A DNA stretch of 64,000 nucleotides, taken from contig CAVZDU010000001.1 of the NCBI GenBank assembly GCA_963774265.1, forward strand, positions 32,001-96,000, given 5' to 3'. The stretch comes from an uncultured Chloroflexia bacterium (GTDB taxonomy: Bacteria; Chloroflexota; Anaerolineae; CG2-30-64-16). Below the pieces are notes generated by a model. It worked only from the letters and a program-made list of their open reading frames with translations. It was not told the origin of the DNA and searched no databases. Of this stretch, positions 1 to 64,000 are shown one piece after another (position 1 is the first letter of the stretch; the number at the start of each line of letters is the position of its first letter). The translations under genes were made by a program, and so were the position numbers.

Positions 1-486
1 CTCGGGGAGCGTCAGCGGGGGCACCGCCCAGGTCGTCTCGCCGGTCATGTGGAGCGGCTCGCGGCTGGTCGCCAGTACGCGCAGGCCGGGAGCAGCTGTC
101 AAGAGAGCATATGCCAGCTGTGCACAGGCCGCAACCATGTGCTCGCAGTTGTCGAGAAGCAATAGGGTGCGTTTCGCTCTCAAGTGCGCTGCCAGGGTCT
201 GGATGAGCGGCCGGCCCGGCGCCTCACGCAGGTTAAGCGCAGCAGCGACAGCCTGCGGCACCAAATCAGGCTCGGCGAGCGAGGCCAGGTCGACGAACCA
301 GACGCCGTCCTGGTAGCGCCGGACGAGTTTACCGGCCACCGCCAGGGCCAGGCGGGTTTTGCCGGCGCCGCCGGAACCGGTCAGCGTCAACAGGCGCGTG
401 CCGTGCAACAGGCGGGTGGCGGTCGCGATCTCCCGTTCCCGGCCAATAAAGGTGGACAATTGGTCCGGCAGATTGCTGCACGTCAT
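1..486 (-). CDS. Predicted STAND/NB-ARC-like ATPase (COG3903 type, often fused to TPR/LuxR); 3' part runs off the window
   Basis: Manual minus-strand translation from ATG 486: MTCSNLPDQLSTFIGREREI...LTLTGSGGAGKTRLAL (Walker A)...GVWFVDLA...LLLLDNCEH (Walker B)...LATSREPL. Not in the ORF track because there is no stop inside the window. Confidence 0.9.
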   Translation of the reverse strand, partial: MTCSNLPDQLSTFIGREREIATATRLLHGTRLLTLTGSGGAGKTRLALAVAGKLVRRYQDGVWFVDLASLAEPDLVPQAVAAALNLREAPGRPLIQTLAAHLRAKRTLLLLDNCEHMVAACAQLAYALLTAAPGLRVLATSREPLHMTGETTWAVPPLTLPE

Positions 487-645
487 GTCGGGATTATAGC
501 ACACCTGCATCCCTGGATGCAGGGCGACTGTACGATTGCCCTCATGTAGAAGGCGAGATGCTATACTATGCCGCGGCGGGATCTGGTGCGCAACGCCGCG
601 CAACACGCGCAGCAGTCTGCAGACACGGTACACCACGAGGCGCCC

Positions 646-1156
646 ATGATCGATACGACACGCCAAACCGCCATCCGCCCGGCCACCGGGGCCGACTTCG
701 AGCGGGATCTGGGAGATCTTCCACGCCGTGGTGCTGCCCGGCGACAGCTACGTCTTCCCGCCGGACGCCACGCGCGACGATGCACGCGCCTATTTTGTCT
801 CGGCGGATTTCAAGACGTTCGTCGTCACTGTTGACGGGGTTGTGGCGGGCATGTACAAGCTGCGGCCCAACAACGTTGGCCTGGGCAGCCACGTGAGCAA
901 TGCCTCGTTCATGGTCGATCCGGCATATCGCGGCCTGGGGCTGGGAGAACGGATGGGACGGCACTGCCTGGACGAGGCCCGGCGGATGGGCTACGTGGCC
1001 ATGCAATTCAACTTCGTGGTCAGCACGAACACGCCGGCGGTCGCGCTGTGGCGCAAGCTGGGGTTCGAGGTGGTCGGTGTGCTGCCGGTGGCATTCCGCC
1101 ACGCCGAGATGGGGCTGGTCGACGCGCTGGTCATGTATCGGTTCCTGGAGGAGTAG
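646..1156 (+). CDS. GNAT N-acetyltransferase with an apparent +1 frameshift near 703-706
   Basis: MIDTTRQTAIRPATGADFE continues in another frame as IWEIFHAVVLPGDSY...YRGLGLGERMG (acetyl-CoA motif A)...QFNFVVSTN...LWRKLGF. Confidence 0.85.
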
Positions 1157-1168
1157 AGGGTCAGCCCC

Positions 1169-1747
1169 TCAAAACATCCGATCCGCCATCACGACGGCTT
1201 CCGCCACCTCCGAAAGCTTCCGATTGGTGTCCTGGCTTTGCTTCTGCAGCCGCTTGAAGGCCTCGTCCTCGGTCAAGTTCAGCCGCCGCATCAGGATGCC
1301 CTTGGCCTTTTCCACCACCTTGCGGGCTTCCAGTGCATCGCGCAGGTCAGCCACCTCGCGGCGCAACGACTCGAACTCCTTGAACCGGGTCAGAGCAAGA
1401 GTGATCGCAGGCAGCAGATCGTCTTCGGCGACTGGCTTCATCAAGTAGGCTGAGATGTTGGCCCGCGCAGCTCGCTCGACCAGTTGCGCCTCACTATATG
1501 CGGTCACCAGGATAATAGGGATGGGCCGCGCCTGGGTGATGAGCTCTGCCGCCTCGATGCCATCCATGACGGGCATCTTGATGTCGAGGATGGCCAAATC
1601 GGGCCGGTGCTCCGCGGCGAGTCGCACCGCCTCGTCCCCCTGGGCGGCCTCCGCCACGACCCGGTGGCCCAACGCTGTCAGTTGCGCTGCCAGGCTCAAC
1701 AGGCGGATGCTCTCATCGTCGGCGATTAGGACGCGCAAGGATTTCAT
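1169..1747 (-). CDS. Response regulator with REC and ANTAR domains (PdtaR/EutV-like)
   Basis: MKSLRVLIADDE, LDIKMP, YLMKP receiver motifs; C-terminal RKVVEKAKGILM...EDEAFKRLQKQSQ is an ANTAR domain. Start trimmed to ATG 1747. Confidence 0.95.
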   Translation of the reverse strand: MKSLRVLIADDESIRLLSLAAQLTALGHRVVAEAAQGDEAVRLAAEHRPDLAILDIKMPVMDGIEAAELITQARPIPIILVTAYSEAQLVERAARANISAYLMKPVAEDDLLPAITLALTRFKEFESLRREVADLRDALEARKVVEKAKGILMRRLNLTEDEAFKRLQKQSQDTNRKLSEVAEAVVMADRMF

Positions 1748-1758
1748 ATCGTCGCAGC

Positions 1759-2949
1759 CTACTTGTAGAAGGTGACCGTGGCTGTGGTGCCGCCCGCGCC
1801 CCGGCCATCCAAGCGGAGTGAGCCGGCCAGGTCCTTTTCGGCCAGCGTGCGTGCGATGCGCAGCCCCAATCCCCGACCCGTCGAGAGGTCGAAGCCAGAC
1901 GGCAGTCCGCGGCCGCTGTCTCTGATGGTCAGTGTGACCTCCGGCCCTTCCTGCGCCAGCTCGATCTGCAGATGGCATGGATGGTGACCGATGGGGAAGG
2001 CGTGTTCGAGCGCGTTGGAAACGAGCTCGTTAATGATGAGAGCAAGCGCGGTGGCTTGCTTGGAGGGCAAGTAGATCGGCGGACCGGTGATTTCCGCCAC
2101 GATCCGTCGATCGGGCCGCACGAAGTTCTTGAGCGAAATGTCGCACACCTGCCGTGCGAGTGCAGTGATGTCGGTTAGCCGGAGTTGTTCCAGAGACAGC
2201 AGCTCGTGCACTGCGGCGATGCTCTTGATGCGGCCTACGCTGTCGCGCAGGCTCTTGCGCGCCACGGGCGAGGGGCTGGCAGACATCTCCAGACTCAGCA
2301 GGTCGGCCACGGTCTGGAGATTATTCTTGATGCGGTGGTGCATCTCCTGCAGCAGCGCGGCCAACGCATCCGCGCGGCGCGCCTCATCCCGCAGCCTCAG
2401 GTTCTCCAGCGCGAAGCCGATCTGCATCCCCACCGAGCGCAAGAGGGCCATCTCCGGTTCGCCGAGCGCAGCGTGGCCATGACGGCTGCCCACATGGAGC
2501 ACGCCGAGTGTCCTGTCGCGTGCAAGCAGGGGAACCGCCGCGCATGCGCTAAGCTTGGTGCGACCATGACACCCCTCGCGCGTGACGGATGGATCAAGGG
2601 TAATGATCTCCCCACCTGCCGGCGACGGGGTGAAACTGACGAAGCCACACCGGCACTTGCCGGGCTCCATATTACTTTGGACAGGATCGAGGAGGTGGGG
2701 ATCACCCTCGGCCGCGGCAAGACTATACTCGCCGGTCGCCGCATCGAGAAGGTAGATGCGCCCGCTGTCGAGACCGAGCACCTGGAGCATCTGGCGCAGG
2801 GCTGCGTGTAACGCATCGGACTCGGTCAGCTCCTGGTTGATAGCCGCGGACACAGCGAAGAGCGCGGCTAACTCGCGCACGCGTTGCTGTTCCCCGTTAG
2901 TGCCGGCTGCGCTTTGGGGAACGGAAGGAAGAGAGGGGGGCGCAGTCAT
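1759..2949 (-). CDS. Soluble GAF-domain sensor histidine kinase, HisKA_2 family (PdtaS/EutW-like)
   Basis: N-terminal GAF; EMHHRIKNNLQ H-box; INELVSNALEHAF, DSGRG and GLGL boxes; no TM segment. Confidence 0.93.
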   Translation of the reverse strand: MTAPPSLPSVPQSAAGTNGEQQRVRELAALFAVSAAINQELTESDALHAALRQMLQVLGLDSGRIYLLDAATGEYSLAAAEGDPHLLDPVQSNMEPGKCRCGFVSFTPSPAGGEIITLDPSVTREGCHGRTKLSACAAVPLLARDRTLGVLHVGSRHGHAALGEPEMALLRSVGMQIGFALENLRLRDEARRADALAALLQEMHHRIKNNLQTVADLLSLEMSASPSPVARKSLRDSVGRIKSIAAVHELLSLEQLRLTDITALARQVCDISLKNFVRPDRRIVAEITGPPIYLPSKQATALALIINELVSNALEHAFPIGHHPCHLQIELAQEGPEVTLTIRDSGRGLPSGFDLSTGRGLGLRIARTLAEKDLAGSLRLDGRGAGGTTATVTFYK

Positions 2950-2974
2950 GGGTCAGGCGTCCTTGCCTTAAGCG

Positions 2975-3009
2975 ACACTTGCCCTGGCGCCGCCTGCCAG
3001 GGCAAGTGT
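2975..3009. promoter_or_regulatory. Perfect 14-bp hairpin between tatA and the kinase (terminator- or attenuator-like, no U tract)
   Basis: ACACTTGCCCTGGC-gccgcct-GCCAGGGCAAGTGT. Confidence 0.6.
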
Positions 3010-3064
3010 GCGCAGTACGGCGAGCAGTTCGGTAGACAGCGGAAGGGATAAGGCTGCCGCTGGC

Positions 3065-3253
3065 TTAGGAGACCTGCTCATCCTTCGGCTGATCCGCCGG
3101 TTTCTCCACCTTGTTGTCATCCTTCGAGGCTTCGCGGAACTCGCGGATGCTCTTGCCGATCGCGCCGCCGATCTCCGGCAACCGGCCGACACCAAACACG
3201 ATAAGAACGATCACCAGTAGGATGACCCATTCCCAGCCACCGAGGTTAAACAT
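3065..3253 (-). CDS. tatA: Twin-arginine translocase subunit TatA/TatE
   Basis: MFNLGGWEWVILLVIVLIVFGVGRLPEIGGAIGKSIREFR: TM helix, FG hinge, amphipathic helix. Confidence 0.96.
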   Translation of the reverse strand: MFNLGGWEWVILLVIVLIVFGVGRLPEIGGAIGKSIREFREASKDDNKVEKPADQPKDEQVS

Positions 3254-4720
3254 TGTCTTTCTCCTTGGATTGTTCTATCAGATCCTGGCGTCTCCGCCAT
3301 GCAGTCGTCAGGAAGGATCTTGCTTCAGATGACATCTCATCCAGATGATAAGCCACTGTAGCCGCTGTACGCGCGCTTTTGCCGTCACCCGCGGCCGCCA
3401 GCCAGCGGCTCATCGCGACAAATCGGCGACTGTATGTTGCCGCTGTTTCAGGGTCCAACTCTTCACCATCCAGCTCCCAGAACCATCCATAGAAAGCGGG
3501 ATGATCCAGGATCGAGTCAAGGTCGGCCTGCGCCAGGTCGGGATCCACCGGAGGCGTCAGGCTGCCTTCCTCCTCCGCCTCAGGGGTCAGCCAGATGAGC
3601 GGCGAGAACAGGCGGTAGCCTACCGGCGTCGCCATGCCGCTCGCCCAATTCAACGCCAGCGCCTCGCGCAAGGCCGTGAAACCAAGCTCGAGGGGCGCTT
3701 CCAGCAAGGTGATGGCGGGTGCAGCTCCGTCGCCATCGCCAACCACCAGGTGCAGCGCGCCGGTCCGCCGGCGCGGGAGTACGTGGTCGGCGCTGACCTC
3801 CAATGAGCCGGAAGCGTCGCGTAAGCCACCCGGATCCTGCACCAGGACAGTGAAGAACACGGCGTTCGATCCCGTATCCTCCTGCCCGATAAACAACAAG
3901 AACTGTCCGGCTGAGACGTCGACCGGCGACATGAGCAGTCGCCAATGCAGCGAAGGTGCATACCACGGCTCACGTTGCGGGTCATGGTCGGCCGAATCGG
4001 ATACGCCGCTGAAGCGCAACTTGCGCAGGCCGCGCTCGGCCAAAGACGCCAACTCCGGCGGCAGGTTGGGCGTGAGGCCTGCCAGTGCCCGCAGTGCGGC
4101 CGGGGTGCGCAACTTCACCAATTCCTCGATCGCGCGGCCCGCAAACCCACGCACACCGGCGTCTTCCTGGGCCAGCATCCGCAGCAGTGTTGCCAGGTGT
4201 GGGCTGGGCTCGACTGCGGGAAGTGCATCGAGGACCATGCCAATAACCTCAGGCGGCTGCGCCGCGAGCTGCTCCAGGTACTCGATGACGCTCAGCGGCT
4301 CCTCGTCCATCGCGACGATCAACTCATGGAGCGACTGTTGCGAGGCCGCTTCGGGATTCCGCAAGCTGGCGATGAGCGCATCGTCGATCGGCTCGCCCAG
4401 GAAGCGTTCGAGCACCGTGAGTGCAGCCAATCGGGCGTGATCGCTGCGATCGTGGCCACGCGCGAACTGCCGCGTAATGCAGGCACAACCTGTTCGCGCG
4501 GCAGATAACGCGCGACCTGGCCGAGGCCGCCGCGAAGTTGTGGATCGGGCGTGTCCAACAATGTCACGAGCTGCTGCAGCGCGGCCGCACCGTGTGTGGC
4601 AATGACCTGGGCCTGCTGTTGGACTACGGCAGGGTCGGTGATTTGGCCAAGCTCAGCGAATGCCTCTTCCAGTGCCCGGCGTTCGAGCAGGCCGGTCAGC
4701 ACCTTAGCTTCTCCGCTCAT
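3246..4720 (-). CDS. Hypothetical helical (HEAT-repeat-like) protein with an apparent frameshift near 4460-4475
   Basis: ATG 4720 (MSGEAKVLTG...LVTLLDTPDPQLRGGLGQV...VVPALR) joins the 3246-4430 frame (RGHDRSDHARLAALTVLERFLG...). The stop overlaps the tatA start. Confidence 0.7.
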
Positions 4721-4773
4721 GAGGCGATTATAACATAAGCCAACACTGCCAAGGCAAACATGGATGTCGGCGC

Positions 4774-5211
4774 TTACTTGCGCCGCCGCACGTACAGCAC
4801 CTTCTGCACGTGCGCCACCACCTGCCCGGCCTCGTCCAACACATCCACCTCGTACGCCGGCTCCACGATCTCCCCAGCATCTGCGCGCGCCCGAATCGCG
4901 TCCACTTCTTGGTGCGGGATGTGAAACGCGGCCTGCACGGTGCCCCGCCCAGGCCGGACAAACGTGATGCACGCGGATTTGTCCCACACGGTATAGCCCT
5001 TACCCAACGTTTTCAGCAGGATGAGCGCAAAAAACGCGTCGGCCATCGCATACAGTGACCCCCCGAAGTGCGTGCCGAACACATTGCGGTTGAACCAGCG
5101 CAGCGGCATGCGCACGCGGATCGTGTACGGGTCGGCTTCGGTGGTTCGAACGCGGATGCCCGCGCCGATGAAGGGGGGGTAGAAGCTCAGCAGGCAGTAT
5201 GGAAAAACCAC
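4774..5211 (-). CDS. Hotdog-fold thioesterase-like protein (DUF4442/YiiD C-terminal type)
   Basis: YPPFIGAGIRV...NRNVFGTHFGGSLYAMAD...VWDKSACITFVRPGRG; start uncertain. Confidence 0.85.
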   Translation of the reverse strand: MVFPYCLLSFYPPFIGAGIRVRTTEADPYTIRVRMPLRWFNRNVFGTHFGGSLYAMADAFFALILLKTLGKGYTVWDKSACITFVRPGRGTVQAAFHIPHQEVDAIRARADAGEIVEPAYEVDVLDEAGQVVAHVQKVLYVRRRK

Positions 5212-5267
5212 AGGTCAATTCCAGTCCTCAAGATTTGCCAATCATGGCTCATATTGCTCGCTTCTCC

Positions 5268-6086
5268 TTATGATTCGGCCGTAGATTCTGTAAGATCACG
5301 ATGGGAGGTCTCAGCAATTGCGCGTGCTTGGGGATCCTCATGAACGATGCGGCGTCGCATGTGAAACCGAAAATACTCGGGGACAATGTAATTGCGTGAC
5401 CAGCTTAGGAGCGTTGCATCGGCGCCGTGAAAACCTTCATCGAGACGGAACAGCGCGGCGCCCTTGTTGACTCTGAGCAGCGCGGCGAGCGTCTCATCGG
5501 CGTGCGCTGCCCCGAGGACACTATCGCTCCAGGCGGCCACCGGCCGGCCATCACAGCCATCGAAATAATCCACCACTGAATCCTGGAACCCGGTCCGAAG
5601 CTCGTCCACGCTAAACATGGCCGGAAGCAGAAAATCCTCAAGCCTGGCAACGGGGGTGCCATCAAACTCCACGGCACGCGCGATGCGGATCACCGGACTG
5701 CCCAACGCGATCTGCATCGCCTCGGCAGTCTCCGTATCAGCCGGTGTCTCTTCGATCGACAGGTGCGAGATGCGCGAGGAAAGCCCGGCTCGAGCGGCCA
5801 GCCGAGGATGAAAGCTTTCGAGCGTATCGAGTTGCGCTTCCACCCTGAACCGTTGCTGTGCGACAAACGTCCCCGCACCATGAATGCGGCGGATGTAACC
5901 CAGTGTCTCCAGGCTGCCCAACGCACTCCGGATGGTGGTGCGGCTGACGCCCAGGCTGACCGCCAATTCATCCTCCGGGGGCAACTGCGCGCCAGAGGGA
6001 TAAGTTCCATCGGAAATGGACCTGATGATGGCAGTTTGTACCTGCTCGTAAAGTGGCCGCCGGTCCCCCCGAACTAAACCATCCAC
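5268..6086 (-). CDS. GntR/HutC-family transcriptional regulator (wHTH + UTRA)
   Basis: PLYEQV...QLPPEDELAVSLGVSRTTIRSAL...GAGTFV, followed by a UTRA-like domain. Confidence 0.93.
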   Translation of the reverse strand: MDGLVRGDRRPLYEQVQTAIIRSISDGTYPSGAQLPPEDELAVSLGVSRTTIRSALGSLETLGYIRRIHGAGTFVAQQRFRVEAQLDTLESFHPRLAARAGLSSRISHLSIEETPADTETAEAMQIALGSPVIRIARAVEFDGTPVARLEDFLLPAMFSVDELRTGFQDSVVDYFDGCDGRPVAAWSDSVLGAAHADETLAALLRVNKGAALFRLDEGFHGADATLLSWSRNYIVPEYFRFHMRRRIVHEDPQARAIAETSHRDLTESTAES

Positions 6087-6126
6087 CTTACCGGACCCTC
6101 CCCACGTGGCCCATCCAGCATCGCAA

Positions 6127-7368
6127 CTAGTTCAACGCGGCTTTTCCGTAAGTAGTCTCGATCCGATTCTGCACCAGTATCTCCCCCCGCCGGATCACGT
6201 ATGGCCGCGCCGGATGGCGGGCGAGTGCGTCGGCCGCAGATTCGGCCGGAATCAACACCAGATTGGCTTCTGCACCCACCTGCACTCCATAATCGGGCAG
6301 ACGCAGCGTAAGCGCGGCGCGGCTGCGGGGCATATCGAAAGCTGCCTGCATGTGCGCAGAGGAGCTCAGGTGTGCAGCGTGCGCGACGAAGTTGGCTACC
6401 TCCAACATGTCCATCTTGCCGAAGGGGTAAAACATGTTCATCATGTCGTCTTGGCCGCAGGTGACATTCACGCCGGCATCTAGCAGCTCACGCACGCGGG
6501 GGATGCCGCGGCGCACGGGTTGGCGGTCACCGCGACCCTGCAACAACAGGTTGACCGGCGAGTTGGTGCACACGTTGATCCGAGCGTCGCGGACTTTCTC
6601 GATCACACGCGCGGCTAGAGCATCATCCCATCCCGCCATAGCACAGCAGTGGCCGGCGCTTACCCTGCCCTGATAACCGGTTTCGATCGTCTTGTCGGCC
6701 AGCAACTCAAGGGTGTGCCAATACGGATCGTCTGTCTCGTCGATGTGCATGTCGATATCAGCGTCGTGGGCACGCGCGATCTCGAAGGCGGTTTCGATGT
6801 GCCGCGCCGCGTCATCCATATCGCGCTCGCCGTGCGGCATGCCGCCAACAACCGTCGCCCCGCGATCCATCGCCTGCCACATCAGGTCGACGGCCTCAGG
6901 GTTACGGGCCAGACCAAGCTGTGGAAACGCGACGATCTGAATATCGATCACTCCTGTGAACTTCTCACGGACAGCGCAAATCGCGTCCAGCAATCTCAAC
7001 TGTGCAACCTGGTCGATGTCTACGTTATTCCGCATCCAGAGCGTGCCATGCGCAGCAGCCATGCGCAGCACTTGCATGGCACGGTCCACGATGTTCTCGC
7101 GGCTCATGTTGCGTTTGATATCAGCGTAGAGATTGATGGCCTCGCGCAGGGTGCCGGTTTGATTGGGGACCTGATGCAACAAAGCGTTTTCGAGGTGAAA
7201 GTGGGGGTCTACAAAGGCGGGAGAGAGCAAGGCGTGGTGGCCTTGAATAGCGAGCCTGCCAGGCGCCAGCTCATCCTCCTGAATAACGGCGATTCTGCCG
7301 TCATTGATCCCGACATCCACCAGTCGTTGCGCGTTCTCGAGGTGCACACGATGTATGGTCAAGTCCAT
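6127..7368 (-). CDS. Cytosine/creatinine deaminase-family amidohydrolase (CodA-like)
   Basis: FVDPHFHL metal motif, QIVAFPQ, VGGMPH, DMHIDETDD, SAGHCC, GQDD, FYPFG. Confidence 0.9.
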   Translation of the reverse strand: MDLTIHRVHLENAQRLVDVGINDGRIAVIQEDELAPGRLAIQGHHALLSPAFVDPHFHLENALLHQVPNQTGTLREAINLYADIKRNMSRENIVDRAMQVLRMAAAHGTLWMRNNVDIDQVAQLRLLDAICAVREKFTGVIDIQIVAFPQLGLARNPEAVDLMWQAMDRGATVVGGMPHGERDMDDAARHIETAFEIARAHDADIDMHIDETDDPYWHTLELLADKTIETGYQGRVSAGHCCAMAGWDDALAARVIEKVRDARINVCTNSPVNLLLQGRGDRQPVRRGIPRVRELLDAGVNVTCGQDDMMNMFYPFGKMDMLEVANFVAHAAHLSSSAHMQAAFDMPRSRAALTLRLPDYGVQVGAEANLVLIPAESAADALARHPARPYVIRRGEILVQNRIETTYGKAALN

Positions 7369-7421
7369 GAGATCTATTCCTAACAGTCGTATGTGATACG
7401 TATGAGGTATTACCTTTGCTC

Positions 7422-7450
7422 AGGGTAACAGAAACGCTATTCGCTGTCAA
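7422..7450 (-). promoter_or_regulatory. Sigma70-type promoter for the deaminase-gntR unit
   Basis: Minus strand TTGACA (7450-7445), 17-bp spacer, TG-extended TACCCT (7427-7422). Confidence 0.7.
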
Positions 7451-7512
7451 TGATGAGGAGTGGCGAGAGAACGCAGGGCACTCCGGCACAGTGGGGCGTA
7501 TGAAGATACCAG

Positions 7513-8562
7513 CTAGCACGAGATCGCCCGTTCCTCCACCGCATCCGCAAAAGCAAAGAGGCTCTCGCAGGATGCAAAGTCAATGTCGTACGCCGGACAG
7601 AGCAGTAGCCCAGCAGGCCCCAGGGCGCCGGCCCGTAGGCGCACCTCAGCCCGCACCTCCTCCGGCGTCGCCCACGTCCACAACGCGGCGGTCCCAACCG
7701 CGCCCCATATCGACAGTTTGTCGCCGAAAGCGCGCTTGATCGCGAGCGCATCCATGCAGTCCGGCTGCACCGGGTTGATCGTGTTGACGCCGATCTCCAC
7801 CAGGTCGGGGAGAATGGAGGAGAAGTCACCGTCGCTGTGATAAAAGACGATGAGCTCCGGCGCGACAGACCGGGCGGCGCGAATGATCTCCGCAAGGCGA
7901 GGCTTGAAGAATTCGCGCCAGGTCGCGGGACCGAGGATCATGCCGCTGGCCATGGCCACATCGTCGTCCAAAAGGAGGGCATCGACGCCGGCTCGCGCCA
8001 GGATGAGCGAGCTGTGCAGGACCAACGCGGCGAGTTGATCGAGCAAGTAGTGCGCCAGGTGGGGACGGAGGCGCAAATCCTCCAGGAACGTCTCGAATCC
8101 TCGCAGCCGATAGGCCGTCTCGAAAAGCTCGCCGCCGAGGTGTGGTGGCCCACCTGCGACTGCCAGGCCTCGGGCGTGAAAAGCCGCGACTCTCTGCGCC
8201 AGGCCGGCATGCCGCTCCGGCGCAATCAGGTTTGGCAGGATGAAGTCAGAAAAATCGCCAAGGGCTGTAGCGGTGGAAAGGGGGCCGCGGGATCCACGCT
8301 CCGGGTGATAGTCCCACTCGTGATAGGTGCGCAACTGATGCAGGTTGCCAACGTGCACGTCGGGGGGCAGCCGCCGCACGTAGGCCAGGAAATCATCCTG
8401 GGCCGTAAGTGGCTCGAAGTTGACGAAACGCACATCCAGCCGCAGCGTCTCTGATGTGTTCGGGATGCCGCTGACTTCCTCATCCCAGAATGCCAACGCC
8501 TTAGGCGGGCGATCAGGGCGCCGGCATGTCAACGCAGCGCGTACACGTTCGCGCGAGTTCAT
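7513..8562 (-). CDS. Uroporphyrinogen decarboxylase-superfamily (MtaA/CmuA-like) protein
   Basis: MNSRERVRAAL...PDRPP; LRGFETFLEDL; FYHSDG; INPVQPDCMD; WGAVGT; TPEEVRAEV. Start trimmed to ATG 8562. Confidence 0.88.
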   Translation of the reverse strand: MNSRERVRAALTCRRPDRPPKALAFWDEEVSGIPNTSETLRLDVRFVNFEPLTAQDDFLAYVRRLPPDVHVGNLHQLRTYHEWDYHPERGSRGPLSTATALGDFSDFILPNLIAPERHAGLAQRVAAFHARGLAVAGGPPHLGGELFETAYRLRGFETFLEDLRLRPHLAHYLLDQLAALVLHSSLILARAGVDALLLDDDVAMASGMILGPATWREFFKPRLAEIIRAARSVAPELIVFYHSDGDFSSILPDLVEIGVNTINPVQPDCMDALAIKRAFGDKLSIWGAVGTAALWTWATPEEVRAEVRLRAGALGPAGLLLCPAYDIDFASCESLFAFADAVEERAISC

Positions 8563-8591
8563 GCAGTTCTCCTTCCGCGAGAAGGTAGCAA

Positions 8592-9308
8592 TCAACCGTA
8601 ACTGCCGAACATCGGCAACTTCGCCCCGTTCACCGCCCCCGCTGCGTCCGAAAGCAAGTACTGCACCGCGGCCGACAGTTCCTCGGGCGTGCTCCACGAC
8701 GAATTCGCCGGCGTGGGCGCGGTCACCTTCTCGCGCGCCGCGTCGATCTGGCGCACCTGCAGCAGGTTTGCGGTGACACCGGTGCCTTTCAGCTCCTGGG
8801 AGAGAGCCAGCATCAGCGCCTCCTGTCCGGCCTTGCCGGCCGCGTACGCGCTGCCCTTGGCGCTGGGTCGGCTGGCCGCGGGCGTTGCGATCATCACGAT
8901 CCGCCCCCAGCCGTTCTTGATGAGGTACGGGACAAATGCCTGGAGGACGTTGAACGAGGTCCACACGTGCTGGTTGAGCATTGATTCGAGATCGGCGGCC
9001 GTTGTATCAACCAATGTTTTCCCGCCCGTCCACCCGCCCACGACGTGCAGCAGGATGTCAACCCGGCCAAATCGCTCGAGGACCGCATCTGCGGCGGTGC
9101 GCGCCGTGCCGGCGTCGAGGAGGTCGACCGCGTGCGTCAGGACACGCTCCGGGGATGTATCCAGATCCTCGACCAGGGAAGCCAACTTCGCAGGATTTCG
9201 CTCGAGCAGCGCCAGGTGCGCGCCCGCCGCGGCCAGGTCACGCGCCAGGGTCGAACCGAGCCCGCCCGATGCTCCGGTGATTACCGCGGTGCGGTTTGTC
9301 AGGGTCAT
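8592..9308 (-). CDS. Short-chain dehydrogenase/reductase
   Basis: ITGASGGLG Rossmann motif; YAAGK catalytic YxxxK. Confidence 0.92.
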   Translation of the reverse strand: MTLTNRTAVITGASGGLGSTLARDLAAAGAHLALLERNPAKLASLVEDLDTSPERVLTHAVDLLDAGTARTAADAVLERFGRVDILLHVVGGWTGGKTLVDTTAADLESMLNQHVWTSFNVLQAFVPYLIKNGWGRIVMIATPAASRPSAKGSAYAAGKAGQEALMLALSQELKGTGVTANLLQVRQIDAAREKVTAPTPANSSWSTPEELSAAVQYLLSDAAGAVNGAKLPMFGSYG

Positions 9309-9339
9309 AGTCACCTCCATCCCTTGGTCTGCAACCCTA

Positions 9340-10173
9340 TCAGTGGCTGCGCTCGATCTTCAGGGAGGTCATGGTCAGCGAACCCGCAACAGGCTGATCG
9401 TTGAAATAGGACAGTTGGTCCCGGTCATCCTGCAGGGCCAGGGCATACAACATGGGCAGGTAGTGTTCAGGGGTGGGCACGGCCAGGCTGACCGAGCGGC
9501 CCAAGGTGTGATAATCGATCAGAGGCTGATGGTTGCGGCGCGTGATCAGTTCCTTGAACAACGCACTGGCCTCCAGCGCCCAGTCCAGCCCAAACGGTGT
9601 ATTGAAGTCGTCCACGCTTCTATTCGGCAGCACTACCCGGCGCAGGTTGTGGACCATGTTGCCGCTGCCCAGGATGAGCACGCCTCTCTCACGTAAGGGC
9701 GCGAGTTCTTTGGCCAGGTCGTAATGATACTGCGCGGCCTCCGTGTAGTTCAGGCTGAGCTGGATGACAGGCACGTCTGCGGCAGGGTACATCCGCCGTA
9801 ACACGCTCCAACACCCATGGTCCAGGCCCCAATCGTTGTCCACACCCACTTCAACCCGCTTGACTGTAGACCGGGTTTCCGCCGCCAGCGCCGGGCTGCC
9901 GGGCGCGTCGTATCGCACATCGAAGAGCGCCTGCGGAAACCCACCGAAATCGTGTATCGTGGCGGGCTTGGGCATCGCGGTGACCAGCGTGCCGCGGGTT
10001 TCCCAGTGCGCCGAGATGCAGAGGACTGCATGGGGTCGCGGGAAGGTGGCTGCCACCTCACGCCACCCCCGTGAGAAATCGTTATCTTCGATGGCGTTCA
10101 TGGGGCTGCCGTGCCCGATGAAAAGGACAGGCATTGGGTCCGTATAGGGTAAGGTTTCGATCAATCCGTTCAT
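9340..10173 (-). CDS. ygiD: 4,5-DOPA extradiol dioxygenase-like protein (LigB family)
   Basis: MPVLFIGHGSPMNA, ISAHWET, TIHDFGGFP, WGLDHG, GSGNMVHNL, PTPEHYLP. Confidence 0.9.
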   Translation of the reverse strand: MNGLIETLPYTDPMPVLFIGHGSPMNAIEDNDFSRGWREVAATFPRPHAVLCISAHWETRGTLVTAMPKPATIHDFGGFPQALFDVRYDAPGSPALAAETRSTVKRVEVGVDNDWGLDHGCWSVLRRMYPAADVPVIQLSLNYTEAAQYHYDLAKELAPLRERGVLILGSGNMVHNLRRVVLPNRSVDDFNTPFGLDWALEASALFKELITRRNHQPLIDYHTLGRSVSLAVPTPEHYLPMLYALALQDDRDQLSYFNDQPVAGSLTMTSLKIERSH

Positions 10174-10382
10174 TATGGCTCCGAAAGAAGGCGTGATTTG
10201 GTCTGGCCAAAAGATTGTACCACGTTTCAGGTCAAGATTTGGTAGCATGCTATACTTCGCTGGATTGTGAATACCTCTACACTGCGTTTGACCGCCCTTT
10301 CGGCTCGAATGACTCGCGGCCCATCGCGGCTCACTTCGAGCACAGCGTGAGAGGTGGAAATCCGCTACTCACAGGAGCCGCC

Positions 10383-12392
10383 ATGCACGAGCTACCGCTG
10401 CTGATCAACATCGCCATGGCCTTGGTCGTCGCCTTCCTGGGCGGGTTGCTCGCCCGGCGCGTCGGCCTGCCCACCATTGTCGGCTATCTCCTGGCTGGCA
10501 TCATCATCGGCCCCTTCACGCCCGGCTTCGTCGGAGACGTCGACACCATCAGCCAGTTGGCCGAGCTGGGCGTCATATTCCTGATGTTCGGGGTGGGACT
10601 GCACTTCTCCTTCGGCGATCTCTGGCGCGTGCGCGATATTGCCATTCCGGGCGCGCTCGGGCAAACGCTGCTGGCCACCCTGCTCGGGATCGGGCTCAGC
10701 CAACTTTGGGGTTGGCCGCTGTCGTCGAGCATCGTCGTGGGCCTTGCTATTTCGGTCGCCAGCACCGTGGTCCTGCTGCGCGGCCTCATGGATAATTCGC
10801 TGCTGAATACGACGGCGGGGCAGGCGGCCGTGGGCTGGCTGGTCATGGAAGACATCCTGACAGTGCTCATCCTGGTTCTGATGCCCGCGCTCGCGCCGAC
10901 AAACGGCGGCTTCGACTTCGCCAGCTTGGCCATAACCCTGCTCAAGGCGGCCGCGTTTATTGCATTGGTCGCGTTTGTCGGCAGGTGGCTGATCCCCTGG
11001 CTGCTGCTGCGCATCGCAAACACGCGCTCGCGCGAGTTGTTCATCCTCGCGATCCTGGCCATCGCGCTCGGCACGGCTATCGGCGCGGCCGAGTTGTTCG
11101 GCGTATCCCTCGCGCTCGGTGCGTTCGTGGCGGGCGCGGTCGTCAGCGAGTCGCCGCTGAGCCACCAGGTCGGCGCGGATGTCTTGCCGTTTCGTGAGGC
11201 ATTCGCTGTGCTCTTCTTTGTCTCCGTCGGCATGCTCGTCAACCCGGTCTACCTGGCCCAGAACATCGGCCCGGTGCTGGCCATTACCGCCCTGATTATG
11301 ATCGGCAAACCGCTGATCGTGCTGCTGATGGGCCTCTTCTTCTCACGCTCCGCCTTCACGATGCTGGTGATCGCAGCCGGGTTGAGCCAGATCGGCGAGT
11401 TCTCGTTCATCCTGGGGCAGGCGGGGCTGTCGCTCGGCCTGCTGCAAGGGGATCACTACTCGCTGATTCTGGCCGGTGCGCTGGTGTCGATCACGCTCAA
11501 TCCGATGATGTTCCGGCTGATAAATCCGGTGCAACACGCTCTGGAGCGCTTCCCGCGGCTTTGGCGCCTGCTTGACCGGCATGGCCCGGCGCCGGCGCTG
11601 CCCGAAGAGGGCATGTCCGATCACCTGGTCATTGTCGGATATGGCCGCGTGGGCGAGCAAGTGGTGGCGGTCGCGCGGGCACTGAACATACAGCACCTCG
11701 TCATCGAGTCGGACGTCGAACGCGTCAACGAACTCAATAAGATGGGAACCAGCACACTCTACGGAGACGCGGCAAACTCGGAAGTGCTGCCCCACGCCGG
11801 CCTCGCGCGGGCGCGCGTCCTGGTGTCGACCGTGCCGGAGGATGCGACCGGAGAGCTGATCGTCGCGGCCGCCCGCGACCTGGCGCCCAACCTGCCGATC
11901 ATCGCGCGGGCGGCCACCGAAGAGGGTGTCCGAGAACTGGCAGACCTGGGGGCCAAGGTGGTGATTCATCCTGAGCTCGAGGGGGGCCTGGAGATGGTGC
12001 GCCACACGCTGCTGCAGTTAGGCTTCCCGCTGCGAGAGGTCCACGACTACACGGACGCGGTGCGCCACGATCACTATGACATCGCAGTCAACTCCGATGA
12101 AGAGCACCGGCTGCTGCACGGCCTGCTGGACGCGGCGAACAATATCGAAATTAGTTGGCAGCGGCTCGAGGCGGGCAGCCCTCTGATCGGCCGCAGCCTG
12201 GCCGAAGCGAACGTGAGAGCGCTCACCGGGGCCTCCGTTGTGGCGGTCATACGGGATGGGCACTTGCACGCCAACCCCAAATCTTCCACGCTCTTTCAGG
12301 TGGATGATCGGGTGGGCTTCGTGGGTGATCCACAGCAGATCACAGCCGCGATCGAAATGGTGAAGGTTAGGGTGGAAGAAGCAGCCGGGTAA
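10383..12392 (+). CDS. CPA2 cation:proton antiporter with TrkA-N and TrkA-C domains (YbaL/Kef-like)
   Basis: AELGVIFLMFGVGLHFS, SVASTVV, LVMED, QIGEFSFIL, IVGYGRVG; SD AGGAG at 10373. Confidence 0.95.
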   Translation: MHELPLLINIAMALVVAFLGGLLARRVGLPTIVGYLLAGIIIGPFTPGFVGDVDTISQLAELGVIFLMFGVGLHFSFGDLWRVRDIAIPGALGQTLLATLLGIGLSQLWGWPLSSSIVVGLAISVASTVVLLRGLMDNSLLNTTAGQAAVGWLVMEDILTVLILVLMPALAPTNGGFDFASLAITLLKAAAFIALVAFVGRWLIPWLLLRIANTRSRELFILAILAIALGTAIGAAELFGVSLALGAFVAGAVVSESPLSHQVGADVLPFREAFAVLFFVSVGMLVNPVYLAQNIGPVLAITALIMIGKPLIVLLMGLFFSRSAFTMLVIAAGLSQIGEFSFILGQAGLSLGLLQGDHYSLILAGALVSITLNPMMFRLINPVQHALERFPRLWRLLDRHGPAPALPEEGMSDHLVIVGYGRVGEQVVAVARALNIQHLVIESDVERVNELNKMGTSTLYGDAANSEVLPHAGLARARVLVSTVPEDATGELIVAAARDLAPNLPIIARAATEEGVRELADLGAKVVIHPELEGGLEMVRHTLLQLGFPLREVHDYTDAVRHDHYDIAVNSDEEHRLLHGLLDAANNIEISWQRLEAGSPLIGRSLAEANVRALTGASVVAVIRDGHLHANPKSSTLFQVDDRVGFVGDPQQITAAIEMVKVRVEEAAG

Positions 12393-12466
12393 CCCCGGTG
12401 TATCCTGTTCTCCTTGCGCGGCCCGGCGCGGCGCGGTAGAATGGACCATCTTCACGGAGGTAGGCC

Positions 12467-13033
12467 ATGAGCATCGAGACAACTTCACTTCCCGGCGTGT
12501 TGGTCTTCACGCCGCGCGTATTCAAGGACTCGCGCGGCTTCCTCTTCGAGAGTTACAAAGACGTAGCATGGCAGGCCGCGGGCATCGAGACGGTCTACGT
12601 CCAGGACAACCAGTCGCGGTCGGTGCGAGACACCGTGCGTGGGCTGCACTTCCAACTGCCGCCAGCCGAGCAAGTCAAGCTCGTGCGCGTCGTGGCTGGC
12701 GCGGTGTGGGATGTGGCGGTCGACATCCGCGCGGGTTCGCCTACATTCGGCAAGTGGGTCGGCGTGGAGTTGAGCGAGGACAATTTCAGGCAGCTCTACA
12801 TCCCCGTGGGCTTCGCCCACGGCTTCTGCGTGCTGAGCGATGAGGCCGATATGCTCTACAAGACGAGCCACATCTACAGCCCTGCGCACGAAGAGAGCAT
12901 CGCCTGGAACGACCCGGAGATCGGCATCCCCTGGCCGGCAGGCGAACCGCTGCTCTCGGATCGCGACCGCGGCGCGCAGTCGCTGAAGGAGTATCTCGCG
13001 AAGACGCCGTTCGTATATCACTCCGCTGCATGA
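12467..13033 (+). CDS. rfbC: dTDP-4-dehydrorhamnose 3,5-epimerase (RmlC)
   Basis: DSRGFLFE, VQDNQSRS, VRGLHFQ, DVAVDIRAGSPTFGKW, GFAHGF, WNDPEIGIPWP. Confidence 0.97.
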   Translation: MSIETTSLPGVLVFTPRVFKDSRGFLFESYKDVAWQAAGIETVYVQDNQSRSVRDTVRGLHFQLPPAEQVKLVRVVAGAVWDVAVDIRAGSPTFGKWVGVELSEDNFRQLYIPVGFAHGFCVLSDEADMLYKTSHIYSPAHEESIAWNDPEIGIPWPAGEPLLSDRDRGAQSLKEYLAKTPFVYHSAA

Positions 13034-13058
13034 GATCTGAAGGCCCGGGAGTTCATCA

Positions 13059-13581
13059 TTGGATACAACCTGGAGAACAAGCATCTGGCACCAGTTCGGG
13101 GCAGCAATCGACATGCTCGACAACGCCCTGGCTGCCTGTCCCGACGAGTTGTGGCGCGTGCGCCTGTGGAGCGACCCTTCACAGCGATCAGAGTTCTCCG
13201 AATTCTGGTATATCGCCTATCACACGCTCTTCTGGCTCGACCTGTACCTGTCCGGCTCGGTGGAAGGATTCGCTCCCCCTGCTCCATTCACACTTGACGA
13301 ACTGGACCCAGCGGGGCTGCTTCCCGAGAGGGTGTATACCAGAGACGAGTTACAGCTCTACCTTGAGCGCTGCCGCAGGAAGTGCCAGAGCGACGATTGA
13401 GGCCCTGACGGATGAGCAGGCTCGTCGGCGCTGTGCGTTCCCTTGGGGTGAGGTCAGCTTCGCCGAGTTGCTTCTGGACAACATGCGCCACGTCCAGGAG
13501 CACGTCGCACAATTGAACCTGATTCTCGGGCAGAAGATCGGTTGGAATCCCAGGTGGGTGGCCAGAGCGAAATCCATTTGA
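13059..13581 (+). CDS. DinB-family protein with an apparent +1 frameshift near 13387
   Basis: QFGAAIDML...FWYIAYHTLFWLDLYLS...RKC continues in another frame as RATIEALT...NMRHVQEHVAQL (His triad). Confidence 0.85.
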
Positions 13582-13606
13582 CAAACCCCCCGCCGCCCAT
13601 TATGCT
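13578..13606 (+). promoter_or_regulatory. Sigma70-type promoter
   Basis: TTGACA (13578-83), 17-bp spacer, TATGCT (13601-06), upstream of ATG 13639. Confidence 0.75.
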
Positions 13607-13638
13607 TCGCCCCAACAGACATCGCTGGGAGCGTATGC

Positions 13639-14149
13639 ATGGCCAATCCGATTATCGAGCTGGACCCCGTCACACACATCACCGCCGGCGCGTTAGGAAA
13701 GCCGGGGCAGCGTGTTTTTTTCCTCCAGGCTGAAAAGGGCCTGGAGCGAATCACCCTGGTCTGTGAGAAGGAACAGGTGCAGGCGCTGGCCGACGCCATC
13801 GATGAGATGGAACAGAACCTGGAGCAGGAGTTTGGGCTGGCGCGGCCCGAAGGCCTGAAGGCGAAAGAGGACGAGATGCGGGTCAAGGAGCCGGCCGAAC
13901 CTCTCTTTCGCGTCGGTGCGATGGGCTTGGGGTACGACGCGAACCGCGGACAAAATTCTACTGGTGGCGCAAGAGGCGCTGGACGAGGAGGAAGAGCACG
14001 ACCCGCGTGAGGTGCGCCTCTTCGCCACACGCGCTCAAATGCAGGTCGTCAGCACCTATGCCCGCGACATCATCGGCCGCGGCCGCTCGCCCGACCAGGT
14101 GGTGTTGCAGGCCGAGGTGCATTTCCGCCGCAACGGACACGGCGACTGA
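13639..14149 (+). CDS. DUF3090-family protein with an apparent +1 frameshift near 13949
   Basis: ITAGALGKPGQRVFFLQA...EKEQVQALA...FRVGAMGLGYD continues as DKILLVAQE...RLFATRAQM...GRGR...RNGH. Confidence 0.85.
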
Positions 14150-14175
14150 AAGACGCATCAACCCCCGATGAGAAA

Positions 14176-14207
14176 GGGCTTCCTGTAAGGGAAGCCCCTT
14201 TTATTTT
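14176..14207 (+). terminator. Intrinsic terminator
   Basis: GGGCTTCC-tgtaag-GGAAGCCC followed by CTTTTATTTT. Confidence 0.85.
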
Positions 14208-14267
14208 GCCTGCCTGATGGTAGACTCGCAACGATATCTCTACGACCGTGTAGTGAAAGGACCCGTC

Positions 14268-16365
14268 ATGCCTGACCACCAGCACTCCGGCAAGCCGAAC
14301 CGGCTGATCCACGAGACCAGCCCCTATCTCCTGCAACATGCTTACAACCCGGTGGACTGGTACCCCTGGGGTCCCGAGGCGCTGAGCCGCGCGGCGGCCG
14401 AGGACAAACCGATCCTCCTTAGCGTCGGCTACTCGGCATGCCATTGGTGCCATGTCATGGCGCACGAGTCGTTTGAGGATCCTGAGATCGCCGGGCTGAT
14501 GAATGAGCTGTTCGTCAACGTCAAGGTCGACCGGGAGGAGCGGCCCGATATCGACGCCATCTACATGGAGGCCGTGCAAGCGCTGACCGGCGGTGGCGGG
14601 TGGCCGATGACCGTGTTCCTCACGCCGGAAGGCAAGCCTTTCTACGGCGGCACATATTTTCCTCCGGTCGCTCGCTACAACATGCCCGGTTTCCCACAGT
14701 TGCTGATGGCTATCTCGGAGGCGTGGCAGAACCGGCGCAAGGAGCTGCTCTCCGCAGGCGACCGCCTGGCCGACGCGCTCAACCGCACCGCGGCCCTGCA
14801 GCCCTCCGGTACACCCCTGGACCGCAACCTGCTGGACCAGCGCGACACAGCGCCTGCTCCGCTCGTTCGACAAGGTGGAAGGCGGTTTTGGCGGCGCGCC
14901 CAAATTCCCCCAACCGATGAACCTGGATTTCTTGCTCCAACGATATGTAGAAACGAAGGATGCTTCATTGCTCCACGCGGTCACATTCACCCTCACTAGA
15001 ATGGCGCGTGGCGGCATATATGACCAGCTCGGCGGCGGCTTCCACCGCTACAGCACCGATAACGAATGGCTGACGCCCCACTTCGAGAAGATGCTCTACG
15101 ACAACGCCCAGCTCGCGGCCACCTATCTGCACGCGTGGCAGGTGACCGGGGACCCACTCTTCCGGCAGATTGTTGAGGAGACGCTGGACTATGTGCTAGC
15201 TGAGATGACCTCGCCCGAGGGTGGTTTTTACAGCACCCAGGATGCGGACAGCGAGGGCAAAGAAGGCTTGTTCTTCCTGTGGACCCCGGCGGAGATCAAC
15301 GCGCTGCTTGGGCCGGAGGATGGCAGGCTCTTCTGCGACACCTTCGGCGTCACGCCGCGCGGCAACTTCCACGAGGCCGGCGGGGCGATGAGCATCCTGC
15401 ACGTGCGGCGGGAGCTGAATGAGGTCGCGGACGACCTGGGCGTCTCACCGGATCGACTTCAGGAAGTGATCCAGCGCGGGCGAAAGGTCCTCTTCGCGGC
15501 CCGCGAGCGCCGCATTCATCCCGGCCGCGACGACAAGGTGCTCGCCGAATGGAATGGGCTCATGCTTCGTACATTTGCTGAGGCGGGCGCGGTCCTGGGC
15601 CGGCCGGACTACGTGTCCGCCGCGCGGCGCAACGCCGAATTCCTGTTGGAGGCCATGCGTGCGGAAGGCGATGGGCTGCGCCTGTACCGCACCTACAAGG
15701 ATGGCCGCGCACACCTGAACGCCTATCTGGAGGACTACGCTGCGGTCGCCCTGGGCATGCTGGCGCTCTACGAGGTCACGTTCGAATTGCGATGGCTTCG
15801 CGCCAGCCTCGATCTGACACAGACCATTCTCGACCGCTTCCACGACACCGCCGGAGGCAGCTTTTTCCAGACCGCGGCCGATCACGAGAAGCTCGTCGCA
15901 CGGCGCAAGGACTTCGTCGACAGCGCGGTCCCGGCGGGCAACTCGCTGGCCGCGGATCTGCTGCTGCGTCTCGCCAGGCTGCTGAATCGCCCGGAGTTCG
16001 CGGAGCACGCCTCGGGTGTGCTGGGCCTGATGGCGGATGCCATTGGCGAGCAGCCCCTCGCGTTCGGCCGCTTGCTGGCCGCGCTTGATTTTTATGTAAA
16101 TCCAGGTTTCGAAATCGCCATTGTCGGGGATCCCGCGGAAGATGACACGGCCGCGCTGCTGGCGGAGATCTACCGTCGCTTCATGCCAAACACGGTGGTA
16201 GCCGCAGGCGCGCCAGCCGGTAAAGCCGCCACCCAGATCCCGCTGCTCGCGGGGCGAGACATGCGCGGGGGCCGGGCGACCGCTTATGTGTGCAGGAACT
16301 ATACATGCAATTTGCCGGTGACGGAGCCGGCGGCGCTGGGGAGGCAGTTGGACGGGCTGGAATAG
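14268..16365 (+). CDS. Thioredoxin-domain plus (alpha/alpha)6 protein of the YyaL/SPATA20 (DUF255) family; apparent +1 frameshift near 14840
   Basis: [39 protein letters not shown], then [38 protein letters not shown]. Confidence 0.93.
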
Positions 16366-16387
16366 CTGACGGAGCAGCTCGACACCT

Positions 16388-16540
16388 GAGACCGCCTGCC
16401 CGCCCCACAGAGAGGCTGCGCACTAAACGGGCAGGCTATGAAACGGAACCAGCTTACGGGGACTTGCCCGGGGTGGTGACGGTTAGCCCGGTTCACCGGG
16501 CATTGCTTGGGAGCTCGCCCGGTGACGGGCGGGCGGTTTC
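16388..16540 (+). repeat. Nested palindromic intergenic element (REP/REPIN-like or structured ncRNA)
   Basis: 16388-16402 pairs with 16526-16540 (15 bp including two G-U); internal hairpins at 16486-16501 and 16516-16531. Confidence 0.6.
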
Positions 16541-16551
16541 TCGATGCGCGG

Positions 16552-17400
16552 CTAAACGATCAACCCCCGCAGCACCCGCAGATTCTCCACGTCCTCGTGC
16601 ATATCCTCGCTCTTCTCGGTCTCCAGGATCTTCGGGACATCGACCAGGCGCGGGTCATTGAGGATGAAGCGGAACGCGTCCAACCCAAGTTGTCCCGTCC
16701 CGATGTGATCGTGGCGATCCACACGCGAGCCCAGTGGCTTCTTTGCATCGTTAAAATGGAGGCATTTCAGGCGGCCGATCCCGCAGAGCCGGTCGAACTC
16801 GTCCAGCGTCGCTTTGTATGCCTCTGCGGTGCGCAAATCGTAACCAGCCGCAAACAGGTGGCATGTGTCCAGGCAAAAGGCGAGCCGCTCCGGCGCCGAT
16901 GCGCCCGCGAGCATCCCCTGCAGGTGCTCGAACCGCCACCCCAGCGCAGTACCCTGGCCGGCAGTACCCTCGACCAGGGTCAGCGTCTTGTACCCCGGCG
17001 TCTGCGCGTGTGCACGGTTGATCCCCTCGACGATGCGCGCGATGCCGGCATCCTCGCCGGTCCCCATGTGCGCGCCGGGGTGAAACACCACGCCGAGCAG
17101 TTGGAGTTCCTCCGCGCGCGTCAATTCATCGACCAGCGCGTCAACCGATTTCTCCCATATCTCGTCATTGGGCGTGCCCAGGTTGAGCAGATACGCCGCA
17201 TGCGAAACCACCGGCGCGATGCCCGTCGCGGCCTGCTTCTCAGCCCATCGCGCAATCTCCTCGGGCGGCGTCGGCTTCTGCTGCCAGCGATTCTGGTTCT
17301 TCGTGAAGATCTGCATCGTGTTGACGCCCACCGCGACCCCGCGGTCGAAAGCCGTGCTCAATCCACCCGACGTGGACATGTGTGCGCCCAACAATGCCAT
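16552..17400 (-). CDS. nfo: Endonuclease IV (AP endonuclease family 2)
   Basis: LLGAHMS, MQIFTKN, HAAYLLNL, FHPG, EGTAGQG, CLDTCHLFAAGYD, HFND, DRHDHIGTG, ILET. Confidence 0.96.
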   Translation of the reverse strand: MALLGAHMSTSGGLSTAFDRGVAVGVNTMQIFTKNQNRWQQKPTPPEEIARWAEKQAATGIAPVVSHAAYLLNLGTPNDEIWEKSVDALVDELTRAEELQLLGVVFHPGAHMGTGEDAGIARIVEGINRAHAQTPGYKTLTLVEGTAGQGTALGWRFEHLQGMLAGASAPERLAFCLDTCHLFAAGYDLRTAEAYKATLDEFDRLCGIGRLKCLHFNDAKKPLGSRVDRHDHIGTGQLGLDAFRFILNDPRLVDVPKILETEKSEDMHEDVENLRVLRGLIV

Positions 17401-17419
17401 ATCACCCTCCCCCTGGGGG

Positions 17420-17980
17420 TTAATCGTCCCCTGCGGCCAGCGTGAAGTGCTCCACGCCCGCGTGCTTATCCTCAAATCGTCCCATCGCAAACAGAAGCGA
17501 AGACAGACGGTTCAAGTATTTCAACGAGGTGTCGTCGCGCAGCTCACCCTCGTGACTCAGCCGCGCAACCAGCCGCTCAGCGCGGCGCACCACCGTCCTG
17601 GCAATCTCCAGGCACGCGCCAGGCCGGCTGTCGCCCGGCACGATGAACGCCTTGGGCATCTCCACCTGGCTGCCGAACTCATCGGTAGCCCTCTCCAGCC
17701 ATCCCAATCGTCCCTCGGCCAGCCACGGAGTGCGGGTCGCGGTCTCGGGTAAGGTTGCCAGGTCGGCCATCATCCTGTAGAGGTCGCGCTGCACGATCAG
17801 CAGCGTCCGGCGCACCTCGTCAGTTTGCGCCTGTGCGCGCGCCACGCCCAGGAAGGCGGAGGCCTCATCAACTGTACCGTATGCCTCGGGGCGCAGCGCG
17901 TATTCGGGGACGCGTTCGCGGCCCAGCACGCCGGTGAACCCGTCGTCGCCCGTGCCGGTGTACCACGGAAAAGAATCCAT
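17420..17980 (-). CDS. Cob(I)alamin adenosyltransferase, PduO type
   Basis: YTGTGDDGFT, EAYGTVDE, FIVPG, ARTVVRRAER, YLNRLSSLLF. Confidence 0.93.
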   Translation of the reverse strand: MDSFPWYTGTGDDGFTGVLGRERVPEYALRPEAYGTVDEASAFLGVARAQAQTDEVRRTLLIVQRDLYRMMADLATLPETATRTPWLAEGRLGWLERATDEFGSQVEMPKAFIVPGDSRPGACLEIARTVVRRAERLVARLSHEGELRDDTSLKYLNRLSSLLFAMGRFEDKHAGVEHFTLAAGDD

Positions 17981-18412
17981 CTACTTCACTCCAACGCCGT
18001 ACACGTAAACCAGCTTGCCACCCAGCCAACCTTCCAACAGGACGAGGAGGACAATCACGAGCAGCAAAGCCAGGTAGCCCCAGCGTGCCGAAGTAGTCCA
18101 CAGCTTCTTGTAGCGCAGCGGCCAGTACAATGCGAGTCCCGAGGCGATCAGCAGGGCGACGCCCGCCGTAATGTGCTGATTGATGACCGCGATCACCGCG
18201 GCCTCTTGCGGCGCGCCAGCCTGGTCGATCAGCCCGGTCGCCATTGCAGCCATAATCCCCAGCCAGCCCAGTAGCAGGCTCCACTGGCCATAGCCGGTGA
18301 AACGCTCTTGATGCCGGAGCAGCCCTAAGACAAGGAATAGCACACCCACGAGCGACAACGCGATGGGGAAGTGGACGAAACGCGGATGGAGGGGAGTGAT
18401 CGCTTCGAGCAT
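17981..18412 (-). CDS. DUF2231 membrane protein
   Basis: PLHPRFVHFPIAL, four TM segments, GWLGGKLVYVYGVG. Confidence 0.88.
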   Translation of the reverse strand: MLEAITPLHPRFVHFPIALSLVGVLFLVLGLLRHQERFTGYGQWSLLLGWLGIMAAMATGLIDQAGAPQEAAVIAVINQHITAGVALLIASGLALYWPLRYKKLWTTSARWGYLALLLVIVLLVLLEGWLGGKLVYVYGVGVK

Positions 18413-18421
18413 GGTCTCCGC

Positions 18422-19186
18422 TCAGTCGAGGCCGCCGTAAGATGCGGTCATCAGGCGCTCGGCAAAATGCTTTCCCCGCGGCATGCCACCGGTGCGCATC
18501 TCATGCGCGACGATCGCGTGGCGATACATTACCCGCCGGTGCTCGGCGCGCCACGCTCCGTCCTGGGCCGCGTTACCCTCCCATGTCAAAATCGCATATG
18601 CTGCGCGGTGATCGCCGTCCATCGGCAGCCCGACGCTGGCCACGTTGACCAAGAGACGGTCACGCCAGGAGCGCATGAACGGGGTGTGTATGTGGCCGAA
18701 GGCCAAGCCCTGCCATGACGGGGCCTGACCCGCATCCATCAGCAGCTCATCCAGGTCGGCGTTCGAGGCGCGAGGCATGATGGCCCGCTCCATGTCGCGC
18801 GGATTTGCGTGGACGATCAGCAAGTCATGGCCCGGCCTGGAAGAAGGCGCAATGCGATGGCTGAACGGCAGGCCGCGGAAATAAGCAACGCGTTCCTCAC
18901 CGAGCCGATCGCACATCCACATAAGCTGAGAGGCGAACCGGCTCGGCTCCTTGCCCTCGGGCACATCATCCGGCGTCACGCTGAAGAAGGCGTCGGTGTT
19001 GCCTTGAATCACAGCCGCGCCAAGCGAGGTCACCCTATCCACAACCTCGCGCGGTCGAGGGCCGGCCCACACCAGGTCACCCGCGACGACGATCTGATCG
19101 AACGGCGCCAGGCCGGCCAAATCGGCGAGGACCGCTTCAAGCGCCACAATGTTGCCGTGAATGTCCGAAAGAATGGCGATCCGCAT
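18422..19186 (-). CDS. Calcineurin-like metallophosphoesterase (YfcE/MJ0936 type)
   Basis: SDIHGN, AGDLV, QGNTD, VHANP, FGHIH, VNVASVG. Confidence 0.92.
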   Translation of the reverse strand: MRIAILSDIHGNIVALEAVLADLAGLAPFDQIVVAGDLVWAGPRPREVVDRVTSLGAAVIQGNTDAFFSVTPDDVPEGKEPSRFASQLMWMCDRLGEERVAYFRGLPFSHRIAPSSRPGHDLLIVHANPRDMERAIMPRASNADLDELLMDAGQAPSWQGLAFGHIHTPFMRSWRDRLLVNVASVGLPMDGDHRAAYAILTWEGNAAQDGAWRAEHRRVMYRHAIVAHEMRTGGMPRGKHFAERLMTASYGGLD

Positions 19187-19196
19187 CGCGATGTCT

Positions 19197-20042
19197 TCAG
19201 GAACGAACGATGGCTGCGCCGAGCGCATTCGGCCCGGCGTGCGCAGCGAAGGCCGGCCCGACCTCCGCGAGGATCACTTCGGTCCGGTTGACGCCCGCGA
19301 GGCCCGCGATACGATCTGCCAGCTCAGTAGCAGCCACACAGCCACGCGTGTAGACTGCCGCTAGCTCTTGCACGGGCAGCCGCTCGCACACCTCATCCTC
19401 CAATCGCTGAAGAGCGCTGCGGGTCGAGCGAGCGATGGACACCAGGCGGAACTCGCCGTTACACATCTCGAGGACTGGCTTGACCTTCAGCGTGCGTGCC
19501 ACCTTGTCGACAAGCGGGATGATCCGGTCAAGCCGGCCCCCCCGACGCACCCATTCCAGCGTATCCAGCACGAAAAAGATTGAGGTGCGCTCGCGCAGGC
19601 TCTCAATCGTGCGCTGGATCAGTTCCGCGCTCCTCCCGGCCACCGCTTCCTTGGCCGCTACCAACACCTGCAGGCCCATGCCCAGGGAAAACGAGCCGGA
19701 GTCAACCACGCGCACCTTTTCGCCGAAGTCCTGTGCGGCCAGCCAGGCAGCGTTGTAGGTGCCGCTGTGCTTGCCGGGCAGCGTCAGACAAACCACCTCG
19801 TGACCCGCGTCCACCAACTTCTGGAACGCCCTGTAAAATGTTCCGGGTGGGGGCGAAGACGTGCCGGGTCCTTCAGGCATACGTTCGACACGCTGCCAAA
19901 AATCATCGTTGGTCAGTGCGTCGCTCGAAACCATCTCCTGTCCGAACCGTACATAAACGGGCACGATCGTGATGTCGTACTGATCAACCAGGGCAGGCGG
20001 CAGATCGCATCCGCTGTCAGCGACGATGCGCACATTGGGCAT
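19197..20042 (-). CDS. DegV/FakB fatty-acid-binding protein
   Basis: IVADSGCDLP, TSSPPPG, SGTYNAA, VVDSGS, LDTLEWVRRGGR, VKPVL, HAGP. Confidence 0.93.
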   Translation of the reverse strand: MPNVRIVADSGCDLPPALVDQYDITIVPVYVRFGQEMVSSDALTNDDFWQRVERMPEGPGTSSPPPGTFYRAFQKLVDAGHEVVCLTLPGKHSGTYNAAWLAAQDFGEKVRVVDSGSFSLGMGLQVLVAAKEAVAGRSAELIQRTIESLRERTSIFFVLDTLEWVRRGGRLDRIIPLVDKVARTLKVKPVLEMCNGEFRLVSIARSTRSALQRLEDEVCERLPVQELAAVYTRGCVAATELADRIAGLAGVNRTEVILAEVGPAFAAHAGPNALGAAIVRS

Positions 20043-20124
20043 AGCATCCTCCATTTGAGGTCCGCCGCGAACTATGCCCCAATTATAGCACTGCGCGCAG
20101 TAAGCGCAATGACCGAACGCAAGC

Positions 20125-21566
20125 GGTAGTGTATCCCGATCGGTTGAAATTCGTCTGAGGGTGGAAACCTGGTAAGGTCAGGTTACAACACCAATACCAC
20201 GCCAGGAGACCACCCCGATGCGCAGCGTACTCCCGGAATGCCGGCATGTCAACGGGCATGCTTTGATCGAAGGAGCCATTGCGGAGGCTCATCACCACCT
20301 GCTCAACCAAATCGGGCACGGGATCGGCGAGCGTTTGTACGCCGCGGCCGAATACGTCTTGGGCCGGGCGCCCTACGTGCGGCGGGGCCACGTGGCCAAC
20401 AGTCTGGAACAGACCCGTGCGTGCCCCAAGTGCCACACCGTGCAGAGCCAGCGGTTCAGTCGCAACGGCAGCCGGCCGCGCCATTTGCTGACCCGCTGGG
20501 GCGAAGTGCCGCTGCGCTGGCCCCGCTTCGTCTGTGAGTGCGGCGGCAGCATCACCCTCGATCTGGATGATTGGCTGGCGCCCTACCAGCGCATTGGCAG
20601 CGATGTCGACGCTCAAATTCAACGCTGGGGCGCCCTGAGTATCAGCCTGCGCGAGATGCAGGGCGAACTGACGCATAGCTATATGGGCGTGTTGGGCCAA
20701 CGCACCCTGCTCCAGCGCTTACACCAACTCCAGCAGCTCACCCCGGGCGCCGATGAGCGGCCCACGCCGCCGATCGTGCAGTTCGACGCCATCTGGTTCA
20801 CGCAACTGTGTGCGACCGGGCAGTGGCGCACCGACCGTAAGGGTCGCAAGCGCGCCGTCAAGGGCCGCCGGAAGCGCTGCCTCCTGATTGCGTTAGGCGT
20901 CTGGCCGGAAACCGGCCGCCAGGAGAGTCCTGGCCTGGCGGCCGGCCGACAGCGAAGATGCCGAAAGCTGGCTCGCCTTTCTCAGTGAACTGGAAGCCCA
21001 AGGCTTGCGCGGCGAACTGGGCCTGGAATTGATCATTCATGATGGCGGCAGTGGTCTATGCGCCGCACTCACCACCATCCACTTTGACGCCATCGAGCAA
21101 CGCTGCCTCTTCCATAAGCTCCGCAACATCTGGCAAGCCATTCGCATCGCCGACGATTTGCCCGCAGCTGAACGGCGCCGCCAGCGCCGGGCGATCTACC
21201 GCGATTTCGTCGCCATCTTTCAGGCCAAACAGCGTGCCACCGTCTTGCGCCGCGCCCTCAAGGTGCTGCAGAAATATCGCAACACCCAACCCGATGCTGT
21301 GGCCACGCTCCGGCGCAACTTCCGCGCCACCGTGGCTTACTTCCTCCTGCAAGAACGCCATCCCACCTGGCGCCGCAGCTTTCTCCGCACAACCAGCCGG
21401 CTCGAACGCTTCAATCGCTGCCTGCGCCGCCGCATTCGGAGCGCCAACGCCTACCATTCCGATGCTGGCGTCTTGGCCATGATCGCACAGGAGGTGGATC
21501 GCAAGTTCATCCTACCTGCCATGCGCAAGTTCAACACACACTTCCAACCGAAAGCGATACACTAAC
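20125..21566 (+). mobile_element. Complete IS256-superfamily (prokaryotic Mutator-like) insertion sequence, 1442 bp
   Basis: Imperfect 25-bp TIRs GGTAGTGTATCCCGATCGGTTGAAA and (reverse complement) GTTAGTGTATCGCTTTCGGTTGGAA, 20/25 match; 8-bp direct repeat ACGCAAGC at 20117-20124 and 21567-21574. Confidence 0.92.
20218..21565 (+). CDS. IS256/Mutator-like DDE transposase with an apparent +1 frameshift near 20926
   Basis: RNGSRPRHLLTRWGEV, QFDAIW (D), ALGV...ESWLAFLSEL, IIHDGGSGL (D), QRCLFHKLRN (CxxH), RTTSRLERFNR (E). Confidence 0.9.
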
Positions 21567-21680
21567 ACGCAAGCCGACTCGCATCGAATACTAAGATCGC
21601 AACTATCCGCCGCTTGTTTGCGACTCTTGCCTTATGTTACAATCCCTTTAAATTGGCAGTGGAGCAGGCGGAGGCGCACC

Positions 21681-22043
21681 ATGAGGCCCAAAATCGAAGA
21701 CGCGTGGTTCGGGAGCATCACCGTTGATGGCGCCCGCTACGAGTACGACATCATCATCCGGCTGAGCGGCAAAGTGCGGCGGCGAAACAAGCAGCTTTCC
21801 AAGGCGATCTACGGCACGTCGCACACCCTCAGTCTGGCGGAGATTGTTGAGTTGCACCGCAAGCGCGCCGAGTGCATCATTATCGGCACAGGGTTCGAGG
21901 GACAGGTGCACCTTTCGCCCGAAGCCGCTGCCTACCTCGAAAAGAAGAACTGCCCCGCCGAGCTCTATCCAACACCCGAAGCCATCGAAAAGTGGAACAA
22001 AGCCGAAGGCCTCGTTATCGGTCTTTTCCACATAACCTGCTGA
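21681..22043 (+). CDS. Mth938-like (DUF498) protein
   Basis: FGSITVDG, IIIGTG, TPEAIEKWN, C-terminal FHITC; TG-TACAAT -10 at 21638. Confidence 0.88.
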   Translation: MRPKIEDAWFGSITVDGARYEYDIIIRLSGKVRRRNKQLSKAIYGTSHTLSLAEIVELHRKRAECIIIGTGFEGQVHLSPEAAAYLEKKNCPAELYPTPEAIEKWNKAEGLVIGLFHITC

Positions 22044-22056
22044 TTTGGGGGCGCCG

Positions 22057-22971
22057 ATGGCCGCTGCAATCATCGTTCATGGTGGGGCTTGGGATATCCC
22101 CCCGGACTTGCACGCGGACCATCTTTCGGGCTGCCGCGCCGCTGCAGAGGCGGGCTGGGACCTGCTCGAGCGCGGGGCAACGGCCGCGGATGCGGTCGAA
22201 GCGGCTGTGCGCATCCTCGAGGATCACCCCGTGTTCGATGCGGGCCGCGGTTCACACCTGAACGCAGACGGCATAGTCGAGCTGGACGCGGGCATGATGG
22301 ATGGCAAGTCGCTCATGGCGGGCGCGGTGGCTTCAGTCAAACGTATGGCAAATCCTATCAGCCTTGCGCGCCGTGTGCTGCACGACAGCCCCCACGTGTT
22401 TCTCGTGGGCGAGGGCGCCGAGCGTTTCGCGCAAGCGGCCGGGCTGCCCCTCTGCGACCCTGAATCGCTCATTGTACCCCGCGAGCGCGCGCTGTGGGAG
22501 CGCAGGCGCGCCGAAGTTGAGCCACATACGCCAGCCTCGGAATTCCAAAGTAAACCGGCCGACACGGTCGGCGCTGTGGCGCTGGACACTGCGGGCAACC
22601 TCGCCGTGGGCAATTCGACCGGAGGAACCTTCTACAAGCATCCCGGTCGCGTGGGCGATACGCCCATCATCGGCTGTGGCCTGTACGCCGACAACACCCT
22701 CGGCGCAGCCGCGTGCACCGGCTGGGGCGAGCAGATCATGAAGACCGTGCTGGCTAAGACCACCGTGGACCATATCGCCCTTCTCGGCAGCGCGCGCGAT
22801 GCCGCGCACGTCGCCATTGCCTACTTCAGGCACCGCGTCGGTGGCCTGGGCGGCGTCATCTGCATCTCCCCCGATGGCCAAATCGGTTTCGCCCACAGCA
22901 CCCCATACCTGGCCCACGCGTATCGGAGAGATGACATGACCGAGGTGGTCGCGTCACTGACGGCGGGATAG
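22057..22971 (+). CDS. Isoaspartyl peptidase/plant-type L-asparaginase
   Basis: IIVHGGAW, FDAGRGS, DTVGAVALD (Ntn nucleophile Thr), STGG, PGRVGDTPIIGCG, TGWGE. Confidence 0.95.
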   Translation: MAAAIIVHGGAWDIPPDLHADHLSGCRAAAEAGWDLLERGATAADAVEAAVRILEDHPVFDAGRGSHLNADGIVELDAGMMDGKSLMAGAVASVKRMANPISLARRVLHDSPHVFLVGEGAERFAQAAGLPLCDPESLIVPRERALWERRRAEVEPHTPASEFQSKPADTVGAVALDTAGNLAVGNSTGGTFYKHPGRVGDTPIIGCGLYADNTLGAAACTGWGEQIMKTVLAKTTVDHIALLGSARDAAHVAIAYFRHRVGGLGGVICISPDGQIGFAHSTPYLAHAYRRDDMTEVVASLTAG

Positions 22972-22976
22972 TTCTC

Positions 22977-23813
22977 ATGCCACGTCGTTGGTCGGCCTTG
23001 CGGCCCATGCTCGCTACCCTTCTCACCATGGGCCTCGTAGACGCACCTCTGCGCTTGCTGGCCGAGCGAATCATTGCCGAGAAGAGCGCGAGCCTTTCCC
23101 TCAATCCCGCCCTCGGCCGCATCGCCGGGACGGTGGCCACGCGCTTCATCGAGGTGCCGGCCGTGCTCCTTGGGCTGGCCATCCTTTTCCGTTTCACCCG
23201 GTGCGGATCCTTTGCAGACCTGGGGCTGGGCCGTCGCGGGCTGAGATGGATGCCCGTTGGCTGCTTTGCGCCCATCATCGCGCTGCTACTCGCGGCCCTG
23301 GTTGCGTATGCAGCCGGCCTCCTGCCGGTCAATCGCTTGCTCTATCCCGGTCCCTGGCCTACACTGCTCGCCCTGGCCGCAGCCACCCACGCTGCGTGGA
23401 TCGAGGAGATCGGAGTCCGTGGGGTGCTCATGCAGGGCATTGAGCGTGTGTCGAACCGGACGGCTGCGATCCTTTTGAGTACTGCGGCGTTCACTGCGTT
23501 GCACCTGTTTGCGCCGTTCAAGCTCACGTGGGCGTGGTGGATCGTCGTTGCAGTTGCGGGTCTCGGTCTGGCATGGGGGTTCTATGCATCCGGGCGCAGC
23601 CTTTGGCTGACCATCGGCCTTCACTGGGGCTTTAATCTTGGCGCTTTCCTGCTGCTCGGCCTCCCCGGGGAAACGCGCGGCTGGCTCCACTGGCCGGAAA
23701 GCGGCCCCGTTCCTGCGTTGTCGCCCCAGGCCGGCTATGTGCTGTTGATCGGTGCGGCGCTTACCGCGCTCCTGTTGTTCCTGAAGCTACGAAAGTGTCA
23801 GGTGCACCCATGA
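22977..23813 (+). CDS. CPBP/Abi intramembrane glutamic endopeptidase
   Basis: EEIGVRG, FTALH, IGLHWGFN motifs and multiple TM segments. Confidence 0.9.
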   Translation: MPRRWSALRPMLATLLTMGLVDAPLRLLAERIIAEKSASLSLNPALGRIAGTVATRFIEVPAVLLGLAILFRFTRCGSFADLGLGRRGLRWMPVGCFAPIIALLLAALVAYAAGLLPVNRLLYPGPWPTLLALAAATHAAWIEEIGVRGVLMQGIERVSNRTAAILLSTAAFTALHLFAPFKLTWAWWIVVAVAGLGLAWGFYASGRSLWLTIGLHWGFNLGAFLLLGLPGETRGWLHWPESGPVPALSPQAGYVLLIGAALTALLLFLKLRKCQVHP

Positions 23814-24085
23814 CAGAGAAACGCATGCGTGTGATCGTGCGAGGCTATGTCCAGGGGGTGGGCTTCCGTGCGAGCTGTCAGCGCGCAGCCGACGCCGCGG
23901 GAGTCCGCGGCTGGGTGCGCAACCAGTGGGATGGCACGGTCGAGGCCCTGTTTGAAGGGCCGGAAGAAGGGGTCGACCATATGATCCGTTGGTGCCACCG
24001 CGGGCCGCGCATGGCCGATGTCGAGGAAGTGGAGATGCACTTCACGGACGAGCCGGCCCCTGCCCCCCCATTCCGGATGCGCTGA
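23810..24085 (+). CDS. acyP: Acylphosphatase
   Basis: GYVQGVGFR, GWVRN, DGTVE, GPRMA. Confidence 0.95.
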   Translation: MTEKRMRVIVRGYVQGVGFRASCQRAADAAGVRGWVRNQWDGTVEALFEGPEEGVDHMIRWCHRGPRMADVEEVEMHFTDEPAPAPPFRMR

Positions 24086-24125
24086 TGGCAGACCCCGTTT
24101 TCTGAGCTCGCTGCAATCTCCCTGG

Positions 24126-24473
24126 CTACTCAGCCGCCAGCACCTCATCCATCCGGGCGTATGCGCGACGCAGGTGGGGGATGACGATCGAACCACCGAC
24201 GATGAGCGCGACCGCAAACGTTTCCTCGAACTCAGCAATCGTCACACCCGCCTTGACACACTGAATCACATGGTACGTGATACAATCGTCGCAGCGCAAC
24301 ACCAGGGATGCGACAAGGCCGAGCAGTTCCTTTGTCTTTGCCGGCAGCGCGCCGTCTTCATACGCCTCACCGTCGAGGCGAAAAAACCGCTTGATGACGC
24401 GGTCATCGCCCGACAGGATGCGCTCATTGGCTTGCAAGCGTTCGGCCTGAAATTCGGCCAGCGTCTTGGTCAT
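24126..24473 (-). CDS. Carboxymuconolactone decarboxylase/AhpD-like protein
   Basis: GALPAKTKELLGLVASLVLRCDDCITYH. Confidence 0.9.
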   Translation of the reverse strand: MTKTLAEFQAERLQANERILSGDDRVIKRFFRLDGEAYEDGALPAKTKELLGLVASLVLRCDDCITYHVIQCVKAGVTIAEFEETFAVALIVGGSIVIPHLRRAYARMDEVLAAE

Positions 24474-24508
24474 GGGCGTCTCCTCAAAATAGTGAGCACA
24501 AGTATATC

Positions 24509-25582
24509 ATGAGTCTTATTCTGGCTATCGAAACCTCCTGCGACGAGACTGCTGCGGCCGTCATTGAAGATGGGCACATCATCCAGTCCAACGTTGTTGC
24601 GTCGCAGATCGACATCCATCGCGCATATGGCGGCGTCTTCCCCGAGATCGCCTCCCGCCAACATGTATTCGATATCGTGCCCGTCATCCAGGCTGCCATT
24701 CATGAGGCCCAACGCTCGTGGGAGGACCTCGACGCGCTGGCCGTCACGCGCGGCCCGGGTCTCGCCGGCTCGCTGCTGGTCGGCGTCAACACCGCCAAGG
24801 CCATCGCCTGGGCGCGCGGCCTGCCGATCGTTGCGGTCAACCACCTCGAGGGACATCTCTACTCCAACTGGCTCGATAAGGGCGGCAAGATCGTTCCGTC
24901 AGCCATCACCCGCCCCAGCCCTGTGGAGCTGGACGCGGCGGGCGAAGCCTTTCCCTTGCTCGTCCTCATCGTTTCTGGCGGCCACACTGAGCTGATCGTC
25001 ATGACCGGACACGGGGAGTACCGGCGACTCGGCGCGACGCTCGACGACGCGGCCGGCGAGGCGTTCGACAAAGTTGCGCGGCTTATCGGGCTCGGCTACC
25101 CCGGCGGACCGGCTATCCAGGCCGCGGCCGAAGGCGGGAATCCCCGCGCGTTCGACTTTCCACGCGGGCTGACCAATTACGCGATCCAACCCGAGCACCG
25201 CTACAATTTCAGCTTCAGTGGACTCAAGACCGCGGTGCTGCGCCAGGTGCGCGAGCTGGGTGAGGGGCCTTTGCCCGTCCCCGATCTCGCGGCCAGCTTC
25301 CAGGCGGCCGTAGTCGATGTGCTCATCAACAAGACAGCGTACGCGGCTCAGTCGTTAGGTGTGAAGCGTGTTTGCGTGTGCGGTGGCGTGGCCGCGAACA
25401 AGGCCTTGCGCGACGCGGTGGCCGTGCGTCTGCCCGTGCCGGCGTCGATTCCGCCGCTCTTCCTCTGCACTGACAACGCGGCGATGATCGGTGCAGCCGC
25501 ACACTACCGTTTCCTGACCGAGGGATCCTCCGAGCTCGACTTTGACGTGGAGCCGGATCTGGCCCTCGAGGTGCGTGGCTAA
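24509..25582 (+). CDS. tsaD: tRNA N6-threonylcarbamoyltransferase
   Basis: ILAIETSCDET, GPGL, VNHLEGH, VSGGHT, DDAAGEAFDKVAR, FSFSGLKT, GGVAAN, DNAAMI. Confidence 0.98.
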   Translation: MSLILAIETSCDETAAAVIEDGHIIQSNVVASQIDIHRAYGGVFPEIASRQHVFDIVPVIQAAIHEAQRSWEDLDALAVTRGPGLAGSLLVGVNTAKAIAWARGLPIVAVNHLEGHLYSNWLDKGGKIVPSAITRPSPVELDAAGEAFPLLVLIVSGGHTELIVMTGHGEYRRLGATLDDAAGEAFDKVARLIGLGYPGGPAIQAAAEGGNPRAFDFPRGLTNYAIQPEHRYNFSFSGLKTAVLRQVRELGEGPLPVPDLAASFQAAVVDVLINKTAYAAQSLGVKRVCVCGGVAANKALRDAVAVRLPVPASIPPLFLCTDNAAMIGAAAHYRFLTEGSSELDFDVEPDLALEVRG

Positions 25583-25611
25583 CTCGAGAGCGCTGATGCA
25601 GGGGTGAAGGG

Positions 25612-26151
25612 ATGCCACACGCGTTGGATACGGAACGCCTGATCCTCCGGCCGTACACAGAAGAAGACATCGAACCTGCGGTCCGTCTTTTCGAGAACGA
25701 CCTGGCGGTCTACCGCTACGACCCGGGGTTCGCGCGCACGGTCGAACAGCGCGCCGCCATCATTCGCCGCTTGATTGCGGATAACCAGGAAGACGGCGAG
25801 GGCACGCTCGCCGTCACCTTAAAGGACACAGGTAAGCTCATCGGCCAGGTCGGGCTGCAGTTGTTCGTCCTCCCCTGGTCACCTTTCGCGACGCCCGAGA
25901 TCGAGCTCTACTACAAATTCGGCCAGGCCTACTGGTCCCAAGGATACGCCCAGGAAGCGTGCTGCGCGCTGATCCACTTCGCGTTTGAAGACATCCACCT
26001 GCTCCGCCTGGTCACGATCACGCACCCCGAAAACCGGCGGTCGGTCAAACTACTGGAGCGTCTCGGCTTTTACATTGGCCCCGCCCCTCCTGCATGGAAT
26101 CCTCACGTTCTCGGGATTCTGACCAACCCTGCCGTTGGCCGCTCAGCATAA
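25612..26151 (+). CDS. RimJ/RimL-type GNAT acetyltransferase
   Basis: TERLILRP, YWSQGYAQEA, ENRRSVKLLERLGF. Confidence 0.88.
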   Translation: MPHALDTERLILRPYTEEDIEPAVRLFENDLAVYRYDPGFARTVEQRAAIIRRLIADNQEDGEGTLAVTLKDTGKLIGQVGLQLFVLPWSPFATPEIELYYKFGQAYWSQGYAQEACCALIHFAFEDIHLLRLVTITHPENRRSVKLLERLGFYIGPAPPAWNPHVLGILTNPAVGRSA

Positions 26152-26156
26152 GCTTC

Positions 26157-27379
26157 TTATGATCGCCTGAGACCGTGGCGCCACGCGTCGACCCGCTTAC
26201 GCAACCGTCCGCGCCAGTTGTCTTTCCCCACGGGCCCCATCACCCAGTTGTAGGCATGGCGCTCGCTCCGAATCACCCAGGAGCGGAACCCCGCAGACAG
26301 GAATCCAAGCTGTGCCAACAGTCTGCCCAGCCAGGTCTTTGTGGTCGGCGGCGGCGGTGCGCCCCACTCCACTGCGGCTGCGGCCCAGGTCAAGCCCGCG
26401 CCAAAACCGACGAGGACGACCTTGTCTCCCGGATGCACTTTGCCCGCTGCAACCGCTTCGGTCAACGCGATGGGGATGGACGCTGCTGAGGTGTTGCCGT
26501 ATCGTTCGAGATTGACGAAGAACTTGTCCATCGGCAGATTGAGCCGTTTTGCGGCCGATTCGATGATGCGCGTGTTGGCCTGGTGCGGGATAAACAGCGA
26601 CACATCTTCCAACTCCCAGCCCGCCTTGCGAGTCACACTTTGTGCCGCCCTGGGTATGACCGTGGTGGCGAACCGATACACCTCACGGCCGTTCATCTTG
26701 ATGAAGTGGCCGCCGTTGCTAACGGTTTCCAGGCTGGCAGGCTGATGGCTGCCCCCGCGGGGAGGATCAGCAACTCACCACCCGAACCGTCGCTGCCCAG
26801 CTCTGTTGCAAGAACGCCGCAGCGCGCATCGCACACGCTCACCACAACCGCGCCTGCACCATCGCCGAAAAGGACGCACGTGTTGCGGTCGTTCCAGTCA
26901 ATGATGCGGGACAGTGTCTCCGCGCCGATGATCAAGACATGCTCGGCCGTGCCGCTGCGAATCGCGGCCATCCCCATCGTCAACGCGTAGATGAAACCAG
27001 AGCACCCTGCGCTCAAATCAAACGCACCGGCCGACCCGGCGCCAAGCGCATCCTGGACCAGGCTCGCCGTGGAAGGGAACACGTACTCAGGCGTGGCGGT
27101 CGCGACGATAATCAGGTCCAATTGCGAGGATCGCAGACCAGCCTTCAGAAGCGCGTCGCGCCCCGCGCGTGCAGCCAGGACCGCGGTCGTCTCTCGTTCA
27201 CTGTCCACCACATGTCGTTCTTTGATGCCCGTATGAGAGATGATCCACTCGTCGGTTGTGTCCACGACGCGGGCCAACGCTTCGTTTGTCAGCACCTTCT
27301 CGGGCACACAACTGGCCCAGCCGGTGATCTGTGCGTACCGCCCCGGATGATTTGCGCCGGACCCGTTCACGCCCGTCAT
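26157..27379 (-). CDS. fabH: 3-oxoacyl-ACP synthase III with one base missing in a G run near 26752-26756 and a C-terminal extension
   Basis: [26 protein letters not shown], then (restoring PAGGS) [34 protein letters not shown]. Start overlaps the fabF stop (ATGA). Confidence 0.93.
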
Positions 27380-28626
27380 GCGACCCGCCCGAAAACGACC
27401 GTGCCGTTGTGCCCGCCAAATCCAAAGGAATTCGACATAGCCACATTGACGGTCGCACGCCGCGCGATGTTCGGCACGTAGTCGAGGTCGCATACGGGGT
27501 CCGGTGTCTCGTAGTTGATGGTCGGTGGCAAGATATTGTCGCGCATGGTGAGGAGGCAGAAAGCCGCTTCGATGGCGCCTGCTGCGCCCATCAGGTGACC
27601 GGTCATGCTCTTCGTCGAGCTGATCGCCACCCGATACGCATCATCGCCGAACACGGCTTTGATCGCGCGCGTCTCACCGGCATCATTCAGGGGCGTACTC
27701 GTGCCGTGCGCGTTGATGTAGTCGACTTCTGATGGATGGATGCCGGCGTCCTCGAGCGCCATCCGCATACATTCCGCAGCGCCGACCCCATCATCCGCGG
27801 GTGCAGTGATGTGGTAAGCATCCGCAGTGATGCCGTAACCGATGAGTTCGCCGTAGATGTGTGCGCCGCGGGCCAGCGCGCGATCCAGTCGCTCCAGCAC
27901 AACGATCCCGGCCCCTTCAGCAACCACGAAACCGTCCCGGTCTTTGTCGAACGGCCGGCTCGCACGTTCGGGTTCATCGTTGCGGCTGCTGAGCGCTTGC
28001 ATGTTCTCGAACCCCGCTACCGCCATCTGCACGATCGCTGCCTCGGATCCACCTGCGATCATCAGATCCGCATGCCCCCGGCGAATCATCTCCGCGGCTT
28101 CACCTAAGGCATGGGTGCCTGTCGCACAGGCGGTGGACACCGCCAGGTTCGGCCCACGCGCGCCGATCATGATGCTGATATGCGCGGATGCACTGTTCAG
28201 CATCAGCGCTGGCACTGCGAAAGGACTAACGCGGCGTGGTCCACGCTCCACCATGAGCATCTGGTTCTCTAGCAGTGCGTGGACACCACCAATGCCTGAA
28301 CCCACCACCACGCCAACGCGTTGCGGACCCCACTCTTCCAAATTGAACCGCGCATCGGCGAGGGCTTGCTGGGTGGCCGCGACGGCGAAATGGAGAAAAC
28401 GATCCATGCGGCGCGCGGTTGGCTTGTCCATATATTGAGTCGGGTCGAAGTTCTTCACTTCGGCGGCGATGTGGGTTTTGAAAGCCGAGTGGTCGAACTG
28501 CGTCAACGGTCCAACGCCCGAGCGACCGGCCAGAAGTGCGGCCCAAGTGGTGGACACGTCGTTGCCGACAGGGGTCACAAGCCCGAGGCCGGTGGCGACC
28601 ACGCGCTGGGAGTCTGGTCGAATCAA
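27376..28626 (-). CDS. fabF: 3-oxoacyl-ACP synthase II
   Basis: TACATG, SRPFDKDRDGFV, DAYHITAP, YINAHGTST, STKSMTGH, SNSFGFGGHN. Confidence 0.97.
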   Translation of the reverse strand: MIRPDSQRVVATGLGLVTPVGNDVSTTWAALLAGRSGVGPLTQFDHSAFKTHIAAEVKNFDPTQYMDKPTARRMDRFLHFAVAATQQALADARFNLEEWGPQRVGVVVGSGIGGVHALLENQMLMVERGPRRVSPFAVPALMLNSASAHISIMIGARGPNLAVSTACATGTHALGEAAEMIRRGHADLMIAGGSEAAIVQMAVAGFENMQALSSRNDEPERASRPFDKDRDGFVVAEGAGIVVLERLDRALARGAHIYGELIGYGITADAYHITAPADDGVGAAECMRMALEDAGIHPSEVDYINAHGTSTPLNDAGETRAIKAVFGDDAYRVAISSTKSMTGHLMGAAGAIEAAFCLLTMRDNILPPTINYETPDPVCDLDYVPNIARRATVNVAMSNSFGFGGHNGTVVFGRVA

Positions 28627-28794
28627 GAGAACCTCCTGAGAGATGGTTGCTCAATTTGGGGGACAGCCTGATGTTCCTCCAGACAACCACTGCTATTAAC
28701 ACGAAGGGCAGACAAAGGACGCGGCCGCTGCCATTTGCGCCATAGCCCGGTTTGCCGTACCATGGGTCGCGATGTTCCATCGTGAGGTCACCTG

Positions 28795-29655
28795 ATGAAG
28801 ATCGTCAAAGCCGTGATCACCGCAGCCGGTTCCCGGCAGCGCACCTTGCCCCTCCAGACGCTGGTCGATCGTGACGGCGTGCAGAAGTCGGTCCTGCGCA
28901 TCGTGCTCGAAGAGGCGCAGCGGGCTGGTGTGGAGGACATTTGCGTTGTCGTCAGCCCTGAGGATGAAGCGCCCTATGCCCGGGCCGCGGGCAACACCAC
29001 CGCACGCCTGACATTCGTGCCGCAGGTCGAGCCACGGGGGTACGGCGACGCCATCCTCTGTGCGCGGCCGTTCACGGGCGACGAGGCGTTTCTGCATCTC
29101 GTCGGCGATCATCTCTGGGTCAGCGCGGGACGCGAGGGATGTGCGCAGCAGCTTGTAGAGGTGGCACAGCAGGAGGACTGCGCCGTCAGCGCAGTGCAGG
29201 CGTCACGCGAGACGTTGTTGCCCTACTTCGGCACGGTCGGCGGCCGGCGACTGGCCGGGCGACACGACCTGTACTTGATCGAAGATGTGATGGAGAAGCC
29301 GACGCCAACCGAGGCGGAGCAGCGACTCCTCGTGCCAGGCCTGCGAACCGGCCACTACCTCTGCTTCTTTGGCCTGCACGTCCTCACGCCCGGGGTCATG
29401 GATATTCTGGCCGACCTGGTCGCGCAAGACCGGGGTGCAGTGACGTTATCACAGGCGCTGGCCTTGCTGGCAGCTCGTGAACGTTACCTCGCGCTGGAGC
29501 GACCCTGGTTCCGCTATGACGTGGGTGTGCAGTACGGGCTCCTCACTGCGCAATTGGCGTTGGCCCTCTCAGGCCGCGACCGCGACCTGGTGCTCACACA
29601 GCTTCTCGAACTGCTGGCGCACCGCGAGTTACGGGCGGGCCAGGAGGTATCGTGA
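28795..29655 (+). CDS. GalU-like sugar-phosphate nucleotidyltransferase-family protein with a degenerate signature
   Basis: [35 protein letters not shown]. Confidence 0.8.
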
Positions 29656-32600
29656 CGGGGCGCCTCGTTTCGATCATCACATCTGCCGATCCCCGTGTGC
29701 GCGACCAGTCCGTCGATGCCTGGGCCCGTGCGGCTACGCTCGAAGACCTGGTGGCTGAGTGCGCGCATCTGGAAGCGTTCCGCAGGCAGAGTACTAACCT
29801 CTACGAGCGCGTCCGCGCCCTGTTCTTCCTGTACGATATTCATCGCTTCCATCTGCCTCAAAAAGCCGGCGTCGGACAACTTGGATTTGTGCCCTTCGAT
29901 GGCTACAGCTACCTGCTAAAGCGTCGCTTCGAGGAAGCCATTGAGGTCTTCCTCCGCGAACAGACCACCCAGGGCCCCAATCAGTCCGTTTCCAGCGCGC
30001 TGGCCGCAGCATATCATCGCCTGGGGTTTCAGACGCTTGCTGACCAGGTCCGCCATAGCGTGCGCTCGGTACGCGGAAATCAGTGGATGTTCCGTATCGG
30101 CCATCCAGCGGACCAGCCCCTGCGCATCCGGCCTGACCTCCTGGCGCGCGCCTCATCGGACGCACCCTATCCCATCCTGCGCGAAACGACACCAGTGCGC
30201 ATGGATCTCTCACACAGCGCGTGGAGCGACATTTTCTTCCTCGGCATGGACTTCCCGGAGGGTGCGCGCGTCCTCAATATCTCGATCGACCTGGGCGTAC
30301 GCGGCCGCGACGATGAACCGCGTCCCCCGGTGGAAGCCTATCTCCGCGTGATCGACGAGCCGGTTCTGCGTCTCGCCAGCGTCGATCTGGCCGCACGCGC
30401 GGATATCACCAGCCTCGCGGAGGTGTTCGATTTTGCGCGCGACTACCTCGGGCTGCTCAAGGCAGCATTGATCGCTTCGGGCCTCGTCCCCCCCGGGATG
30501 GAAGGCTCAGAGGAACGCCTGACCGAACTTCTCGCCCGATTGGTGGGACAGGGGCGCGGTATCGAACTGGTCAGCAATGTCAACGCCATCCCCAAGGGAT
30601 CTCGCCTGGCCGTTTCCACCAGCCTGCTCGCCTGCTTGATCGCGTGCTGCATGCGTGCCACCGGGCAGGCCTGTTCTCTCACCGGGCAATTGGCCGAGCA
30701 CGAGCGCCGGCTGGTGGCCGCTCGGGCCATCCTGGGCGAATGGCTCGCCGGATCGGGAGGTGGTTGGCAGGATTCGGGTGGGGTATGGCCGGGTATCAAG
30801 TTGATCACAGGCGTGCTGCCTGGCGCTGATGACCCTGAATATGGTATCAGCAGGGGCCGCCTGTTGCCCGGTCACCGGATTTTCGGCGTGGATGAGGTGT
30901 CGCAGGAGACGCGGCAGGCGCTGCAGGACAGCCTGGTTCTCGTGCATGGGGGAATGGCGCAGAACGTCGGTCCCATCCTGGAGATGGTGACTGAGAAGTA
31001 CCTGTTGCGGTCCGAAGTCGAGTGGCTGGGACGCCAGGAAGCGTGCCGCATCCTCGATCAGGTCGTCGAGGCATTACAGACGGGAGACGTCCGCCGGGTA
31101 GGGGCGGTCACCACGCGCAACTTCGCTGGACCGATCCAAATGATCATTCCCTGGGCCACGAACCTCTACACCGAACGCCTGATTGAGCGTGTACAAGCGG
31201 AATACGGCGAGCGCTTCTGGGGCTTCTGGATGCTGGGCGGTATGTCGGGTGGTGGAATGGGGTTCATCTTCGATCCCTCTGTGCGCCCAGCCGCCCAGGA
31301 ACGGATGCAGCACATCATGTCTCAGGCGAAGGCCGAGCTCGAATCGGCTCTGCCATTCGCCATGGAACCGGTTGTCTACGACTTTGCCATCAACGAGCAC
31401 GGCACGTGGGCCGACCTGTTGGATGGGAACGACCCTGCCGGGGTGGGCCCGGCGCCCACCCTGCCGTTGATGCCACCGGGCTACTATGCTATGGTTGTGC
31501 CCGACCTGGTGCGACTGGATCTCCGGCAGTTGCCCGCCTCTCAACGCGCGGAGCTGGGCCTCTTCGCTTCAGCGGCACGCACCTCACCGACACTGACCGG
31601 GATGGTGCATACGGTGTTCGATCGGCTTCTGCCTTCCTTAGCCAAATCGAGTGCCCAGGACAACGCTCGAACACTCAACGCCATGCTCGCCGAACATGGG
31701 TTTGACCCGGTGCAACACGAACAGATCCGCACTGACCTGCGCGCCGGCCGTCTTGGCCTGGCGCAAAACCGGCTGCCTGCCAACAGCGACATCGGCGATG
31801 TCGTGCGAGGCGATGTGTTCGATGCGAGCGAGAACCTGGAGAACCTATCGCAGCATCGCCGTGACGGTCTGGAAGCATTGCGATCCGGCACAGTTGCGGT
31901 GGTGAGCCTGGCCGGCGGTGTGGGAACCCGCTGGACGCAGGGCGCAGGTGTGGTTAAGGCGTTGCACCCGTTCTGCCGGCTAGGTGGGCAGCACCGTTCG
32001 TTCATCGAAGTGCATGTCGCCAAAAGTCGACGCATCAGCCGGCTGGCAGGGAAGGCCCTGCCGCACGTCATCACGACCAGCTATCTCACCCACGATCGCA
32101 TCGCGGCATACCTGGCACGGGAAGACTACTACGGCGATGGCGGCCAGGTTCATCTATCGCCGGGCAGGGCTATCGGCCTACGCCTTGTTCCCATGGCGCG
32201 CGATTTGCGTTTCGCGTGGGAGGAGCTGCCTCAGCAACTGCTTGATGAGCAGGCGCAAAAGGTCCGCGAAAGTCTCCACGCTGCGCTGATTGCCTGGGCA
32301 CAGGGGATGGGCGAAGGTGGCGACTACACCGACAACCTTCCGCAACAATGCCTGCACCCGGTAGGGCATTGGTACGAGATACCGAATATGCTCAAGAACG
32401 GCGTGTTAGCCCGGCTGCTGCGAGCGCAACCTGGCCTGCGGTACCTGATGGTCCACAATATCGACGCGCTCGGCACAGACGTCGACCCGGCGGTGTTGGG
32501 CTGGGTGATGCAAAGCGAGGGCGCATTTACGGCCGAGGTTATCACGCGCAGCATCGAGGACCGTGGCGGCGGCTTGGCGCGCGTCGATGGGCGTCTCCGG

Positions 32601-33041
32601 TTGCTCGAAGGGCTCGCAATGCCGCGCGAAGAAGACGAGTTCAGCCTCTCCTATTACAACTCGAACACAAGTTGGCTGCACGTCGACCGTGTGTTGGGTG
32701 TCTTTGGCCTGACGCGTGAAATCGTGCTTGCCGCGGCTGAGGGCGACGCTGCCGCGGAAGAGAAGATCACTGCCGGCATCCGTCACGTCGCAGCGCGGAT
32801 GCCCACCTACATCACCTTGAAGGATGTGAAGAAGCGCTGGGGGCACGGGCAAGAGGACATCTTCCCCGTGGCCCAGTTCGAGAAACTGTGGGGCGACATG
32901 ACGGCCCTGCCGGAGCTGGCGTGTCGCTTCCTTGCTGTGCCACGGATGCGCGGGCAAAACCTGAAGGATCAGGCACAACTCGACGGTTGGCTCCGCGATG
33001 GATCAGCGGCCTATGTGGAGGCGCTCTGCGAATGGCAATGA
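29652..33041 (+). CDS. Fusion of a fucokinase-like GHMP sugar kinase and a UDPGP-family UDP-sugar pyrophosphorylase
   Basis: PVRMDL...[33 protein letters not shown] (GHMP); LAGGVGTRW...K, HPVGH, HNID, YNSNT, QFEK (UDPGP). Confidence 0.8.
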
Positions 33042-33073
33042 GGGCGACTCCCACCCTGGAGACATGAACGAAG

Positions 33074-33628
33074 ATGTTCATATTGCTTACGGGAAAAGGT
33101 GGCCATGGCAAGACCACGGCCTGTTGGAAAGCGCTGCCCGGCCTGCGCAGCGGCGGAATCAAGCTGGCCGGCTTCATCTCACCCCCCTTGCTGGACGCTG
33201 AGGGCAAGAAGACCGGCATCGAAATGCTGGATCTCGCCACGGGTGAGCATCATACCTTTGCGCGTGTGGTCGGGCGTGATCAGGACACCGACATTGGGGT
33301 TTACCGACTCGAGGCGGATGCGATCGATTGGGCGCGCGGCGTGCTTGCGGCCGCACTGCTGTCAGACATGGATTGGCTGGTGATCGACGAAATCGGCCCC
33401 TTGGAGTTGCATCGTGGGGGCGGCTTTGCCTTCGCGATCGAGCCGCTCGCCGATCCTGTACGCATCCCGAACGCGATCGTGATCGTTCGTCAGGAGCTGG
33501 TCAACGAGCTGGCCGAACGAATCGGTCGATCCGACATGATTCGCGTTGTTGTCACTGAAGGCGCCCGCGGCCAGGCCCCTGCGCAGCTTGTAAAGCTGGT
33601 GCGAGAGGCGCATAGCAGGACGAACTGA
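33074..33628 (+). CDS. THEP1/NTPase_1-like nucleoside triphosphatase
   Basis: LLTGKGGHGKTT, LAGF, LVIDEIGPLEL. Confidence 0.88.
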   Translation: MFILLTGKGGHGKTTACWKALPGLRSGGIKLAGFISPPLLDAEGKKTGIEMLDLATGEHHTFARVVGRDQDTDIGVYRLEADAIDWARGVLAAALLSDMDWLVIDEIGPLELHRGGGFAFAIEPLADPVRIPNAIVIVRQELVNELAERIGRSDMIRVVVTEGARGQAPAQLVKLVREAHSRTN

Positions 33629-33646
33629 TCTTCGCAGGAGTGAGTA

Positions 33647-33877
33647 ATGCAAAATATGACCCCCTCCGAGAAATACGGCATTGCAGCCGCCCTCGGGCTG
33701 CTGGTGATGGTCATGATCAACAACGCGCTCTTGATGCTGGTGCTCTCAGTTATTGGCCTGGTCGCAGGCTTCTGGATCATCCGGCTGGGCGAGGTGAGGC
33801 GGGTGGCATTCGTTGCCTTCGCGGCGTTCGCAATCGCCGCCGTCTTTGCCGTGATCGGGCTGGTTCGCGCATCGTGA
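33647..33877 (+). CDS. Small hydrophobic membrane protein
   Basis: SD AGGAG upstream; 76 aa with about three TM segments. Confidence 0.7.
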   Translation: MQNMTPSEKYGIAAALGLLVMVMINNALLMLVLSVIGLVAGFWIIRLGEVRRVAFVAFAAFAIAAVFAVIGLVRAS

Positions 33878-33936
33878 TTGCGCACACCGACATTGTGTGC
33901 GGATCGTGTTAGCATCCCCACTGAAGCGAGGGCCGC

Positions 33937-35535
33937 ATGAACCAAGGCGAAACTTCGGGGCAGGGACAAATCAATCCGGCGATCACCGTCATCTTCGGCG
34001 CCAGCGGTGATCTGACGCAGCGCAAGCTCATTCCCGCGCTCTACACGTTGTATGTCGAGGGCCGGCTGGGTGACCAGTTCGCGATTGTCGGGGTGGCTCG
34101 CAGCAACCTGGGGACAGGCAACACCGATGATGACGCCGCTGGCTTTCGCGAGCACTTGAGCGCATCCGCGCTCGAAAACGCGCGCGTCGGCGGCGCGGAA
34201 CCGGCCAAGTGGGAAGCGTTCTCAAAGCACCTCTACTACTGCCGCGGCGAGTACGGTGATGCAGCGACCTACGCCCGGCTCGCAGAGCTTCTGAGTGAGC
34301 TTGACGGTCAGCACAACACACATGGCAATCGGTTATTCTACCTCGCCATGCCGCCGCAGCTCTATACGACCGTTGTCGAGCAGCTCGGTCACGCGGGACT
34401 GGATCGCGGCAATGGGTTTGCGCGCATCATCATCGAAAAGCCTTTCGGCCACGACCTAGCCAGCGCACAGGATCTGAATCGTCGGGTCCACGAGGTCTTC
34501 GACGAGAGCCAGGTCTATCGCATTGACCACTACCTGGGCAAAGAGACCGTCCAGAATATCCTTGCCTTCCGGTTTGCCAACGCTATTTGGGAACCGCTGT
34601 GGAACCGCAACTACGTCGATCACGTTCAAATCACCGCATCCGAGACAGTGGGTGTCGAAGGTCGGGCGGGCTATTACGAAGGTGCGGGCGTGCTGCGTGA
34701 TGTGTTCCAAAACCATCTGCTTCAACTGTTATCCCTCGTGTGTATGGAGCCCCCCGCGGCAATTAACGCCAAATTCCTGCGCGACGAAAAGGTGAAGGTT
34801 CTGCAAGCGGTGCGGCCTTTGAAGCCAGAGGATGTGGTGAATAGCACGGTGCGAGGCCAATATCGGACCTACCGGGACGAAGTGGGTGTCGGCCGCGGCT
34901 CGGCAACAGCCACGTTTGGCGCCCTGAGTCTCTTTGTCGATAACTGGCGTTGGCAGGGTGTACCGTTCTACCTGCGCTCCGGAAAACTGCTGCCGGCTAA
35001 GGTCACCGAGATCACCGTTCAGTTCAAGGATGTGCCCCACCAGTTGTTCCCGCGAGAGACGAACGGAAATCCGCCCCAGGGCGGCCAGGGCAGCGGTGCG
35101 CCACACGCCAACTTTCTCAGTCTCTGCATACAGCCGGACGAAGGCGTCCATCTTCGCATCGAGACAAAAATGCCCGGCCAGGGTATGCGCATGCGGTCGG
35201 TCGAGATGGAATTTCATTTCGGCCAGGAGTTCGGAACCGCGGCGCTGCCTGATGCCTATGAGCGGCTCATTCTCGATGCAGTCGCGGGCGACGCCGCGCT
35301 GTTCGCTCGGGCGGACGAGATCGAGTTGAGTTGGCAGATTATCGATCCGATCGAGGCCGGCTGGGATCAAGGGACCAGCCCAGTCGCAGGCGAATGGCAG
35401 GTTGTTAGCGCGCCGCCACTCGAATTCTACGAACAGGGCACCTGGGGCCCGTTGGGTGCGGATCAGCTGATGACGCGTACAGGACGGCACTGGCGGCTTG
35501 GTTGCGCCGCCGATCTGCACCGGGCAGATCGGTGA
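33937..35535 (+). CDS. zwf: Glucose-6-phosphate dehydrogenase
   Basis: [50 protein letters not shown]. Confidence 0.98.
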
Positions 35536-35553
35536 GTACCAAGGGCATGGGCA

Positions 35554-36312
35554 ATGGAACTGATCGTGCGGACCGATGTCGAGGCGCTGGCACAGGCAGC
35601 GGCTGAACGCATTCTGACCGCGGCAGCGGCTGCGATTGCCGACCGCGGCCGGTTCACCATCGCGCTGGCAGGTGGCTCGACGCCCGCGGCCCTGTACCGG
35701 CTGCTGGCCGCGCCTTCCCATGTCGCTCGGCTCGATTGGCTGGCCACGGAGGTCTTCTTCGGGGACGAACGATGCGTGCCGCCGGACCACGAGTGGAGCA
35801 ATTATGCGATGGCCTGGCGTTCGCTGTTACGCCATGTGCCTTTGCCGCCTGAGCAGCTCCATCGCATGCGTGGCGAGCTCCCCCCTGCCGTTGCGGCGGA
35901 GAGTTATTCTCGAATCCTGACGCACACCATCGATTCAGCGGGAGCGCCCTGGCCTCCCCTTGATGTAATTCTCCTCGGCATGGGCGAGGATGGCCACACC
36001 GCTTCCCTCTTCCCCGGCATGGCAGTTCTGGCTGAACGCAGCACGGCGGTCGTGGCGACGGAGGTCCCGTCGTACGTACGCCCTCAGGTGCCGCGGGTGA
36101 CCCTGACGCTGCCCGTTCTCAATGCTGCACGCGAGGTCATGTTCCTGGTCGCCGGCGAGGGCAAGGCCGGGATGATTGAGCGAGTGTTGAAAGGTGACCA
36201 GTCGGGGGAAGGCGAGGATGGGCGGGCGCCAGCCGCGCGGGTGCGACCTTCCCATGGCCAGTTGTCGTGGTTTCTGGATCAAGCGGCTGCATCTCTGCTG
36301 CAGCAGGAGTAA
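35554..36312 (+). CDS. pgl: 6-phosphogluconolactonase
   Basis: ALAGGSTP, GDERCVP, LLGMGEDGHTASLFP, RVTLT. Confidence 0.97.
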   Translation: MELIVRTDVEALAQAAAERILTAAAAAIADRGRFTIALAGGSTPAALYRLLAAPSHVARLDWLATEVFFGDERCVPPDHEWSNYAMAWRSLLRHVPLPPEQLHRMRGELPPAVAAESYSRILTHTIDSAGAPWPPLDVILLGMGEDGHTASLFPGMAVLAERSTAVVATEVPSYVRPQVPRVTLTLPVLNAAREVMFLVAGEGKAGMIERVLKGDQSGEGEDGRAPAARVRPSHGQLSWFLDQAAASLLQQE

Positions 36313-36315
36313 CGG

Positions 36316-36765
36316 ATGGGCAAACGCGGTGAGGGTTGGTTTCTGCTTCAGATGATCCTGTTTGCTGTCATCCTGGTTATCCCACGGATCTTCGCCGTGG
36401 CGTTCCCTCTCTGGTTGCAAGGGCTCGGAATCCTGTTGTTGGTTGCGGGCGCCCTATTCGGTACGTGGGGTATGATCGCGCTTGGGCGTAACCTGACGCC
36501 TTTCCCGAAACCCATCGAAGACGGTATACTCGTGACCACTGGGCCGTACGCGTGGGTGCGCCATCCGATCTACACGGGCTTGATCCTGGGCACACTTGGT
36601 TGGGCACTGTTTCGCGCTAACCTGGTTGGCGTGGCGCTGGCTGTGGCGTTGTTCGTCTTTTTCGACCTCAAGTCACGGCAGGAAGAGCGCTGGCTCGTTG
36701 AAGCCTACGGGGGCTACACCGAATACCAAAGCCGCGTCCACAAGCTGATCCCCTGGGTTTATTAA
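36316..36765 (+). CDS. Isoprenylcysteine carboxyl methyltransferase/PEMT-family membrane protein
   Basis: LVTTGPYAWVRHPIY, EERWL, Y..YQ..V..LIP. Confidence 0.9.
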   Translation: MGKRGEGWFLLQMILFAVILVIPRIFAVAFPLWLQGLGILLLVAGALFGTWGMIALGRNLTPFPKPIEDGILVTTGPYAWVRHPIYTGLILGTLGWALFRANLVGVALAVALFVFFDLKSRQEERWLVEAYGGYTEYQSRVHKLIPWVY

Positions 36766-36801
36766 GAAGGGGGGGCTGAACCGTATCAGCCCCCCCTTCT
36801 T
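36764..36801. terminator. Bidirectional terminator between convergent genes
   Basis: Perfect 16-bp stem AAGAAGGGGGGGCTGA-accgta-TCAGCCCCCCCTTCTT. Confidence 0.9.
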
Positions 36802-37511
36802 CACATCCAGCCCTGCTGCTTTGCGAAGTCCGTCAGGAATGGCAGCGTAACGCGCTTGCCGCTGTACGCCTGGAATGCGTAGTACAACCCCAACGCATGC
36901 GGCACGAGGAAGATCGGCCACAAGCAGATCGCACCACAGCCGGCCGTCACCGCGGTCAAGATGGAGAACACCACCGTCGCCAGGATTTCGTACACGATCC
37001 CAGCACCGTAGAAGAGCAGCGATGTGATCGCATGATGTCGCTGGAACGGCCTATCCTTCGTGTTGGCTGACAACAACTGGATGACCGATACGATGGGCAG
37101 TTGCAGGATCACCATCGACAGCCAGGCCAGCGCCGCCAACAGCCGGTCGTCATCACTCCCCTCGCGCACGACTGCCGCGCTGCCCTTAGACGCCTCTTGA
37201 CCCGACGTAGGCGGGGCAGCAGTGAGTACGAGCGGCTCATTCACCGGTTCTGGCGTCTCCCAGGTGGGCGTCTCGGCGAGAGGCGTCTCGGCGAGAGGCG
37301 TTTCGGTCGGCTCCTCTGCTGTCGGCGGCAAGAGCTCGTCCTGCAAATCACGCAACCCCTGGGTAATCGTGTCAGCGGTTTCGTCGAGCCTTTCCGCAAT
37401 TCGATCCACCGGCTCCTCAGGCACAATCGGCGCATCCTCCGATGACCACGACTCGCGACCTTCTTCAGGTGCGGGCTCGGGCGGAATATCTTTGCGTTCT
37501 TCGTCAGACAT
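36801..37511 (-). CDS. DUF4870-like membrane protein with a long acidic, Pro-rich N-terminus
   Basis: DDRLLAALAWL...FQRHHA...AYSGK..LP TM module after about 120 aa of E/P-rich sequence. Confidence 0.75.
   Translation of the reverse strand: MSDEERKDIPPEPAPEEGRESWSSEDAPIVPEEPVDRIAERLDETADTITQGLRDLQDELLPPTAEEPTETPLAETPLAETPTWETPEPVNEPLVLTAAPPTSGQEASKGSAAVVREGSDDDRLLAALAWLSMVILQLPIVSVIQLLSANTKDRPFQRHHAITSLLFYGAGIVYEILATVVFSILTAVTAGCGAICLWPIFLVPHALGLYYAFQAYSGKRVTLPFLTDFAKQQGWM
37252..37306 (-). repeat. 15-bp in-frame tandem repeat (xETPx, four units)
   Basis: GGCGTCTCGGCGAGA units encoding TETPL-AETPL-AETPT-WETPE. Confidence 0.85.
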
Positions 37512-37602
37512 CTCTCTTCTCCTTTGTATCTCTCTACGCAACTCCGGGTACTAAGTTTCACTGTACAGTCGGATGCGGGCGATTCAGCAGTCCGGTTGGC
37601 TA

Positions 37603-37628
37603 TGCAACCTGCTCAGAATCGGTGCGTA
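37603..37628 (+). promoter_or_regulatory. ECF-sigma-type promoter
   Basis: TGCAAC-N16-CGTA, matching the AAC/CGT ECF consensus, upstream of ATG 37681. Confidence 0.65.
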
Positions 37629-37680
37629 TAGAAAGCTAAGAATGATCATTGTGATGCAGCCTTACTGAGGAGGATTTATC

Positions 37681-38313
37681 ATGAACAACAGTCGTACAGG
37701 GGCCCTGGCGGTGGGCGCACTCCTGGTGGCTTTCGGTGTTTTGTTCCTGTTGCAGAACTTCGGCGTATTTGGCAGAGTCGAAAACCTGGTCTGGCTGGTC
37801 CTGTTCGGCGCAGGCGGCCTGGCTTTCCTATATGTGTTCGCATCGAACCAACAGCAGTGGTGGGCGGTGATTCCCGGCTTCGTGCTGCTGGGACTGGGCA
37901 TGCTCATCGGCTTCGGCGACAGGCTCGGGCCCTGGGGCGGCGCACTGTTCCTGGGCAGCATCGGCCTGGCCTTCTGGGTGATCTACTTTGTGCGGCGCGA
38001 CTTCTGGTGGGCCGTCATTCCGGGCGGTGTACTGGTGACATTGGCGGCTGTCGCTGCGCTGGGGGAGAATCTGCCGGGCATGGCTGCCGGCGGCATCTTC
38101 TTCTTGGGTCTTGCACTGACATTCGCCCTGGTGTACCTTCTGCCCACTGAGGAGGGCCGGCAGCGCTGGGCAGCCATCCCTGCCCTCGTGTTGGGGGTCA
38201 TCGGCCTTCTGCTGACCCTATCGCTCGGTGGCATCATCAATTATGTATGGGCAATCGGCCTCATCGTGGCCGGCGTGTATCTGCTAACCCGCTCCAGGCT
38301 ATTTCAGCGCTGA
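37681..38313 (+). CDS. Polytopic membrane protein with repeated W(W)AVIP segments (LiaI/LiaF-like N-terminus)
   Basis: GVLFLLQNFG; WWAVIPG twice and RWAAIP; about eight TM segments; SD GAGGAGG. Confidence 0.8.
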   Translation: MNNSRTGALAVGALLVAFGVLFLLQNFGVFGRVENLVWLVLFGAGGLAFLYVFASNQQQWWAVIPGFVLLGLGMLIGFGDRLGPWGGALFLGSIGLAFWVIYFVRRDFWWAVIPGGVLVTLAAVAALGENLPGMAAGGIFFLGLALTFALVYLLPTEEGRQRWAAIPALVLGVIGLLLTLSLGGIINYVWAIGLIVAGVYLLTRSRLFQR

Positions 38314-38337
38314 ATCGCGCTATCTGAGGAGGGATTT

Positions 38338-39267
38338 GTGAACGAGCAACGGCATTATCGTGGGGGCTTCGTGTGGCCCATCATCCTGATCGGCGCAGGA
38401 CTGGTTTTCCTGCTGAACAACCTCGGGGTCATCGGTTGGGGCATCTGGGACACTCTGCTCCGGCTTTGGCCCATCCTGTTGATCGCGGCGGGACTGGACT
38501 TGCTGGTGGGGCGGCGTTTCCCGCTCGGCTCTGCACTCCTGGCGCTTCTGCTGATAGTCGTGCTGGTTCTGGCGGTCCAGGGGACGCTCACGTTGCCGGC
38601 CGTCGCTGGCAACGCCGGAGTGGACCGCACCGAAACGATCAGCCAGGATCTGGGCAGCGAGGAACGCGCTGCGGTCGACATCAAGTTCGGCACAGGCAAT
38701 CTCAACATCGCCGCCCTCAGCGAAGGCAGCAGCCAACTGGTGCAGGGCAAGGCCGACCTGAGCCGCGACGAGCGCCTGAACGACAGCTTCCGCGCCAGCA
38801 ACGGTGTTGACTATTACACCCTTGAGAGCCAGGGTTCCTGGTCGTGGGGCACCCAGGTCTTCACTGATAATGGCAAGAACTGGGATCTGGGCTTGAACCG
38901 GGACATTCAACTCGATCTCGAAGTCGATGCGGGCGCCGGGAAGTCGACGCTGGATCTAGCAGCTCTCAACCTTCGCCGCTTCAAGCTCGATGGCGGTGTG
39001 GGCCAGGTGACGGTGAAGCTGCCGGTGCGTGGCCGATATGACATGACCATCGACGGCGGCGTTGGCCAGATGATCCTGATGGTTCCCCAAGGGCTGGGCG
39101 CACGCGTGCGCGTCGACGGAGGGCTCGGGGGCGTGGATGTCCAGGGCGACTTCCGCAAGCAGGGCGACGAGTATATCACCGACAACTACAACACTGCTGA
39201 GAACCGCGCGACCCTTGAGGTCAATGGTGGCGTTGGCCAAATAGTCATCAAGACGCTGAGCGAGTAG
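38338..39267 (+). CDS. LiaF-like TM domain (DUF5668) plus toast-rack beta-solenoid (DUF2154-like)
   Basis: WPIILIGAGLVFLLNNLG...LWPILLIAAGL; repeated DGGVGQ turns. Confidence 0.85.
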   Translation: MNEQRHYRGGFVWPIILIGAGLVFLLNNLGVIGWGIWDTLLRLWPILLIAAGLDLLVGRRFPLGSALLALLLIVVLVLAVQGTLTLPAVAGNAGVDRTETISQDLGSEERAAVDIKFGTGNLNIAALSEGSSQLVQGKADLSRDERLNDSFRASNGVDYYTLESQGSWSWGTQVFTDNGKNWDLGLNRDIQLDLEVDAGAGKSTLDLAALNLRRFKLDGGVGQVTVKLPVRGRYDMTIDGGVGQMILMVPQGLGARVRVDGGLGGVDVQGDFRKQGDEYITDNYNTAENRATLEVNGGVGQIVIKTLSE

Positions 39268-39293
39268 ATTTCGGAACCGTAGAATCTGACTTT

Positions 39294-39340
39294 GCGGTGC
39301 GACTTGCCCGATTGAGGCAGCTCGCACCGCTTTGTTTTTT
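39294..39340 (+). terminator. Intrinsic terminator
   Basis: GCGGTGCGA...TCGCACCGC followed by TTTGTTTTTT. Confidence 0.8.
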
Positions 39341-39479
39341 CAGTTTCTCTTGTTCTACAAGTGGCCGCTGAAATACATTGGCCTGGGCGAGTTGGCCGTC
39401 ATCGTCGTGTGAGGACCGCTAATGGTCGGCGGTGGCTATTTTGATTGATGACTGCTCGCACAATGGGTCGGGCCGAGTC

Positions 39480-40454
39480 CTATTTGCGAGTAGTCAAATG
39501 TCCGTAGCGCGCCGGCACTCGCCACGGCGCGACAATCGGTGACAGGAAGCGGATATCGGGGCGGTTCTTGAGGTGCTGGCGCTGCTTCAGAGCACCGCCG
39601 AGTGCCGCCAATCCCGCGATGCGCCCCCGCAAGGCGTGGCCATCGCGCCTTGCGACCAGTGCATAAAAAACCGCTAGCAGATCATATATCACAACCAGCG
39701 GCACACCCCACCATAGCTCACGGACCGGGTAATTCTTAGCGAGCAGCCGCACCTTATTTCTTCCCAATTGGTATCGCTTGAAGGGAGATCCCTCTACGCC
39801 CGTGGCAGAGTGGCGATGGAGCACACGCGCCTGCGGTGTGTAAAAGCAACGCCAGGCGCGTGCCCGGCCTCGCCAGGCCAGGTCTACATCCTCCAGATAG
39901 GCAAAATACGCTTCATCAAACAGGCCGATTTCATCCAGCATTTGTCGACGATAGAGCGCGGCGCCGCCACATGGCCCAAAAATCTCGACAATATGGGTCT
40001 CGTCGCCTGCGTCCAACTCACCCCCGCGACGATCCCATGCGATTCCCGCCAGATCGACGCAGATGCCTGTCGAGTTGATGACTTCTGGTCGATCAGCGAA
40101 AAGCATTTTGCTTGCCACCATGCCAACATGTGGTTGTGATTCGGCGGCTGCCAACAAAGCAGCGAGCCAGCCCGGCTCAGGTTCAGTGTCGTTATTGAGG
40201 ACGGCGACATAGGGCGATGCGCTGTTACGAATACCCTGATTCACCGGTGCAGCGAATCCCAGGTTTTCTTTGTTTTCGATGACACGGATCTGGGGGTGAT
40301 GCTGGCTCAGCCACTCAGCGGTGCCGTCAGATGAGCCGTTATCCACAACCACGATGGCAAAGTCCTGCTCAGCCTGAACGCGCAACGCTTCGAGGCAAGT
40401 TTGCAGCAGAGCCCGGCCATTCCAAGTCGGTATTACGACTGTGACGAGAGGCAT
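39480..40454 (-). CDS. GT2 glycosyltransferase (rhamnosyltransferase-like)
   Basis: VVIPTWNG, VVDNGSSDG, NLGFA, LNNDT, FDE.YFAYLEDVDL.WR. Confidence 0.93.
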   Translation of the reverse strand: MPLVTVVIPTWNGRALLQTCLEALRVQAEQDFAIVVVDNGSSDGTAEWLSQHHPQIRVIENKENLGFAAPVNQGIRNSASPYVAVLNNDTEPEPGWLAALLAAAESQPHVGMVASKMLFADRPEVINSTGICVDLAGIAWDRRGGELDAGDETHIVEIFGPCGGAALYRRQMLDEIGLFDEAYFAYLEDVDLAWRGRARAWRCFYTPQARVLHRHSATGVEGSPFKRYQLGRNKVRLLAKNYPVRELWWGVPLVVIYDLLAVFYALVARRDGHALRGRIAGLAALGGALKQRQHLKNRPDIRFLSPIVAPWRVPARYGHLTTRK

Positions 40455-41782
40455 GAATCATAAATCTCGACCAGGCGGTCGATGTGTTGTTCCACCGACA
40501 AGATCGGAGCTGACCCGGGCAAATGAAGGTTCGTCAGCAACTCGGGCTGATCCGCAAGTCGAATGAAAAGCGCAGCGAGAGCTTCTGTGTCGCCCGGTGG
40601 CGTCAGGAACCCATTGACCCCATCTTCCACCACCTCCGGCAGTGCCCCGATCCGCGCCGCAACAACGGGCTTGCCGCGCAGCAGGGCCTCTCGAGCCACC
40701 AGCGAGAAGCTCTCGTGGGCGAGGGAGGGAATCACCAGGACGTCGATTTCGTTGTATGCCCGATCCTTGTCCCCTGGTTGGAACGGACCGGCGAAAATAA
40801 TTCTTTCGTCGCTCGCAGCAAGCTGGCGAAGGGAACGTGAAAAGGCAGGAATGATATCCTCGCGACCGTAAAAGGTAAGCCGGAGCTCCGGGTGTCGCGC
40901 GGCTTTGAATGCGTGGACCAGGACCTCCGACCCCTTCCAGGGCAAGATAGAGCCGACGAACGCAAGGCGCAGCGGTCGGCCCGGCGCGATGCTGGAAGGC
41001 GGCGCCGCCGGCTTTTCCATCCCCAGCGGCAGCACTGCAATGTGGTTACCGCGGTATCCGTTGTCCTGCAGCATCCGCTTGACGAACTGTGACGGTACAA
41101 CGATCCGTCCCGTCCCCTCCAACGCCCGTCGAAACAACTCATAACGTTGGTCCAACACCTTGGGTGTGGCCTGCATGTCGGGAAGGAAGTAATCATCCTT
41201 TGTAAGAAGGCGTCGCAGCCACGTGCGCAGTCTGAAGGGAACCACATTGCGTAATGTTGAAATGGCAACGGTACGCGCGTGTTTGGCCGGCGTGGGGGAG
41301 GTAATGCAGGTATAGCATTGGCCACCCCTCGCCGGCCCTGGGCAGGCCTGCTTGAGCCAGTTATGGAGGTAAATCCGTTGACACAGGGCCCAGAAGTCGT
41401 GCGCGGTGAACAGGCTCGGAATGCCGCGCGCGGCGGTGATGAGTGGCAGCCGCGCCGAAAGCGCTATCAGGTGGTTGAAATGCACCAGGTCAGGCTGCAA
41501 CCGATCCAGCAGGGTGCTAAAAACCTGCTCGATCTGAGGGTCGGCGAAGATATCGGCAAACGAATGAATCTTCCTGTAATTGTTGACGAGCCGAAACAGC
41601 GCAATCTCGTCCATGCGTTCTTCAAGGAGTTCGTAGTCTGCTTGGTCCGGCTGACCCTGGGCACACATGACAGATACGGTGTTTCCTCGTGCCTGCAATG
41701 ACTGCGCCAGGCCAGCCGTATAGACTTCGACCCCTCCAATCGCATAGGGTGGATAACCGTTTGCCACCAACAATATTTTCAA
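40433..41782 (-). CDS. GT4 glycosyltransferase
   Basis: GGVE, TAHDFW, WKG, ESFSLVAREA (EX7E), DGVNG. Confidence 0.93.
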   Translation of the reverse strand: MKILLVANGYPPYAIGGVEVYTAGLAQSLQARGNTVSVMCAQGQPDQADYELLEERMDEIALFRLVNNYRKIHSFADIFADPQIEQVFSTLLDRLQPDLVHFNHLIALSARLPLITAARGIPSLFTAHDFWALCQRIYLHNWLKQACPGPARGGQCYTCITSPTPAKHARTVAISTLRNVVPFRLRTWLRRLLTKDDYFLPDMQATPKVLDQRYELFRRALEGTGRIVVPSQFVKRMLQDNGYRGNHIAVLPLGMEKPAAPPSSIAPGRPLRLAFVGSILPWKGSEVLVHAFKAARHPELRLTFYGREDIIPAFSRSLRQLAASDERIIFAGPFQPGDKDRAYNEIDVLVIPSLAHESFSLVAREALLRGKPVVAARIGALPEVVEDGVNGFLTPPGDTEALAALFIRLADQPELLTNLHLPGSAPILSVEQHIDRLVEIYDSCLSSQS

Positions 41783-41786
41783 CTGC

Positions 41787-43292
41787 TCAGCGCCTCACGA
41801 ACGGGGCAAAAACTACCGCCTTAGGATTGATAACCGTAATGGGTAAGCCTGTCGAGCCTGCGCGCACTGTAACGGTGCGAGTGCCCGGCTTCAGCGTTGC
41901 ATCCGCAGTCAACTTGATCGTCGAAATACCCCAGGGTGGGTTCATCGTCGAAGGACTGACCGTCCCCCGCACCCCCGAGGGCAGCTCCAGGGCGATTGAT
42001 GTTTGCGCCGATAACCCATAGCCCTGCAATGTAACGGTTGTCGATGCGCCTGGACGGAGCAGAACGACGCTGCTGCTGAGTATAAACGGCTGACTCGGAT
42101 TCGAACAAAGGGCGTAGGGTGGTGTAGCCTGCGCCACGGTGGGCAGCCCGTTTGTGTATGTACTCGTGCGAACGGTGTTCACATAAGCGTCGGTGATCTT
42201 GCGTCCCGCATCACCCGGCAGCGGCTGCACACCGGTGCAGCCTCCGCTATTCTGACAGTCCTGTCCACCCGTGGTCACTCGGAAGTCCGCGTTGCCACGG
42301 CTACCATACGCGAAATCGTTGAACCAGACAATTCCCCGCACAAATGGATAGTCAGCCAACTTGGTGTACAGGTTCGTGATCCAGGCAGCCTTAGCAGAAC
42401 CGCTCCCATCCTGATCGACGGATCCGATTTCCGAGATAATCACCGGTTTAGCATAGCGACATGCCAGATCGCGGAGGACGCCATCATACAACACCTCGAA
42501 GCTTTCCCAGGGTCGATCGCGCCAACTATACCAATTGTACCCGCTAAGACCGATCCAATCAACATAGGCGTCTCCGGGATAGTAGTTGTGAAGGCTATTC
42601 CAGGCTTCGTCTGGGTTGCTGGCGTAGTTCGGTGACCATATCCACTCGACGTTGTTGGCGCCCACCTCACGGAAGAGGTTCCGGACGCGCTGGAACATGG
42701 CAACATAGGATCCTGCATCCAGTCCATACCGTCCCGGCCACCACGCCACGTCGCTGATGTTCATTTCATGAGCGAAACGGATGATGAAGCGTTCCGGGCG
42801 CGCTTTGAGGGCCCGTGCATAGCTGCGAATATAACCATCGCAGCGCCCCGCGTTTACGGCGCGCAACGGCCCTTGCCCGTCATTGAAACCCAAGTCGCAT
42901 CCAGAGCTGTTAGCCGTGGGTTCCCATGCCAGGAGGATTGTCGGTCGACGTCCTTCCGGTACTTTGTTCAGAATATCATCGAGCAGGAATGGATCGAATG
43001 CAGACCAAGGGGTGAAGAAGGCGACAATCGCAAGATCCTTGCCGACCAGGCCATTGTAGGCCATGACCTCGTTGCCGTAGGAGTACCAATTGCCGTTGCC
43101 GTAATCGACAAACACAGGCCGCAGATGGGCGCCGTGTGCGATGCCAAGCACGCCCGCAACTGGGACGGCATCCGGACTCTCGGATTGAGGAATATCCTGT
43201 GCAAATCCCACGAGAGAGCTCGTGATGAAAAGCACTATAATTTGAGTCAACAGTAGGTAGAAGGCGCGAACGCGCCTGTTTTGGCCAGTCAT
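41787..43292 (-). CDS. Secreted GH26 (beta-mannanase-like) hydrolase with Ig-like tail and C-terminal VFAPFVRR motif
   Basis: Signal peptide; RFAHEMN, WSPN, YYPGDAYVDWIGLSGYN, KPVIISEIG. Confidence 0.9.
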   Translation of the reverse strand: MTGQNRRVRAFYLLLTQIIVLFITSSLVGFAQDIPQSESPDAVPVAGVLGIAHGAHLRPVFVDYGNGNWYSYGNEVMAYNGLVGKDLAIVAFFTPWSAFDPFLLDDILNKVPEGRRPTILLAWEPTANSSGCDLGFNDGQGPLRAVNAGRCDGYIRSYARALKARPERFIIRFAHEMNISDVAWWPGRYGLDAGSYVAMFQRVRNLFREVGANNVEWIWSPNYASNPDEAWNSLHNYYPGDAYVDWIGLSGYNWYSWRDRPWESFEVLYDGVLRDLACRYAKPVIISEIGSVDQDGSGSAKAAWITNLYTKLADYPFVRGIVWFNDFAYGSRGNADFRVTTGGQDCQNSGGCTGVQPLPGDAGRKITDAYVNTVRTSTYTNGLPTVAQATPPYALCSNPSQPFILSSSVVLLRPGASTTVTLQGYGLSAQTSIALELPSGVRGTVSPSTMNPPWGISTIKLTADATLKPGTRTVTVRAGSTGLPITVINPKAVVFAPFVRR

Positions 43293-43319
43293 GAAAACCT
43301 CGCTGGTTTTGGTTACTTA

Positions 43320-44333
43320 CTACTGGGCGTCGGTATGCGTGCGAAGTCGCTCCTGGCGAGAGAGACCCCGGCGAAGGGTAACGGGCAGCCGGTGCAACTC
43401 GGCTCCCACAAAAGTCCCCAGCGCTGAAGCCAGATGCCAGGAGGGGCTATGTGCCATCCAGAAGAGTCTACGCCCCAGTGACTGATGTTTGAAAGGCTCT
43501 ATCGTGTAGGTGAAGCGCCAATCCGCCAGCACCTGCCTCGGGATACCGGCAAAGAGCCGCAACCAGTTGCGCCATCCGTGATAGACGTTACCGGGGAACA
43601 ACTCTTTCATCCCGGCAGCGTGGTCCACATTCTGCCGAAACTGTTCCAGAACGGGATAGTCGTGCGAGTGCACAACAGCCGAAGCAGGTTCGAATACCAG
43701 GCGATAACCCGTCTGGAGCGCTCGGTCGGCCCAGTCCGCGTCTTCTGCGAAATCGACAGCCCGAAATGGAACCTGCGCCCAAGCGCTGCGCCGCAGAGCC
43801 GAACTTGTATCAGAAAAGTAAACGTAATACAACTTGTCTCGTTGGTAAAGTTGCCTATCATCCGGCATGGCTTTGACCAGTCGCTCGTGACCCCCCGTTT
43901 GCCAAACGGTCAGCAATTGACGGGCGAGTGCTGGGGCGGCGTCAGGCCGTGGGATATGCCGGCTGAAAACGCCACCCACGGCCGGGTCCTCCTGCATTGG
44001 TCGTATCAGATGCGCCAGCCACAGTTCATTTGCTGGCGTTGCGTCTTGCGTCAGGTAGACAAGATACTGCGAATCCGGGTAAGCCAGTTTTGCCCCCAGA
44101 TTACGCGTCTCCCCGTGATTGAACTCCTCCGGCGGAATCTCGTGCAGTTGGAGAGGAAACCTCCGCAAGACTTCCTTCGACCGGTCTCCCGACCCTGAGT
44201 CGATTGCGATGACTTCGAACGGGCCGGCGTCGCGCTGTGCAAAAACGCTGTTAAGCAACTCTCCAAGGTAGCGTTCCCCATTCTTGACGAGGATGATGAT
44301 TGAAGAGGTTGGGAGATGTTCCAAGTCCTTCAC
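43320..44333 (-). CDS. GT2 glycosyltransferase (rhamnosyltransferase-like)
   Basis: IDSGSGD, FNHGETRN, LTQDA, FAED, VVHSHDY; GTG start overlaps the upstream stop. Confidence 0.9.
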   Translation of the reverse strand: MKDLEHLPTSSIIILVKNGERYLGELLNSVFAQRDAGPFEVIAIDSGSGDRSKEVLRRFPLQLHEIPPEEFNHGETRNLGAKLAYPDSQYLVYLTQDATPANELWLAHLIRPMQEDPAVGGVFSRHIPRPDAAPALARQLLTVWQTGGHERLVKAMPDDRQLYQRDKLYYVYFSDTSSALRRSAWAQVPFRAVDFAEDADWADRALQTGYRLVFEPASAVVHSHDYPVLEQFRQNVDHAAGMKELFPGNVYHGWRNWLRLFAGIPRQVLADWRFTYTIEPFKHQSLGRRLFWMAHSPSWHLASALGTFVGAELHRLPVTLRRGLSRQERLRTHTDAQ

Positions 44334-45436
44334 CCTCTGCCAACCATGCTGCTTTCGAGGGCCCCCAGCCACAAGGTCGCTCCCTGCGCCAACGTCCTCT
44401 TTTCGTATAAGTAGCGTTGCGCCGCGTAGGCAATCACACGTGCCTGAGCCGGGTGCGTGATGAGATGCACCAGCGCCTCCTCCCAGGCGTCCGCGTTGTT
44501 ATCGACGAGCCACCCTGTCACACCCTGCTGAACGCTCGAAGTATACGCCGGCACCCGGCTGAAAACGCCTGCAGCACCGATCGCCGCATAATCCAGGAAC
44601 TTGATATCCGATTTGTAACCGTTGAAAGTTGTGGCCACAAGGGGCGCGAGCGCGATGTCCCAGCGGCACGATGCGCAGAACCAGGGCAGAAAGGCCGGGT
44701 ATTCCGCGAAAACCGGTCCAGGGTTGCGTTCATAGCATGGCATACCGTAGAAATGCGACCAGGTCTCAATACGGGTGGCAACCCCCACGATCTCGATGCG
44801 AATCTGTCCCTCGTATCGCTTGCAGATGGAACGCAGGGCCGGCACGATCAGGTGCAAATCATCATCGTGCGTCCGCGTCCCCATGTAACCGATGGTCACA
44901 GATGTGTCCTGGATGCTTCGTTGCCGCCAGGCGGATATCCAGGTGCGATAGTCTTCGACCAGCGCGCTCCTGGAAGGAGTCAACAGGCGCTCGTCAAGGT
45001 AATTGGGGATAACCAGGACGTGTGGGTTGAACTCCTGCAGTGCACTTCTGAGTGCGTCGGTACTCACAATGATTTGATCCGCGCTCCGCAGGAAGACATT
45101 CAGCGCATCCAATCGCGGCTGCGTCAGGTGGAAGTCCTTGCGCTCGCTCTGCAGTGCAATCAGATTGTCATCCAGGCTGTAAAAGAGCCGTGCTCCCCCG
45201 CGCCGCACCTGGTCGATCAACTCGCTGGCCACTTCAAACGATACATCGGGGCGCCACAGTCTATCCACTACGACCACGTCCACCCGGTCCATGCACAGTT
45301 CTCGCCCAGCCGACACACGCACCCAGGGCTGTAGACTGGGGTGGGTCAATGGTCTCAACAGGCGGGCGTGCGAATGGGAATATGGAAGGCCGTCGTGGCC
45401 ATGTTCGTACAGGACGTGCAGGCGACAAGGTCTCAT
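44330..45436 (-). CDS. GT-B fold glycosyltransferase
   Basis: SLDDNL, IGYMGTRTHDDDL, WDIALAPL...FNGYKSDIKFLDYAA. Confidence 0.88.
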   Translation of the reverse strand: MRPCRLHVLYEHGHDGLPYSHSHARLLRPLTHPSLQPWVRVSAGRELCMDRVDVVVVDRLWRPDVSFEVASELIDQVRRGGARLFYSLDDNLIALQSERKDFHLTQPRLDALNVFLRSADQIIVSTDALRSALQEFNPHVLVIPNYLDERLLTPSRSALVEDYRTWISAWRQRSIQDTSVTIGYMGTRTHDDDLHLIVPALRSICKRYEGQIRIEIVGVATRIETWSHFYGMPCYERNPGPVFAEYPAFLPWFCASCRWDIALAPLVATTFNGYKSDIKFLDYAAIGAAGVFSRVPAYTSSVQQGVTGWLVDNNADAWEEALVHLITHPAQARVIAYAAQRYLYEKRTLAQGATLWLGALESSMVGRG

Positions 45437-45535
45437 GTGAGCTCTCGTGCATAATTGAACGAGATCCTCATGGTTTCCAACGCATCGAGCATCAAAAGGA
45501 AACGGTCCACGCGCAACACATCCATGGATTTAGCA

Positions 45536-48500
45536 TCAGGCGAAGAGCGTCTGGAGGATATTGTATGTCGGAAGCTCGGGGTGGTAGGCGCACACTTCGG
45601 CCGTGCCTGCCTTCTGCAGGCGCTGCCTGAGGCTATGATCCTCCACCAGCCGCGTGAGTGCGGCCGTGCACGCGTCAGCCGAACCAGTATCGACCACCAG
45701 GCAGTTGTGATTGTGCCTGGCAAACGCGCTCGTGCCGCCCGCCTCCGGAACAATCACCGCCGCTCCGCTCGACATTGCTTCTTGGGCGGTGATCCCCAGC
45801 GCTTGAAAGGTGGAGAAATCCACAAAAATGTCGACCTCGTTCAGAAAGGACGCGACCTGGCGTTGGTTGAGGGCGCCAGCGAGGCGCCAATTGAAGTCCC
45901 TGGGCAGTTCAAGGAATCCGGGCTCCAGCGGATTCGTGCCGAAAAGGCGAATTTCGACGCGTGCGCCGAATTTGTGCTCGACCACGCGCAACACTTCCAT
46001 CGTCAATCTGGGCGCACGATGCGGCGTCATCGGACGAATCATTGCCGCAACCCGGAGAGGACGATCCGGCCACTCCGGAAGGGCACGTGGTCGCGGGCCG
46101 GAAGAGGGTGGCATTGTAGCAAGGGCCTACCAGCCCACACTCCATGCCCGTGTTGCTGATCACCTCGTTCCGAATCCACTCGGTGGTCGCAAATCGCACC
46201 ATTTGGGGAATGACCGAATACGAGGCCCAGGCAAGTTTGTAATCTGCGCTGGTGGGCTGATAAAAGTAGGGTTCGAAATCCTGAATGAAGTAACCGAGAA
46301 CAGTCAGCGGGGCCTGGGTGGCCAGCGGCAGCAACCAGAATGCACTGACATTGGCCGTGGCAATGACGGCGTCATACTGTGGACCGAGGCGACCCACGTC
46401 CTCGGGTTGTCCATAGAAAACGGGGATGTCAAGCCCGGGGTAGATGCGTTCAAAATCCTCGCGGTACTCAGCGAGATTGAATATGCTGACGTCGACGCCC
46501 ATGTCGCGCATGATGGCGGCCTTGGAGACGATCACCGCGCCACCACCGCCCGATGTCCGAACGGGTAGGACCCAGAGGACTTTGCGGCCACCGAAATTCT
46601 CCCGGCCCTGGCGCAACAGGGCTTCCTTTTGAGGCAGGACCGCCGCGTGCCCACGAATCCCTTCCAGCACACGATCGCCAGCGAGAAAATCTACGCCGGC
46701 CTGCACGCTGCGAGCTCCATGCTTCCGCTTAAGCGTCTCGTTGGCTCGATCGCATAATGCCCGTCGTTTCTCGTCGCTGTAGCTCTTCGAGCCAGCGTGA
46801 TAGACGTAAGTATCGTCGGCCAGTGCCAGCAACCAGCCACTTTTCCGCGCACGGAGGCAGTAATCATTCTCCTCGCCGTATCCAGCGCCGAAACACTCTT
46901 CGTCGAGGTAGCCGGTGTTGTCGATCACTTGCCGCCGGATCAGCAGGCAGAAACCATTGAGGAACGGCAAGCGCGGATACGACCGGGCAGAGTAGCGGGC
47001 AACGGTCTCGGCCATCGCGGTTACGGTAAGACCTTCGGGAAGCAGGTTATTAGCCCAATCAGCGCCGTCATACACCTGCGGAATTGACTGCCAGGTCGCG
47101 GCATTGGACAGCGGACCGACGATGCCTATCTGCGCGTCTGAAACCATGCACGCCACGAGGCGGTCAAGCCAGCCGGGGCCGACAACAGTGTCGCTGTTCA
47201 ACAGCAGGACGAAGTCAGCCGTTGAATGCTGCAAGCCCTGGTTCGCCGCGCGGGTATATCCGCGCGGCTGTTCATTCCGAATCAGCAGGAAGCCCGATGT
47301 TTGCGCCGATTCAGTGAGATAATCTGCGGTCGGTGCGTCACTGCCATCATCGACCAGGATGACCCGGTAGGGCGGCGAACTGTAAGACTGCAGTGACTCC
47401 AGACAAAGCTTCACGTCGTCCAGCGCGTTATGAACACAAATAACGATATCAACTACTGCCGCATGGGGAGGAATGGAGGGTGGCGCCGGCACATCATGGA
47501 TCACCAGTTCCGAGGCGCCCTTTGCAGTGCTTGTTTTCCAGCGCGCCTTACGCCACAGTGCCCCCAGCTGTTGATCGACCTCGTAGCGCAGGCGGTGGCC
47601 GTGGACATGCAGCGCCTCACGGTTGTGCAGCCGGATCAGCTGCCAGGCAGCATCCAGGATCTGGTCACGCGAGCTGCGGGGAGGAGCGATCGAGTTGCGT
47701 GCTCGCTGCAGAGTGCGAACGAACGCGTATCCGGGCGTACTCTCAAGCTCACTCCAGCGCTGGTGCCAACGGCGCAACTCCTGGTCCTGCTCAGTCAGTT
47801 CCCCGGTCACATCGCTCAGCGCCTGAGCCAACTCATCCGCCGGTCTTTCGTTCAGCCGCACTGAAGAGGCTGGCGTGGATTTGACAGCGCCTCCCGAGGG
47901 TTGCCGTAGTTCCAAAGCAAGGGCGCGCAGGTCGCGGTTTTCCTTACGCAGCACCCAGTAGCCGCGCTCATAATCGCGGATGATGCGATGCAACGGTTCC
48001 TGGCGCCGTCTGAGCCGAACCGCCCATTCTGTGATGAACGAGGCATCAAAATCCACATCGCGATAAAAGCCCTGCTGTGCAAACAACTCAGCCCAGTATT
48101 CCGGCGGCTGCACATTGAAATGGGTGACCTCTTTGTAATCGAAAGGGGTGGAGGAAAAGAGAATGTCGTCCGTGAAAAGACACAGATTCGCGATCGCTGC
48201 CCGCGCTTCATCCGCTCGCATGTGTTCCAGAACTTCAATTGAGACGATCAGATCGTAGCGCCGAGGCAGGGGCTCGGCAATCGAGCCTTTTTCGCAGTAG
48301 GGCCGGATAGAGGGGTGGACATTATCGATGGCAAAGGCAGAGACATCCCGGCCGTAGGCCTCCACGCCTCTACCCCGCAACCCTTCTACCAGAAAGCCGA
48401 GCGCGCAACCGGCATCCAACACACTCTGCGGACCGATATCAGCAATGATGCGGTCGGCAATACCTCGAAAGAATGCTAACCATTCTTCGTCACGTTCATA

Positions 48501-48566
48501 TTTGCGACCGCACCCGGTCGCGTAGTAGCGCGCATCGAACACCTCGGCCGGGGTCACTTCCGTCAT
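45536..48566 (-). CDS. Multidomain SAM-methyltransferase - coiled coil - GT2 - GT4-like protein; apparent +1 frameshift near 46096
   Basis: VLDAGCALG and EVLEH (methyltransferase); heptad region; DIVICVHN, VDDGS, LLNSD, GYGEEND (GT2); SGGG, YFIQDFE, then after the shift QALGITAQEAM (GT4). Confidence 0.88.
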
Positions 48567-49867
48567 CCTGACTCGGCCTCCATCGCGATCAGCGGCTTGT
48601 TTGGAGTAAGCTCTGCCGTCCAGGTTCCACCCAACGTCACAACGCCGTAGCGCTCGCGAGCGCGCTCCGGCGACACGCGGAAAGAGTAAACCCGATCGTG
48701 GTAATCGTACACTTCGCTATCGGCGCTATCGACGGCAGCAACCGATACCAGATAGAGGCCTTCAAGCAGCGGCAATTTGGGAATCCGGTACACAACCTGA
48801 CCGTCGCCTTGAGTGGCCGGGATGTGCAACCCATCAAACTGCGTATTGGGGCCGCACACATGAACGCCGTTCTGATGGTGGATGGCAAGGCCGAAGACAG
48901 GCTCATGCCCACCCTCACGGATGGTGTACGAAAGCCGGATTTCCATCGGAGAACCGGTGAAAAACACCTTGCGCTCCTGCCCATCCTTGTCGCACAGCTC
49001 GATGCGTGTCACCTCCACACGGCCTGAACCCCACCGCCGGCCTTCGCCCGGTGCAGCCAGAGGTAGGGTGCCCGCTTTCGCCTGCGCTTCATCGGCCACG
49101 TGGTTGATGTAGGCCATCGCCACGTCCAACGGACCGCCCGCGGCCCGCACCCCGCCGTGATCCAGCCAAATGGCTCGGTTGCAGAGCGCCTGAATCGAGG
49201 AAATGTCGTGGGATACAAAAAGGAGTGTTCCGCCGTCGGAGCGGAACTGCTGGATGCTATCCAGACACTTATGCTGGAATGAAACGTCACCCACCGCCAG
49301 TACTTCATCCACCAGCAGGATATCCGGATCACTATGGATCGCAACGGCAAATCCCAGCCGCACGTACATACCCGACGAATAGTGCTTGATCGGGACATCG
49401 ATGAAGTCCCCAAGTTCAGCGTAGTCGATAATTTGATCGATGCGGTCCCGCATCTGACGCCGGCTCAAACCATACACCGAGCCGTTGAGAAAGATATTCT
49501 CGCGGCCGGTCAGCTCATGATGGAAGCCTGCGCCCAACTCGAGCAGAGAAGCAATGCGACCATTCACGCCGATCTCACCCTGGGTCGGTTCAAGGATGCC
49601 CGTAATGAGCTTGAGAAGAGTACTCTTGCCCGAACCGTTGGGCCCGATCACCCCGAAGCAGTCGCCTCGCTGCACGTCAAATGACACATCCTGGATCGCC
49701 CAAAACCGCTGCCGGCTGTCCTTTTGACGGTGAAGCAACCGTATGAAAGTGCTTTGAAATGAACGACTCACTTCGCGCCGCAGCGTAAAGCGCTTCGAAA
49801 CATGAGACAGGTGAATAAGCGGCTGATCGTTTGCCGGCGCCGCCCGATGATTGCGGCCAAACATCAT
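48563..49867 (-). CDS. wzt: Polysaccharide ABC exporter ATPase with C-terminal Wzt_C carbohydrate-binding domain
   Basis: GPNGSGKST, LELGAGFH.ELTGREN, YSSGMYVRLGF, VDEVLAVGD; C-terminal RWGSG...L.EG.Y beta domain. Confidence 0.95.
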   Translation of the reverse strand: MMFGRNHRAAPANDQPLIHLSHVSKRFTLRREVSRSFQSTFIRLLHRQKDSRQRFWAIQDVSFDVQRGDCFGVIGPNGSGKSTLLKLITGILEPTQGEIGVNGRIASLLELGAGFHHELTGRENIFLNGSVYGLSRRQMRDRIDQIIDYAELGDFIDVPIKHYSSGMYVRLGFAVAIHSDPDILLVDEVLAVGDVSFQHKCLDSIQQFRSDGGTLLFVSHDISSIQALCNRAIWLDHGGVRAAGGPLDVAMAYINHVADEAQAKAGTLPLAAPGEGRRWGSGRVEVTRIELCDKDGQERKVFFTGSPMEIRLSYTIREGGHEPVFGLAIHHQNGVHVCGPNTQFDGLHIPATQGDGQVVYRIPKLPLLEGLYLVSVAAVDSADSEVYDYHDRVYSFRVSPERARERYGVVTLGGTWTAELTPNKPLIAMEAESG

Positions 49868-50727
49868 AGTTCCTCTCCGAAACGGCTGCTGTAGCGCAAG
49901 AAGAACCAATAGCCGAACCCCAGGACGATCAGCGATGTTGCGGCTGTGCGCAGGAAGAAGTCCATATTGGTGCGATAGCCCCAGTACAGCAAATCCCGAT
50001 ACGCCGCAATAAGCGACGCCAATGGATTCAAAATGTACATCCACCGGTGGATATCCAACGTGATGCCCGCCAACTCAAAGTTGCGCGGCAGGACCTCGAT
50101 GGGATAGAAAATCGGCGTGAGAAAAAACCACGCTTGCAGCACAACGTCCATGATCATTCCCGTATCGCGATAGAAGACGTTAAGTGTGCTCAAGACGAAG
50201 CTCACGCCTAGCACAAAGCAAGTCTCGATCAGGATGACCACCGGCAACAACCAGATATATGGGCTCAGCCGCGTATGGGTTACCACCAAGGCGCCGAAAA
50301 GCACGAGCAGGGCAAGCAGGAAGTTCACCAAATTGGCGAGCACGCTGGCAATGGGCAGCACCTCACGCGGGAAATAGACCTTCTTCAAGAGGTTGCTGTT
50401 ATTAATCAAGCTGTGCATGCCTCCGGTGATGCCCGTAACGAAATATTGCCAGGGCAGGAAGCCGCAAAGAAAGAAAATCGGGAACTTCTCAAGCTGTGTG
50501 TTCGGCACCATTACGGTGAAAACCAGGGTGAACACCAGCATCATCCCGAGAGGGTTAAGGAGGCTCCACAGGAATCCAAGCACGCTGTTCTTGTAGCGCG
50601 CCTTCAGCTCCCTGACCACAAGATTCAAAATGAGCTCGCGGAAGGACCACAATTCCTGTATACGACGATACAACGAGATGCGCCGAACACGGACCGGGCT
50701 CTCGGTAGCGAAGTTGGTTGAACTCAC
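49864..50727 (-). CDS. wzm: Polysaccharide ABC exporter permease
   Basis: RELKARYKNSVLGFLWSLLNPL, KKVYFPRE, VFYRD, FFLTPIFY, NPL. Confidence 0.95.
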   Translation of the reverse strand: MSSTNFATESPVRVRRISLYRRIQELWSFRELILNLVVRELKARYKNSVLGFLWSLLNPLGMMLVFTLVFTVMVPNTQLEKFPIFFLCGFLPWQYFVTGITGGMHSLINNSNLLKKVYFPREVLPIASVLANLVNFLLALLVLFGALVVTHTRLSPYIWLLPVVILIETCFVLGVSFVLSTLNVFYRDTGMIMDVVLQAWFFLTPIFYPIEVLPRNFELAGITLDIHRWMYILNPLASLIAAYRDLLYWGYRTNMDFFLRTAATSLIVLGFGYWFFLRYSSRFGEEL

Positions 50728-52010
50728 AAAGCCTCTGTTTTGCGTGATGAATGGGCCAGTATGGGTCCTTCCGCGACCGGCGCTTCGCCGCGGACCCGCG
50801 CGTAGAGTTGCGCAATTTGCTGTCCGGCGGGCCCCCAGCCGAACAACTGCGCTGCGCGCTGGCGCAGACGGTGCCCTCGTTGATTGGTGTGTTGGGACTT
50901 GTCTACGTCGTCAAGCGCCTGGTGCAGACACTCAGCCAAACTGCTGGAATTCCCTGGCTCAGCGTAGATGCCATCCGACCCAAGATATTCGCGCGCCACT
51001 GGCGTGTCGAAGGCCACCACCGGTAAACCAACTGCCATGTAATTCAGGAGCTTACCTGCGCCTTCTGTCAAGCTCATCTTGGGCGCTGCCGCCACCTGGC
51101 CGAGCGCCAGGTGCGCAGGCGCCTCGCCGTAGGGCACGCGGCCCGTCAGAGTCACGCGATCGCCGATGCCAAGGTCAATCGCTCGCTGGCGATACTGCAG
51201 CACGTTCGGGAAGCCCATCAACAAGAGGTGAGCATCCTGGCGTCGATTCACAAGCTCCCGCATCGCGTCGAGCAACAATCCGACGCCTTGATACTCAGCC
51301 AGCAGGCCGAGATAAACGATCAGGCGCCGTTCTGCCGGAATTCCGAGTTGCTGCCGCAAGGCAGCAAGTTCACCAGGATCATATTTTGTGCTGGGGCAGA
51401 AAACTTCAGTGTTGACGCAGTCGGGAAGCGCCTGCACGCGGTCTGGCCGGCACCCAAACTTGTCAAGTAGCAACTGTCGAGCATGGACGGAGCTTGTCAA
51501 CACCATCGCGGAAGAGCGATCGATCATCGTCTCCAGTCTTAGCAGGGCAGAACTGAAGTAGCTGTCATGGCGCAGAAAGCGGTGATCCATCATTTCTGCC
51601 GTCAGGCTGCCCTGAAAATCGAACACCACTGGCAAGCGAAGGAACCTGCCCAGGACCACCCCGATCAGCGCACCTTCATGCAAATGAGCGTGGATGACAT
51701 CAAACCGGCGTCGCGCCAGTAGTTGCAGCGTCTTCAGGCCGAGGAGAGCGTCAAAAGCGATCTTGTGGCGGCTGGCCCCCACTTCATATCCCTTACGCCA
51801 TGGGATAGGCAGGGTGCGTTCAATGTGTATGCCAGGCACATCCTGACCATTGCGATAGGTCACGATCGTGACCGAATGCCCTAGTTGCTGAAGAATCCGC
51901 GCCTCTTCCAGGATGCGCACATGGCAGCCGTAGTCGGCGAAGAAGCTTGTCGGTGCAATCATTAGCACGCGGTAGCTCCGGAATGCCAGCGGAGTTCCCG
52001 ACATGTTCAA
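50724..52010 (-). CDS. GT4 glycosyltransferase
   Basis: APTSFFADYGCHVRI, HAHLHEG, YQG, KLLNYMAVGLPVV. Confidence 0.9.
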   Translation of the reverse strand: MNMSGTPLAFRSYRVLMIAPTSFFADYGCHVRILEEARILQQLGHSVTIVTYRNGQDVPGIHIERTLPIPWRKGYEVGASRHKIAFDALLGLKTLQLLARRRFDVIHAHLHEGALIGVVLGRFLRLPVVFDFQGSLTAEMMDHRFLRHDSYFSSALLRLETMIDRSSAMVLTSSVHARQLLLDKFGCRPDRVQALPDCVNTEVFCPSTKYDPGELAALRQQLGIPAERRLIVYLGLLAEYQGVGLLLDAMRELVNRRQDAHLLLMGFPNVLQYRQRAIDLGIGDRVTLTGRVPYGEAPAHLALGQVAAAPKMSLTEGAGKLLNYMAVGLPVVAFDTPVAREYLGSDGIYAEPGNSSSLAECLHQALDDVDKSQHTNQRGHRLRQRAAQLFGWGPAGQQIAQLYARVRGEAPVAEGPILAHSSRKTEAL

Positions 52011-52130
52011 CTCCCAAGGTCACAAAAATACCTCAGCCTGATCTGGTAGATCGGCCGAAGCTACGGAAAATGATTATAGTCAGAAACACGGATTCAAAAA
52101 ACTTGCGGTGCAGGTCGCGCGTGAATGTAT

Positions 52131-53606
52131 CTATTTGGCCGGCAGTGTGAAAGCGAATACGTTGTCTGCCTCGTCCCGCTCCGCAACCAGATTGGCGGGA
52201 TCGACGACTGCCCACAAGTCGGCCTGCGCACTTGGCGCGCCAACCCAGTTCGCGGTGACCGTTGACGTTGCTCCGCAGCCTTCGAGAACATACACAAACC
52301 GTTCGGCGCCGATCGGAGTCCCGCCCTGCAGAGGATTGCCACGATAGAACTTCACCCCAAACATACCCGGTATGGCCGAATTACCGTTGTTCGCGACGGT
52401 AACAGACAGGGTGACCTGCTCTGTGCCGGAACCAGCCTCGCGCGTAGCCGATGCACGGACTGGTTGCAGATTAACATCGCCCGGATACCGGGCGGCAAGC
52501 GCGGCGAAGTTATCCCCATAAACGGTGCGCTGCCGGGTCAACGGACTGAACAGCATGCCGTTGTACCCATCGCTCAGGCTATACCACGCCCAGGCTTGGA
52601 CGAGGCGGTCATTGTCGGGAGGATAGCCGTTTGGTCCGGTCGCTGAATTCAGGAACTCAAAAGCTCCGGTCATGAACGCATTCACGCGAGCGGGACCAAA
52701 GCCGGAGCCGTAATCCTCTGGCCAAAGAATGCCGAACTCGGTAATGATCAGTGGGCGATCTTGATAGTCGCGGTCAGCCATCCACTGCCGGAATGTTTCG
52801 ATGAAGTCCTTAAAGATGTCCAGGCGATCGTGATCGTCGATTTCGTAGAGCATCCCTTCGTCTGCACGGATGCCCGGCGGTATGTCTGCGCCCCAAGAAT
52901 CAGGCCAATCACCGCGTCGCTCCCGGAGGATGAAAGCATGGATGTTCCAGACATCGACAGGCATCGCCGGCTCGTCGGGGTTCGGCCGGCCGTAGAGCCT
53001 CTCGTACTCCTGCAACACCATATCGAGATACTGAAGGCGCAGGGGTGTAGGTTGGACGACGGCGCCGATGGCGACCCGGGCGGTGGGGTCTACCTGTTTG
53101 ATCACCGTATACAGATCATGATAGGCTCGCGCATACGGGCCCGGCTCGATGCTGTCTTGCCAGTACCTGCGATCAGGTTCATTGCCGATGATCCACAACG
53201 CCCCGACCCGGCCAGCCACGATTTCCGGCAACTCATCCGCTGTGGGCTGAGATGCGTAACCATCATTGCCGATTTGCGACAGACGGATCATGGGATGATA
53301 GGTGATTCCGTCGGGCTGCGCTGGATTTGGCGTCGTCGTCCAATCGAGATACCAGCCCAGCCGCAAGGCCCGAATCGGATAGGCGGCAATGGCGGAAGTA
53401 CCGCCGACGCCCAACCGGCACAACTTCTGGCTTGCAGGGATCGCGGTGTTCGCGATCGCTGGCAGAAGGAGCCGGCCCTGTGATTGCGGCGCCTGGAGCG
53501 TGACTGCCGGCGCTGCTTGCGCCGAACTGACTCGCAGCAACAAGATCAGAGGCAAAAGCCAGAATACGGATATCGCCGCAATCCGCAAGGGCCGCACCAA
53601 TGTCAC
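52131..53606 (-). CDS. Secreted clan GH-A glycoside hydrolase with C-terminal CARDB domain
   Basis: Signal peptide; IGNEPD (acid/base), WNIHAF, PLIITEFG (nucleophile); V.NNG...VVDPANLVAERDEADN. Confidence 0.8.
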   Translation of the reverse strand: MTLVRPLRIAAISVFWLLPLILLLRVSSAQAAPAVTLQAPQSQGRLLLPAIANTAIPASQKLCRLGVGGTSAIAAYPIRALRLGWYLDWTTTPNPAQPDGITYHPMIRLSQIGNDGYASQPTADELPEIVAGRVGALWIIGNEPDRRYWQDSIEPGPYARAYHDLYTVIKQVDPTARVAIGAVVQPTPLRLQYLDMVLQEYERLYGRPNPDEPAMPVDVWNIHAFILRERRGDWPDSWGADIPPGIRADEGMLYEIDDHDRLDIFKDFIETFRQWMADRDYQDRPLIITEFGILWPEDYGSGFGPARVNAFMTGAFEFLNSATGPNGYPPDNDRLVQAWAWYSLSDGYNGMLFSPLTRQRTVYGDNFAALAARYPGDVNLQPVRASATREAGSGTEQVTLSVTVANNGNSAIPGMFGVKFYRGNPLQGGTPIGAERFVYVLEGCGATSTVTANWVGAPSAQADLWAVVDPANLVAERDEADNVFAFTLPAK

Positions 53607-54988
53607 GGCATCTGCTCTAGATAAAGCGGTTGCTGGCTCACCGTGAACCGCACAAAGCCATCCGATGAGCCATCGTCGCCGTCCCGCAGAATGCCCTGGA
53701 CGACGCCCAGCGAATCTGACACCTTGAGGTTATCTCCCGCCAGCTTCAGTGTGACGGGACTGAAGGTGTCTGTCCAGGCCACATACAACTTGTGACCCGC
53801 CTTAAACTCATACACATGCTCGTCTTCGCTTCCCCCTCTCTCGTTCTGGGGAACCGCGCGCAAGAAGGTGGCGCCACTCAACTTGCCCGCCATGGAGCGA
53901 TACGCATCGAAGGAAGGTTTCCGCACCCCCGCAGCCGTCAGCAGACCCGTTTCGCCCCAATAATCCGGCAGATCGAGCCAAGACCACCAGATCATAAGCT
54001 GGTTGCCTGCAGCCGCGGATTGCGTGGACATCTTCACCAGGTAATTGGCCTGCACTTGTGGCGAGCTGGGCTGCGATGGCTCGGCATCGCTGTGGTGCCC
54101 GGCCTCAGTGACGATGATAGGCATCCACCCATACCCGTATCTCGACAATATATCGCGCAGGTAATTGGTCTTGCCCATCAGGCCGTCGCCGTATGGCTTC
54201 CACCGCCACTCGAAGTACGGGTAGTAGTGGAAGTTCATCAGGTCCATGCAGTTCCCGCCGCCGTTCTTCAACACGTCCTCGATGAAGCTGCGAACAAACG
54301 GACCCCTGTCCTCTTTGAAGAAATCGTACGCGATGCCGCCGATAGCAACTCTCGCGCTCGGGTTCGCTGCCTTGGTTGCACGGTAGGCAGTGCAAAGCAT
54401 GGCCGCATATTCCTTGCCGTATGGACCCCAGAACGGCTGGACTCCTTCCGCTCCGACAACATCGCCGGCATCGGGCTCGTTGTAGAGTTCCCAAATGCGA
54501 ACCTTGGGCGAGCCGGGCGCATCCTGATTACCGTCGCCGTCATAGCGTTCGACCAGCGCGCCCATGAACTGGCCGAATTCATCCAGCCCGACTTTGTCAA
54601 TGGGGCCATTGGTATAGGTGGCCGCCCACTTCGGAGCCCGTTCAATCGTCACAAGCGGACGCAGATTGAGCTGCACTGCGGCCAGCATGGACGCATCCAT
54701 CGAGGACCAGTCGTATTTGTCCGGCGTCGTGTTATTTGGCTCAACACTCCCCCAGAACACGCGCCAGCGCAACCAGTCCACCCCAGCCTCTGGGGTGTCC
54801 GCGGCATACTGATCGGTGACGGCGCCGTACATTTGGACCCCAAATGCAGGCACGGGTTTCTGGTTGAAGACCGCCGGAAGCGTCAACGTATTGCCGGAGC
54901 CCGCCTGGTCAACAGGTGTCTGGGCGGCCGCTGATGCGGGACAAAGACAGGCTAGGCAGCAGAGTGCCACAACGAGAAAACGCAGCAT
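53603..54988 (-). CDS. Secreted GH39/GH5-like glycoside hydrolase
   Basis: Signal peptide ending ASA-AAQ; ERYDGDG, WELYNEPD, NFHYY, PIIVTEAG, KPSF.AY. Confidence 0.82.
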   Translation of the reverse strand: MLRFLVVALCCLACLCPASAAAQTPVDQAGSGNTLTLPAVFNQKPVPAFGVQMYGAVTDQYAADTPEAGVDWLRWRVFWGSVEPNNTTPDKYDWSSMDASMLAAVQLNLRPLVTIERAPKWAATYTNGPIDKVGLDEFGQFMGALVERYDGDGNQDAPGSPKVRIWELYNEPDAGDVVGAEGVQPFWGPYGKEYAAMLCTAYRATKAANPSARVAIGGIAYDFFKEDRGPFVRSFIEDVLKNGGGNCMDLMNFHYYPYFEWRWKPYGDGLMGKTNYLRDILSRYGYGWMPIIVTEAGHHSDAEPSQPSSPQVQANYLVKMSTQSAAAGNQLMIWWSWLDLPDYWGETGLLTAAGVRKPSFDAYRSMAGKLSGATFLRAVPQNERGGSEDEHVYEFKAGHKLYVAWTDTFSPVTLKLAGDNLKVSDSLGVVQGILRDGDDGSSDGFVRFTVSQQPLYLEQMP

Positions 54989-54993
54989 ACCTT

Positions 54994-56037
54994 TCACCTT
55001 TTGGATACAAGTGGGAGGTAGATGGAGTAAGAATAAGGCGCACACCAGCGCACGAGCCGGTTCTGCGCGTTATCTGCCAGCCAACCACATAGGTTTTCGT
55101 CAAAGGACAGCCCGGTGAAGCCGGCGCCGGGCGCCGGTAGCTCTCGGACCACCGTCGATGAGGGACCCAGCCAGCCTACTCGTTGCCCGGTCCGCTCGGT
55201 AAACCAGATTCGTCCCCCGGCCAGCTCGATCGCATAGGGATTACTCCCCGCGACAGACAGGCCAACCCATCGCAGAAGAGTCAATGTGCCGGGGTCATAG
55301 TGGCCGATTCGATTGCCGGCCCGATCCGTAAACCAGGGATACGCACCGGTCTCGACGCTGATATTCCAGGGTTCACTGGCTGCGCCTGTGTAGACGAAGG
55401 CAAACGCAAGATCACCCGGCCACAGGTTCAAGTTAAACCGGCCGATTTGGCTTGTGCCGGGCGCAGTGAACCACGCAATCCCATCGCCAGCCAGATCAAT
55501 GTCTTCAAACTGCGCACCCGGCGTTGGAGATGCATACTCGGTGAGAGTGGCCTCACCCTGAATGGGAATCACCAAACGGCCGACCTTGTTCCCGGTGCGC
55601 TCGACGAACCAGACCTCGGTTGGATCGCCTGGTTGCACGTCCAACCCGGTGGGTTCACTGGCGAGCGTGGGGATCGCGTATTCAGTCCAGCTTGTCATGG
55701 CAGGATTGAACTGCGCGATCTTGTTGCCGGCCCGCTCCGTCACCCAGACCAGCTGATCAGCACAGGCGATATCGTAAGGTTGGCTTGCTGGGGTAGGCAG
55801 GGAAAACGTTTGAACGGCGACGCTCGGCGCCAGGCTTAAGCGGCCGAGCATATTCTGCTCCGGCAGCGTAAACCACACCGTGTCAGGTGACTGGGCGCAG
55901 ACCCGAAAGGGCTGGCCAGCACCAATCGGGTACTCGGTGAATACCCCTGCAGCGGCTTGCGCTGCGACTTGTGGCGCACCAAATGCGGCCGCGAGGACCG
56001 CCCAGAGCACAACCACAATGGCTGGTAAGGTCGCCAT
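54994..56037 (-). CDS. Secreted Vgb-like beta-propeller protein with C-terminal YLPLVSKR motif
   Basis: Signal peptide; repeated P..I......WFTE..GN.IG blades; SD GGAGG. Confidence 0.85.
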   Translation of the reverse strand: MATLPAIVVVLWAVLAAAFGAPQVAAQAAAGVFTEYPIGAGQPFRVCAQSPDTVWFTLPEQNMLGRLSLAPSVAVQTFSLPTPASQPYDIACADQLVWVTERAGNKIAQFNPAMTSWTEYAIPTLASEPTGLDVQPGDPTEVWFVERTGNKVGRLVIPIQGEATLTEYASPTPGAQFEDIDLAGDGIAWFTAPGTSQIGRFNLNLWPGDLAFAFVYTGAASEPWNISVETGAYPWFTDRAGNRIGHYDPGTLTLLRWVGLSVAGSNPYAIELAGGRIWFTERTGQRVGWLGPSSTVVRELPAPGAGFTGLSFDENLCGWLADNAQNRLVRWCAPYSYSIYLPLVSKR

Positions 56038-56069
56038 GGAGGACCTCCGATGCCAATCTATAGCAGGAC

Positions 56070-56588
56070 CTAAGGCCAAGCCAGTTCAAGTTTGCCCAGG
56101 TCAACGCGTTCATCGGCCTTAATGGAGAAAACCCGAGGCGAATCCTCTGAACGCGACTGCGGGATGACCAGCCAGTTCAATGGAGCCCATATCACGAGGA
56201 AATAATCCCCAGGCAGCACATTGTTCAGCAAAAATCGTCCCTGCTCATCTGTCTTACCGCTGATATCGCCTTGTTCAGGCCGGGCGCTTCCCATCACCGC
56301 AGGCAGTTCAGTTGCACTATCCTGCAAGTGATAGAGATAGAAGTAGGTCCCAGGCACGGGGCCATTGCCGGTGTAAGTGAAGATTTCCCCGCCGACCGTG
56401 GCCTTCCCGGCTTCTGACGCAGGTAGTGGGAGAGCATTGTTGGCGACAACGGGAGGCGGCAGCGGCGAAATCGGCGATTCGGTCGCCAACGGGGGCATGG
56501 TTGTTGCTGGTAAGCTACTGCAGGCAGCGAACACCCACATCGTCATCAGCAGGACAAAGACAATCCACCAACTCGATCTTGTCATCAT
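56070..56588 (-). CDS. Lipoprotein with Pro-rich linker and carboxypeptidase-regulatory-like beta-sandwich
   Basis: Lipobox FAA-C; SPISPLPPP linker; TDEQGRFLLNNVLPGDY. Confidence 0.8.
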   Translation of the reverse strand: MMTRSSWWIVFVLLMTMWVFAACSSLPATTMPPLATESPISPLPPPVVANNALPLPASEAGKATVGGEIFTYTGNGPVPGTYFYLYHLQDSATELPAVMGSARPEQGDISGKTDEQGRFLLNNVLPGDYFLVIWAPLNWLVIPQSRSEDSPRVFSIKADERVDLGKLELAWP

Positions 56589-56621
56589 TCTTCTAAGTAT
56601 AGACTAAAATCGCCCACACGT

Positions 56622-56654
56622 AAAACTGGCCAGCCGTTGGTGCGGCTGGCCAGT
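56622..56654 (-). terminator. Intrinsic terminator after the repeat surface-protein gene
   Basis: ACTGGCCAGCCG-N6-CGGCTGGCCAGT with a T run on the minus strand. Confidence 0.85.
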
Positions 56655-56687
56655 CCTTACAGGCTGAACCTACAGGATCGCTAAAGG

Positions 56688-58118
56688 TTACGGCTGCGTG
56701 AAGGCATTGTGTGCCATGAAGTTGTCACCGCTGGCCAGGCTTGGGTTGATGGATGCCAGGAACGTGAGCTGAGCGAAGCCCGCCAGCGCATGGTCCGAGT
56801 CCACCACCAGGGTGCCATTCCAGCCATCGGGCAGTTCCGGCACTGCCGTGCGGTGATTCTGGATCAGGTTGCCACCCGCCGGGATCGACGCACTAAATGA
56901 GATCGGGGTTGCGCTGCCGCCAGCTGCGATGTATTCTGCCGAAGGCGTGTACGTCAAGGTCGCGTTCGCTGCGTTGGCCGTATCCAGGTTCTGGACCGTG
57001 ATCGCGGTCGCGAACCCGTTCGGCAGGCGCTTGGCAACCAGCGGGACAACGACCTTCGTATCGGTCGAGCCGCCCCGGAAAGCCTCGTAAGCCGCCGCTT
57101 CGCCGGTGGCCACAAAGCGCATCTGGACGAACGCCACGACGTTGCCCGTCGAAGTGACAACACAAGAACCCGTGTACAGCGCAGGAACGGTCATGTCGGT
57201 CACAGGGTTGACGGCCCAGGCGGCCTTGTTCGGAACGGCGTCCGCGTTGGTCTTACTAAACGGATTCGCGTTGTTGGTGTCTTTGCAGTTCACGGTGATG
57301 CCGCCGGCCGCAATCGGACCGCCGCTCAGGTTCTGGACCGAGATCGGCGTGCTCAGGCTATTCGCCAGGCGGGACGTGAAGAGCGGGACGAACCACTGTT
57401 GCGCCGGTGCAGACACCGGGAAGGCGTTGAAGGTCTGCATCGCGTCGCCGGTGAAGAAGTTGGCGACGACTGCAACCTGCCCGCCACTCAGCGCGCGCAC
57501 TTCGGCGGAACCGATGAAGCCATCGCTCAACCCGGGTTCGGTAGCGAGATCGTACAGGAACGCTGCGTTCGGTGCGATCGCAATGCCGGTCTTGGTGAAG
57601 CCGGCGCCGCCGACACTGGAGAGCAACTCAACTTCCACGCTCACGGAGGCCGTGCCCGAATTCTGGATCACGATCTGGCTATTGGCAAGGCCCGTTGCGG
57701 TGGGCCGATTCTTAGCTGCCAGCGGAACATAGAAGGACGCGGCGCCGGCCGAGAAACCGGAATAAGCGCCGCTGCTGGTCGGGTTTTGACCACGTGCGAG
57801 GACCTGGACAACCGCGCCCACAGACTTATCGGCGCTCACAACAACCGAGCCACGGCCCGCAGCGAGAGCCGAGTCAAGGTACTGGCGGAAGATTTTCTGA
57901 CCGCCATTGGCTGCCAGCGTGAAGCTCTCATCGGCTTTCCACACCGTGCCATCCGTCTTGAAGTATTGCACGGTGCCGCCTGCCGGTTCACTTTCAAGGT
58001 TCACAAGTGTGAAGTTGGTGCTCAGGCTCTTGGTGGTCGACTGCGCCGCACCCGTAAGTACTGTCGCCAGTATCAGGGTGAGCGTGAGAAGGGTGATTGA
58101 GACGGTCCTTCGCTTCAT
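56688..58118 (-). CDS. Secreted 476-aa protein with four ~110-aa beta-rich repeats; candidate S-layer/major surface protein
   Basis: Sec signal; four repeats with (I/V/L)QN-type...GS/GT..V.S...VxxV motifs; A/T/S/G/N-rich; own promoter, AGGAGG SD and terminator. Confidence 0.7.
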   Translation of the reverse strand: MKRRTVSITLLTLTLILATVLTGAAQSTTKSLSTNFTLVNLESEPAGGTVQYFKTDGTVWKADESFTLAANGGQKIFRQYLDSALAAGRGSVVVSADKSVGAVVQVLARGQNPTSSGAYSGFSAGAASFYVPLAAKNRPTATGLANSQIVIQNSGTASVSVEVELLSSVGGAGFTKTGIAIAPNAAFLYDLATEPGLSDGFIGSAEVRALSGGQVAVVANFFTGDAMQTFNAFPVSAPAQQWFVPLFTSRLANSLSTPISVQNLSGGPIAAGGITVNCKDTNNANPFSKTNADAVPNKAAWAVNPVTDMTVPALYTGSCVVTSTGNVVAFVQMRFVATGEAAAYEAFRGGSTDTKVVVPLVAKRLPNGFATAITVQNLDTANAANATLTYTPSAEYIAAGGSATPISFSASIPAGGNLIQNHRTAVPELPDGWNGTLVVDSDHALAGFAQLTFLASINPSLASGDNFMAHNAFTQP

Positions 58119-58182
58119 AAGATTGCCTCCTGCGGAACGATAGGTCGAGTTGACGAGGTCTTGGGGACTTCGTACCGGGCCT

Positions 58183-58211
58183 AGTATGGACGCTGCGCGG
58201 CTAAAAAGCAA
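58183..58211 (-). promoter_or_regulatory. Sigma70-type promoter for the repeat surface-protein gene
   Basis: Minus strand TTGCTT (58211-06), 17-bp spacer, CATACT (58188-83); SD AGGAGG at 58131-26. Confidence 0.6.
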
Positions 58212-58243
58212 TACCCCAAGTGGGTTAACTATGCCCGCGCGGG

Positions 58244-59215
58244 TCAAACAGGCGTATCTTCCCGCCCTTTTCGCGTCGCGCGGAGCGCAAAGCCTGCCAG
58301 CACCCAGGCAAGTTCGGCCAGGACCATGGCCAGTCGCGAGATAACTGCGACGAGGCCCCCCATCGCCACGGGCAGACCGGCCGCTTGTACCAGGACTGCC
58401 GACATGACCGCCTCACGCACACCAATGCCAGACGGGACAAAGAGGATAAGAAACCCGACTGCCCACGAGGCCGAGGCTGCCAGCGCGCTGACGCGTAGAT
58501 CGATGCCGGATCCCGGAGCCACGGCCCGGGCAACCCAATAGACCGACGCGGCATAGGAGAGCCAAAGCGGCACTGTCAGCGCCAACGCGGCGACCCACGC
58601 GCCGGGCTGCGGCGCAGAAGGAAACGCCAACCGCCTGAACCGCCTGCCAGCCCATTCCACAAACCGCGGCGCGAGAAAGACGGCCAGGCACATCAAGATG
58701 ATGGACCCGACGGGCGCAACGTGACGCCAGGGTTCTCCGAGAAGCGGCCCGCCAGTGACTCCGACGCACGCGATTGCTGTCACAAGGATCGCGGCTGCTT
58801 CGAGCACCGACCCGGTCAACGAGAGGGGATAGCCCACACCGTGGTCGTCCAGCAGCCACTGGCTTCGGCTCAAGTAGCCCCACACGGTGCCGGGGATGTA
58901 GCGGGGCAGAAAGGAGATCATAAACCCTTCTGTCGTCTCCCGCAGGGTGAGGGCCACGCAGAGATAACGCATGATGGCGCGCCAGGCCACCATCTGGAAA
59001 GCGGAAAGTACGAGCGCTGCGACGAATGCCGGGATCAATTGCCCAAGCGAAAGCTCGCCCAGGCCATCATACTGTTGCACCGCGAGCCAGGCGATCCGCA
59101 GCTGGTTGGCGAACAGCCCCAGGCCGAGCACCAGGCCAACGCGCCAGAGGACCGCGCGCAGCGACCAACGTGACCGCCCCGGGCGACCGCTGTCCGGGTC
59201 AGGAAGCATGGTCAT
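58244..59215 (-). CDS. Lysylphosphatidylglycerol-synthase-TM/UPF0104 flippase-like membrane protein
   Basis: RYIPGTVW, VPSGIGVREA, SR motif; about eight TM segments. Confidence 0.85.
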   Translation of the reverse strand: MTMLPDPDSGRPGRSRWSLRAVLWRVGLVLGLGLFANQLRIAWLAVQQYDGLGELSLGQLIPAFVAALVLSAFQMVAWRAIMRYLCVALTLRETTEGFMISFLPRYIPGTVWGYLSRSQWLLDDHGVGYPLSLTGSVLEAAAILVTAIACVGVTGGPLLGEPWRHVAPVGSIILMCLAVFLAPRFVEWAGRRFRRLAFPSAPQPGAWVAALALTVPLWLSYAASVYWVARAVAPGSGIDLRVSALAASASWAVGFLILFVPSGIGVREAVMSAVLVQAAGLPVAMGGLVAVISRLAMVLAELAWVLAGFALRATRKGREDTPV

Positions 59216-59967
59216 GAGCTTACGCCTGGCTTCCAGAGAAGCCAGTTGAAATTTGGAAAAAACGGCAACGCCGAGCGCCAGATCCACCGGGGAAGTCTCC
59301 GCCCGAGGCGCGCGATCGGGCGCGTATCCGCGGCCAACTGGCTCTCCAACACTTCGAGCGTCACATCCTGGATATCAAAACGCTGCCACAGGCGACGCAA
59401 GCCCCACATTGGCCGGGAACGTTCGTAGTAGCGATCCCCGCGGCGCAGAACGCGCAAAGTGGCGTTGGCCAGGGGGGAGGGCAGCCAATGCACAAAAGGC
59501 AGGTTGTAGTGAAGCTCGATCGGAAACAGCCAATTTGGACCGCTAAAGAAGACTACCCCTCCCGGCGCAAGTACACGGTAAATCTCCTCGGCTAGCCGCG
59601 TGTCGTCCGGAACGTGCTCGTACACCTGCGCGCACAACACCACGTGAACGGATGCATCAGCGAGCGGCAAACGCATCGCGTCACCCCGAACGAAACGCAC
59701 GGCGGCGCGACCCTCGAGCGTCGTTGCGCCGAGCGCCAACGCGTCATATTCCACGCCGACCATCGTGCGAAAAAGTGAGGCTAATGAGGCGCTGATCAAG
59801 CCCGAGGAGCAGCCGATGTCCAGGCAGACTGCTTCAGCCAGAGGCCACGCCACGTGCCGTTCGAGGAGCATCCGAATCTTCGCTGCACGTCGCGAGCGGC
59901 TGGTCGCGTCCCGTACGGCGGCGGATAACTCATAGAAACCGTCCTGATAACCGCGCGGCTCAGCCAC
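59212..59967 (-). CDS. Class I SAM-dependent methyltransferase
   Basis: CLDIGCSSG, GDAMRLP, VYEHVPD, RVLAPGG. Confidence 0.92.
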   Translation of the reverse strand: MAEPRGYQDGFYELSAAVRDATSRSRRAAKIRMLLERHVAWPLAEAVCLDIGCSSGLISASLASLFRTMVGVEYDALALGATTLEGRAAVRFVRGDAMRLPLADASVHVVLCAQVYEHVPDDTRLAEEIYRVLAPGGVVFFSGPNWLFPIELHYNLPFVHWLPSPLANATLRVLRRGDRYYERSRPMWGLRRLWQRFDIQDVTLEVLESQLAADTRPIARLGRRLPRWIWRSALPFFPNFNWLLWKPGVSS

Positions 59968-61153
59968 TGACGCCTCGGTAAATTTCGACCAGTCGAGCAG
60001 CGATGATATCCCAATCGTACTCCTTTTCTGCCCGGAGTCGCGCAGCCCGGCTCATGGCCTGCCAGCCAGGGTCGTCGCTCAAGACCGCCGTGATAGCCTC
60101 GGCCAGCGCCTGGGGCTGCGCAGGTGGCGCCAATTTGCCCACCTCCTGCGTGACGACGTCGACGATGCCATCTACAGCGCTCGCGACAATGGGAGTGCCG
60201 CACGAGAGTGCTTCCAGGAGGACCACGCCCAGCCCTTCCTCCAGGCTCGGCAAGACAAACAGCCTCGCCCGGCGCATCGCGGCCACGACTTCCGCCTGCG
60301 GCAGGAAGCCCGCCATGTCGATGCGATCGACGATGCCCAACGCCGCGGCCTGTTCGCGGAGCGCTTGCTCATCCGGCCCATCGCCCAGCATGACCAACCG
60401 ATAGCCAGGAAGGGCTGTGAGGACAGATGGCATGGCCTCGATCAAATGGTTGGCGCCCTTGCGCGGAATCAACGAGCCCACAAACAGAATCAGAGGTTCA
60501 CGTTCCGCCACTGGCGCCGGGGTGAACCGCCCGGTATCGACGCCATTCGGTACGATTGTCAGGCGGTCCATCGGTATGCCGGTGCGTGCGGTCGCCTGCG
60601 CCAGCGCGCGGCTCAGTACCAGCACGCGGTCGCAGGCCCGCAGTGTGGCCGCGGTCAGCCGGCGCCCGAGCCCGCTTCTTGTCACCTGAAAAATGTCGCT
60701 GCCCTGCAGAGTGGCAACGACCGGCCGGCGGTGGACGGGCCGCGCAAGCACAGCCGCAAGCGCCGACAACGTCCAGTTGGCATGCACCACGTCGCAATCA
60801 CGTGCCCACCGTGCGATCGCCAACACGTGCGCCAGGCCAAAAGGCACGAACAGCAACCGGGCCAGCTTGTTACGTCGCCAGATGATGGGCAGTCCACCGC
60901 CTTCGCGTCTCAGGATCTCCCAGTTCTCCCTGGGCATATAGCGCGGGCGGATGACCTCGATGCCTTCAAGCGTCTCATGCGTGGCCGCGCCCGGTGCGTG
61001 CATCGCGATCACGCGGACCGCAGCTCCCGTCCGGCAAACGGCGCGGGCGGCCTCCCAAACAAAACTGCCCTGCGCGTCGCCGGCCCAGCGGGGAAACGCA
61101 GTTGTAACGATACAGACTCTCAATTTGCGATCCATTTCCCTCAAGGGGTTCAC
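59960..61153 (-). CDS. GT4 glycosyltransferase
   Basis: GSD, VPNGVD, RKG, EGLGVVLLEA (EX7E). Confidence 0.93.
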   Translation of the reverse strand: MNPLREMDRKLRVCIVTTAFPRWAGDAQGSFVWEAARAVCRTGAAVRVIAMHAPGAATHETLEGIEVIRPRYMPRENWEILRREGGGLPIIWRRNKLARLLFVPFGLAHVLAIARWARDCDVVHANWTLSALAAVLARPVHRRPVVATLQGSDIFQVTRSGLGRRLTAATLRACDRVLVLSRALAQATARTGIPMDRLTIVPNGVDTGRFTPAPVAEREPLILFVGSLIPRKGANHLIEAMPSVLTALPGYRLVMLGDGPDEQALREQAAALGIVDRIDMAGFLPQAEVVAAMRRARLFVLPSLEEGLGVVLLEALSCGTPIVASAVDGIVDVVTQEVGKLAPPAQPQALAEAITAVLSDDPGWQAMSRAARLRAEKEYDWDIIAARLVEIYRGVSG

Positions 61154-62666
61154 CTGCTCGATGCCGTACGCTCCAGGTAAATGGGCGACCAGCCAACGGC
61201 AAGCCGCCCTCCGGGCACGGCCAGCTTCTGACCGAATTTATCGTAAGCCGCGAGGAAGCCGGCCGGCAAAACCAGGCTGACATCACTTCCATCCGTGGAC
61301 CAAAGGATAAGCAACTGCCGCCCGTCCTCTTTCCCAAACTGTTGCCCCGACACACCCTGGAACTCGGTCACTGCGCGCTGATAGCGCGCCCGGCCGAGCT
61401 GGCTGCCCAGGTACTTGTACGCGGCGAAAGCCGGCTTGGGCGTAAGGTCAGGGAGGATCAGCCCCTTGTATTTGAACTCCGTGATCAGTGCATAGTAGGT
61501 CGCACCGGAAAGACCCAGGCCGTAGGCCTCAGCGTAGACGCGCGGGATAAAAGCGGCCCCAACCTCGTTACATTCCGGTGTGGGATCGTCGCATTTCAGC
61601 GCAACCTCGCCTGCAAACACGGGCTTCTTGTCAAACCCGTAGCGTGCCAGTATCCGCCGCACGAACCCGACTTTCTCCGGCAACCCCGTGCCGCCACCAG
61701 CCGGATCGCTCCAGGCATAGTAGCTATGCATGCGCTGTGGAAGATCCATGCGCAGAACTGCGTAGGAATGCACATCCACCATGTCGAAGTAGGGTCCGCC
61801 GCCATTGCGCAGCACGCCTTCCAAGAAATGACCCGAGGCCCACCGCCGTTCGTTGTCGCAGCCGTTACCTGGCGACGTCGTCTCAGGGTCACACTCGAGC
61901 AATAAGCCGGCCATCATGACCTGCGCACCGGGATCTGCCGCCTTGATGCGAGGGTAGACAACCTTCAGCATGTCGGCATAGTAAGGTCCACCATAGTATG
62001 GATCGTTTGGATCGCCCCAGCAGCCGAATGGCGCATCCCCCCACACCTCGGCCGGCGCCACGTCCGGCTCATTGCCGATCTGCCAATGGCGCACGCCGTA
62101 GCGCGTCTGGCTACCATAACGAGCCACCACTTGTTCCATGAACCGCGCAAAGGCCTCGAACTTGTCGCGCCTCACTGGACCGCACGGATACGAAGCAACA
62201 CCCTGCGCCCACGTTGGCGTCATTTGGATGTTGATGATCGGCTCGAAAGCGTCCGCGGAGCGCGCAGCAACTCCTGTTCAAGTTGGGCGAGCACTTCCCA
62301 ATGGTTCTGCCCTTCGACCGGCTCTACTTCCAACCACGAAAGCTCCCGATAGCGCCGCACCCAACGCGCGCCGAGCTGTTGAATGCGGTCGTAAGCGTAC
62401 TGGTTGGCGAATCCTTCAACTGCCACACCCAGCAGTGGCGCGGCCGCGCGATCCCTGTTCGCTGCGACTGGCAGTTGGGTCCGCTTCGCAGGCGCCGGGG
62501 TTGCCTCGGCTGCGGGTTTGCTGCGAATCACCGGTTTTGCGGTAGGGGTTGGTTTCGGGGCAACCACAAGGTCGTCACCAGGCGGCCATCCGGGAGTCAG
62601 GCCGGCAAAGATGGTGACGACTATTGCGAGCACGATTCTGGCAGCGATCATTGGCTGAGACTCCAT
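61150..62666 (-). CDS. Secreted GH39-like glycoside hydrolase with an apparent frameshift near 62245-62258
   Basis: Signal/TM, P/T linker and GARWVR...W.EVEP..G join FEPIINIQMTPTWA...WQIGNEPD...DVHSY...KPVFAGE...KPAF.AY. Confidence 0.8.
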
Positions 62667-64000
62667 TCGTTGCGCAGCGGGGCGAACAGCAACAGGCTCG
62701 CTCCCTGGCCGTAAAGCTGCAGCCCGGTGTTAGGAATCGCCGCATACTCGGCCTGTGTAGCCATCGGACCGGTCGGCGCGGAGACCCCTCTCACCCTGCC
62801 GTCAGCATCAACCTGCCGCCAGGCGCCCGTTTGGACAGATCGAACGGCGGCCGGGGCAATGCTGGCGTCCAGCCACCCTGCGGATGCTGCCCGGCGCAGG
62901 CCGTATCCGATCAGTGCGGAGCCACTGGTCTCATGATAGAAGTCAGGACGGTTCACGATTGTGGACCACAGACCCGACGCATCCTGACAGGCGACCAGAC
63001 CACGCTGCTGTGCGTGGAGCCTGGCCAACAATGCCTGGGTGTCGATCGCGTCCGCGGGCGCGTCCCGCAGCGCTTCCACCGTCGCGACCATAGCCCAACC
63101 ATTGCCGCGCGCCCAAAAATGCGGGCCAAAATACCAGTTTTCGCTCGCATCCCACCCGTGGCGAAAAAGCCCGGTCAGCGGATCCTGGAGGTGTTTTGCA
63201 TGGAGCAAGACTTGCTGCCGCGCAAAATCATGGTAGAGCGGCCCTGCTGATAGATCGGTGCGCCCCATCGCCATCATGAACGGTACGACGCCAATCAATG
63301 TGTCGTCCCAGACGGTGTCGCCCTCATGGAAGAGCGTGCCATCTGCCGCCCGTGGCGCCTCATTATACAGGTAATGCAGCACCTCGACCGCGTAAGCGTG
63401 GCGAGCAAAGCCCCCTTCCGCCTGCCACACACTAATGGCCGCCAGCCCCAACAGCCCATCGTTCACATGCCCGATAGGGTGGCTCGCTGTGATGCAGCCG
63501 TCGATCCAGTCGCGGACCCAAGCCAGGTATCGGCGGTCTCCGGTCTCCTGCCAAATTGTGATGAGACCGTAGGCCCACGTGCCGGCCTCCCAATCGCAGC
63601 GCAGTCCGGCCAGCATGCCCCGGCCGGTTGCACCGATATGATACAGAGGACTTTCGAAGGAGCGCAGAAACACGTCGTGACCCTGGCCCTCCGGCGCGGC
63701 AGCAAACACAAGCGAACTGCCGTCACCAGCAACCCTGGGTGTGAACACGCTCCAACCGGGCCGAGACCAGAGCTGCCGCGCACCGGCGCCGGCGGGATTG
63801 ACGAGTGTCACCTGGTCGACGCCACCCTGGGCTGAAACGTAAACGACTCCGCTTCCATCAGGAATGACAAGCGGGTAGTTGACAGCCGAATCAAGGGATG
63901 TCATACGGGTCACATCGGAGCCATCTGGGGCCATGCGATAGGCGGCACTGACGCCGTCCCGTTCGCTGCGGAACACAATTGAGTGACCGTCTGCCGAAAA
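62648..64000 (-). CDS. TolB/PD40 beta-propeller fused to a GH105/GH88-like (alpha/alpha)6 hydrolase; 5' end outside the window
   Basis: Frame open to the edge (FSADGHSIVFRSERDG; AGDGSSLVF); then DWEAG, VWDD, TGLFRHGWD, WARGNGW, QDASGLW, ETSGSA, YGQG. Confidence 0.85.
   Translation of the reverse strand, partial: FSADGHSIVFRSERDGVSAAYRMAPDGSDVTRMTSLDSAVNYPLVIPDGSGVVYVSAQGGVDQVTLVNPAGAGARQLWSRPGWSVFTPRVAGDGSSLVFAAAPEGQGHDVFLRSFESPLYHIGATGRGMLAGLRCDWEAGTWAYGLITIWQETGDRRYLAWVRDWIDGCITASHPIGHVNDGLLGLAAISVWQAEGGFARHAYAVEVLHYLYNEAPRAADGTLFHEGDTVWDDTLIGVVPFMMAMGRTDLSAGPLYHDFARQQVLLHAKHLQDPLTGLFRHGWDASENWYFGPHFWARGNGWAMVATVEALRDAPADAIDTQALLARLHAQQRGLVACQDASGLWSTIVNRPDFYHETSGSALIGYGLRRAASAGWLDASIAPAAVRSVQTGAWRQVDADGRVRGVSAPTGPMATQAEYAAIPNTGLQLYGQGASLLLFAPLRNEWSLSQ

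Follow-up and report, generated by a model that had tools for sequence, protein, structure and literature searches.

The window analysed here is a 64,000-nucleotide stretch of DNA from an uncultured member of the Chloroflexota. A short hydrophobic tag with a Leu-Pro core and a basic or Asn end had been described in an earlier note on five proteins encoded in it. Translation and recomputed coordinates placed all five peptide strings on the minus strand, precisely where they had been reported. A secreted protein with four ASRAH (ASRT/TM1070-like) beta-sandwich domains, hereafter the tetrad, is encoded in the same gene row. The features are as follows.

41790..41813, minus strand: VFAPFVRR-stop, variant C-terminal box ending a 501-aa GH26-like protein (gene 41787-43292).
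53448..53471, minus strand: LLLPAIAN, probable decayed N-terminal box of a 491-aa hydrolase with a CARDB domain (gene 52131-53606).
54857..54886, minus strand: LTLPAVFNQK, probable decayed N-terminal box of a GH5-like hydrolase (ORF 53603-55045, start likely near 54988).
54997..55020, minus strand: YLPLVSKR-stop, canonical C-terminal YLP-box ending a secreted 361-aa Vgb-lyase-like propeller (gene 54994-56079).
56688..58118, minus strand: the tetrad (476 aa, P0001), the proposed tag acceptor.
57027..57053, minus strand: VVVPLVAKR, built-in strand 1 of tetrad domain 4 (strand E355-362; P359, L360, A362 and R364 invariant).
57369..57395, minus strand: WFVPLFTSR, built-in strand 1 of domain 3 (strand E239-249; Pro245 invariant in 47 sequences).
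57711..57737, minus strand: SFYVPLAAK, built-in, YLP-box-like strand 1 of domain 2 (strand E128-136, within the range aligned to TM1070).
57759..58043, minus strand: tetrad domain 1 (residues 26-120), without strand 1, the predicted docking site.
62454..62480, minus strand: TQLPVAANR, probable decayed N-terminal box in the 5' piece of a frameshifted hydrolase gene (62220-62666 and 61150-62223).

The tag is the YLP-box, already catalogued in NCBIfam as NF050076 (sort_motif_YLP) and NF053834 (ultrashort_CTERM) under the name "YLP-box putative sorting motif-containing protein". These models name the motif and give neither a receptor nor a mechanism, and a literature search on the bacterial YLP-box found no paper and no proposed mechanism. 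Among the five window strings the propeller tail alone passes the curated models, with 15.5 bits for NF050076 (cut-off 15) and 14.5 bits for NF053834 (cut-off 10), or 15.1 and 14.1 bits when scored as a 50-residue piece. The other four fail; the GH26 tail and the three N-terminal regions gave no match to either model at E values up to 10. The NCBIfam models also match other tagged proteins of the genome, N-terminally tagged ones included, mostly with scores under the NF050076 cut-off.

The five strings were also scored with a matrix built excluding both window proteins (leave-out matrix). The propeller tail reached 21.1 bits, a score attained by 13 real and no shuffled 9-mers. The GH26 tail reached 9.8 bits (149 real versus 99 shuffled 9-mers). 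Its carrier matches Pfam GH26 with E = 3.3e-5, and the C-termini of congeneric orthologues read ...LIFLPSIRH and ...RLFLPGIRR; validated solely by homology, this tail is probably a conserved variant box. The three N-terminal strings, which had been reported as the weaker matches, score at chance on sequence alone: 6.1 bits for LLLPAIAN (678 real versus 651 shuffled), 5.7 bits for LTLPAVFNQK (782 versus 776) and 2.9 bits for TQLPVAANR (2418 versus 2644). They lie 10-25 residues past the signal peptides of three TIM-barrel hydrolases. A canonical box occupies the LLLPAIAN site in 68 of 120 homologues, about 10 residues upstream of RLCRFGVG, and the LTLPAVFNQK site, before FGVQMYG, in 63 of 120. 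At the TQLPVAANR site, 5 of 30 homologues score at least 10 bits and some others have intermediate forms. Seen through these homologues, and through them only, the three strings appear to be decayed boxes. Those on the operon-mate hydrolases of the tetrad may have lost the capacity to bind, which speaks against the mechanism proposed below.

A genome-wide census gave the consensus (Y/F)LP(L/I/M)(V/I)x(R/K). In our own gene call, the core [YFW][LV]P[LIMFV][LIVMFA] occurs no more than 8 residues from the C-terminus in 29 of 4934 ORFs, compared with 4.1 +/- 1.6 in 20 shuffles, a sevenfold excess. The stop codon follows 0-5 residues past the basic residue. By a crude hydropathy rule of our own for signal peptides, a single N-terminal hydrophobic segment is present in 19 of these 29 proteins versus 569 of 4905 others (odds ratio 14.5, p = 1.4e-11). 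Copies after the signal peptide were found in 12 of 560 windows, versus none in shuffles and 4 of 2394 cytoplasmic control windows, and a few more copies lie in internal linkers. Both termini carry a box in 16 of 120 homologues of the 491-aa hydrolase. Carriers include S8 and C25 peptidases, penicillin amidase, propellers, VWA, cohesin, CBM96 and similar proteins, and their folds are unrelated. The reported position independence of the tag and its attachment to secreted proteins hold genome-wide. Its reported location outside the catalytic domains agrees with the AF2 model of the 491-aa hydrolase, in which residues 28-57 have no secondary structure and pLDDT is 39-49 near the box. In secreted proteins of the Chloroflexota, the YLP-box stands on its own as a linear motif within flexible linkers.

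The tetrad has 463 homologues and no paralogue in the genome. In its AF2 model (pLDDT 91.1), residues 123-236 superpose on the eight-strand beta-sandwich of TM1070 (1nc7_B) with Z 14.6 and an rmsd of 3.2 over 109 of 116 residues, and the match to ASRT (2iia) has Z 10.9 and an rmsd of 1.8 over 86 residues; the unrelated structures ranked after them stay below Z 6. In the sections of De Souza, Iyer and Aravind 2009 (PMC2739507) that were consulted, ASRAH domains are described as having a near-invariant Asn that ends strand 2 (the QN motif) and a conserved aromatic residue that opens strand 1 and clamps both sheets (section 6). The tetrad shares the fold and carries both elements. N153, N263 and N377 are invariant in alignment A1, Asn stands at the end of strand 2 in at least 90% of domain alignment A3, and the first residue of strand 1 is Y, F or W in most domains and Val in domain 4 of the window protein. 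Pfam PF07100 (ASRT) matched 1 of 17 domains (E = 0.0026) and PF18986 (DUF5719) matched 3 of 17, the best (E = 7.5e-4) under its cut-off. None of the domains matched either family at the gathering score, so ASRAH membership is based on fold and motifs. The same sections cover secreted Chloroflexi tetrads, predicted sugar binding, a glycosyltransferase linkage for ASRAH, amidase-fused tetrads and actinobacterial dyads; a stand-alone tetrad whose domain 1 lacks strand 1, and detached strand-1 tags, are absent from them.

The built-in first strands of the tetrad resemble the tag. SFYVPLAAK of domain 2 scores 11.4 bits with the tag matrix, and distant tetrads have KFYVPVVMK, TVYLPYVVK and RLVLPLVMR as strand 1. 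With a matrix made from tags alone, 24 of 84 strand-1 windows reach at least 10 bits, versus 0 of 84 mid-domain windows; as a counterpoint, the tetrad's own strands are matched by neither NCBIfam model. Domain 1 is short of exactly this strand, as an acceptor for donor-strand complementation must be. Its match to profile A3 begins only at position 14, and the AF2 model has seven strands in domain 1 and nine in domain 2. A match beginning only at position 11-16 was found for domain 1 in 24 of 28 four-domain proteins, or 27 of 28 on inspection. By likeness, the motif is strand 1 of an ASRAH beta-sandwich, and domain 1 is without that strand.

A complex was modelled from tetrad residues 26-476 and the last 40 residues of the propeller. 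The ipSAE values were 0.93, 0.95 and 0.96, and the best of three controls gave 0.00. When the tool was calibrated on solved complexes and on mismatched pairs, 116 of 157 of the former and 2 of 215 of the latter attained the mark; these counts are rough here because our own alignment was used. The runs had at least 97% of contacts in common, with a partner pLDDT of at least 62. On the propeller side the predicted interface comprises residues 348-361 only, and on the other side domain 1 (residues 31-38, 47-52 and 85-110), the tightest predicted pairs being 91-94 with tag residues 353-356. Supply of the strand by another chain is predicted with an ipSAE of 0.95 versus 0.00 for the best control; the score is the model's own confidence and may reflect nothing beyond what the built-in first strands of domains 2-4 taught the model.

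These observations can be joined in one mechanism. The motif would copy, as a detached element, the first strand of the ASRAH (ASRT-like) beta-sandwich, and the conserved secreted four-ASRAH protein of the same gene row (56688-58118) would offer a first domain that lacks this strand. The tag would slot into domain 1 in trans by donor-strand complementation, and hydrolases, proteases and adhesins would thereby be tethered non-covalently to the tetrad. The remaining ASRAH domains, sugar binders according to predictions in the literature, would keep the tetrad attached to the surface polysaccharide that the surrounding Wzm/Wzt cluster makes. The tag's likeness to the first strand that a neighbouring surface protein lacks suggests that the enzymes are held on the cell by clipping this strand in. 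The motif, its enrichment and positions, its similarity to strand 1 and the lack of that strand in domain 1 are observed; we infer binding in trans, retention of the uncleaved tag and sugar binding by the tetrad. As a whole, the explanation that the window strings are intact or decayed copies of a Chloroflexota YLP-box that anchors by donor-strand complementation has, in our judgement, slightly less than an even chance of being right. Its generalization is more tentative still: a sortase-free display of enzymes in the Chloroflexota, in which a nine-residue tag at either end completes domain 1 of a glycan-held adaptor, is possible and somewhat short of probable.

The suggestion in the earlier note of a binding strand, as opposed to a cleavage or transpeptidation signal, gains from the match to ASRAH strand 1, the strand-less domain 1 and the predicted docking. 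The best-surviving alternative, which we regard as unlikely, is a true sorting signal at which a dedicated sortase-like transpeptidase or peptidase would cleave, releasing or attaching the protein. The NCBIfam name "putative sorting motif" points this way, as do the location of the motif, with its basic end, at the very C-terminus, the signal-peptide carriers, an LPxV core similar to LPxT, and the presence in the genome of one sortase and of several secreted peptidases of families C25 and S8, some of which bear the tag themselves. However, neither a hydrophobic helix nor a charged tail follows the boxes, in agreement with the reported lack of a transmembrane helix, and copies of the motif are found behind signal peptides and within linkers as well, and in one protein at both termini. 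The single sortase has ordinary LPVTG/LPTTG substrates with a helix and basic tail, and no candidate enzyme for the YLP-box was found, short of a systematic phyletic search. The same sequence is moreover a buried structural strand in modelled ASRAH domains. An LPXTG-type signal was rejected for the boxes, which have no downstream helix or tail; true LPVTG and LPTTG signals are found elsewhere in the genome.

Gene linkage and distribution bear on donor-strand anchoring in both directions. The genes of the tetrad, the tagged propeller and two hydrolases with boxes share a strand, and no gap between them exceeds 125 bp. Among 45 related tetrad loci, each of 9 kb or more, a tagged gene is directly downstream on the same strand in three and on the opposite strand in a fourth; that so few loci have a tagged gene beside the tetrad is a point against the mechanism. 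One tetrad gene, with one predicted acceptor site per tetrad, also stands against about 45 tagged proteins in the genome. Of 201 genomes of the phylum, 18, from several families, contain the DNA pattern for YLP-x-x-x-basic-stop between 3 and 15 times, and control patterns give 0-2 matches. The ASRAH domain is present in 17 of these 18 tag-rich genomes versus 31 of the 183 others, a contrast that overstates the association because related genomes are not independent. Genome G150 has 3 pattern matches (controls 1 + 1) and no domain match. The 31 genomes with the domain and fewer than three strict tag matches have tetrads whose domain 1 also lacks strand 1; either their tags were missed by the DNA pattern or the site is filled otherwise.

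Direct binding of the tag to wall polysaccharide or peptidoglycan, with the likeness to ASRAH strand 1 incidental or merely ancestral, draws on some of the same data and seems to us a rather poor prospect. The tagged hydrolases are located within the Wzm/Wzt polysaccharide cluster, an acidic polymer could be bound through the basic residue, and the coupling of tag and domain is loose because of the 31 domain-bearing genomes with few strict tags. A nine-residue hydrophobic strand would nevertheless be an unusual glycan binder. The presence of the domain in all but one of the tag-rich genomes weighs against it, and the complex model places the tag at a defined site on a protein, its controls scoring 0.00.

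A role inside the carrier or in its export, for instance in assisting folding or secretion, or as a pro-segment that pairs with the carrier's own domain and can be removed, is improbable. It would account for the box lying about 10 residues ahead of the first barrel strand, at constant spacing, in three hydrolase families. The AF2 segment of the 491-aa hydrolase is unstructured and of low confidence despite an alignment rich in canonical boxes, the folds of the carriers are unrelated, and the tag stands at either protein end. That the boxes are functionless remnants of truncated ASRAH domains or chance matches is hardly credible: in its favour are the chance-level scores of the three N-terminal strings and the decay of the hydrolase boxes in the host lineage, but this reading must contend with the sevenfold C-terminal excess, conservation at fixed sites in 63-68 of 120 homologues, the occurrence across several of the phylum's families where controls are close to zero, and the stop codon right behind the basic residue.

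Sortase/LPXTG, exosortase/PEP-CTERM and related systems mark cell-surface proteins with tripartite C-terminal sorting signals. The YLP-box is like them in its short signature, signal-peptide carriers, often C-terminal position and Leu-Pro core, and unlike them in its want of a helix and charged tail, its occurrence at either end or in linkers, and the sortase's having LPxTG substrates of its own. In chaperone-usher pili an incomplete beta-sandwich is completed by a strand from another chain, and donor-strand complementation reportedly also operates in archaeal filaments, according to a preprint on archaeal cannulae (10.1101/2024.12.30.630787). The modelled complex resembles both in a foreign-chain strand filling an incomplete sandwich; it would differ in that the donor is a tag on unrelated enzymes, for client display and with no polymer. 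Cohesin-dockerin and SLH-type display hold many secreted enzymes non-covalently on a common surface scaffold through a small module. One small module is likewise common to many different secreted enzymes here, but it is of about nine residues, not a folded domain, and would join the acceptor's fold.

The envelope of the Chloroflexota is poorly understood, and so are the means by which these abundant filamentous bacteria retain hydrolases and proteases at their surface. A specific and cheaply testable partner and mechanism are now proposed for the partnerless YLP-box. If the proposal is right, this orphan motif gains a receptor, its action at either end is explained, and donor-strand complementation has a new use in client display. 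A natural small pair of peptide tag and acceptor would then be at hand, perhaps as a compact tool, and secretome annotation would improve for Anaerolineae and Chloroflexia of soil, sludge and hot springs. Should the mechanism prove wrong, an explanation is still needed for the census, for the decayed boxes and for a first domain without strand 1. The host was called a soil-type filamentous bacterium, and the tag is found on dozens of its secreted enzymes.

All five peptide strings reported in the earlier note as a tag on secreted proteins were found in place, and every carrier gene lies on the minus strand. The window comes from an assembly of 5.51 Mb in 10 contigs (~62% G+C, 84% complete, 5.65% contaminated). 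Strings were scored individually with a matrix made without two window proteins, and 9-mers from real and shuffled sequences were compared.

Strings in the window, with matrix score and the number of real and shuffled 9-mers at or above it
54997-55020, minus: YLPLVSKR-stop, C-terminal end of the 361-aa propeller (54994-56079; Pfam Vgb_lyase, 1.7e-35); 21.1 bits; 13 real, 0 shuffled
41790-41813, minus: VFAPFVRR-stop, C-terminal end of the 501-aa GH26-like protein (41787-43292; GH26, E = 3.3e-5); 9.8 bits; 149 real, 99 shuffled
53448-53471, minus: LLLPAIAN, after the signal peptide of the 491-aa TIM-barrel hydrolase (52131-53606); 6.1 bits; 678 real, 651 shuffled
54857-54886, minus: LTLPAVFNQK, after the signal peptide of the GH5-like TIM-barrel hydrolase (53603-55045); 5.7 bits; 782 real, 776 shuffled
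62454-62480, minus: TQLPVAANR, after the signal peptide of the split TIM-barrel hydrolase (62220-62666 and 61150-62223); 2.9 bits; 2418 real, 2644 shuffled

Judged by sequence only, the three N-terminal strings score no better than chance; their status was settled by homologues. PF11790 and PF00150 were found on homologues of two of these three hydrolases. The split hydrolase gene (61150-62666) is broken by a frameshift into ORFs of 148 and 357 aa; the frame shifts near 62230-62270, where ...LEQELLRA goes on in the other frame as ...EPIINIQMTPTWAQG. Either the gene is a pseudogene or the assembly is wrong here.

A proteome scan revealed enrichment of the motif in signal-peptide proteins and at termini, in agreement with the earlier note. 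The gene set held 4934 ORFs (simple codon-usage caller, longest-ORF starts, 86.5% of the genome covered). The core [YFW][LV]P[LIMFV][LIVMFA] occurs 190 times compared with 149 +/- 11 after shuffling, and the excess sits at the C-terminus, where 29 copies finish 8 or fewer residues before the stop compared with 4.1 +/- 1.6 in shuffled sequences. A tail set of 29 proteins (35 looser matches minus six obvious non-tags) gave the consensus (Y/F/W)(L/A/V)P(L/I/M/F/V)(V/I/L/M/A)x(R/K) followed by 0-5 residues. A single N-terminal hydrophobic segment is present in 19 of the 29 C-tagged proteins and in 569 of 4905 other ORFs (odds ratio 14.5, p = 1.4e-11); several of the remaining ten look like fragments or mis-started ORFs. 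C-tagged carriers are extracellular enzymes and adhesins, with Pfam matches in the 27 scanned to S8 and C25 peptidases, penicillin amidase, beta-helix, VWA, FG-GAP, BNR/sortilin propellers, CBM96, cohesin, a PETase-like hydrolase, 5'-nucleotidase, InlB-B repeats, CARDB, and DUF11. The 29 tails were made into a 9-column matrix, which yielded 37 matches of at least 15 bits versus 4.6 in shuffled sequences, a count whose C-terminal share is circular. After signal peptides, 12 bits were reached in 12 of 560 windows; ten shuffled sets gave 0.0, and cytoplasmic control windows 4 of 2394. The C-terminal excess, the association with hydrophobic segments, and the post-signal-peptide copies together indicate a genuine, position-independent motif that marks exported proteins. 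Position independence, also claimed previously, is further borne out by a few copies in internal linkers and by homologues boxed at both ends.

Boxes were then identified in homologues of the window carriers. A box of at least 12 bits lies within the first 110 residues in 68 of the 120 homologues listed for the 491-aa hydrolase; 37 of the 120 have a C-terminal box, and 16 have a box at both ends. By eye, the N-terminal boxes share one site ~10 residues upstream of a conserved RLCRFGVG (e.g., RVYLPLVIRDDPMRTQRLCRFGIG), and in close relatives the box is decayed as it is in the window (e.g., RLLLPTVTN and RLSLPMVFN). Homologues with a canonical box after the signal peptide and another at the C-terminus include P0133, P0138, P0169, P0182, and P0192, and the C-terminal box is often extended by three residues (e.g., ...RLWLPLILKSAP). 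For the GH5-like hydrolase, 63 of 120 homologues have a box upstream of FGVQMYG and none of the 120 has one at the C-terminus. Five of 30 representatives matching the 148-aa piece of the split hydrolase reach at least 10 bits at the same site, and some of the rest are intermediate. GH26 orthologues from the same genus have ...LIFLPSIRH and ...RLFLPGIRR as their C-termini. The strings had been placed outside the catalytic domains, with a position inside the fold named beforehand as evidence against a tag. For the 491-aa hydrolase, an AF2 model with pLDDT 90.2, based on 66 aligned rows in which canonical boxes are frequent, leaves residues 28-57 without secondary structure, with pLDDT of 39 and 49 over residues 31-50, the site of the box, which in the modelled sequence is the decayed form.

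The motif itself is already known as a catalogue entry. NCBIfam includes NF050076 (sort_motif_YLP, 11 positions) and NF053834 (ultrashort_CTERM, 10 positions), both titled 'YLP-box putative sorting motif-containing protein'. The propeller tail scores above both cut-offs (15.5 vs 15 and 14.5 vs 10), and neither model matched the other four window strings. In the rest of the genome the models matched several further tails with the tag and three copies at N-termini, mostly below the NF050076 cut-off. A literature search on the motif and on Chloroflexi sorting signals, with most subscription journals outside its scope, found no paper on a bacterial YLP-box. Distribution was searched with the DNA pattern YLP-(L/F)-(V/I/M)-x-(R/K/H/Q/N)-stop and control patterns, including a reversed one. 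This genome has six matches and none for the reversed control, and the pattern was found in 9 of 12 other genomes of the family. Of 201 genomes sampled across the phylum, 18, from several families and at least two classes, have 3-15 matches; the rest mostly have 0-1, and controls gave 0-2 with one outlier of 6 in one direction.

It is possible that the YLP-box is a signal read by a sorting enzyme. Against this, no helix follows the box, and the one sortase in the genome has ordinary LPxTG substrates; full LPVTG and LPTTG signals occur on two separate proteins, so a conventional sortase system coexists with the box, consistent with the earlier distinction of the motif from LPxTG signals. Sortase is therefore a less likely reader of the tag, having canonical substrates of its own. 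The sortase gene (locus L041, G000:C5:52852-56334) precedes a small ORF that ends in ...ELPATGGCLQP. Direct binding of a wall polymer, a role of the tag within its own carrier, and boxes as functionless remnants are less well supported.

A secreted 476-aa protein of four domains (tetrad hereafter) is encoded at 56688-58118 (minus), between the propeller and a membrane protein, and is the candidate acceptor. No Pfam or NCBIfam family matched it, and all 463 homologues at 50-87% identity are labelled 'hypothetical'. It has three invariant segments (FYVPLxAR, WFVPLFTSR, and VxVPLVAKR), which are strands in an AF2 model (pLDDT 91.1) that predicts four beta-sandwiches. Foldseek with the whole model returned generic multi-Ig matches with low TM-scores. 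In VIA-align, the segment 123-236, which contains the strand SFYVPLAAK, matched full-length Thermotoga TM1070 (1nc7_B; Z 14.6, rmsd 3.2, 109/116 residues) and also the Anabaena sensory rhodopsin transducer (Z 10.9), with unrelated rows below 6. The domains belong to the ASRAH superfamily of De Souza, Iyer and Aravind (PMC2739507). In their account, an aromatic residue opening strand 1 clamps both sheets, and an Asn at the end of strand 2 is almost invariant and corresponds to the QN motif of the tetrad. The authors also describe secreted dyads and tetrads, Chloroflexi proteins among them, and predict sugar binding. Distant tetrad relatives have a tag-like first strand (KFYVPVVMKGFYGYTTEISVQN, TVYLPYVVKQVG..VAVQN, and RLVLPLVMRARNGWTTIISVQ), and a matrix built from tags only gave at least 10 bits in 24 of 84 strand-1 windows versus 0 of 84 mid-domain windows. 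On these likenesses the YLP-box is, in sequence, a detached ASRAH strand 1, a link that appears to be new.

Twenty-eight four-domain proteins from this and other genomes were aligned to a single-domain profile (A3). For domains 2-4 the match mostly begins at positions 1-7, in a few cases later. For domain 1 it begins only at position 11-16 in 24 of the proteins; three others align further residues there, which are the end of the signal peptide. The mature tetrad begins within ~10 residues of strand 2. The remaining protein has its own strand 1 on domain 1, and its genome has no tag matches. Locus L051 (G117:C32) encodes a strand 1 in all four domains, the first included. The absence of strand 1 from domain 1 appears to be a new observation.

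The tetrad (residues 26-476, alignment of 47 rows) was modelled in complex with the 40 C-terminal residues of the propeller. The complex scored 0.93, 0.95, and 0.96, and none of three controls exceeded 0.00. In calibration of the tool, 116 of 157 solved complexes came up to the mark, as did 2 of 215 mismatched pairs; these counts are only approximate here because our own alignment was supplied. Contact agreement between runs was at least 97% and partner pLDDT at least 62. The predicted contacts come solely from propeller residues 348-361, the box-bearing tail, and fall on domain 1 (residues 31-38, 47-52, 85-110, and 119-125) and the adjoining edge of domain 2, with the tightest pairs predicted between tetrad 91-94 and propeller 353-356. 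Tetrad residues 91-96 make up strand 6 of the fold. In the published topology, strands 1, 3, and 4 of a repeat lie in one sheet together with strand 2 from the other repeat; from this, rather than from coordinates, we infer that pairing at strand 6 would fit the strand-1 slot. The score expresses model confidence and may echo the built-in strands of domains 2-4. The suggestion that the tag is a binding strand rather than a cleavage or transpeptidation signal thus gains in silico support from the strand-1 likeness, the strand-less domain 1, and the complex model. We propose that the tag would fill the strand-1 slot of domain 1, anchoring its carriers by donor strand. This proposal appears to be new, and the ASRAH link, the strand-less domain, and the anchoring are open to direct test.

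The membrane protein, tetrad, 172-aa lipoprotein-like gene, tagged propeller, and two box-bearing hydrolases form a one-strand row with gaps of at most 125 bp. The signal peptide of the 172-aa protein (56070-56588, minus) is lipobox-like (..VFAAC SS..), and fn3_3 matches the protein weakly; some related loci have a small gene at this place. Tagged hydrolases and tetrad are enclosed by a Wzm/Wzt-type ABC polysaccharide export cluster (39480-52010 and 58244-61153, minus) coding for an ABC-2 permease, an ATPase with a Wzt_C domain, GT2 and GT4 transferases, methyltransferases, an 885-aa methyltransferase-GT2 fusion, and an LPG_synthase_TM-like membrane protein. Homologues of the tetrad and both hydrolases have equal longest contigs (305364 and 25654) from the same source, which suggests shared contigs. 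At a threshold of 13 bits, a C-tagged gene comes next after the tetrad, in the same orientation, in 3 of 45 related loci of at least 9 kb, and a fourth is on the opposite strand. Conservation of this neighbourhood lends weak support to the tag-tetrad link.

A whole-protein tetrad profile (A1) was too narrow as a phyletic marker (17 of 201 genomes), and A3 was used instead. At E values up to 0.001, A1 matched none of four of the five tag-rich genomes tried and only G121 (1.4e-5). A3 matched 48 of the 201 genomes, including 17 of 18 tag-rich genomes and 31 of 183 others. Three points count against the anchoring model: these 31 genomes have strand-less first domains yet few strict tags, the related genomes are not independent of one another, and a single tetrad gene would have to serve ~45 clients. 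The sole RNA run with sequence overlap (8% of sampled words) consists of contigs only, so genes could not be ranked; its short pieces, 90-99% alike, fall mostly on the tetrad gene, again as contigs that give no ranking. ASRAH expansions of 14 to 23 or more matches, in proteins of up to 2400 aa, occur in Chloroflexota genomes G108, G134, G189, and that of L051, which have 0-1 strict tag matches. Outside the window, three nearly identical 443-aa ORFs starting MALQFGGVREGDSS... (contigs C3:311476, C5, and C10) look like copies of an insertion-sequence transposase.

Follow-up and report, generated by a model that had tools for sequence, protein, structure and literature searches.

A secreted ASRAH tetrad without its first strand as a proposed receptor for YLP-box-tagged proteins in Chloroflexota

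Introduction

In chaperone-usher pili a strand of another polypeptide fills the gap in an incomplete beta-sandwich, and type V pili are built likewise. In cellulosomes the dockerin is a folded calcium-binding domain of ~70 aa, and the scaffoldins carry many cohesins. The engineered SpyTag/SpyCatcher pair is a split beta-sandwich in which one strand serves as a peptide tag, with an isopeptide bond locking the pair. Chloroflexota abound in soils, sediments, hot springs and wastewater; to our knowledge, little is understood of how they retain proteins at their unusual envelope.

Four tandem ASRAH domains in secreted Chloroflexi proteins were described as tetrads in 2009 by De Souza, Iyer and Aravind (PMC2739507). 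In the available portions of that account, ASRAH domains are predicted sugar binders with glycosyltransferase links in Actinobacteria, a near-invariant asparagine closes strand 2, and strand 1 begins with a conserved aromatic residue (Trp) that is central to joining both sheets; the same portions tie no terminal tag to the tetrads. The protein studied here (P0001) shares with the tetrads, as these portions present them, the fold, the strand-2 asparagine, the four tandem domains, secretion and predicted sugar binding, but it is a stand-alone tetrad, and strand 1 is missing from its first domain.

The proposal considered in this work is that a short terminal tag on secreted enzymes, the YLP-box, provides the strand that P0001 lacks. 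Such a system would resemble chaperone-usher complementation in principle and is not a member of it. The pilin is an Ig-like domain without its C-terminal G strand, whereas P0001 has an ASRAH fold without its N-terminal first strand, and the donors in pili are further subunits whereas here they are enzymes, so that no polymer would result. No chaperone or usher family was found by Pfam among the neighbours scanned. With archaeal threads, which also use donor-strand complementation, the proposal shares a strand coming from a second polypeptide. The likeness to cohesin and dockerin lies in a tag on many secreted enzymes and a non-catalytic receptor with carbohydrate-binding capacity; unlike a dockerin, the YLP tag has only 8-11 residues and would join the fold of its receptor, which offers one socket, and Pfam matched neither Cohesin nor Dockerin on P0001 or on the tagged neighbour described below. 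Compared with SpyTag/SpyCatcher, the pair would be natural and non-covalent. The nearest named family is that of the Actinobacterial DUF5719 or ASRAH-dyad lipoproteins (nearest named Atlas clusters 0.93 and 0.92). It is glycosyltransferase-linked like the tetrad, according to the available portions of PMC2739507, but its members have two domains, a lipobox and flanking extensions of their own, and P0001 itself has no DUF5719 match. Our literature search found no paper that joins the YLP-box to the tetrad or gives the tag a receptor or mechanism.

The gene lies in a window of 64,000 nucleotides from the genome of an uncultured Chloroflexia bacterium, and the features discussed are collected in Table 1.

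Table 1. Positions of the tetrad gene, its repeats, the tag and look-alikes, and neighbouring genes in the window
Feature	Coordinates	Strand	Remarks
P0001 gene, secreted ASRAH-tetrad protein, 476 aa	56688..58118	(-)	ORF; proposed receptor or scaffold
Signal peptide, ~aa 1-25	58044..58118	(-)	helix 2-24 in model, low pLDDT at 23-25; no lipobox Cys
Repeat 1, aa 26-122	57753..58043	(-)	starts at strand 2 (STNFTLVN, N40), without strand 1; proposed socket
Repeat 2, aa 123-237	57408..57752	(-)	complete ASRAH domain; first strand SFYVPLAAK (57705-57734 including NR)
Repeat 3, aa 238-352	57063..57407	(-)	first strand QQWFVPLFTS (57369-57395)
Repeat 4, aa 353-476	56691..57062	(-)	first strand KVVVPLVA (57027-57053); conserved C-terminus GDxFMAHNAFTQP
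Candidate client, secreted Vgb-lyase-like beta-propeller, 361 aa	54994..56079	(-)	Pfam PF24684, E 1.7e-35
C-terminal YLP-box tag IYLPLVSKR of the beta-propeller	54997..55023	(-)	NF050076; docks on repeat 1 in prediction
Weak N-terminal look-alike LTLPAVFN	54863..54886	(-)	just past leader of 480-aa protein 53603-55045; regex only
Weak N-terminal look-alike LLLPAIAN	53448..53471	(-)	491-aa CARDB-bearing protein 52131-53606; regex only
Weak C-terminal look-alike VFAPFVRR	41790..41813	(-)	GH26-like protein 41787-43292 (GH26 match E 3e-5); regex
Lipoprotein, 172 aa, downstream of tetrad gene	56070..56588	(-)	lipobox Cys, variable linker, CarboxypepD_reg-like domain, C-terminus ...LELAWP
Flippase-like membrane protein (LPG_synthase_TM)	58244..59287	(-)	Pfam E 1e-11; syntenic in L039, L040, L042
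SAM methyltransferase	59212..59967	(-)	Methyltransf_11, E 1.4e-20; syntenic in L039, L041, weaker in L040, L045
GT4 glycosyltransferase	59960..61153	(-)	Glycos_transf_1, E 6e-41; syntenic in L039-L042, weakly in L045

Results and Discussion

Domain anatomy

The reading frame of P0001 opens with an N-terminal hydrophobic leader, in keeping with the secreted protein described in the initial annotation; cleavage presumably follows G-A-A, and an A-x-A-type cleavage site is kept across the family alignment. A total of 560 relatives of ~480 aa were found, with 50-87% identity over the full length. The four homologous repeats recognized earlier proved to be real though weakly alike, and the three motifs FYVPLAAKNR, WFVPLFTSR and VVVPLVAKR lie exactly where they had been placed (Table 1). 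Among the cut-out repeats, pairwise BLAST gave R3-R4 (E 8e-7), R2-R4 (9e-5) and R1-R3 (0.002), followed by the weaker pairs R2-R3 (0.005), R1-R4 (0.13) and R1-R2 (0.41), and only these cut-out comparisons aligned, as BLAST of the whole protein against itself returned zero repeats. It is the AlphaFold2 model (pLDDT 95.1 and pTM 0.90 for the whole chain) together with the invariant asparagine closing strand 2 of each repeat that confirms four homologous domains. These asparagines (N40, N153, N263 and N377) are all invariant in alignment A1, as are their equivalents in alignment A4; in alignment A2 three of them are invariant and N153 is kept in at least 90% of the sequences. P245 and N263 of repeat 3 are invariant or nearly so in the aligned relatives.

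The VPL strands of repeats 2-4 have the form x-(V)-P-L-x-x-K/R, and in each case an x-I-x-(V/I)-Q-N strand comes next. Repeat 1 begins differently: QSTTKSLSTNFTLVN stands immediately after the leader and the VPL strand is absent. This peculiarity, also recognized earlier, holds in P0001 and in all aligned relatives (41/41 and 79/79), as well as in the distant stand-alone relatives inspected. Where present, strand 1 starts with F129-Y130 in repeat 2, W242-F243 in repeat 3 and V-V in repeat 4, and in the predicted complex the tag of the neighbouring beta-propeller offers Y354 to repeat 1. As the sheet-holding aromatic sits at the start of strand 1 in the available description of the family (PMC2739507), the missing strand would not be a dispensable edge, although repeat 1 is still modelled at pLDDT 94-98 without it.

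Fold and family membership

Structural comparison with VIA-align superposed residues 123-237 of the P0001 model on TM1070 (1nc7_D, residues 1-116) with Z 14.6 and rmsd 3.1 over 109 of 117 residues. ASRT (2ii8_C) followed with Z 10.8 and rmsd 2.0 over 87 aligned residues, and the next family after ASRAH reached Z 6.5. Since residues 123-237 align with TM1070 from its first residue to residue 116, the VPL strand opens the domain that comes after it and the domain boundaries drawn in the initial annotation are right, whereas its term Ig-like has to give way to an ASRAH/TM1070-like fold. Generic tandem Ig-like chains and multi-domain surface proteins, to which Foldseek related the whole model at TM ~0.1, were discarded for naming.

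Sequence profiles did not recover this relationship in P0001. Pfam returned 0 families at E ≤ 10, ASRT (PF07100) and DUF5719 (PF18986) included, NCBIfam gave nothing significant, and a profile search of PDB sequences gave chance matches only (E 1.2-1.5); DUF5719 matched three of five relatives with 24.5-27.2 bits (cut-off 26.2). The ASRAH assignment is founded on the fold and the asparagine signature, with no HMM match. As modelled, P0001 is a single-chain tetrad of ASRAH (ASRT/TM1070-like) beta-sandwich domains, and its four tandem domains match the tetrad among the known solo tetramer, dyad and tetrad forms.

The same searches bear on the fullest form of the initial proposal, in which the tetrad builds an S-layer-like lattice on a monoderm surface and the enzymes are displayed on this lattice. 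Pfam finds no family in P0001, hence no SLH or other anchoring domain, NCBIfam likewise shows no S-layer family, and the modelled fold is ASRAH/TM1070-like with TM ~0.1 to multi-domain surface proteins. In natural fusions, moreover, M23 and S8 enzymes have the tetrad as their C-terminal module, an arrangement that is more in line with a wall-binding module. A lattice would accord with the high full-length conservation of the family, with secretion without a membrane anchor and with metatranscriptome contig pieces on the gene, which give a weak hint of expression only. These came from one soil metatranscriptome run as short contigs mostly over 56.4-58.4 kb, 16 of the 25 pieces being only 90-95% alike, and because contig-derived depth cannot rank genes they show only possible transcripts of relatives. 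We regard the lattice as very improbable.

The YLP-box tag

IYLPLVSKR is indeed the C-terminus of the 361-aa beta-propeller, as had been noted, but the tag is not undescribed: NCBIfam already curates it as NF050076, 'YLP-box putative sorting motif', a model that names the motif without receptor or mechanism. Against this model (cut-off 15 bits) the tag scored 15.4 bits in a six-frame search of the genome, and hmmscan run on the protein gave 11.8 bits (E 0.18). The tag tail is kept in close orthologues of the beta-propeller; in distant ones the C-terminus is either a propeller blade or a TM helix that occupies the same place as the tag.

Five co-located proteins had been counted as carriers of the tag. 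A scan of the window found four terminal look-alikes (IYLPLVSKR, AVVFAPFVRR, RLLLPAIAN and TLTLPAVFN), of which only the first is matched by NF050076; LTLPAVFN gave no match to the model at E ≤ 10, and neither LLLPAIAN nor VFAPFVRR was matched by it. Nor is proximity to the tetrad gene a rule, since a clear C-tagged neighbour was present in only one of ten related loci.

Throughout the genome the picture is clearer. The strict tag motif occurs 39 times in 5018 ORFs, and 19 of these matches lie within five residues of the C-terminus, where ~0.7 would be expected by chance (5018 x 6 of 1,707,126 residues). A leader-like segment was found in 14 of the 19 tagged ORFs compared with 25% of all ORFs, and 14 of 19 tagged ORFs scanned gave exoprotein-type Pfam families, such as S8, C25, penicillin amidase, VWA, CBM96 and BNR. 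The 11-position NF050076 model is matched by ~16-24 proteins of this genome. Tags were found at either terminus of proteins, and an S8 subtilase of this genome, unlike the S8 enzymes fused to a tetrad that are described below, carries a tag at its C-terminal end. A weak Cohesin match was given by one tagged protein of 199 aa from another part of the genome.

Because repeat 1 lacks strand 1 and the tags on the enzymes resemble the missing strand, YLP-tagged secreted enzymes probably dock on repeat 1 of P0001. Repeat 1 would in this case be genetically 'split', lacking the strand that bears the sheet-joining aromatic, and the YLP-box (hydrophobic-Y-L-P-L-V-x-K/R) would provide that strand in trans. 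The donors would be numerous secreted proteins, unrelated to each other and encoded in the same genome, with the tag at their end or after the signal peptide; once inserted between repeats 1 and 2, the tag would leave the client bound non-covalently to the tetrad.

Predicted complex

Complex prediction was carried out with ESMFold2 on P0001 and the last 40 residues of the beta-propeller. The runs reached ipSAE values of 0.92, 0.93 and 0.90 compared with 0.00 for the best of three controls; in the benchmark, 58 of 80 solved complexes reach the ipSAE mark, as do 2 of 110 mismatched pairs. The runs share at least 97% of their contacts, with a partner pLDDT of 62. As the initial annotation had anticipated, the C-terminal 15 residues of the beta-propeller (347-361) are placed onto repeat 1, with an interface formed by P0001 residues 31-125 (repeat 1) together with 150-154, 186-188 and 216-220 (repeat 2). 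This docking may echo what the model knows of fused relatives or of the repeats inside the chain.

In the prediction the interface lies deep between repeats 1 and 2, with 111-115 contacts for 15 residues, and this, together with the natural fusions described below, which make the link permanent, suggests a stable complex of tag and tetrad. Both points speak against a binding that is real but transient, in which the tetrad would act as an extracytoplasmic sorting receptor or chaperone, instead of a lasting scaffold, and pass YLP-box clients to a sheath, the wall or a secretion step. Such a role would suit the single socket per protein, the single gene facing 19 or more clients and the occurrence of the tag at either terminus; we nevertheless consider it improbable.

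Fused and closed relatives

In 15 of the 17 enzyme-tetrad fusions inspected, a [YF]-x-P-x-hydrophobic segment is located immediately N-terminal to repeat 1. The N-terminal domains of the ten fusions scanned include Peptidase_M23 in five, Golvesin_C in three and Peptidase_S8 in two, with none in two. Two 'closed' homologues (L009 and L010) place TTLFIPFVLKR and NTVYVPLILNR respectively, each a full YLP-box, ahead of repeat 1, and residues 82-91 of the L009 protein are modelled as a strand (pLDDT ~85-91) directly after a disordered linker. The genomes of these two homologues contain one and zero tags respectively. Among the matches listed (150 of 209), 35 of the 39 genomes with only fused, closed or partial forms have three tags or fewer. 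Judged from their sequences, fused and closed homologues appear to use the tag sequence as their own first strand of repeat 1, which supports docking in trans.

Co-occurrence of the family and the tag

The co-occurrence of tetrad family and tag was examined in 401 genomes of the phylum, with the family defined by profile A3 (E ≤ 1e-8) and the tags by YLP-box matches. Up to 23 candidates were scored per genome, and matches at E ≤ 1 include noise, as positives appeared in 5 of 14 control genomes. Of the 42 genomes with at least five tags, 41 contain the family, compared with 68 of the 359 others (2x2 table: 41, 1, 68, 291), an association that is overstated because the genomes are kin and not independent; the tag-rich genomes are spread over 13 taxonomic families. 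With increasing number of tags, the family was found in 29/188 genomes (0 tags), 27/146 (1-2), 12/25 (3-4), 17/18 (5-9) and 24/24 (10 or more). This dose-like co-occurrence, which the initial annotation had proposed to look for across the phylum, supports docking in trans. A tetrad family match is absent from G227 (6 tags; an unpublished record of 1040 contigs). The poor co-occurrence seen at first with a single-sequence search (family in 30/401 genomes) was a sensitivity artefact, as profiles A2 and A3 detected the family in 89/401 and 109/401 genomes, and full-length members were found in four of five apparent exceptions re-searched with A3.

A stand-alone full-length tetrad occurs together with two tags or fewer in 23 genomes, so that an open repeat 1 persists without many clients. 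Among the genomes of the five closest orthologues, G218 and G242 have one tag each and G121 has three.

Gene neighbourhood and the role of the tetrad

The tetrad gene belongs to a five-gene synteny that is kept in G207, G218, G121 and G242 and partially in G391. The 172-aa lipoprotein, which also has a weak fn3_3 match in Pfam, might anchor the tetrad in the membrane or act as its partner. It lies downstream of the tetrad gene in 40 of 50 related loci and was not found in the other ten, some of which end at a contig end. Its family has a conserved ...YVSWP C-terminus that is unlike the VPL strand, and the linker offers no more than loose L-P-L/V pieces.

This neighbourhood gives rise to another explanation, in which the tetrad is an envelope glycan binder of a module formed with the GT4, methyltransferase, flippase-like and lipoprotein genes. 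Repeat 1 would then tolerate its gap or be filled by the lipoprotein, the YLP-box would be a signal for sorting or retention that is read by other machinery, and both the likeness of tag and strand and the co-occurrence would stem from shared lineage and a common preference for beta-strand motifs. The synteny, the frequent lipoprotein with its conserved C-terminus and the predicted sugar binding and glycosyltransferase links of ASRAH domains (available portions of PMC2739507) all agree with it, as do the open forms in genomes with two tags or fewer, the confident modelling of repeat 1 by itself and the merely 'putative' sorting motif of NCBIfam. However, a glycan binder leaves unexplained why a YLP-box sits exactly at the first strand of repeat 1 in fused and closed relatives, why genomes with only closed or fused forms are tag-poor, why the family is present in nearly all genomes with at least five tags, and why the tag docks with ipSAE 0.92 compared with 0.00 for controls, and the C-terminus of the lipoprotein is unlike the strand that it would have to replace. 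We therefore judge it unlikely, while the split-ASRAH explanation, with the tag as donated strand 1 of repeat 1 and the client tied to an envelope tetrad, appears to us fairly likely overall.

The glycan and the lipoprotein could also have a place in the split-ASRAH explanation. The tetrad is probably held at the envelope in either of two ways: its ASRAH clefts may bind a glycan, for whose synthesis the GT4, methyltransferase and flippase-like genes of the synteny are candidates, or it may be kept by the conserved neighbouring lipoprotein. The anatomy, the tag-strand homology, the fusions, the co-occurrence and the docking are results of computation, whereas the binding of tag and tetrad in cells, the stability of this binding and the site at which the tetrad is anchored are inferences. 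The initial idea of repeat 1 as a socket completed by the tag is thus strengthened by fused and closed forms, co-occurrence and predicted docking, all of them computational, and has lost its S-layer and Ig framing.

Implications

We put forward tentatively, as slightly less likely than not, a wider picture in which the open ASRAH tetrad is the catcher and the YLP-box the tag of a natural system that works without sortase and extends across many Chloroflexota lineages. Dozens of unrelated exoproteins per genome would be bound to the surface by donating strand 1 of the first receptor domain, with the receptor held on a glycan made by its own operon or on a partner lipoprotein, and fused, closed and split forms would have been repeatedly interchanged. 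If the docking is true, a curated yet unexplained 'putative sorting motif' would gain a receptor and a mechanism, and cargo would become predictable from sequence, in this genome comprising proteases, an amidase, glycoside-hydrolase-like, VWA and BNR proteins. Donor-strand complementation would be widened from the building of fibres to general protein display, and a natural non-covalent tag and catcher pair of 8-11 residues from thermophile-rich lineages may be of use as a tool.

Anatomy and fold of the tetrad

The secreted tetrad P0001 consists of four repeats (R1-R4) that are weakly alike when cut apart and compared by BLAST (R3-R4, E 8e-7; R2-R4, 9e-5; R1-R3, 0.002; R2-R3, 0.005; R1-R4, 0.13; R1-R2, 0.41). 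Its three x-V-P-L motifs (aa 130, 243 and 357) were all found where the initial annotation had placed them, and its description of four repeats, of which R1 is without the VPL strand, was essentially right. The AlphaFold2 model (79 sequences; pLDDT 95.1, pTM 0.90) gave only generic tandem-domain matches (TM about 0.1) in a Foldseek comparison with whole chains. VIA-align found one clear structural relative of the modelled repeat, Thermotoga TM1070 (1nc7_D; Z 14.6, rmsd 3.1, 109 of 117 residues), followed by the Anabaena sensory rhodopsin transducer (Z 10.8) and the next family at Z 6.5. Judged from this match, every repeat of the model is an ASRAH-type sandwich. The Ig-like and S-layer-like labels proposed earlier were not supported. 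Since model residues 123-237 correspond to TM1070 residues 1-116, the modelled VPL strand is strand 1 of the domain after it, and it is this strand that R1 lacks.

The ASRAH superfamily (De Souza et al. 2009; PMC2739507) is defined by its occurrence as tetramers, dyads or tetrads, a predicted sugar-binding cleft, an aromatic residue starting strand 1 that is 'central' to keeping the two sheets together and a nearly invariant Asn at the end of strand 2; in the Chloroflexi tetrads described there, an amidase is fused to the tetrad in every case. All four repeats of P0001 carry the Asn signature. Across 79 aligned members no variation occurs at P132, P359, N40, N263 and N377, and hardly any at P245 and N153. 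Pfam gave no match to P0001 itself and DUF5719 matches near the cut-off in three of five relatives; the nearest named Atlas clusters are DUF5719/ASRT proteins of Actinomycetota.

Features of the window discussed in the text
Feature	Position	Strand	Remarks
P0001 gene	56688-58118	-	476 aa; N-terminal leader; without Cys lipobox
Five-gene module (GT4, SAM methyltransferase, LPG_synthase_TM-like flippase, tetrad, lipoprotein)	56688-61153	-	syntenic across distant genomes
Lipoprotein	56070-56588	-	directly downstream of tetrad gene
Neighbour (361-aa Vgb-lyase-like beta-propeller)	54994-56079	-	C-terminal tag IYLPLVSKR
Two adjacent secreted proteins, 480 and 491 aa	52131-55045	-	no catalytic-domain match in Pfam

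Stand-alone, fused and closed relatives

P0001 belongs to a large, well-conserved family: at E<=0.001 it matches 394 cluster representatives and 560 proteins of similar length, the best 120 of these 560 being 50-87% identical to it. Conservation includes the N-terminus of the mature protein, (Q/G/A)STTKxLSTNFTLVN, and its C-terminus, GDxFMAHNAFTQP. In the distant stand-alone relatives inspected the leader is followed at once by strand 2. Longer relatives carry enzymes N-terminal to the tetrad, and in 15 of the 17 fused relatives inspected a [YF]-x-P-x-hydrophobic motif (TYLPDL or RVYLPNL, for example) lies immediately N-terminal to strand 2 of R1. Two closed homologues, L009 (G104) and L010 (G347), have a leader and a long Thr/Pro-rich linker, then TTLFIPFVLKR or NTVYVPLILNR and then R1; by their sequence, these two segments are full YLP-boxes. 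The respective genomes carry one tag and none. In the AlphaFold2 model of the TTLFIPFVLKR-bearing homologue (pLDDT 87, pTM 0.81) residues 82-91 (TTLFIPFVLK) form a strand, covered by blocks with pLDDT 91 and 85, and residues 19-76 are disordered.

Five members with archaeal MAG labels (P0028, P0052, P0099, P0106 and P0111; Bathyarchaeia, Methanomethylicaceae, Nitrososphaeria) are 51-57% identical to P0001 and could be due to binning contamination or gene transfer. Short contigs from one soil metatranscriptome run map chiefly to the tetrad gene (window 56400-58400); since 16 of the 25 pieces reach no more than 90-95% similarity, they probably stem from relatives.

The YLP-box tag

The 11-position NCBIfam model NF050076 ('YLP-box putative sorting motif-containing protein') matches the C-terminus of the neighbour with 11.8 bits in one search and 15.4 bits, above the cut-off, in another. 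No other tag in the window is matched by this curated model; three other look-alikes that had been reported as co-located tags fail to match. The 480- and 491-aa proteins, the latter with a C-terminal CARDB domain, bear an x-L-x-L-P-A-[VI] piece just past the leader that has no match to the curated model.

A strict motif scan of 5018 greedy ORFs in the source genome (5.5 Mb, 10 contigs) gave 39 matches: 19 within five residues of the C-terminus, where position alone predicts ~0.7, 7 among residues 1-90 and 14 internal, one 90-aa ORF falling in two of these groups. A crude rule detects a leader-like segment in 14 of the 19 C-tagged ORFs versus 25% of all ORFs of at least 150 aa. Of the 19 tagged proteins scanned, five have no Pfam family and 14 do (S8, FG-GAP, VWA+CARDB, CBM96, penicillin amidase, C25, Sortilin/BNR in three proteins, DUF11, InlB B-repeat, Cohesin, 5'-nucleotidase C and Rv2525c-like); the tagged proteins are mostly secreted and varied. 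One 199-aa protein (L113; G000:C6:40470-41069), with a weak match to the Cohesin domain (E 5e-6), has the C-terminal sequence TLFLPLVSRFAVTP, in which five further residues come after a YLP-box.

Among 120 homologues of the neighbour, close orthologues retain ...WCxPYF..YLPL(V/I)x(K/R); distant ones end with a propeller blade or, judged by eye from ~18 tails, with a C-terminal TM helix and basic tail. In P0330-P0384 the helix and basic tail occupy the site where close orthologues have the YLP tag. Helix and tag look like alternative means of retention within one enzyme family, and the observation fits a retention role for the tag.

Co-occurrence across the phylum

Of 401 genomes of the phylum, 30 gave a family match when searched with a single sequence, a misleadingly low number, 89 with profile A2 and 109 with profile A3. 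Tag and family co-occur across these genomes, with the family in 17 of 18 and 24 of 24 genomes of the tag-rich classes, although the counts include kin genomes, which are not independent of each other. Tag-rich genomes span 13 taxonomic families. The tag search is noisy, with matches in 5 of 14 control genomes. The set includes four unpublished genomes (G038, G227, G344 and G272), and G227 is the sole tag-bearing exception without a family match.

Tetrad family by tag count per genome (YLP-box matches at E<=1, at most 23 candidates scored in each); stand-alone full-length form (profile start <=15, frame <=640 aa) read among the 150 of 209 matches listed
Tags	Family (A3)	Stand-alone full-length
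0	29/188	8/188
1-2	27/146	15/146
3-4	12/25	10/25
5-9	17/18	16/18
>=10	24/24	21/24

Among the matches listed, 39 genomes have fused, closed or partial forms only, 35 of them with at most three tags, and 23 have the stand-alone form with at most two tags. The latter include G218 and G242 (one tag each), which belong with G121 (three tags) to the five genomes of the closest orthologues.

Genomic context and the lipoprotein

The module of GT4, methyltransferase, flippase-like protein, tetrad and lipoprotein is syntenic in four other genomes and partially so in a fifth. In the window its genes overlap at their ends by a few bases, suggestive of a single operon that makes and uses an envelope glycoconjugate. 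The wider window is a Wzm/Wzt-type polysaccharide cluster, whose genes include GT2, GT4 and one for a GH26-like secreted protein. Immediately 3' of the tetrad gene, 40 of 50 related loci encode a lipoprotein of about 170-200 aa. Its parts are a lipobox Cys, a Pro/Thr-rich linker that varies greatly and a CarboxypepD_reg-like domain, and in these loci its C-terminus is invariably ...LGxxYVSWP-COOH. This lipoprotein is likely a physical partner or the membrane anchor of the tetrad. The proposed co-location of tagged proteins with the tetrad was not general, a clearly tagged neighbour occurring in only one of ten related loci.

Predicted docking of the tag on R1

Complex prediction with ESMFold2, using aa 27-476 of the tetrad with alignment A2 and the C-terminal 40 residues of the neighbour, docked the tail on R1 as the initial annotation had anticipated, with ipSAE 0.92, 0.93 and 0.90 versus 0.00 in three controls; of 80 solved complexes 58 reach the benchmark mark, as do 2 of 110 mismatched pairs. 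The runs share at least 97% of their contacts (partner pLDDT 62). The predicted interface joins neighbour residues 347-361 (APYSYSIYLPLVSKR) to residues 31-125 of R1 and 150-154, 186-188 and 216-220 of R2, with the lowest predicted errors at Y354, L355 and P356. The prediction supports compatibility of tag and tetrad, not binding, and the model may have drawn on the internal repeats or the fused relatives.

No paper linking the YLP-box tag to the tetrad was found in the literature searched. The best reading, which we regard as reasonably probable, is that of a natural split-domain docking pair, in which the YLP-box of a secreted client would be donated in trans as strand 1 of R1.
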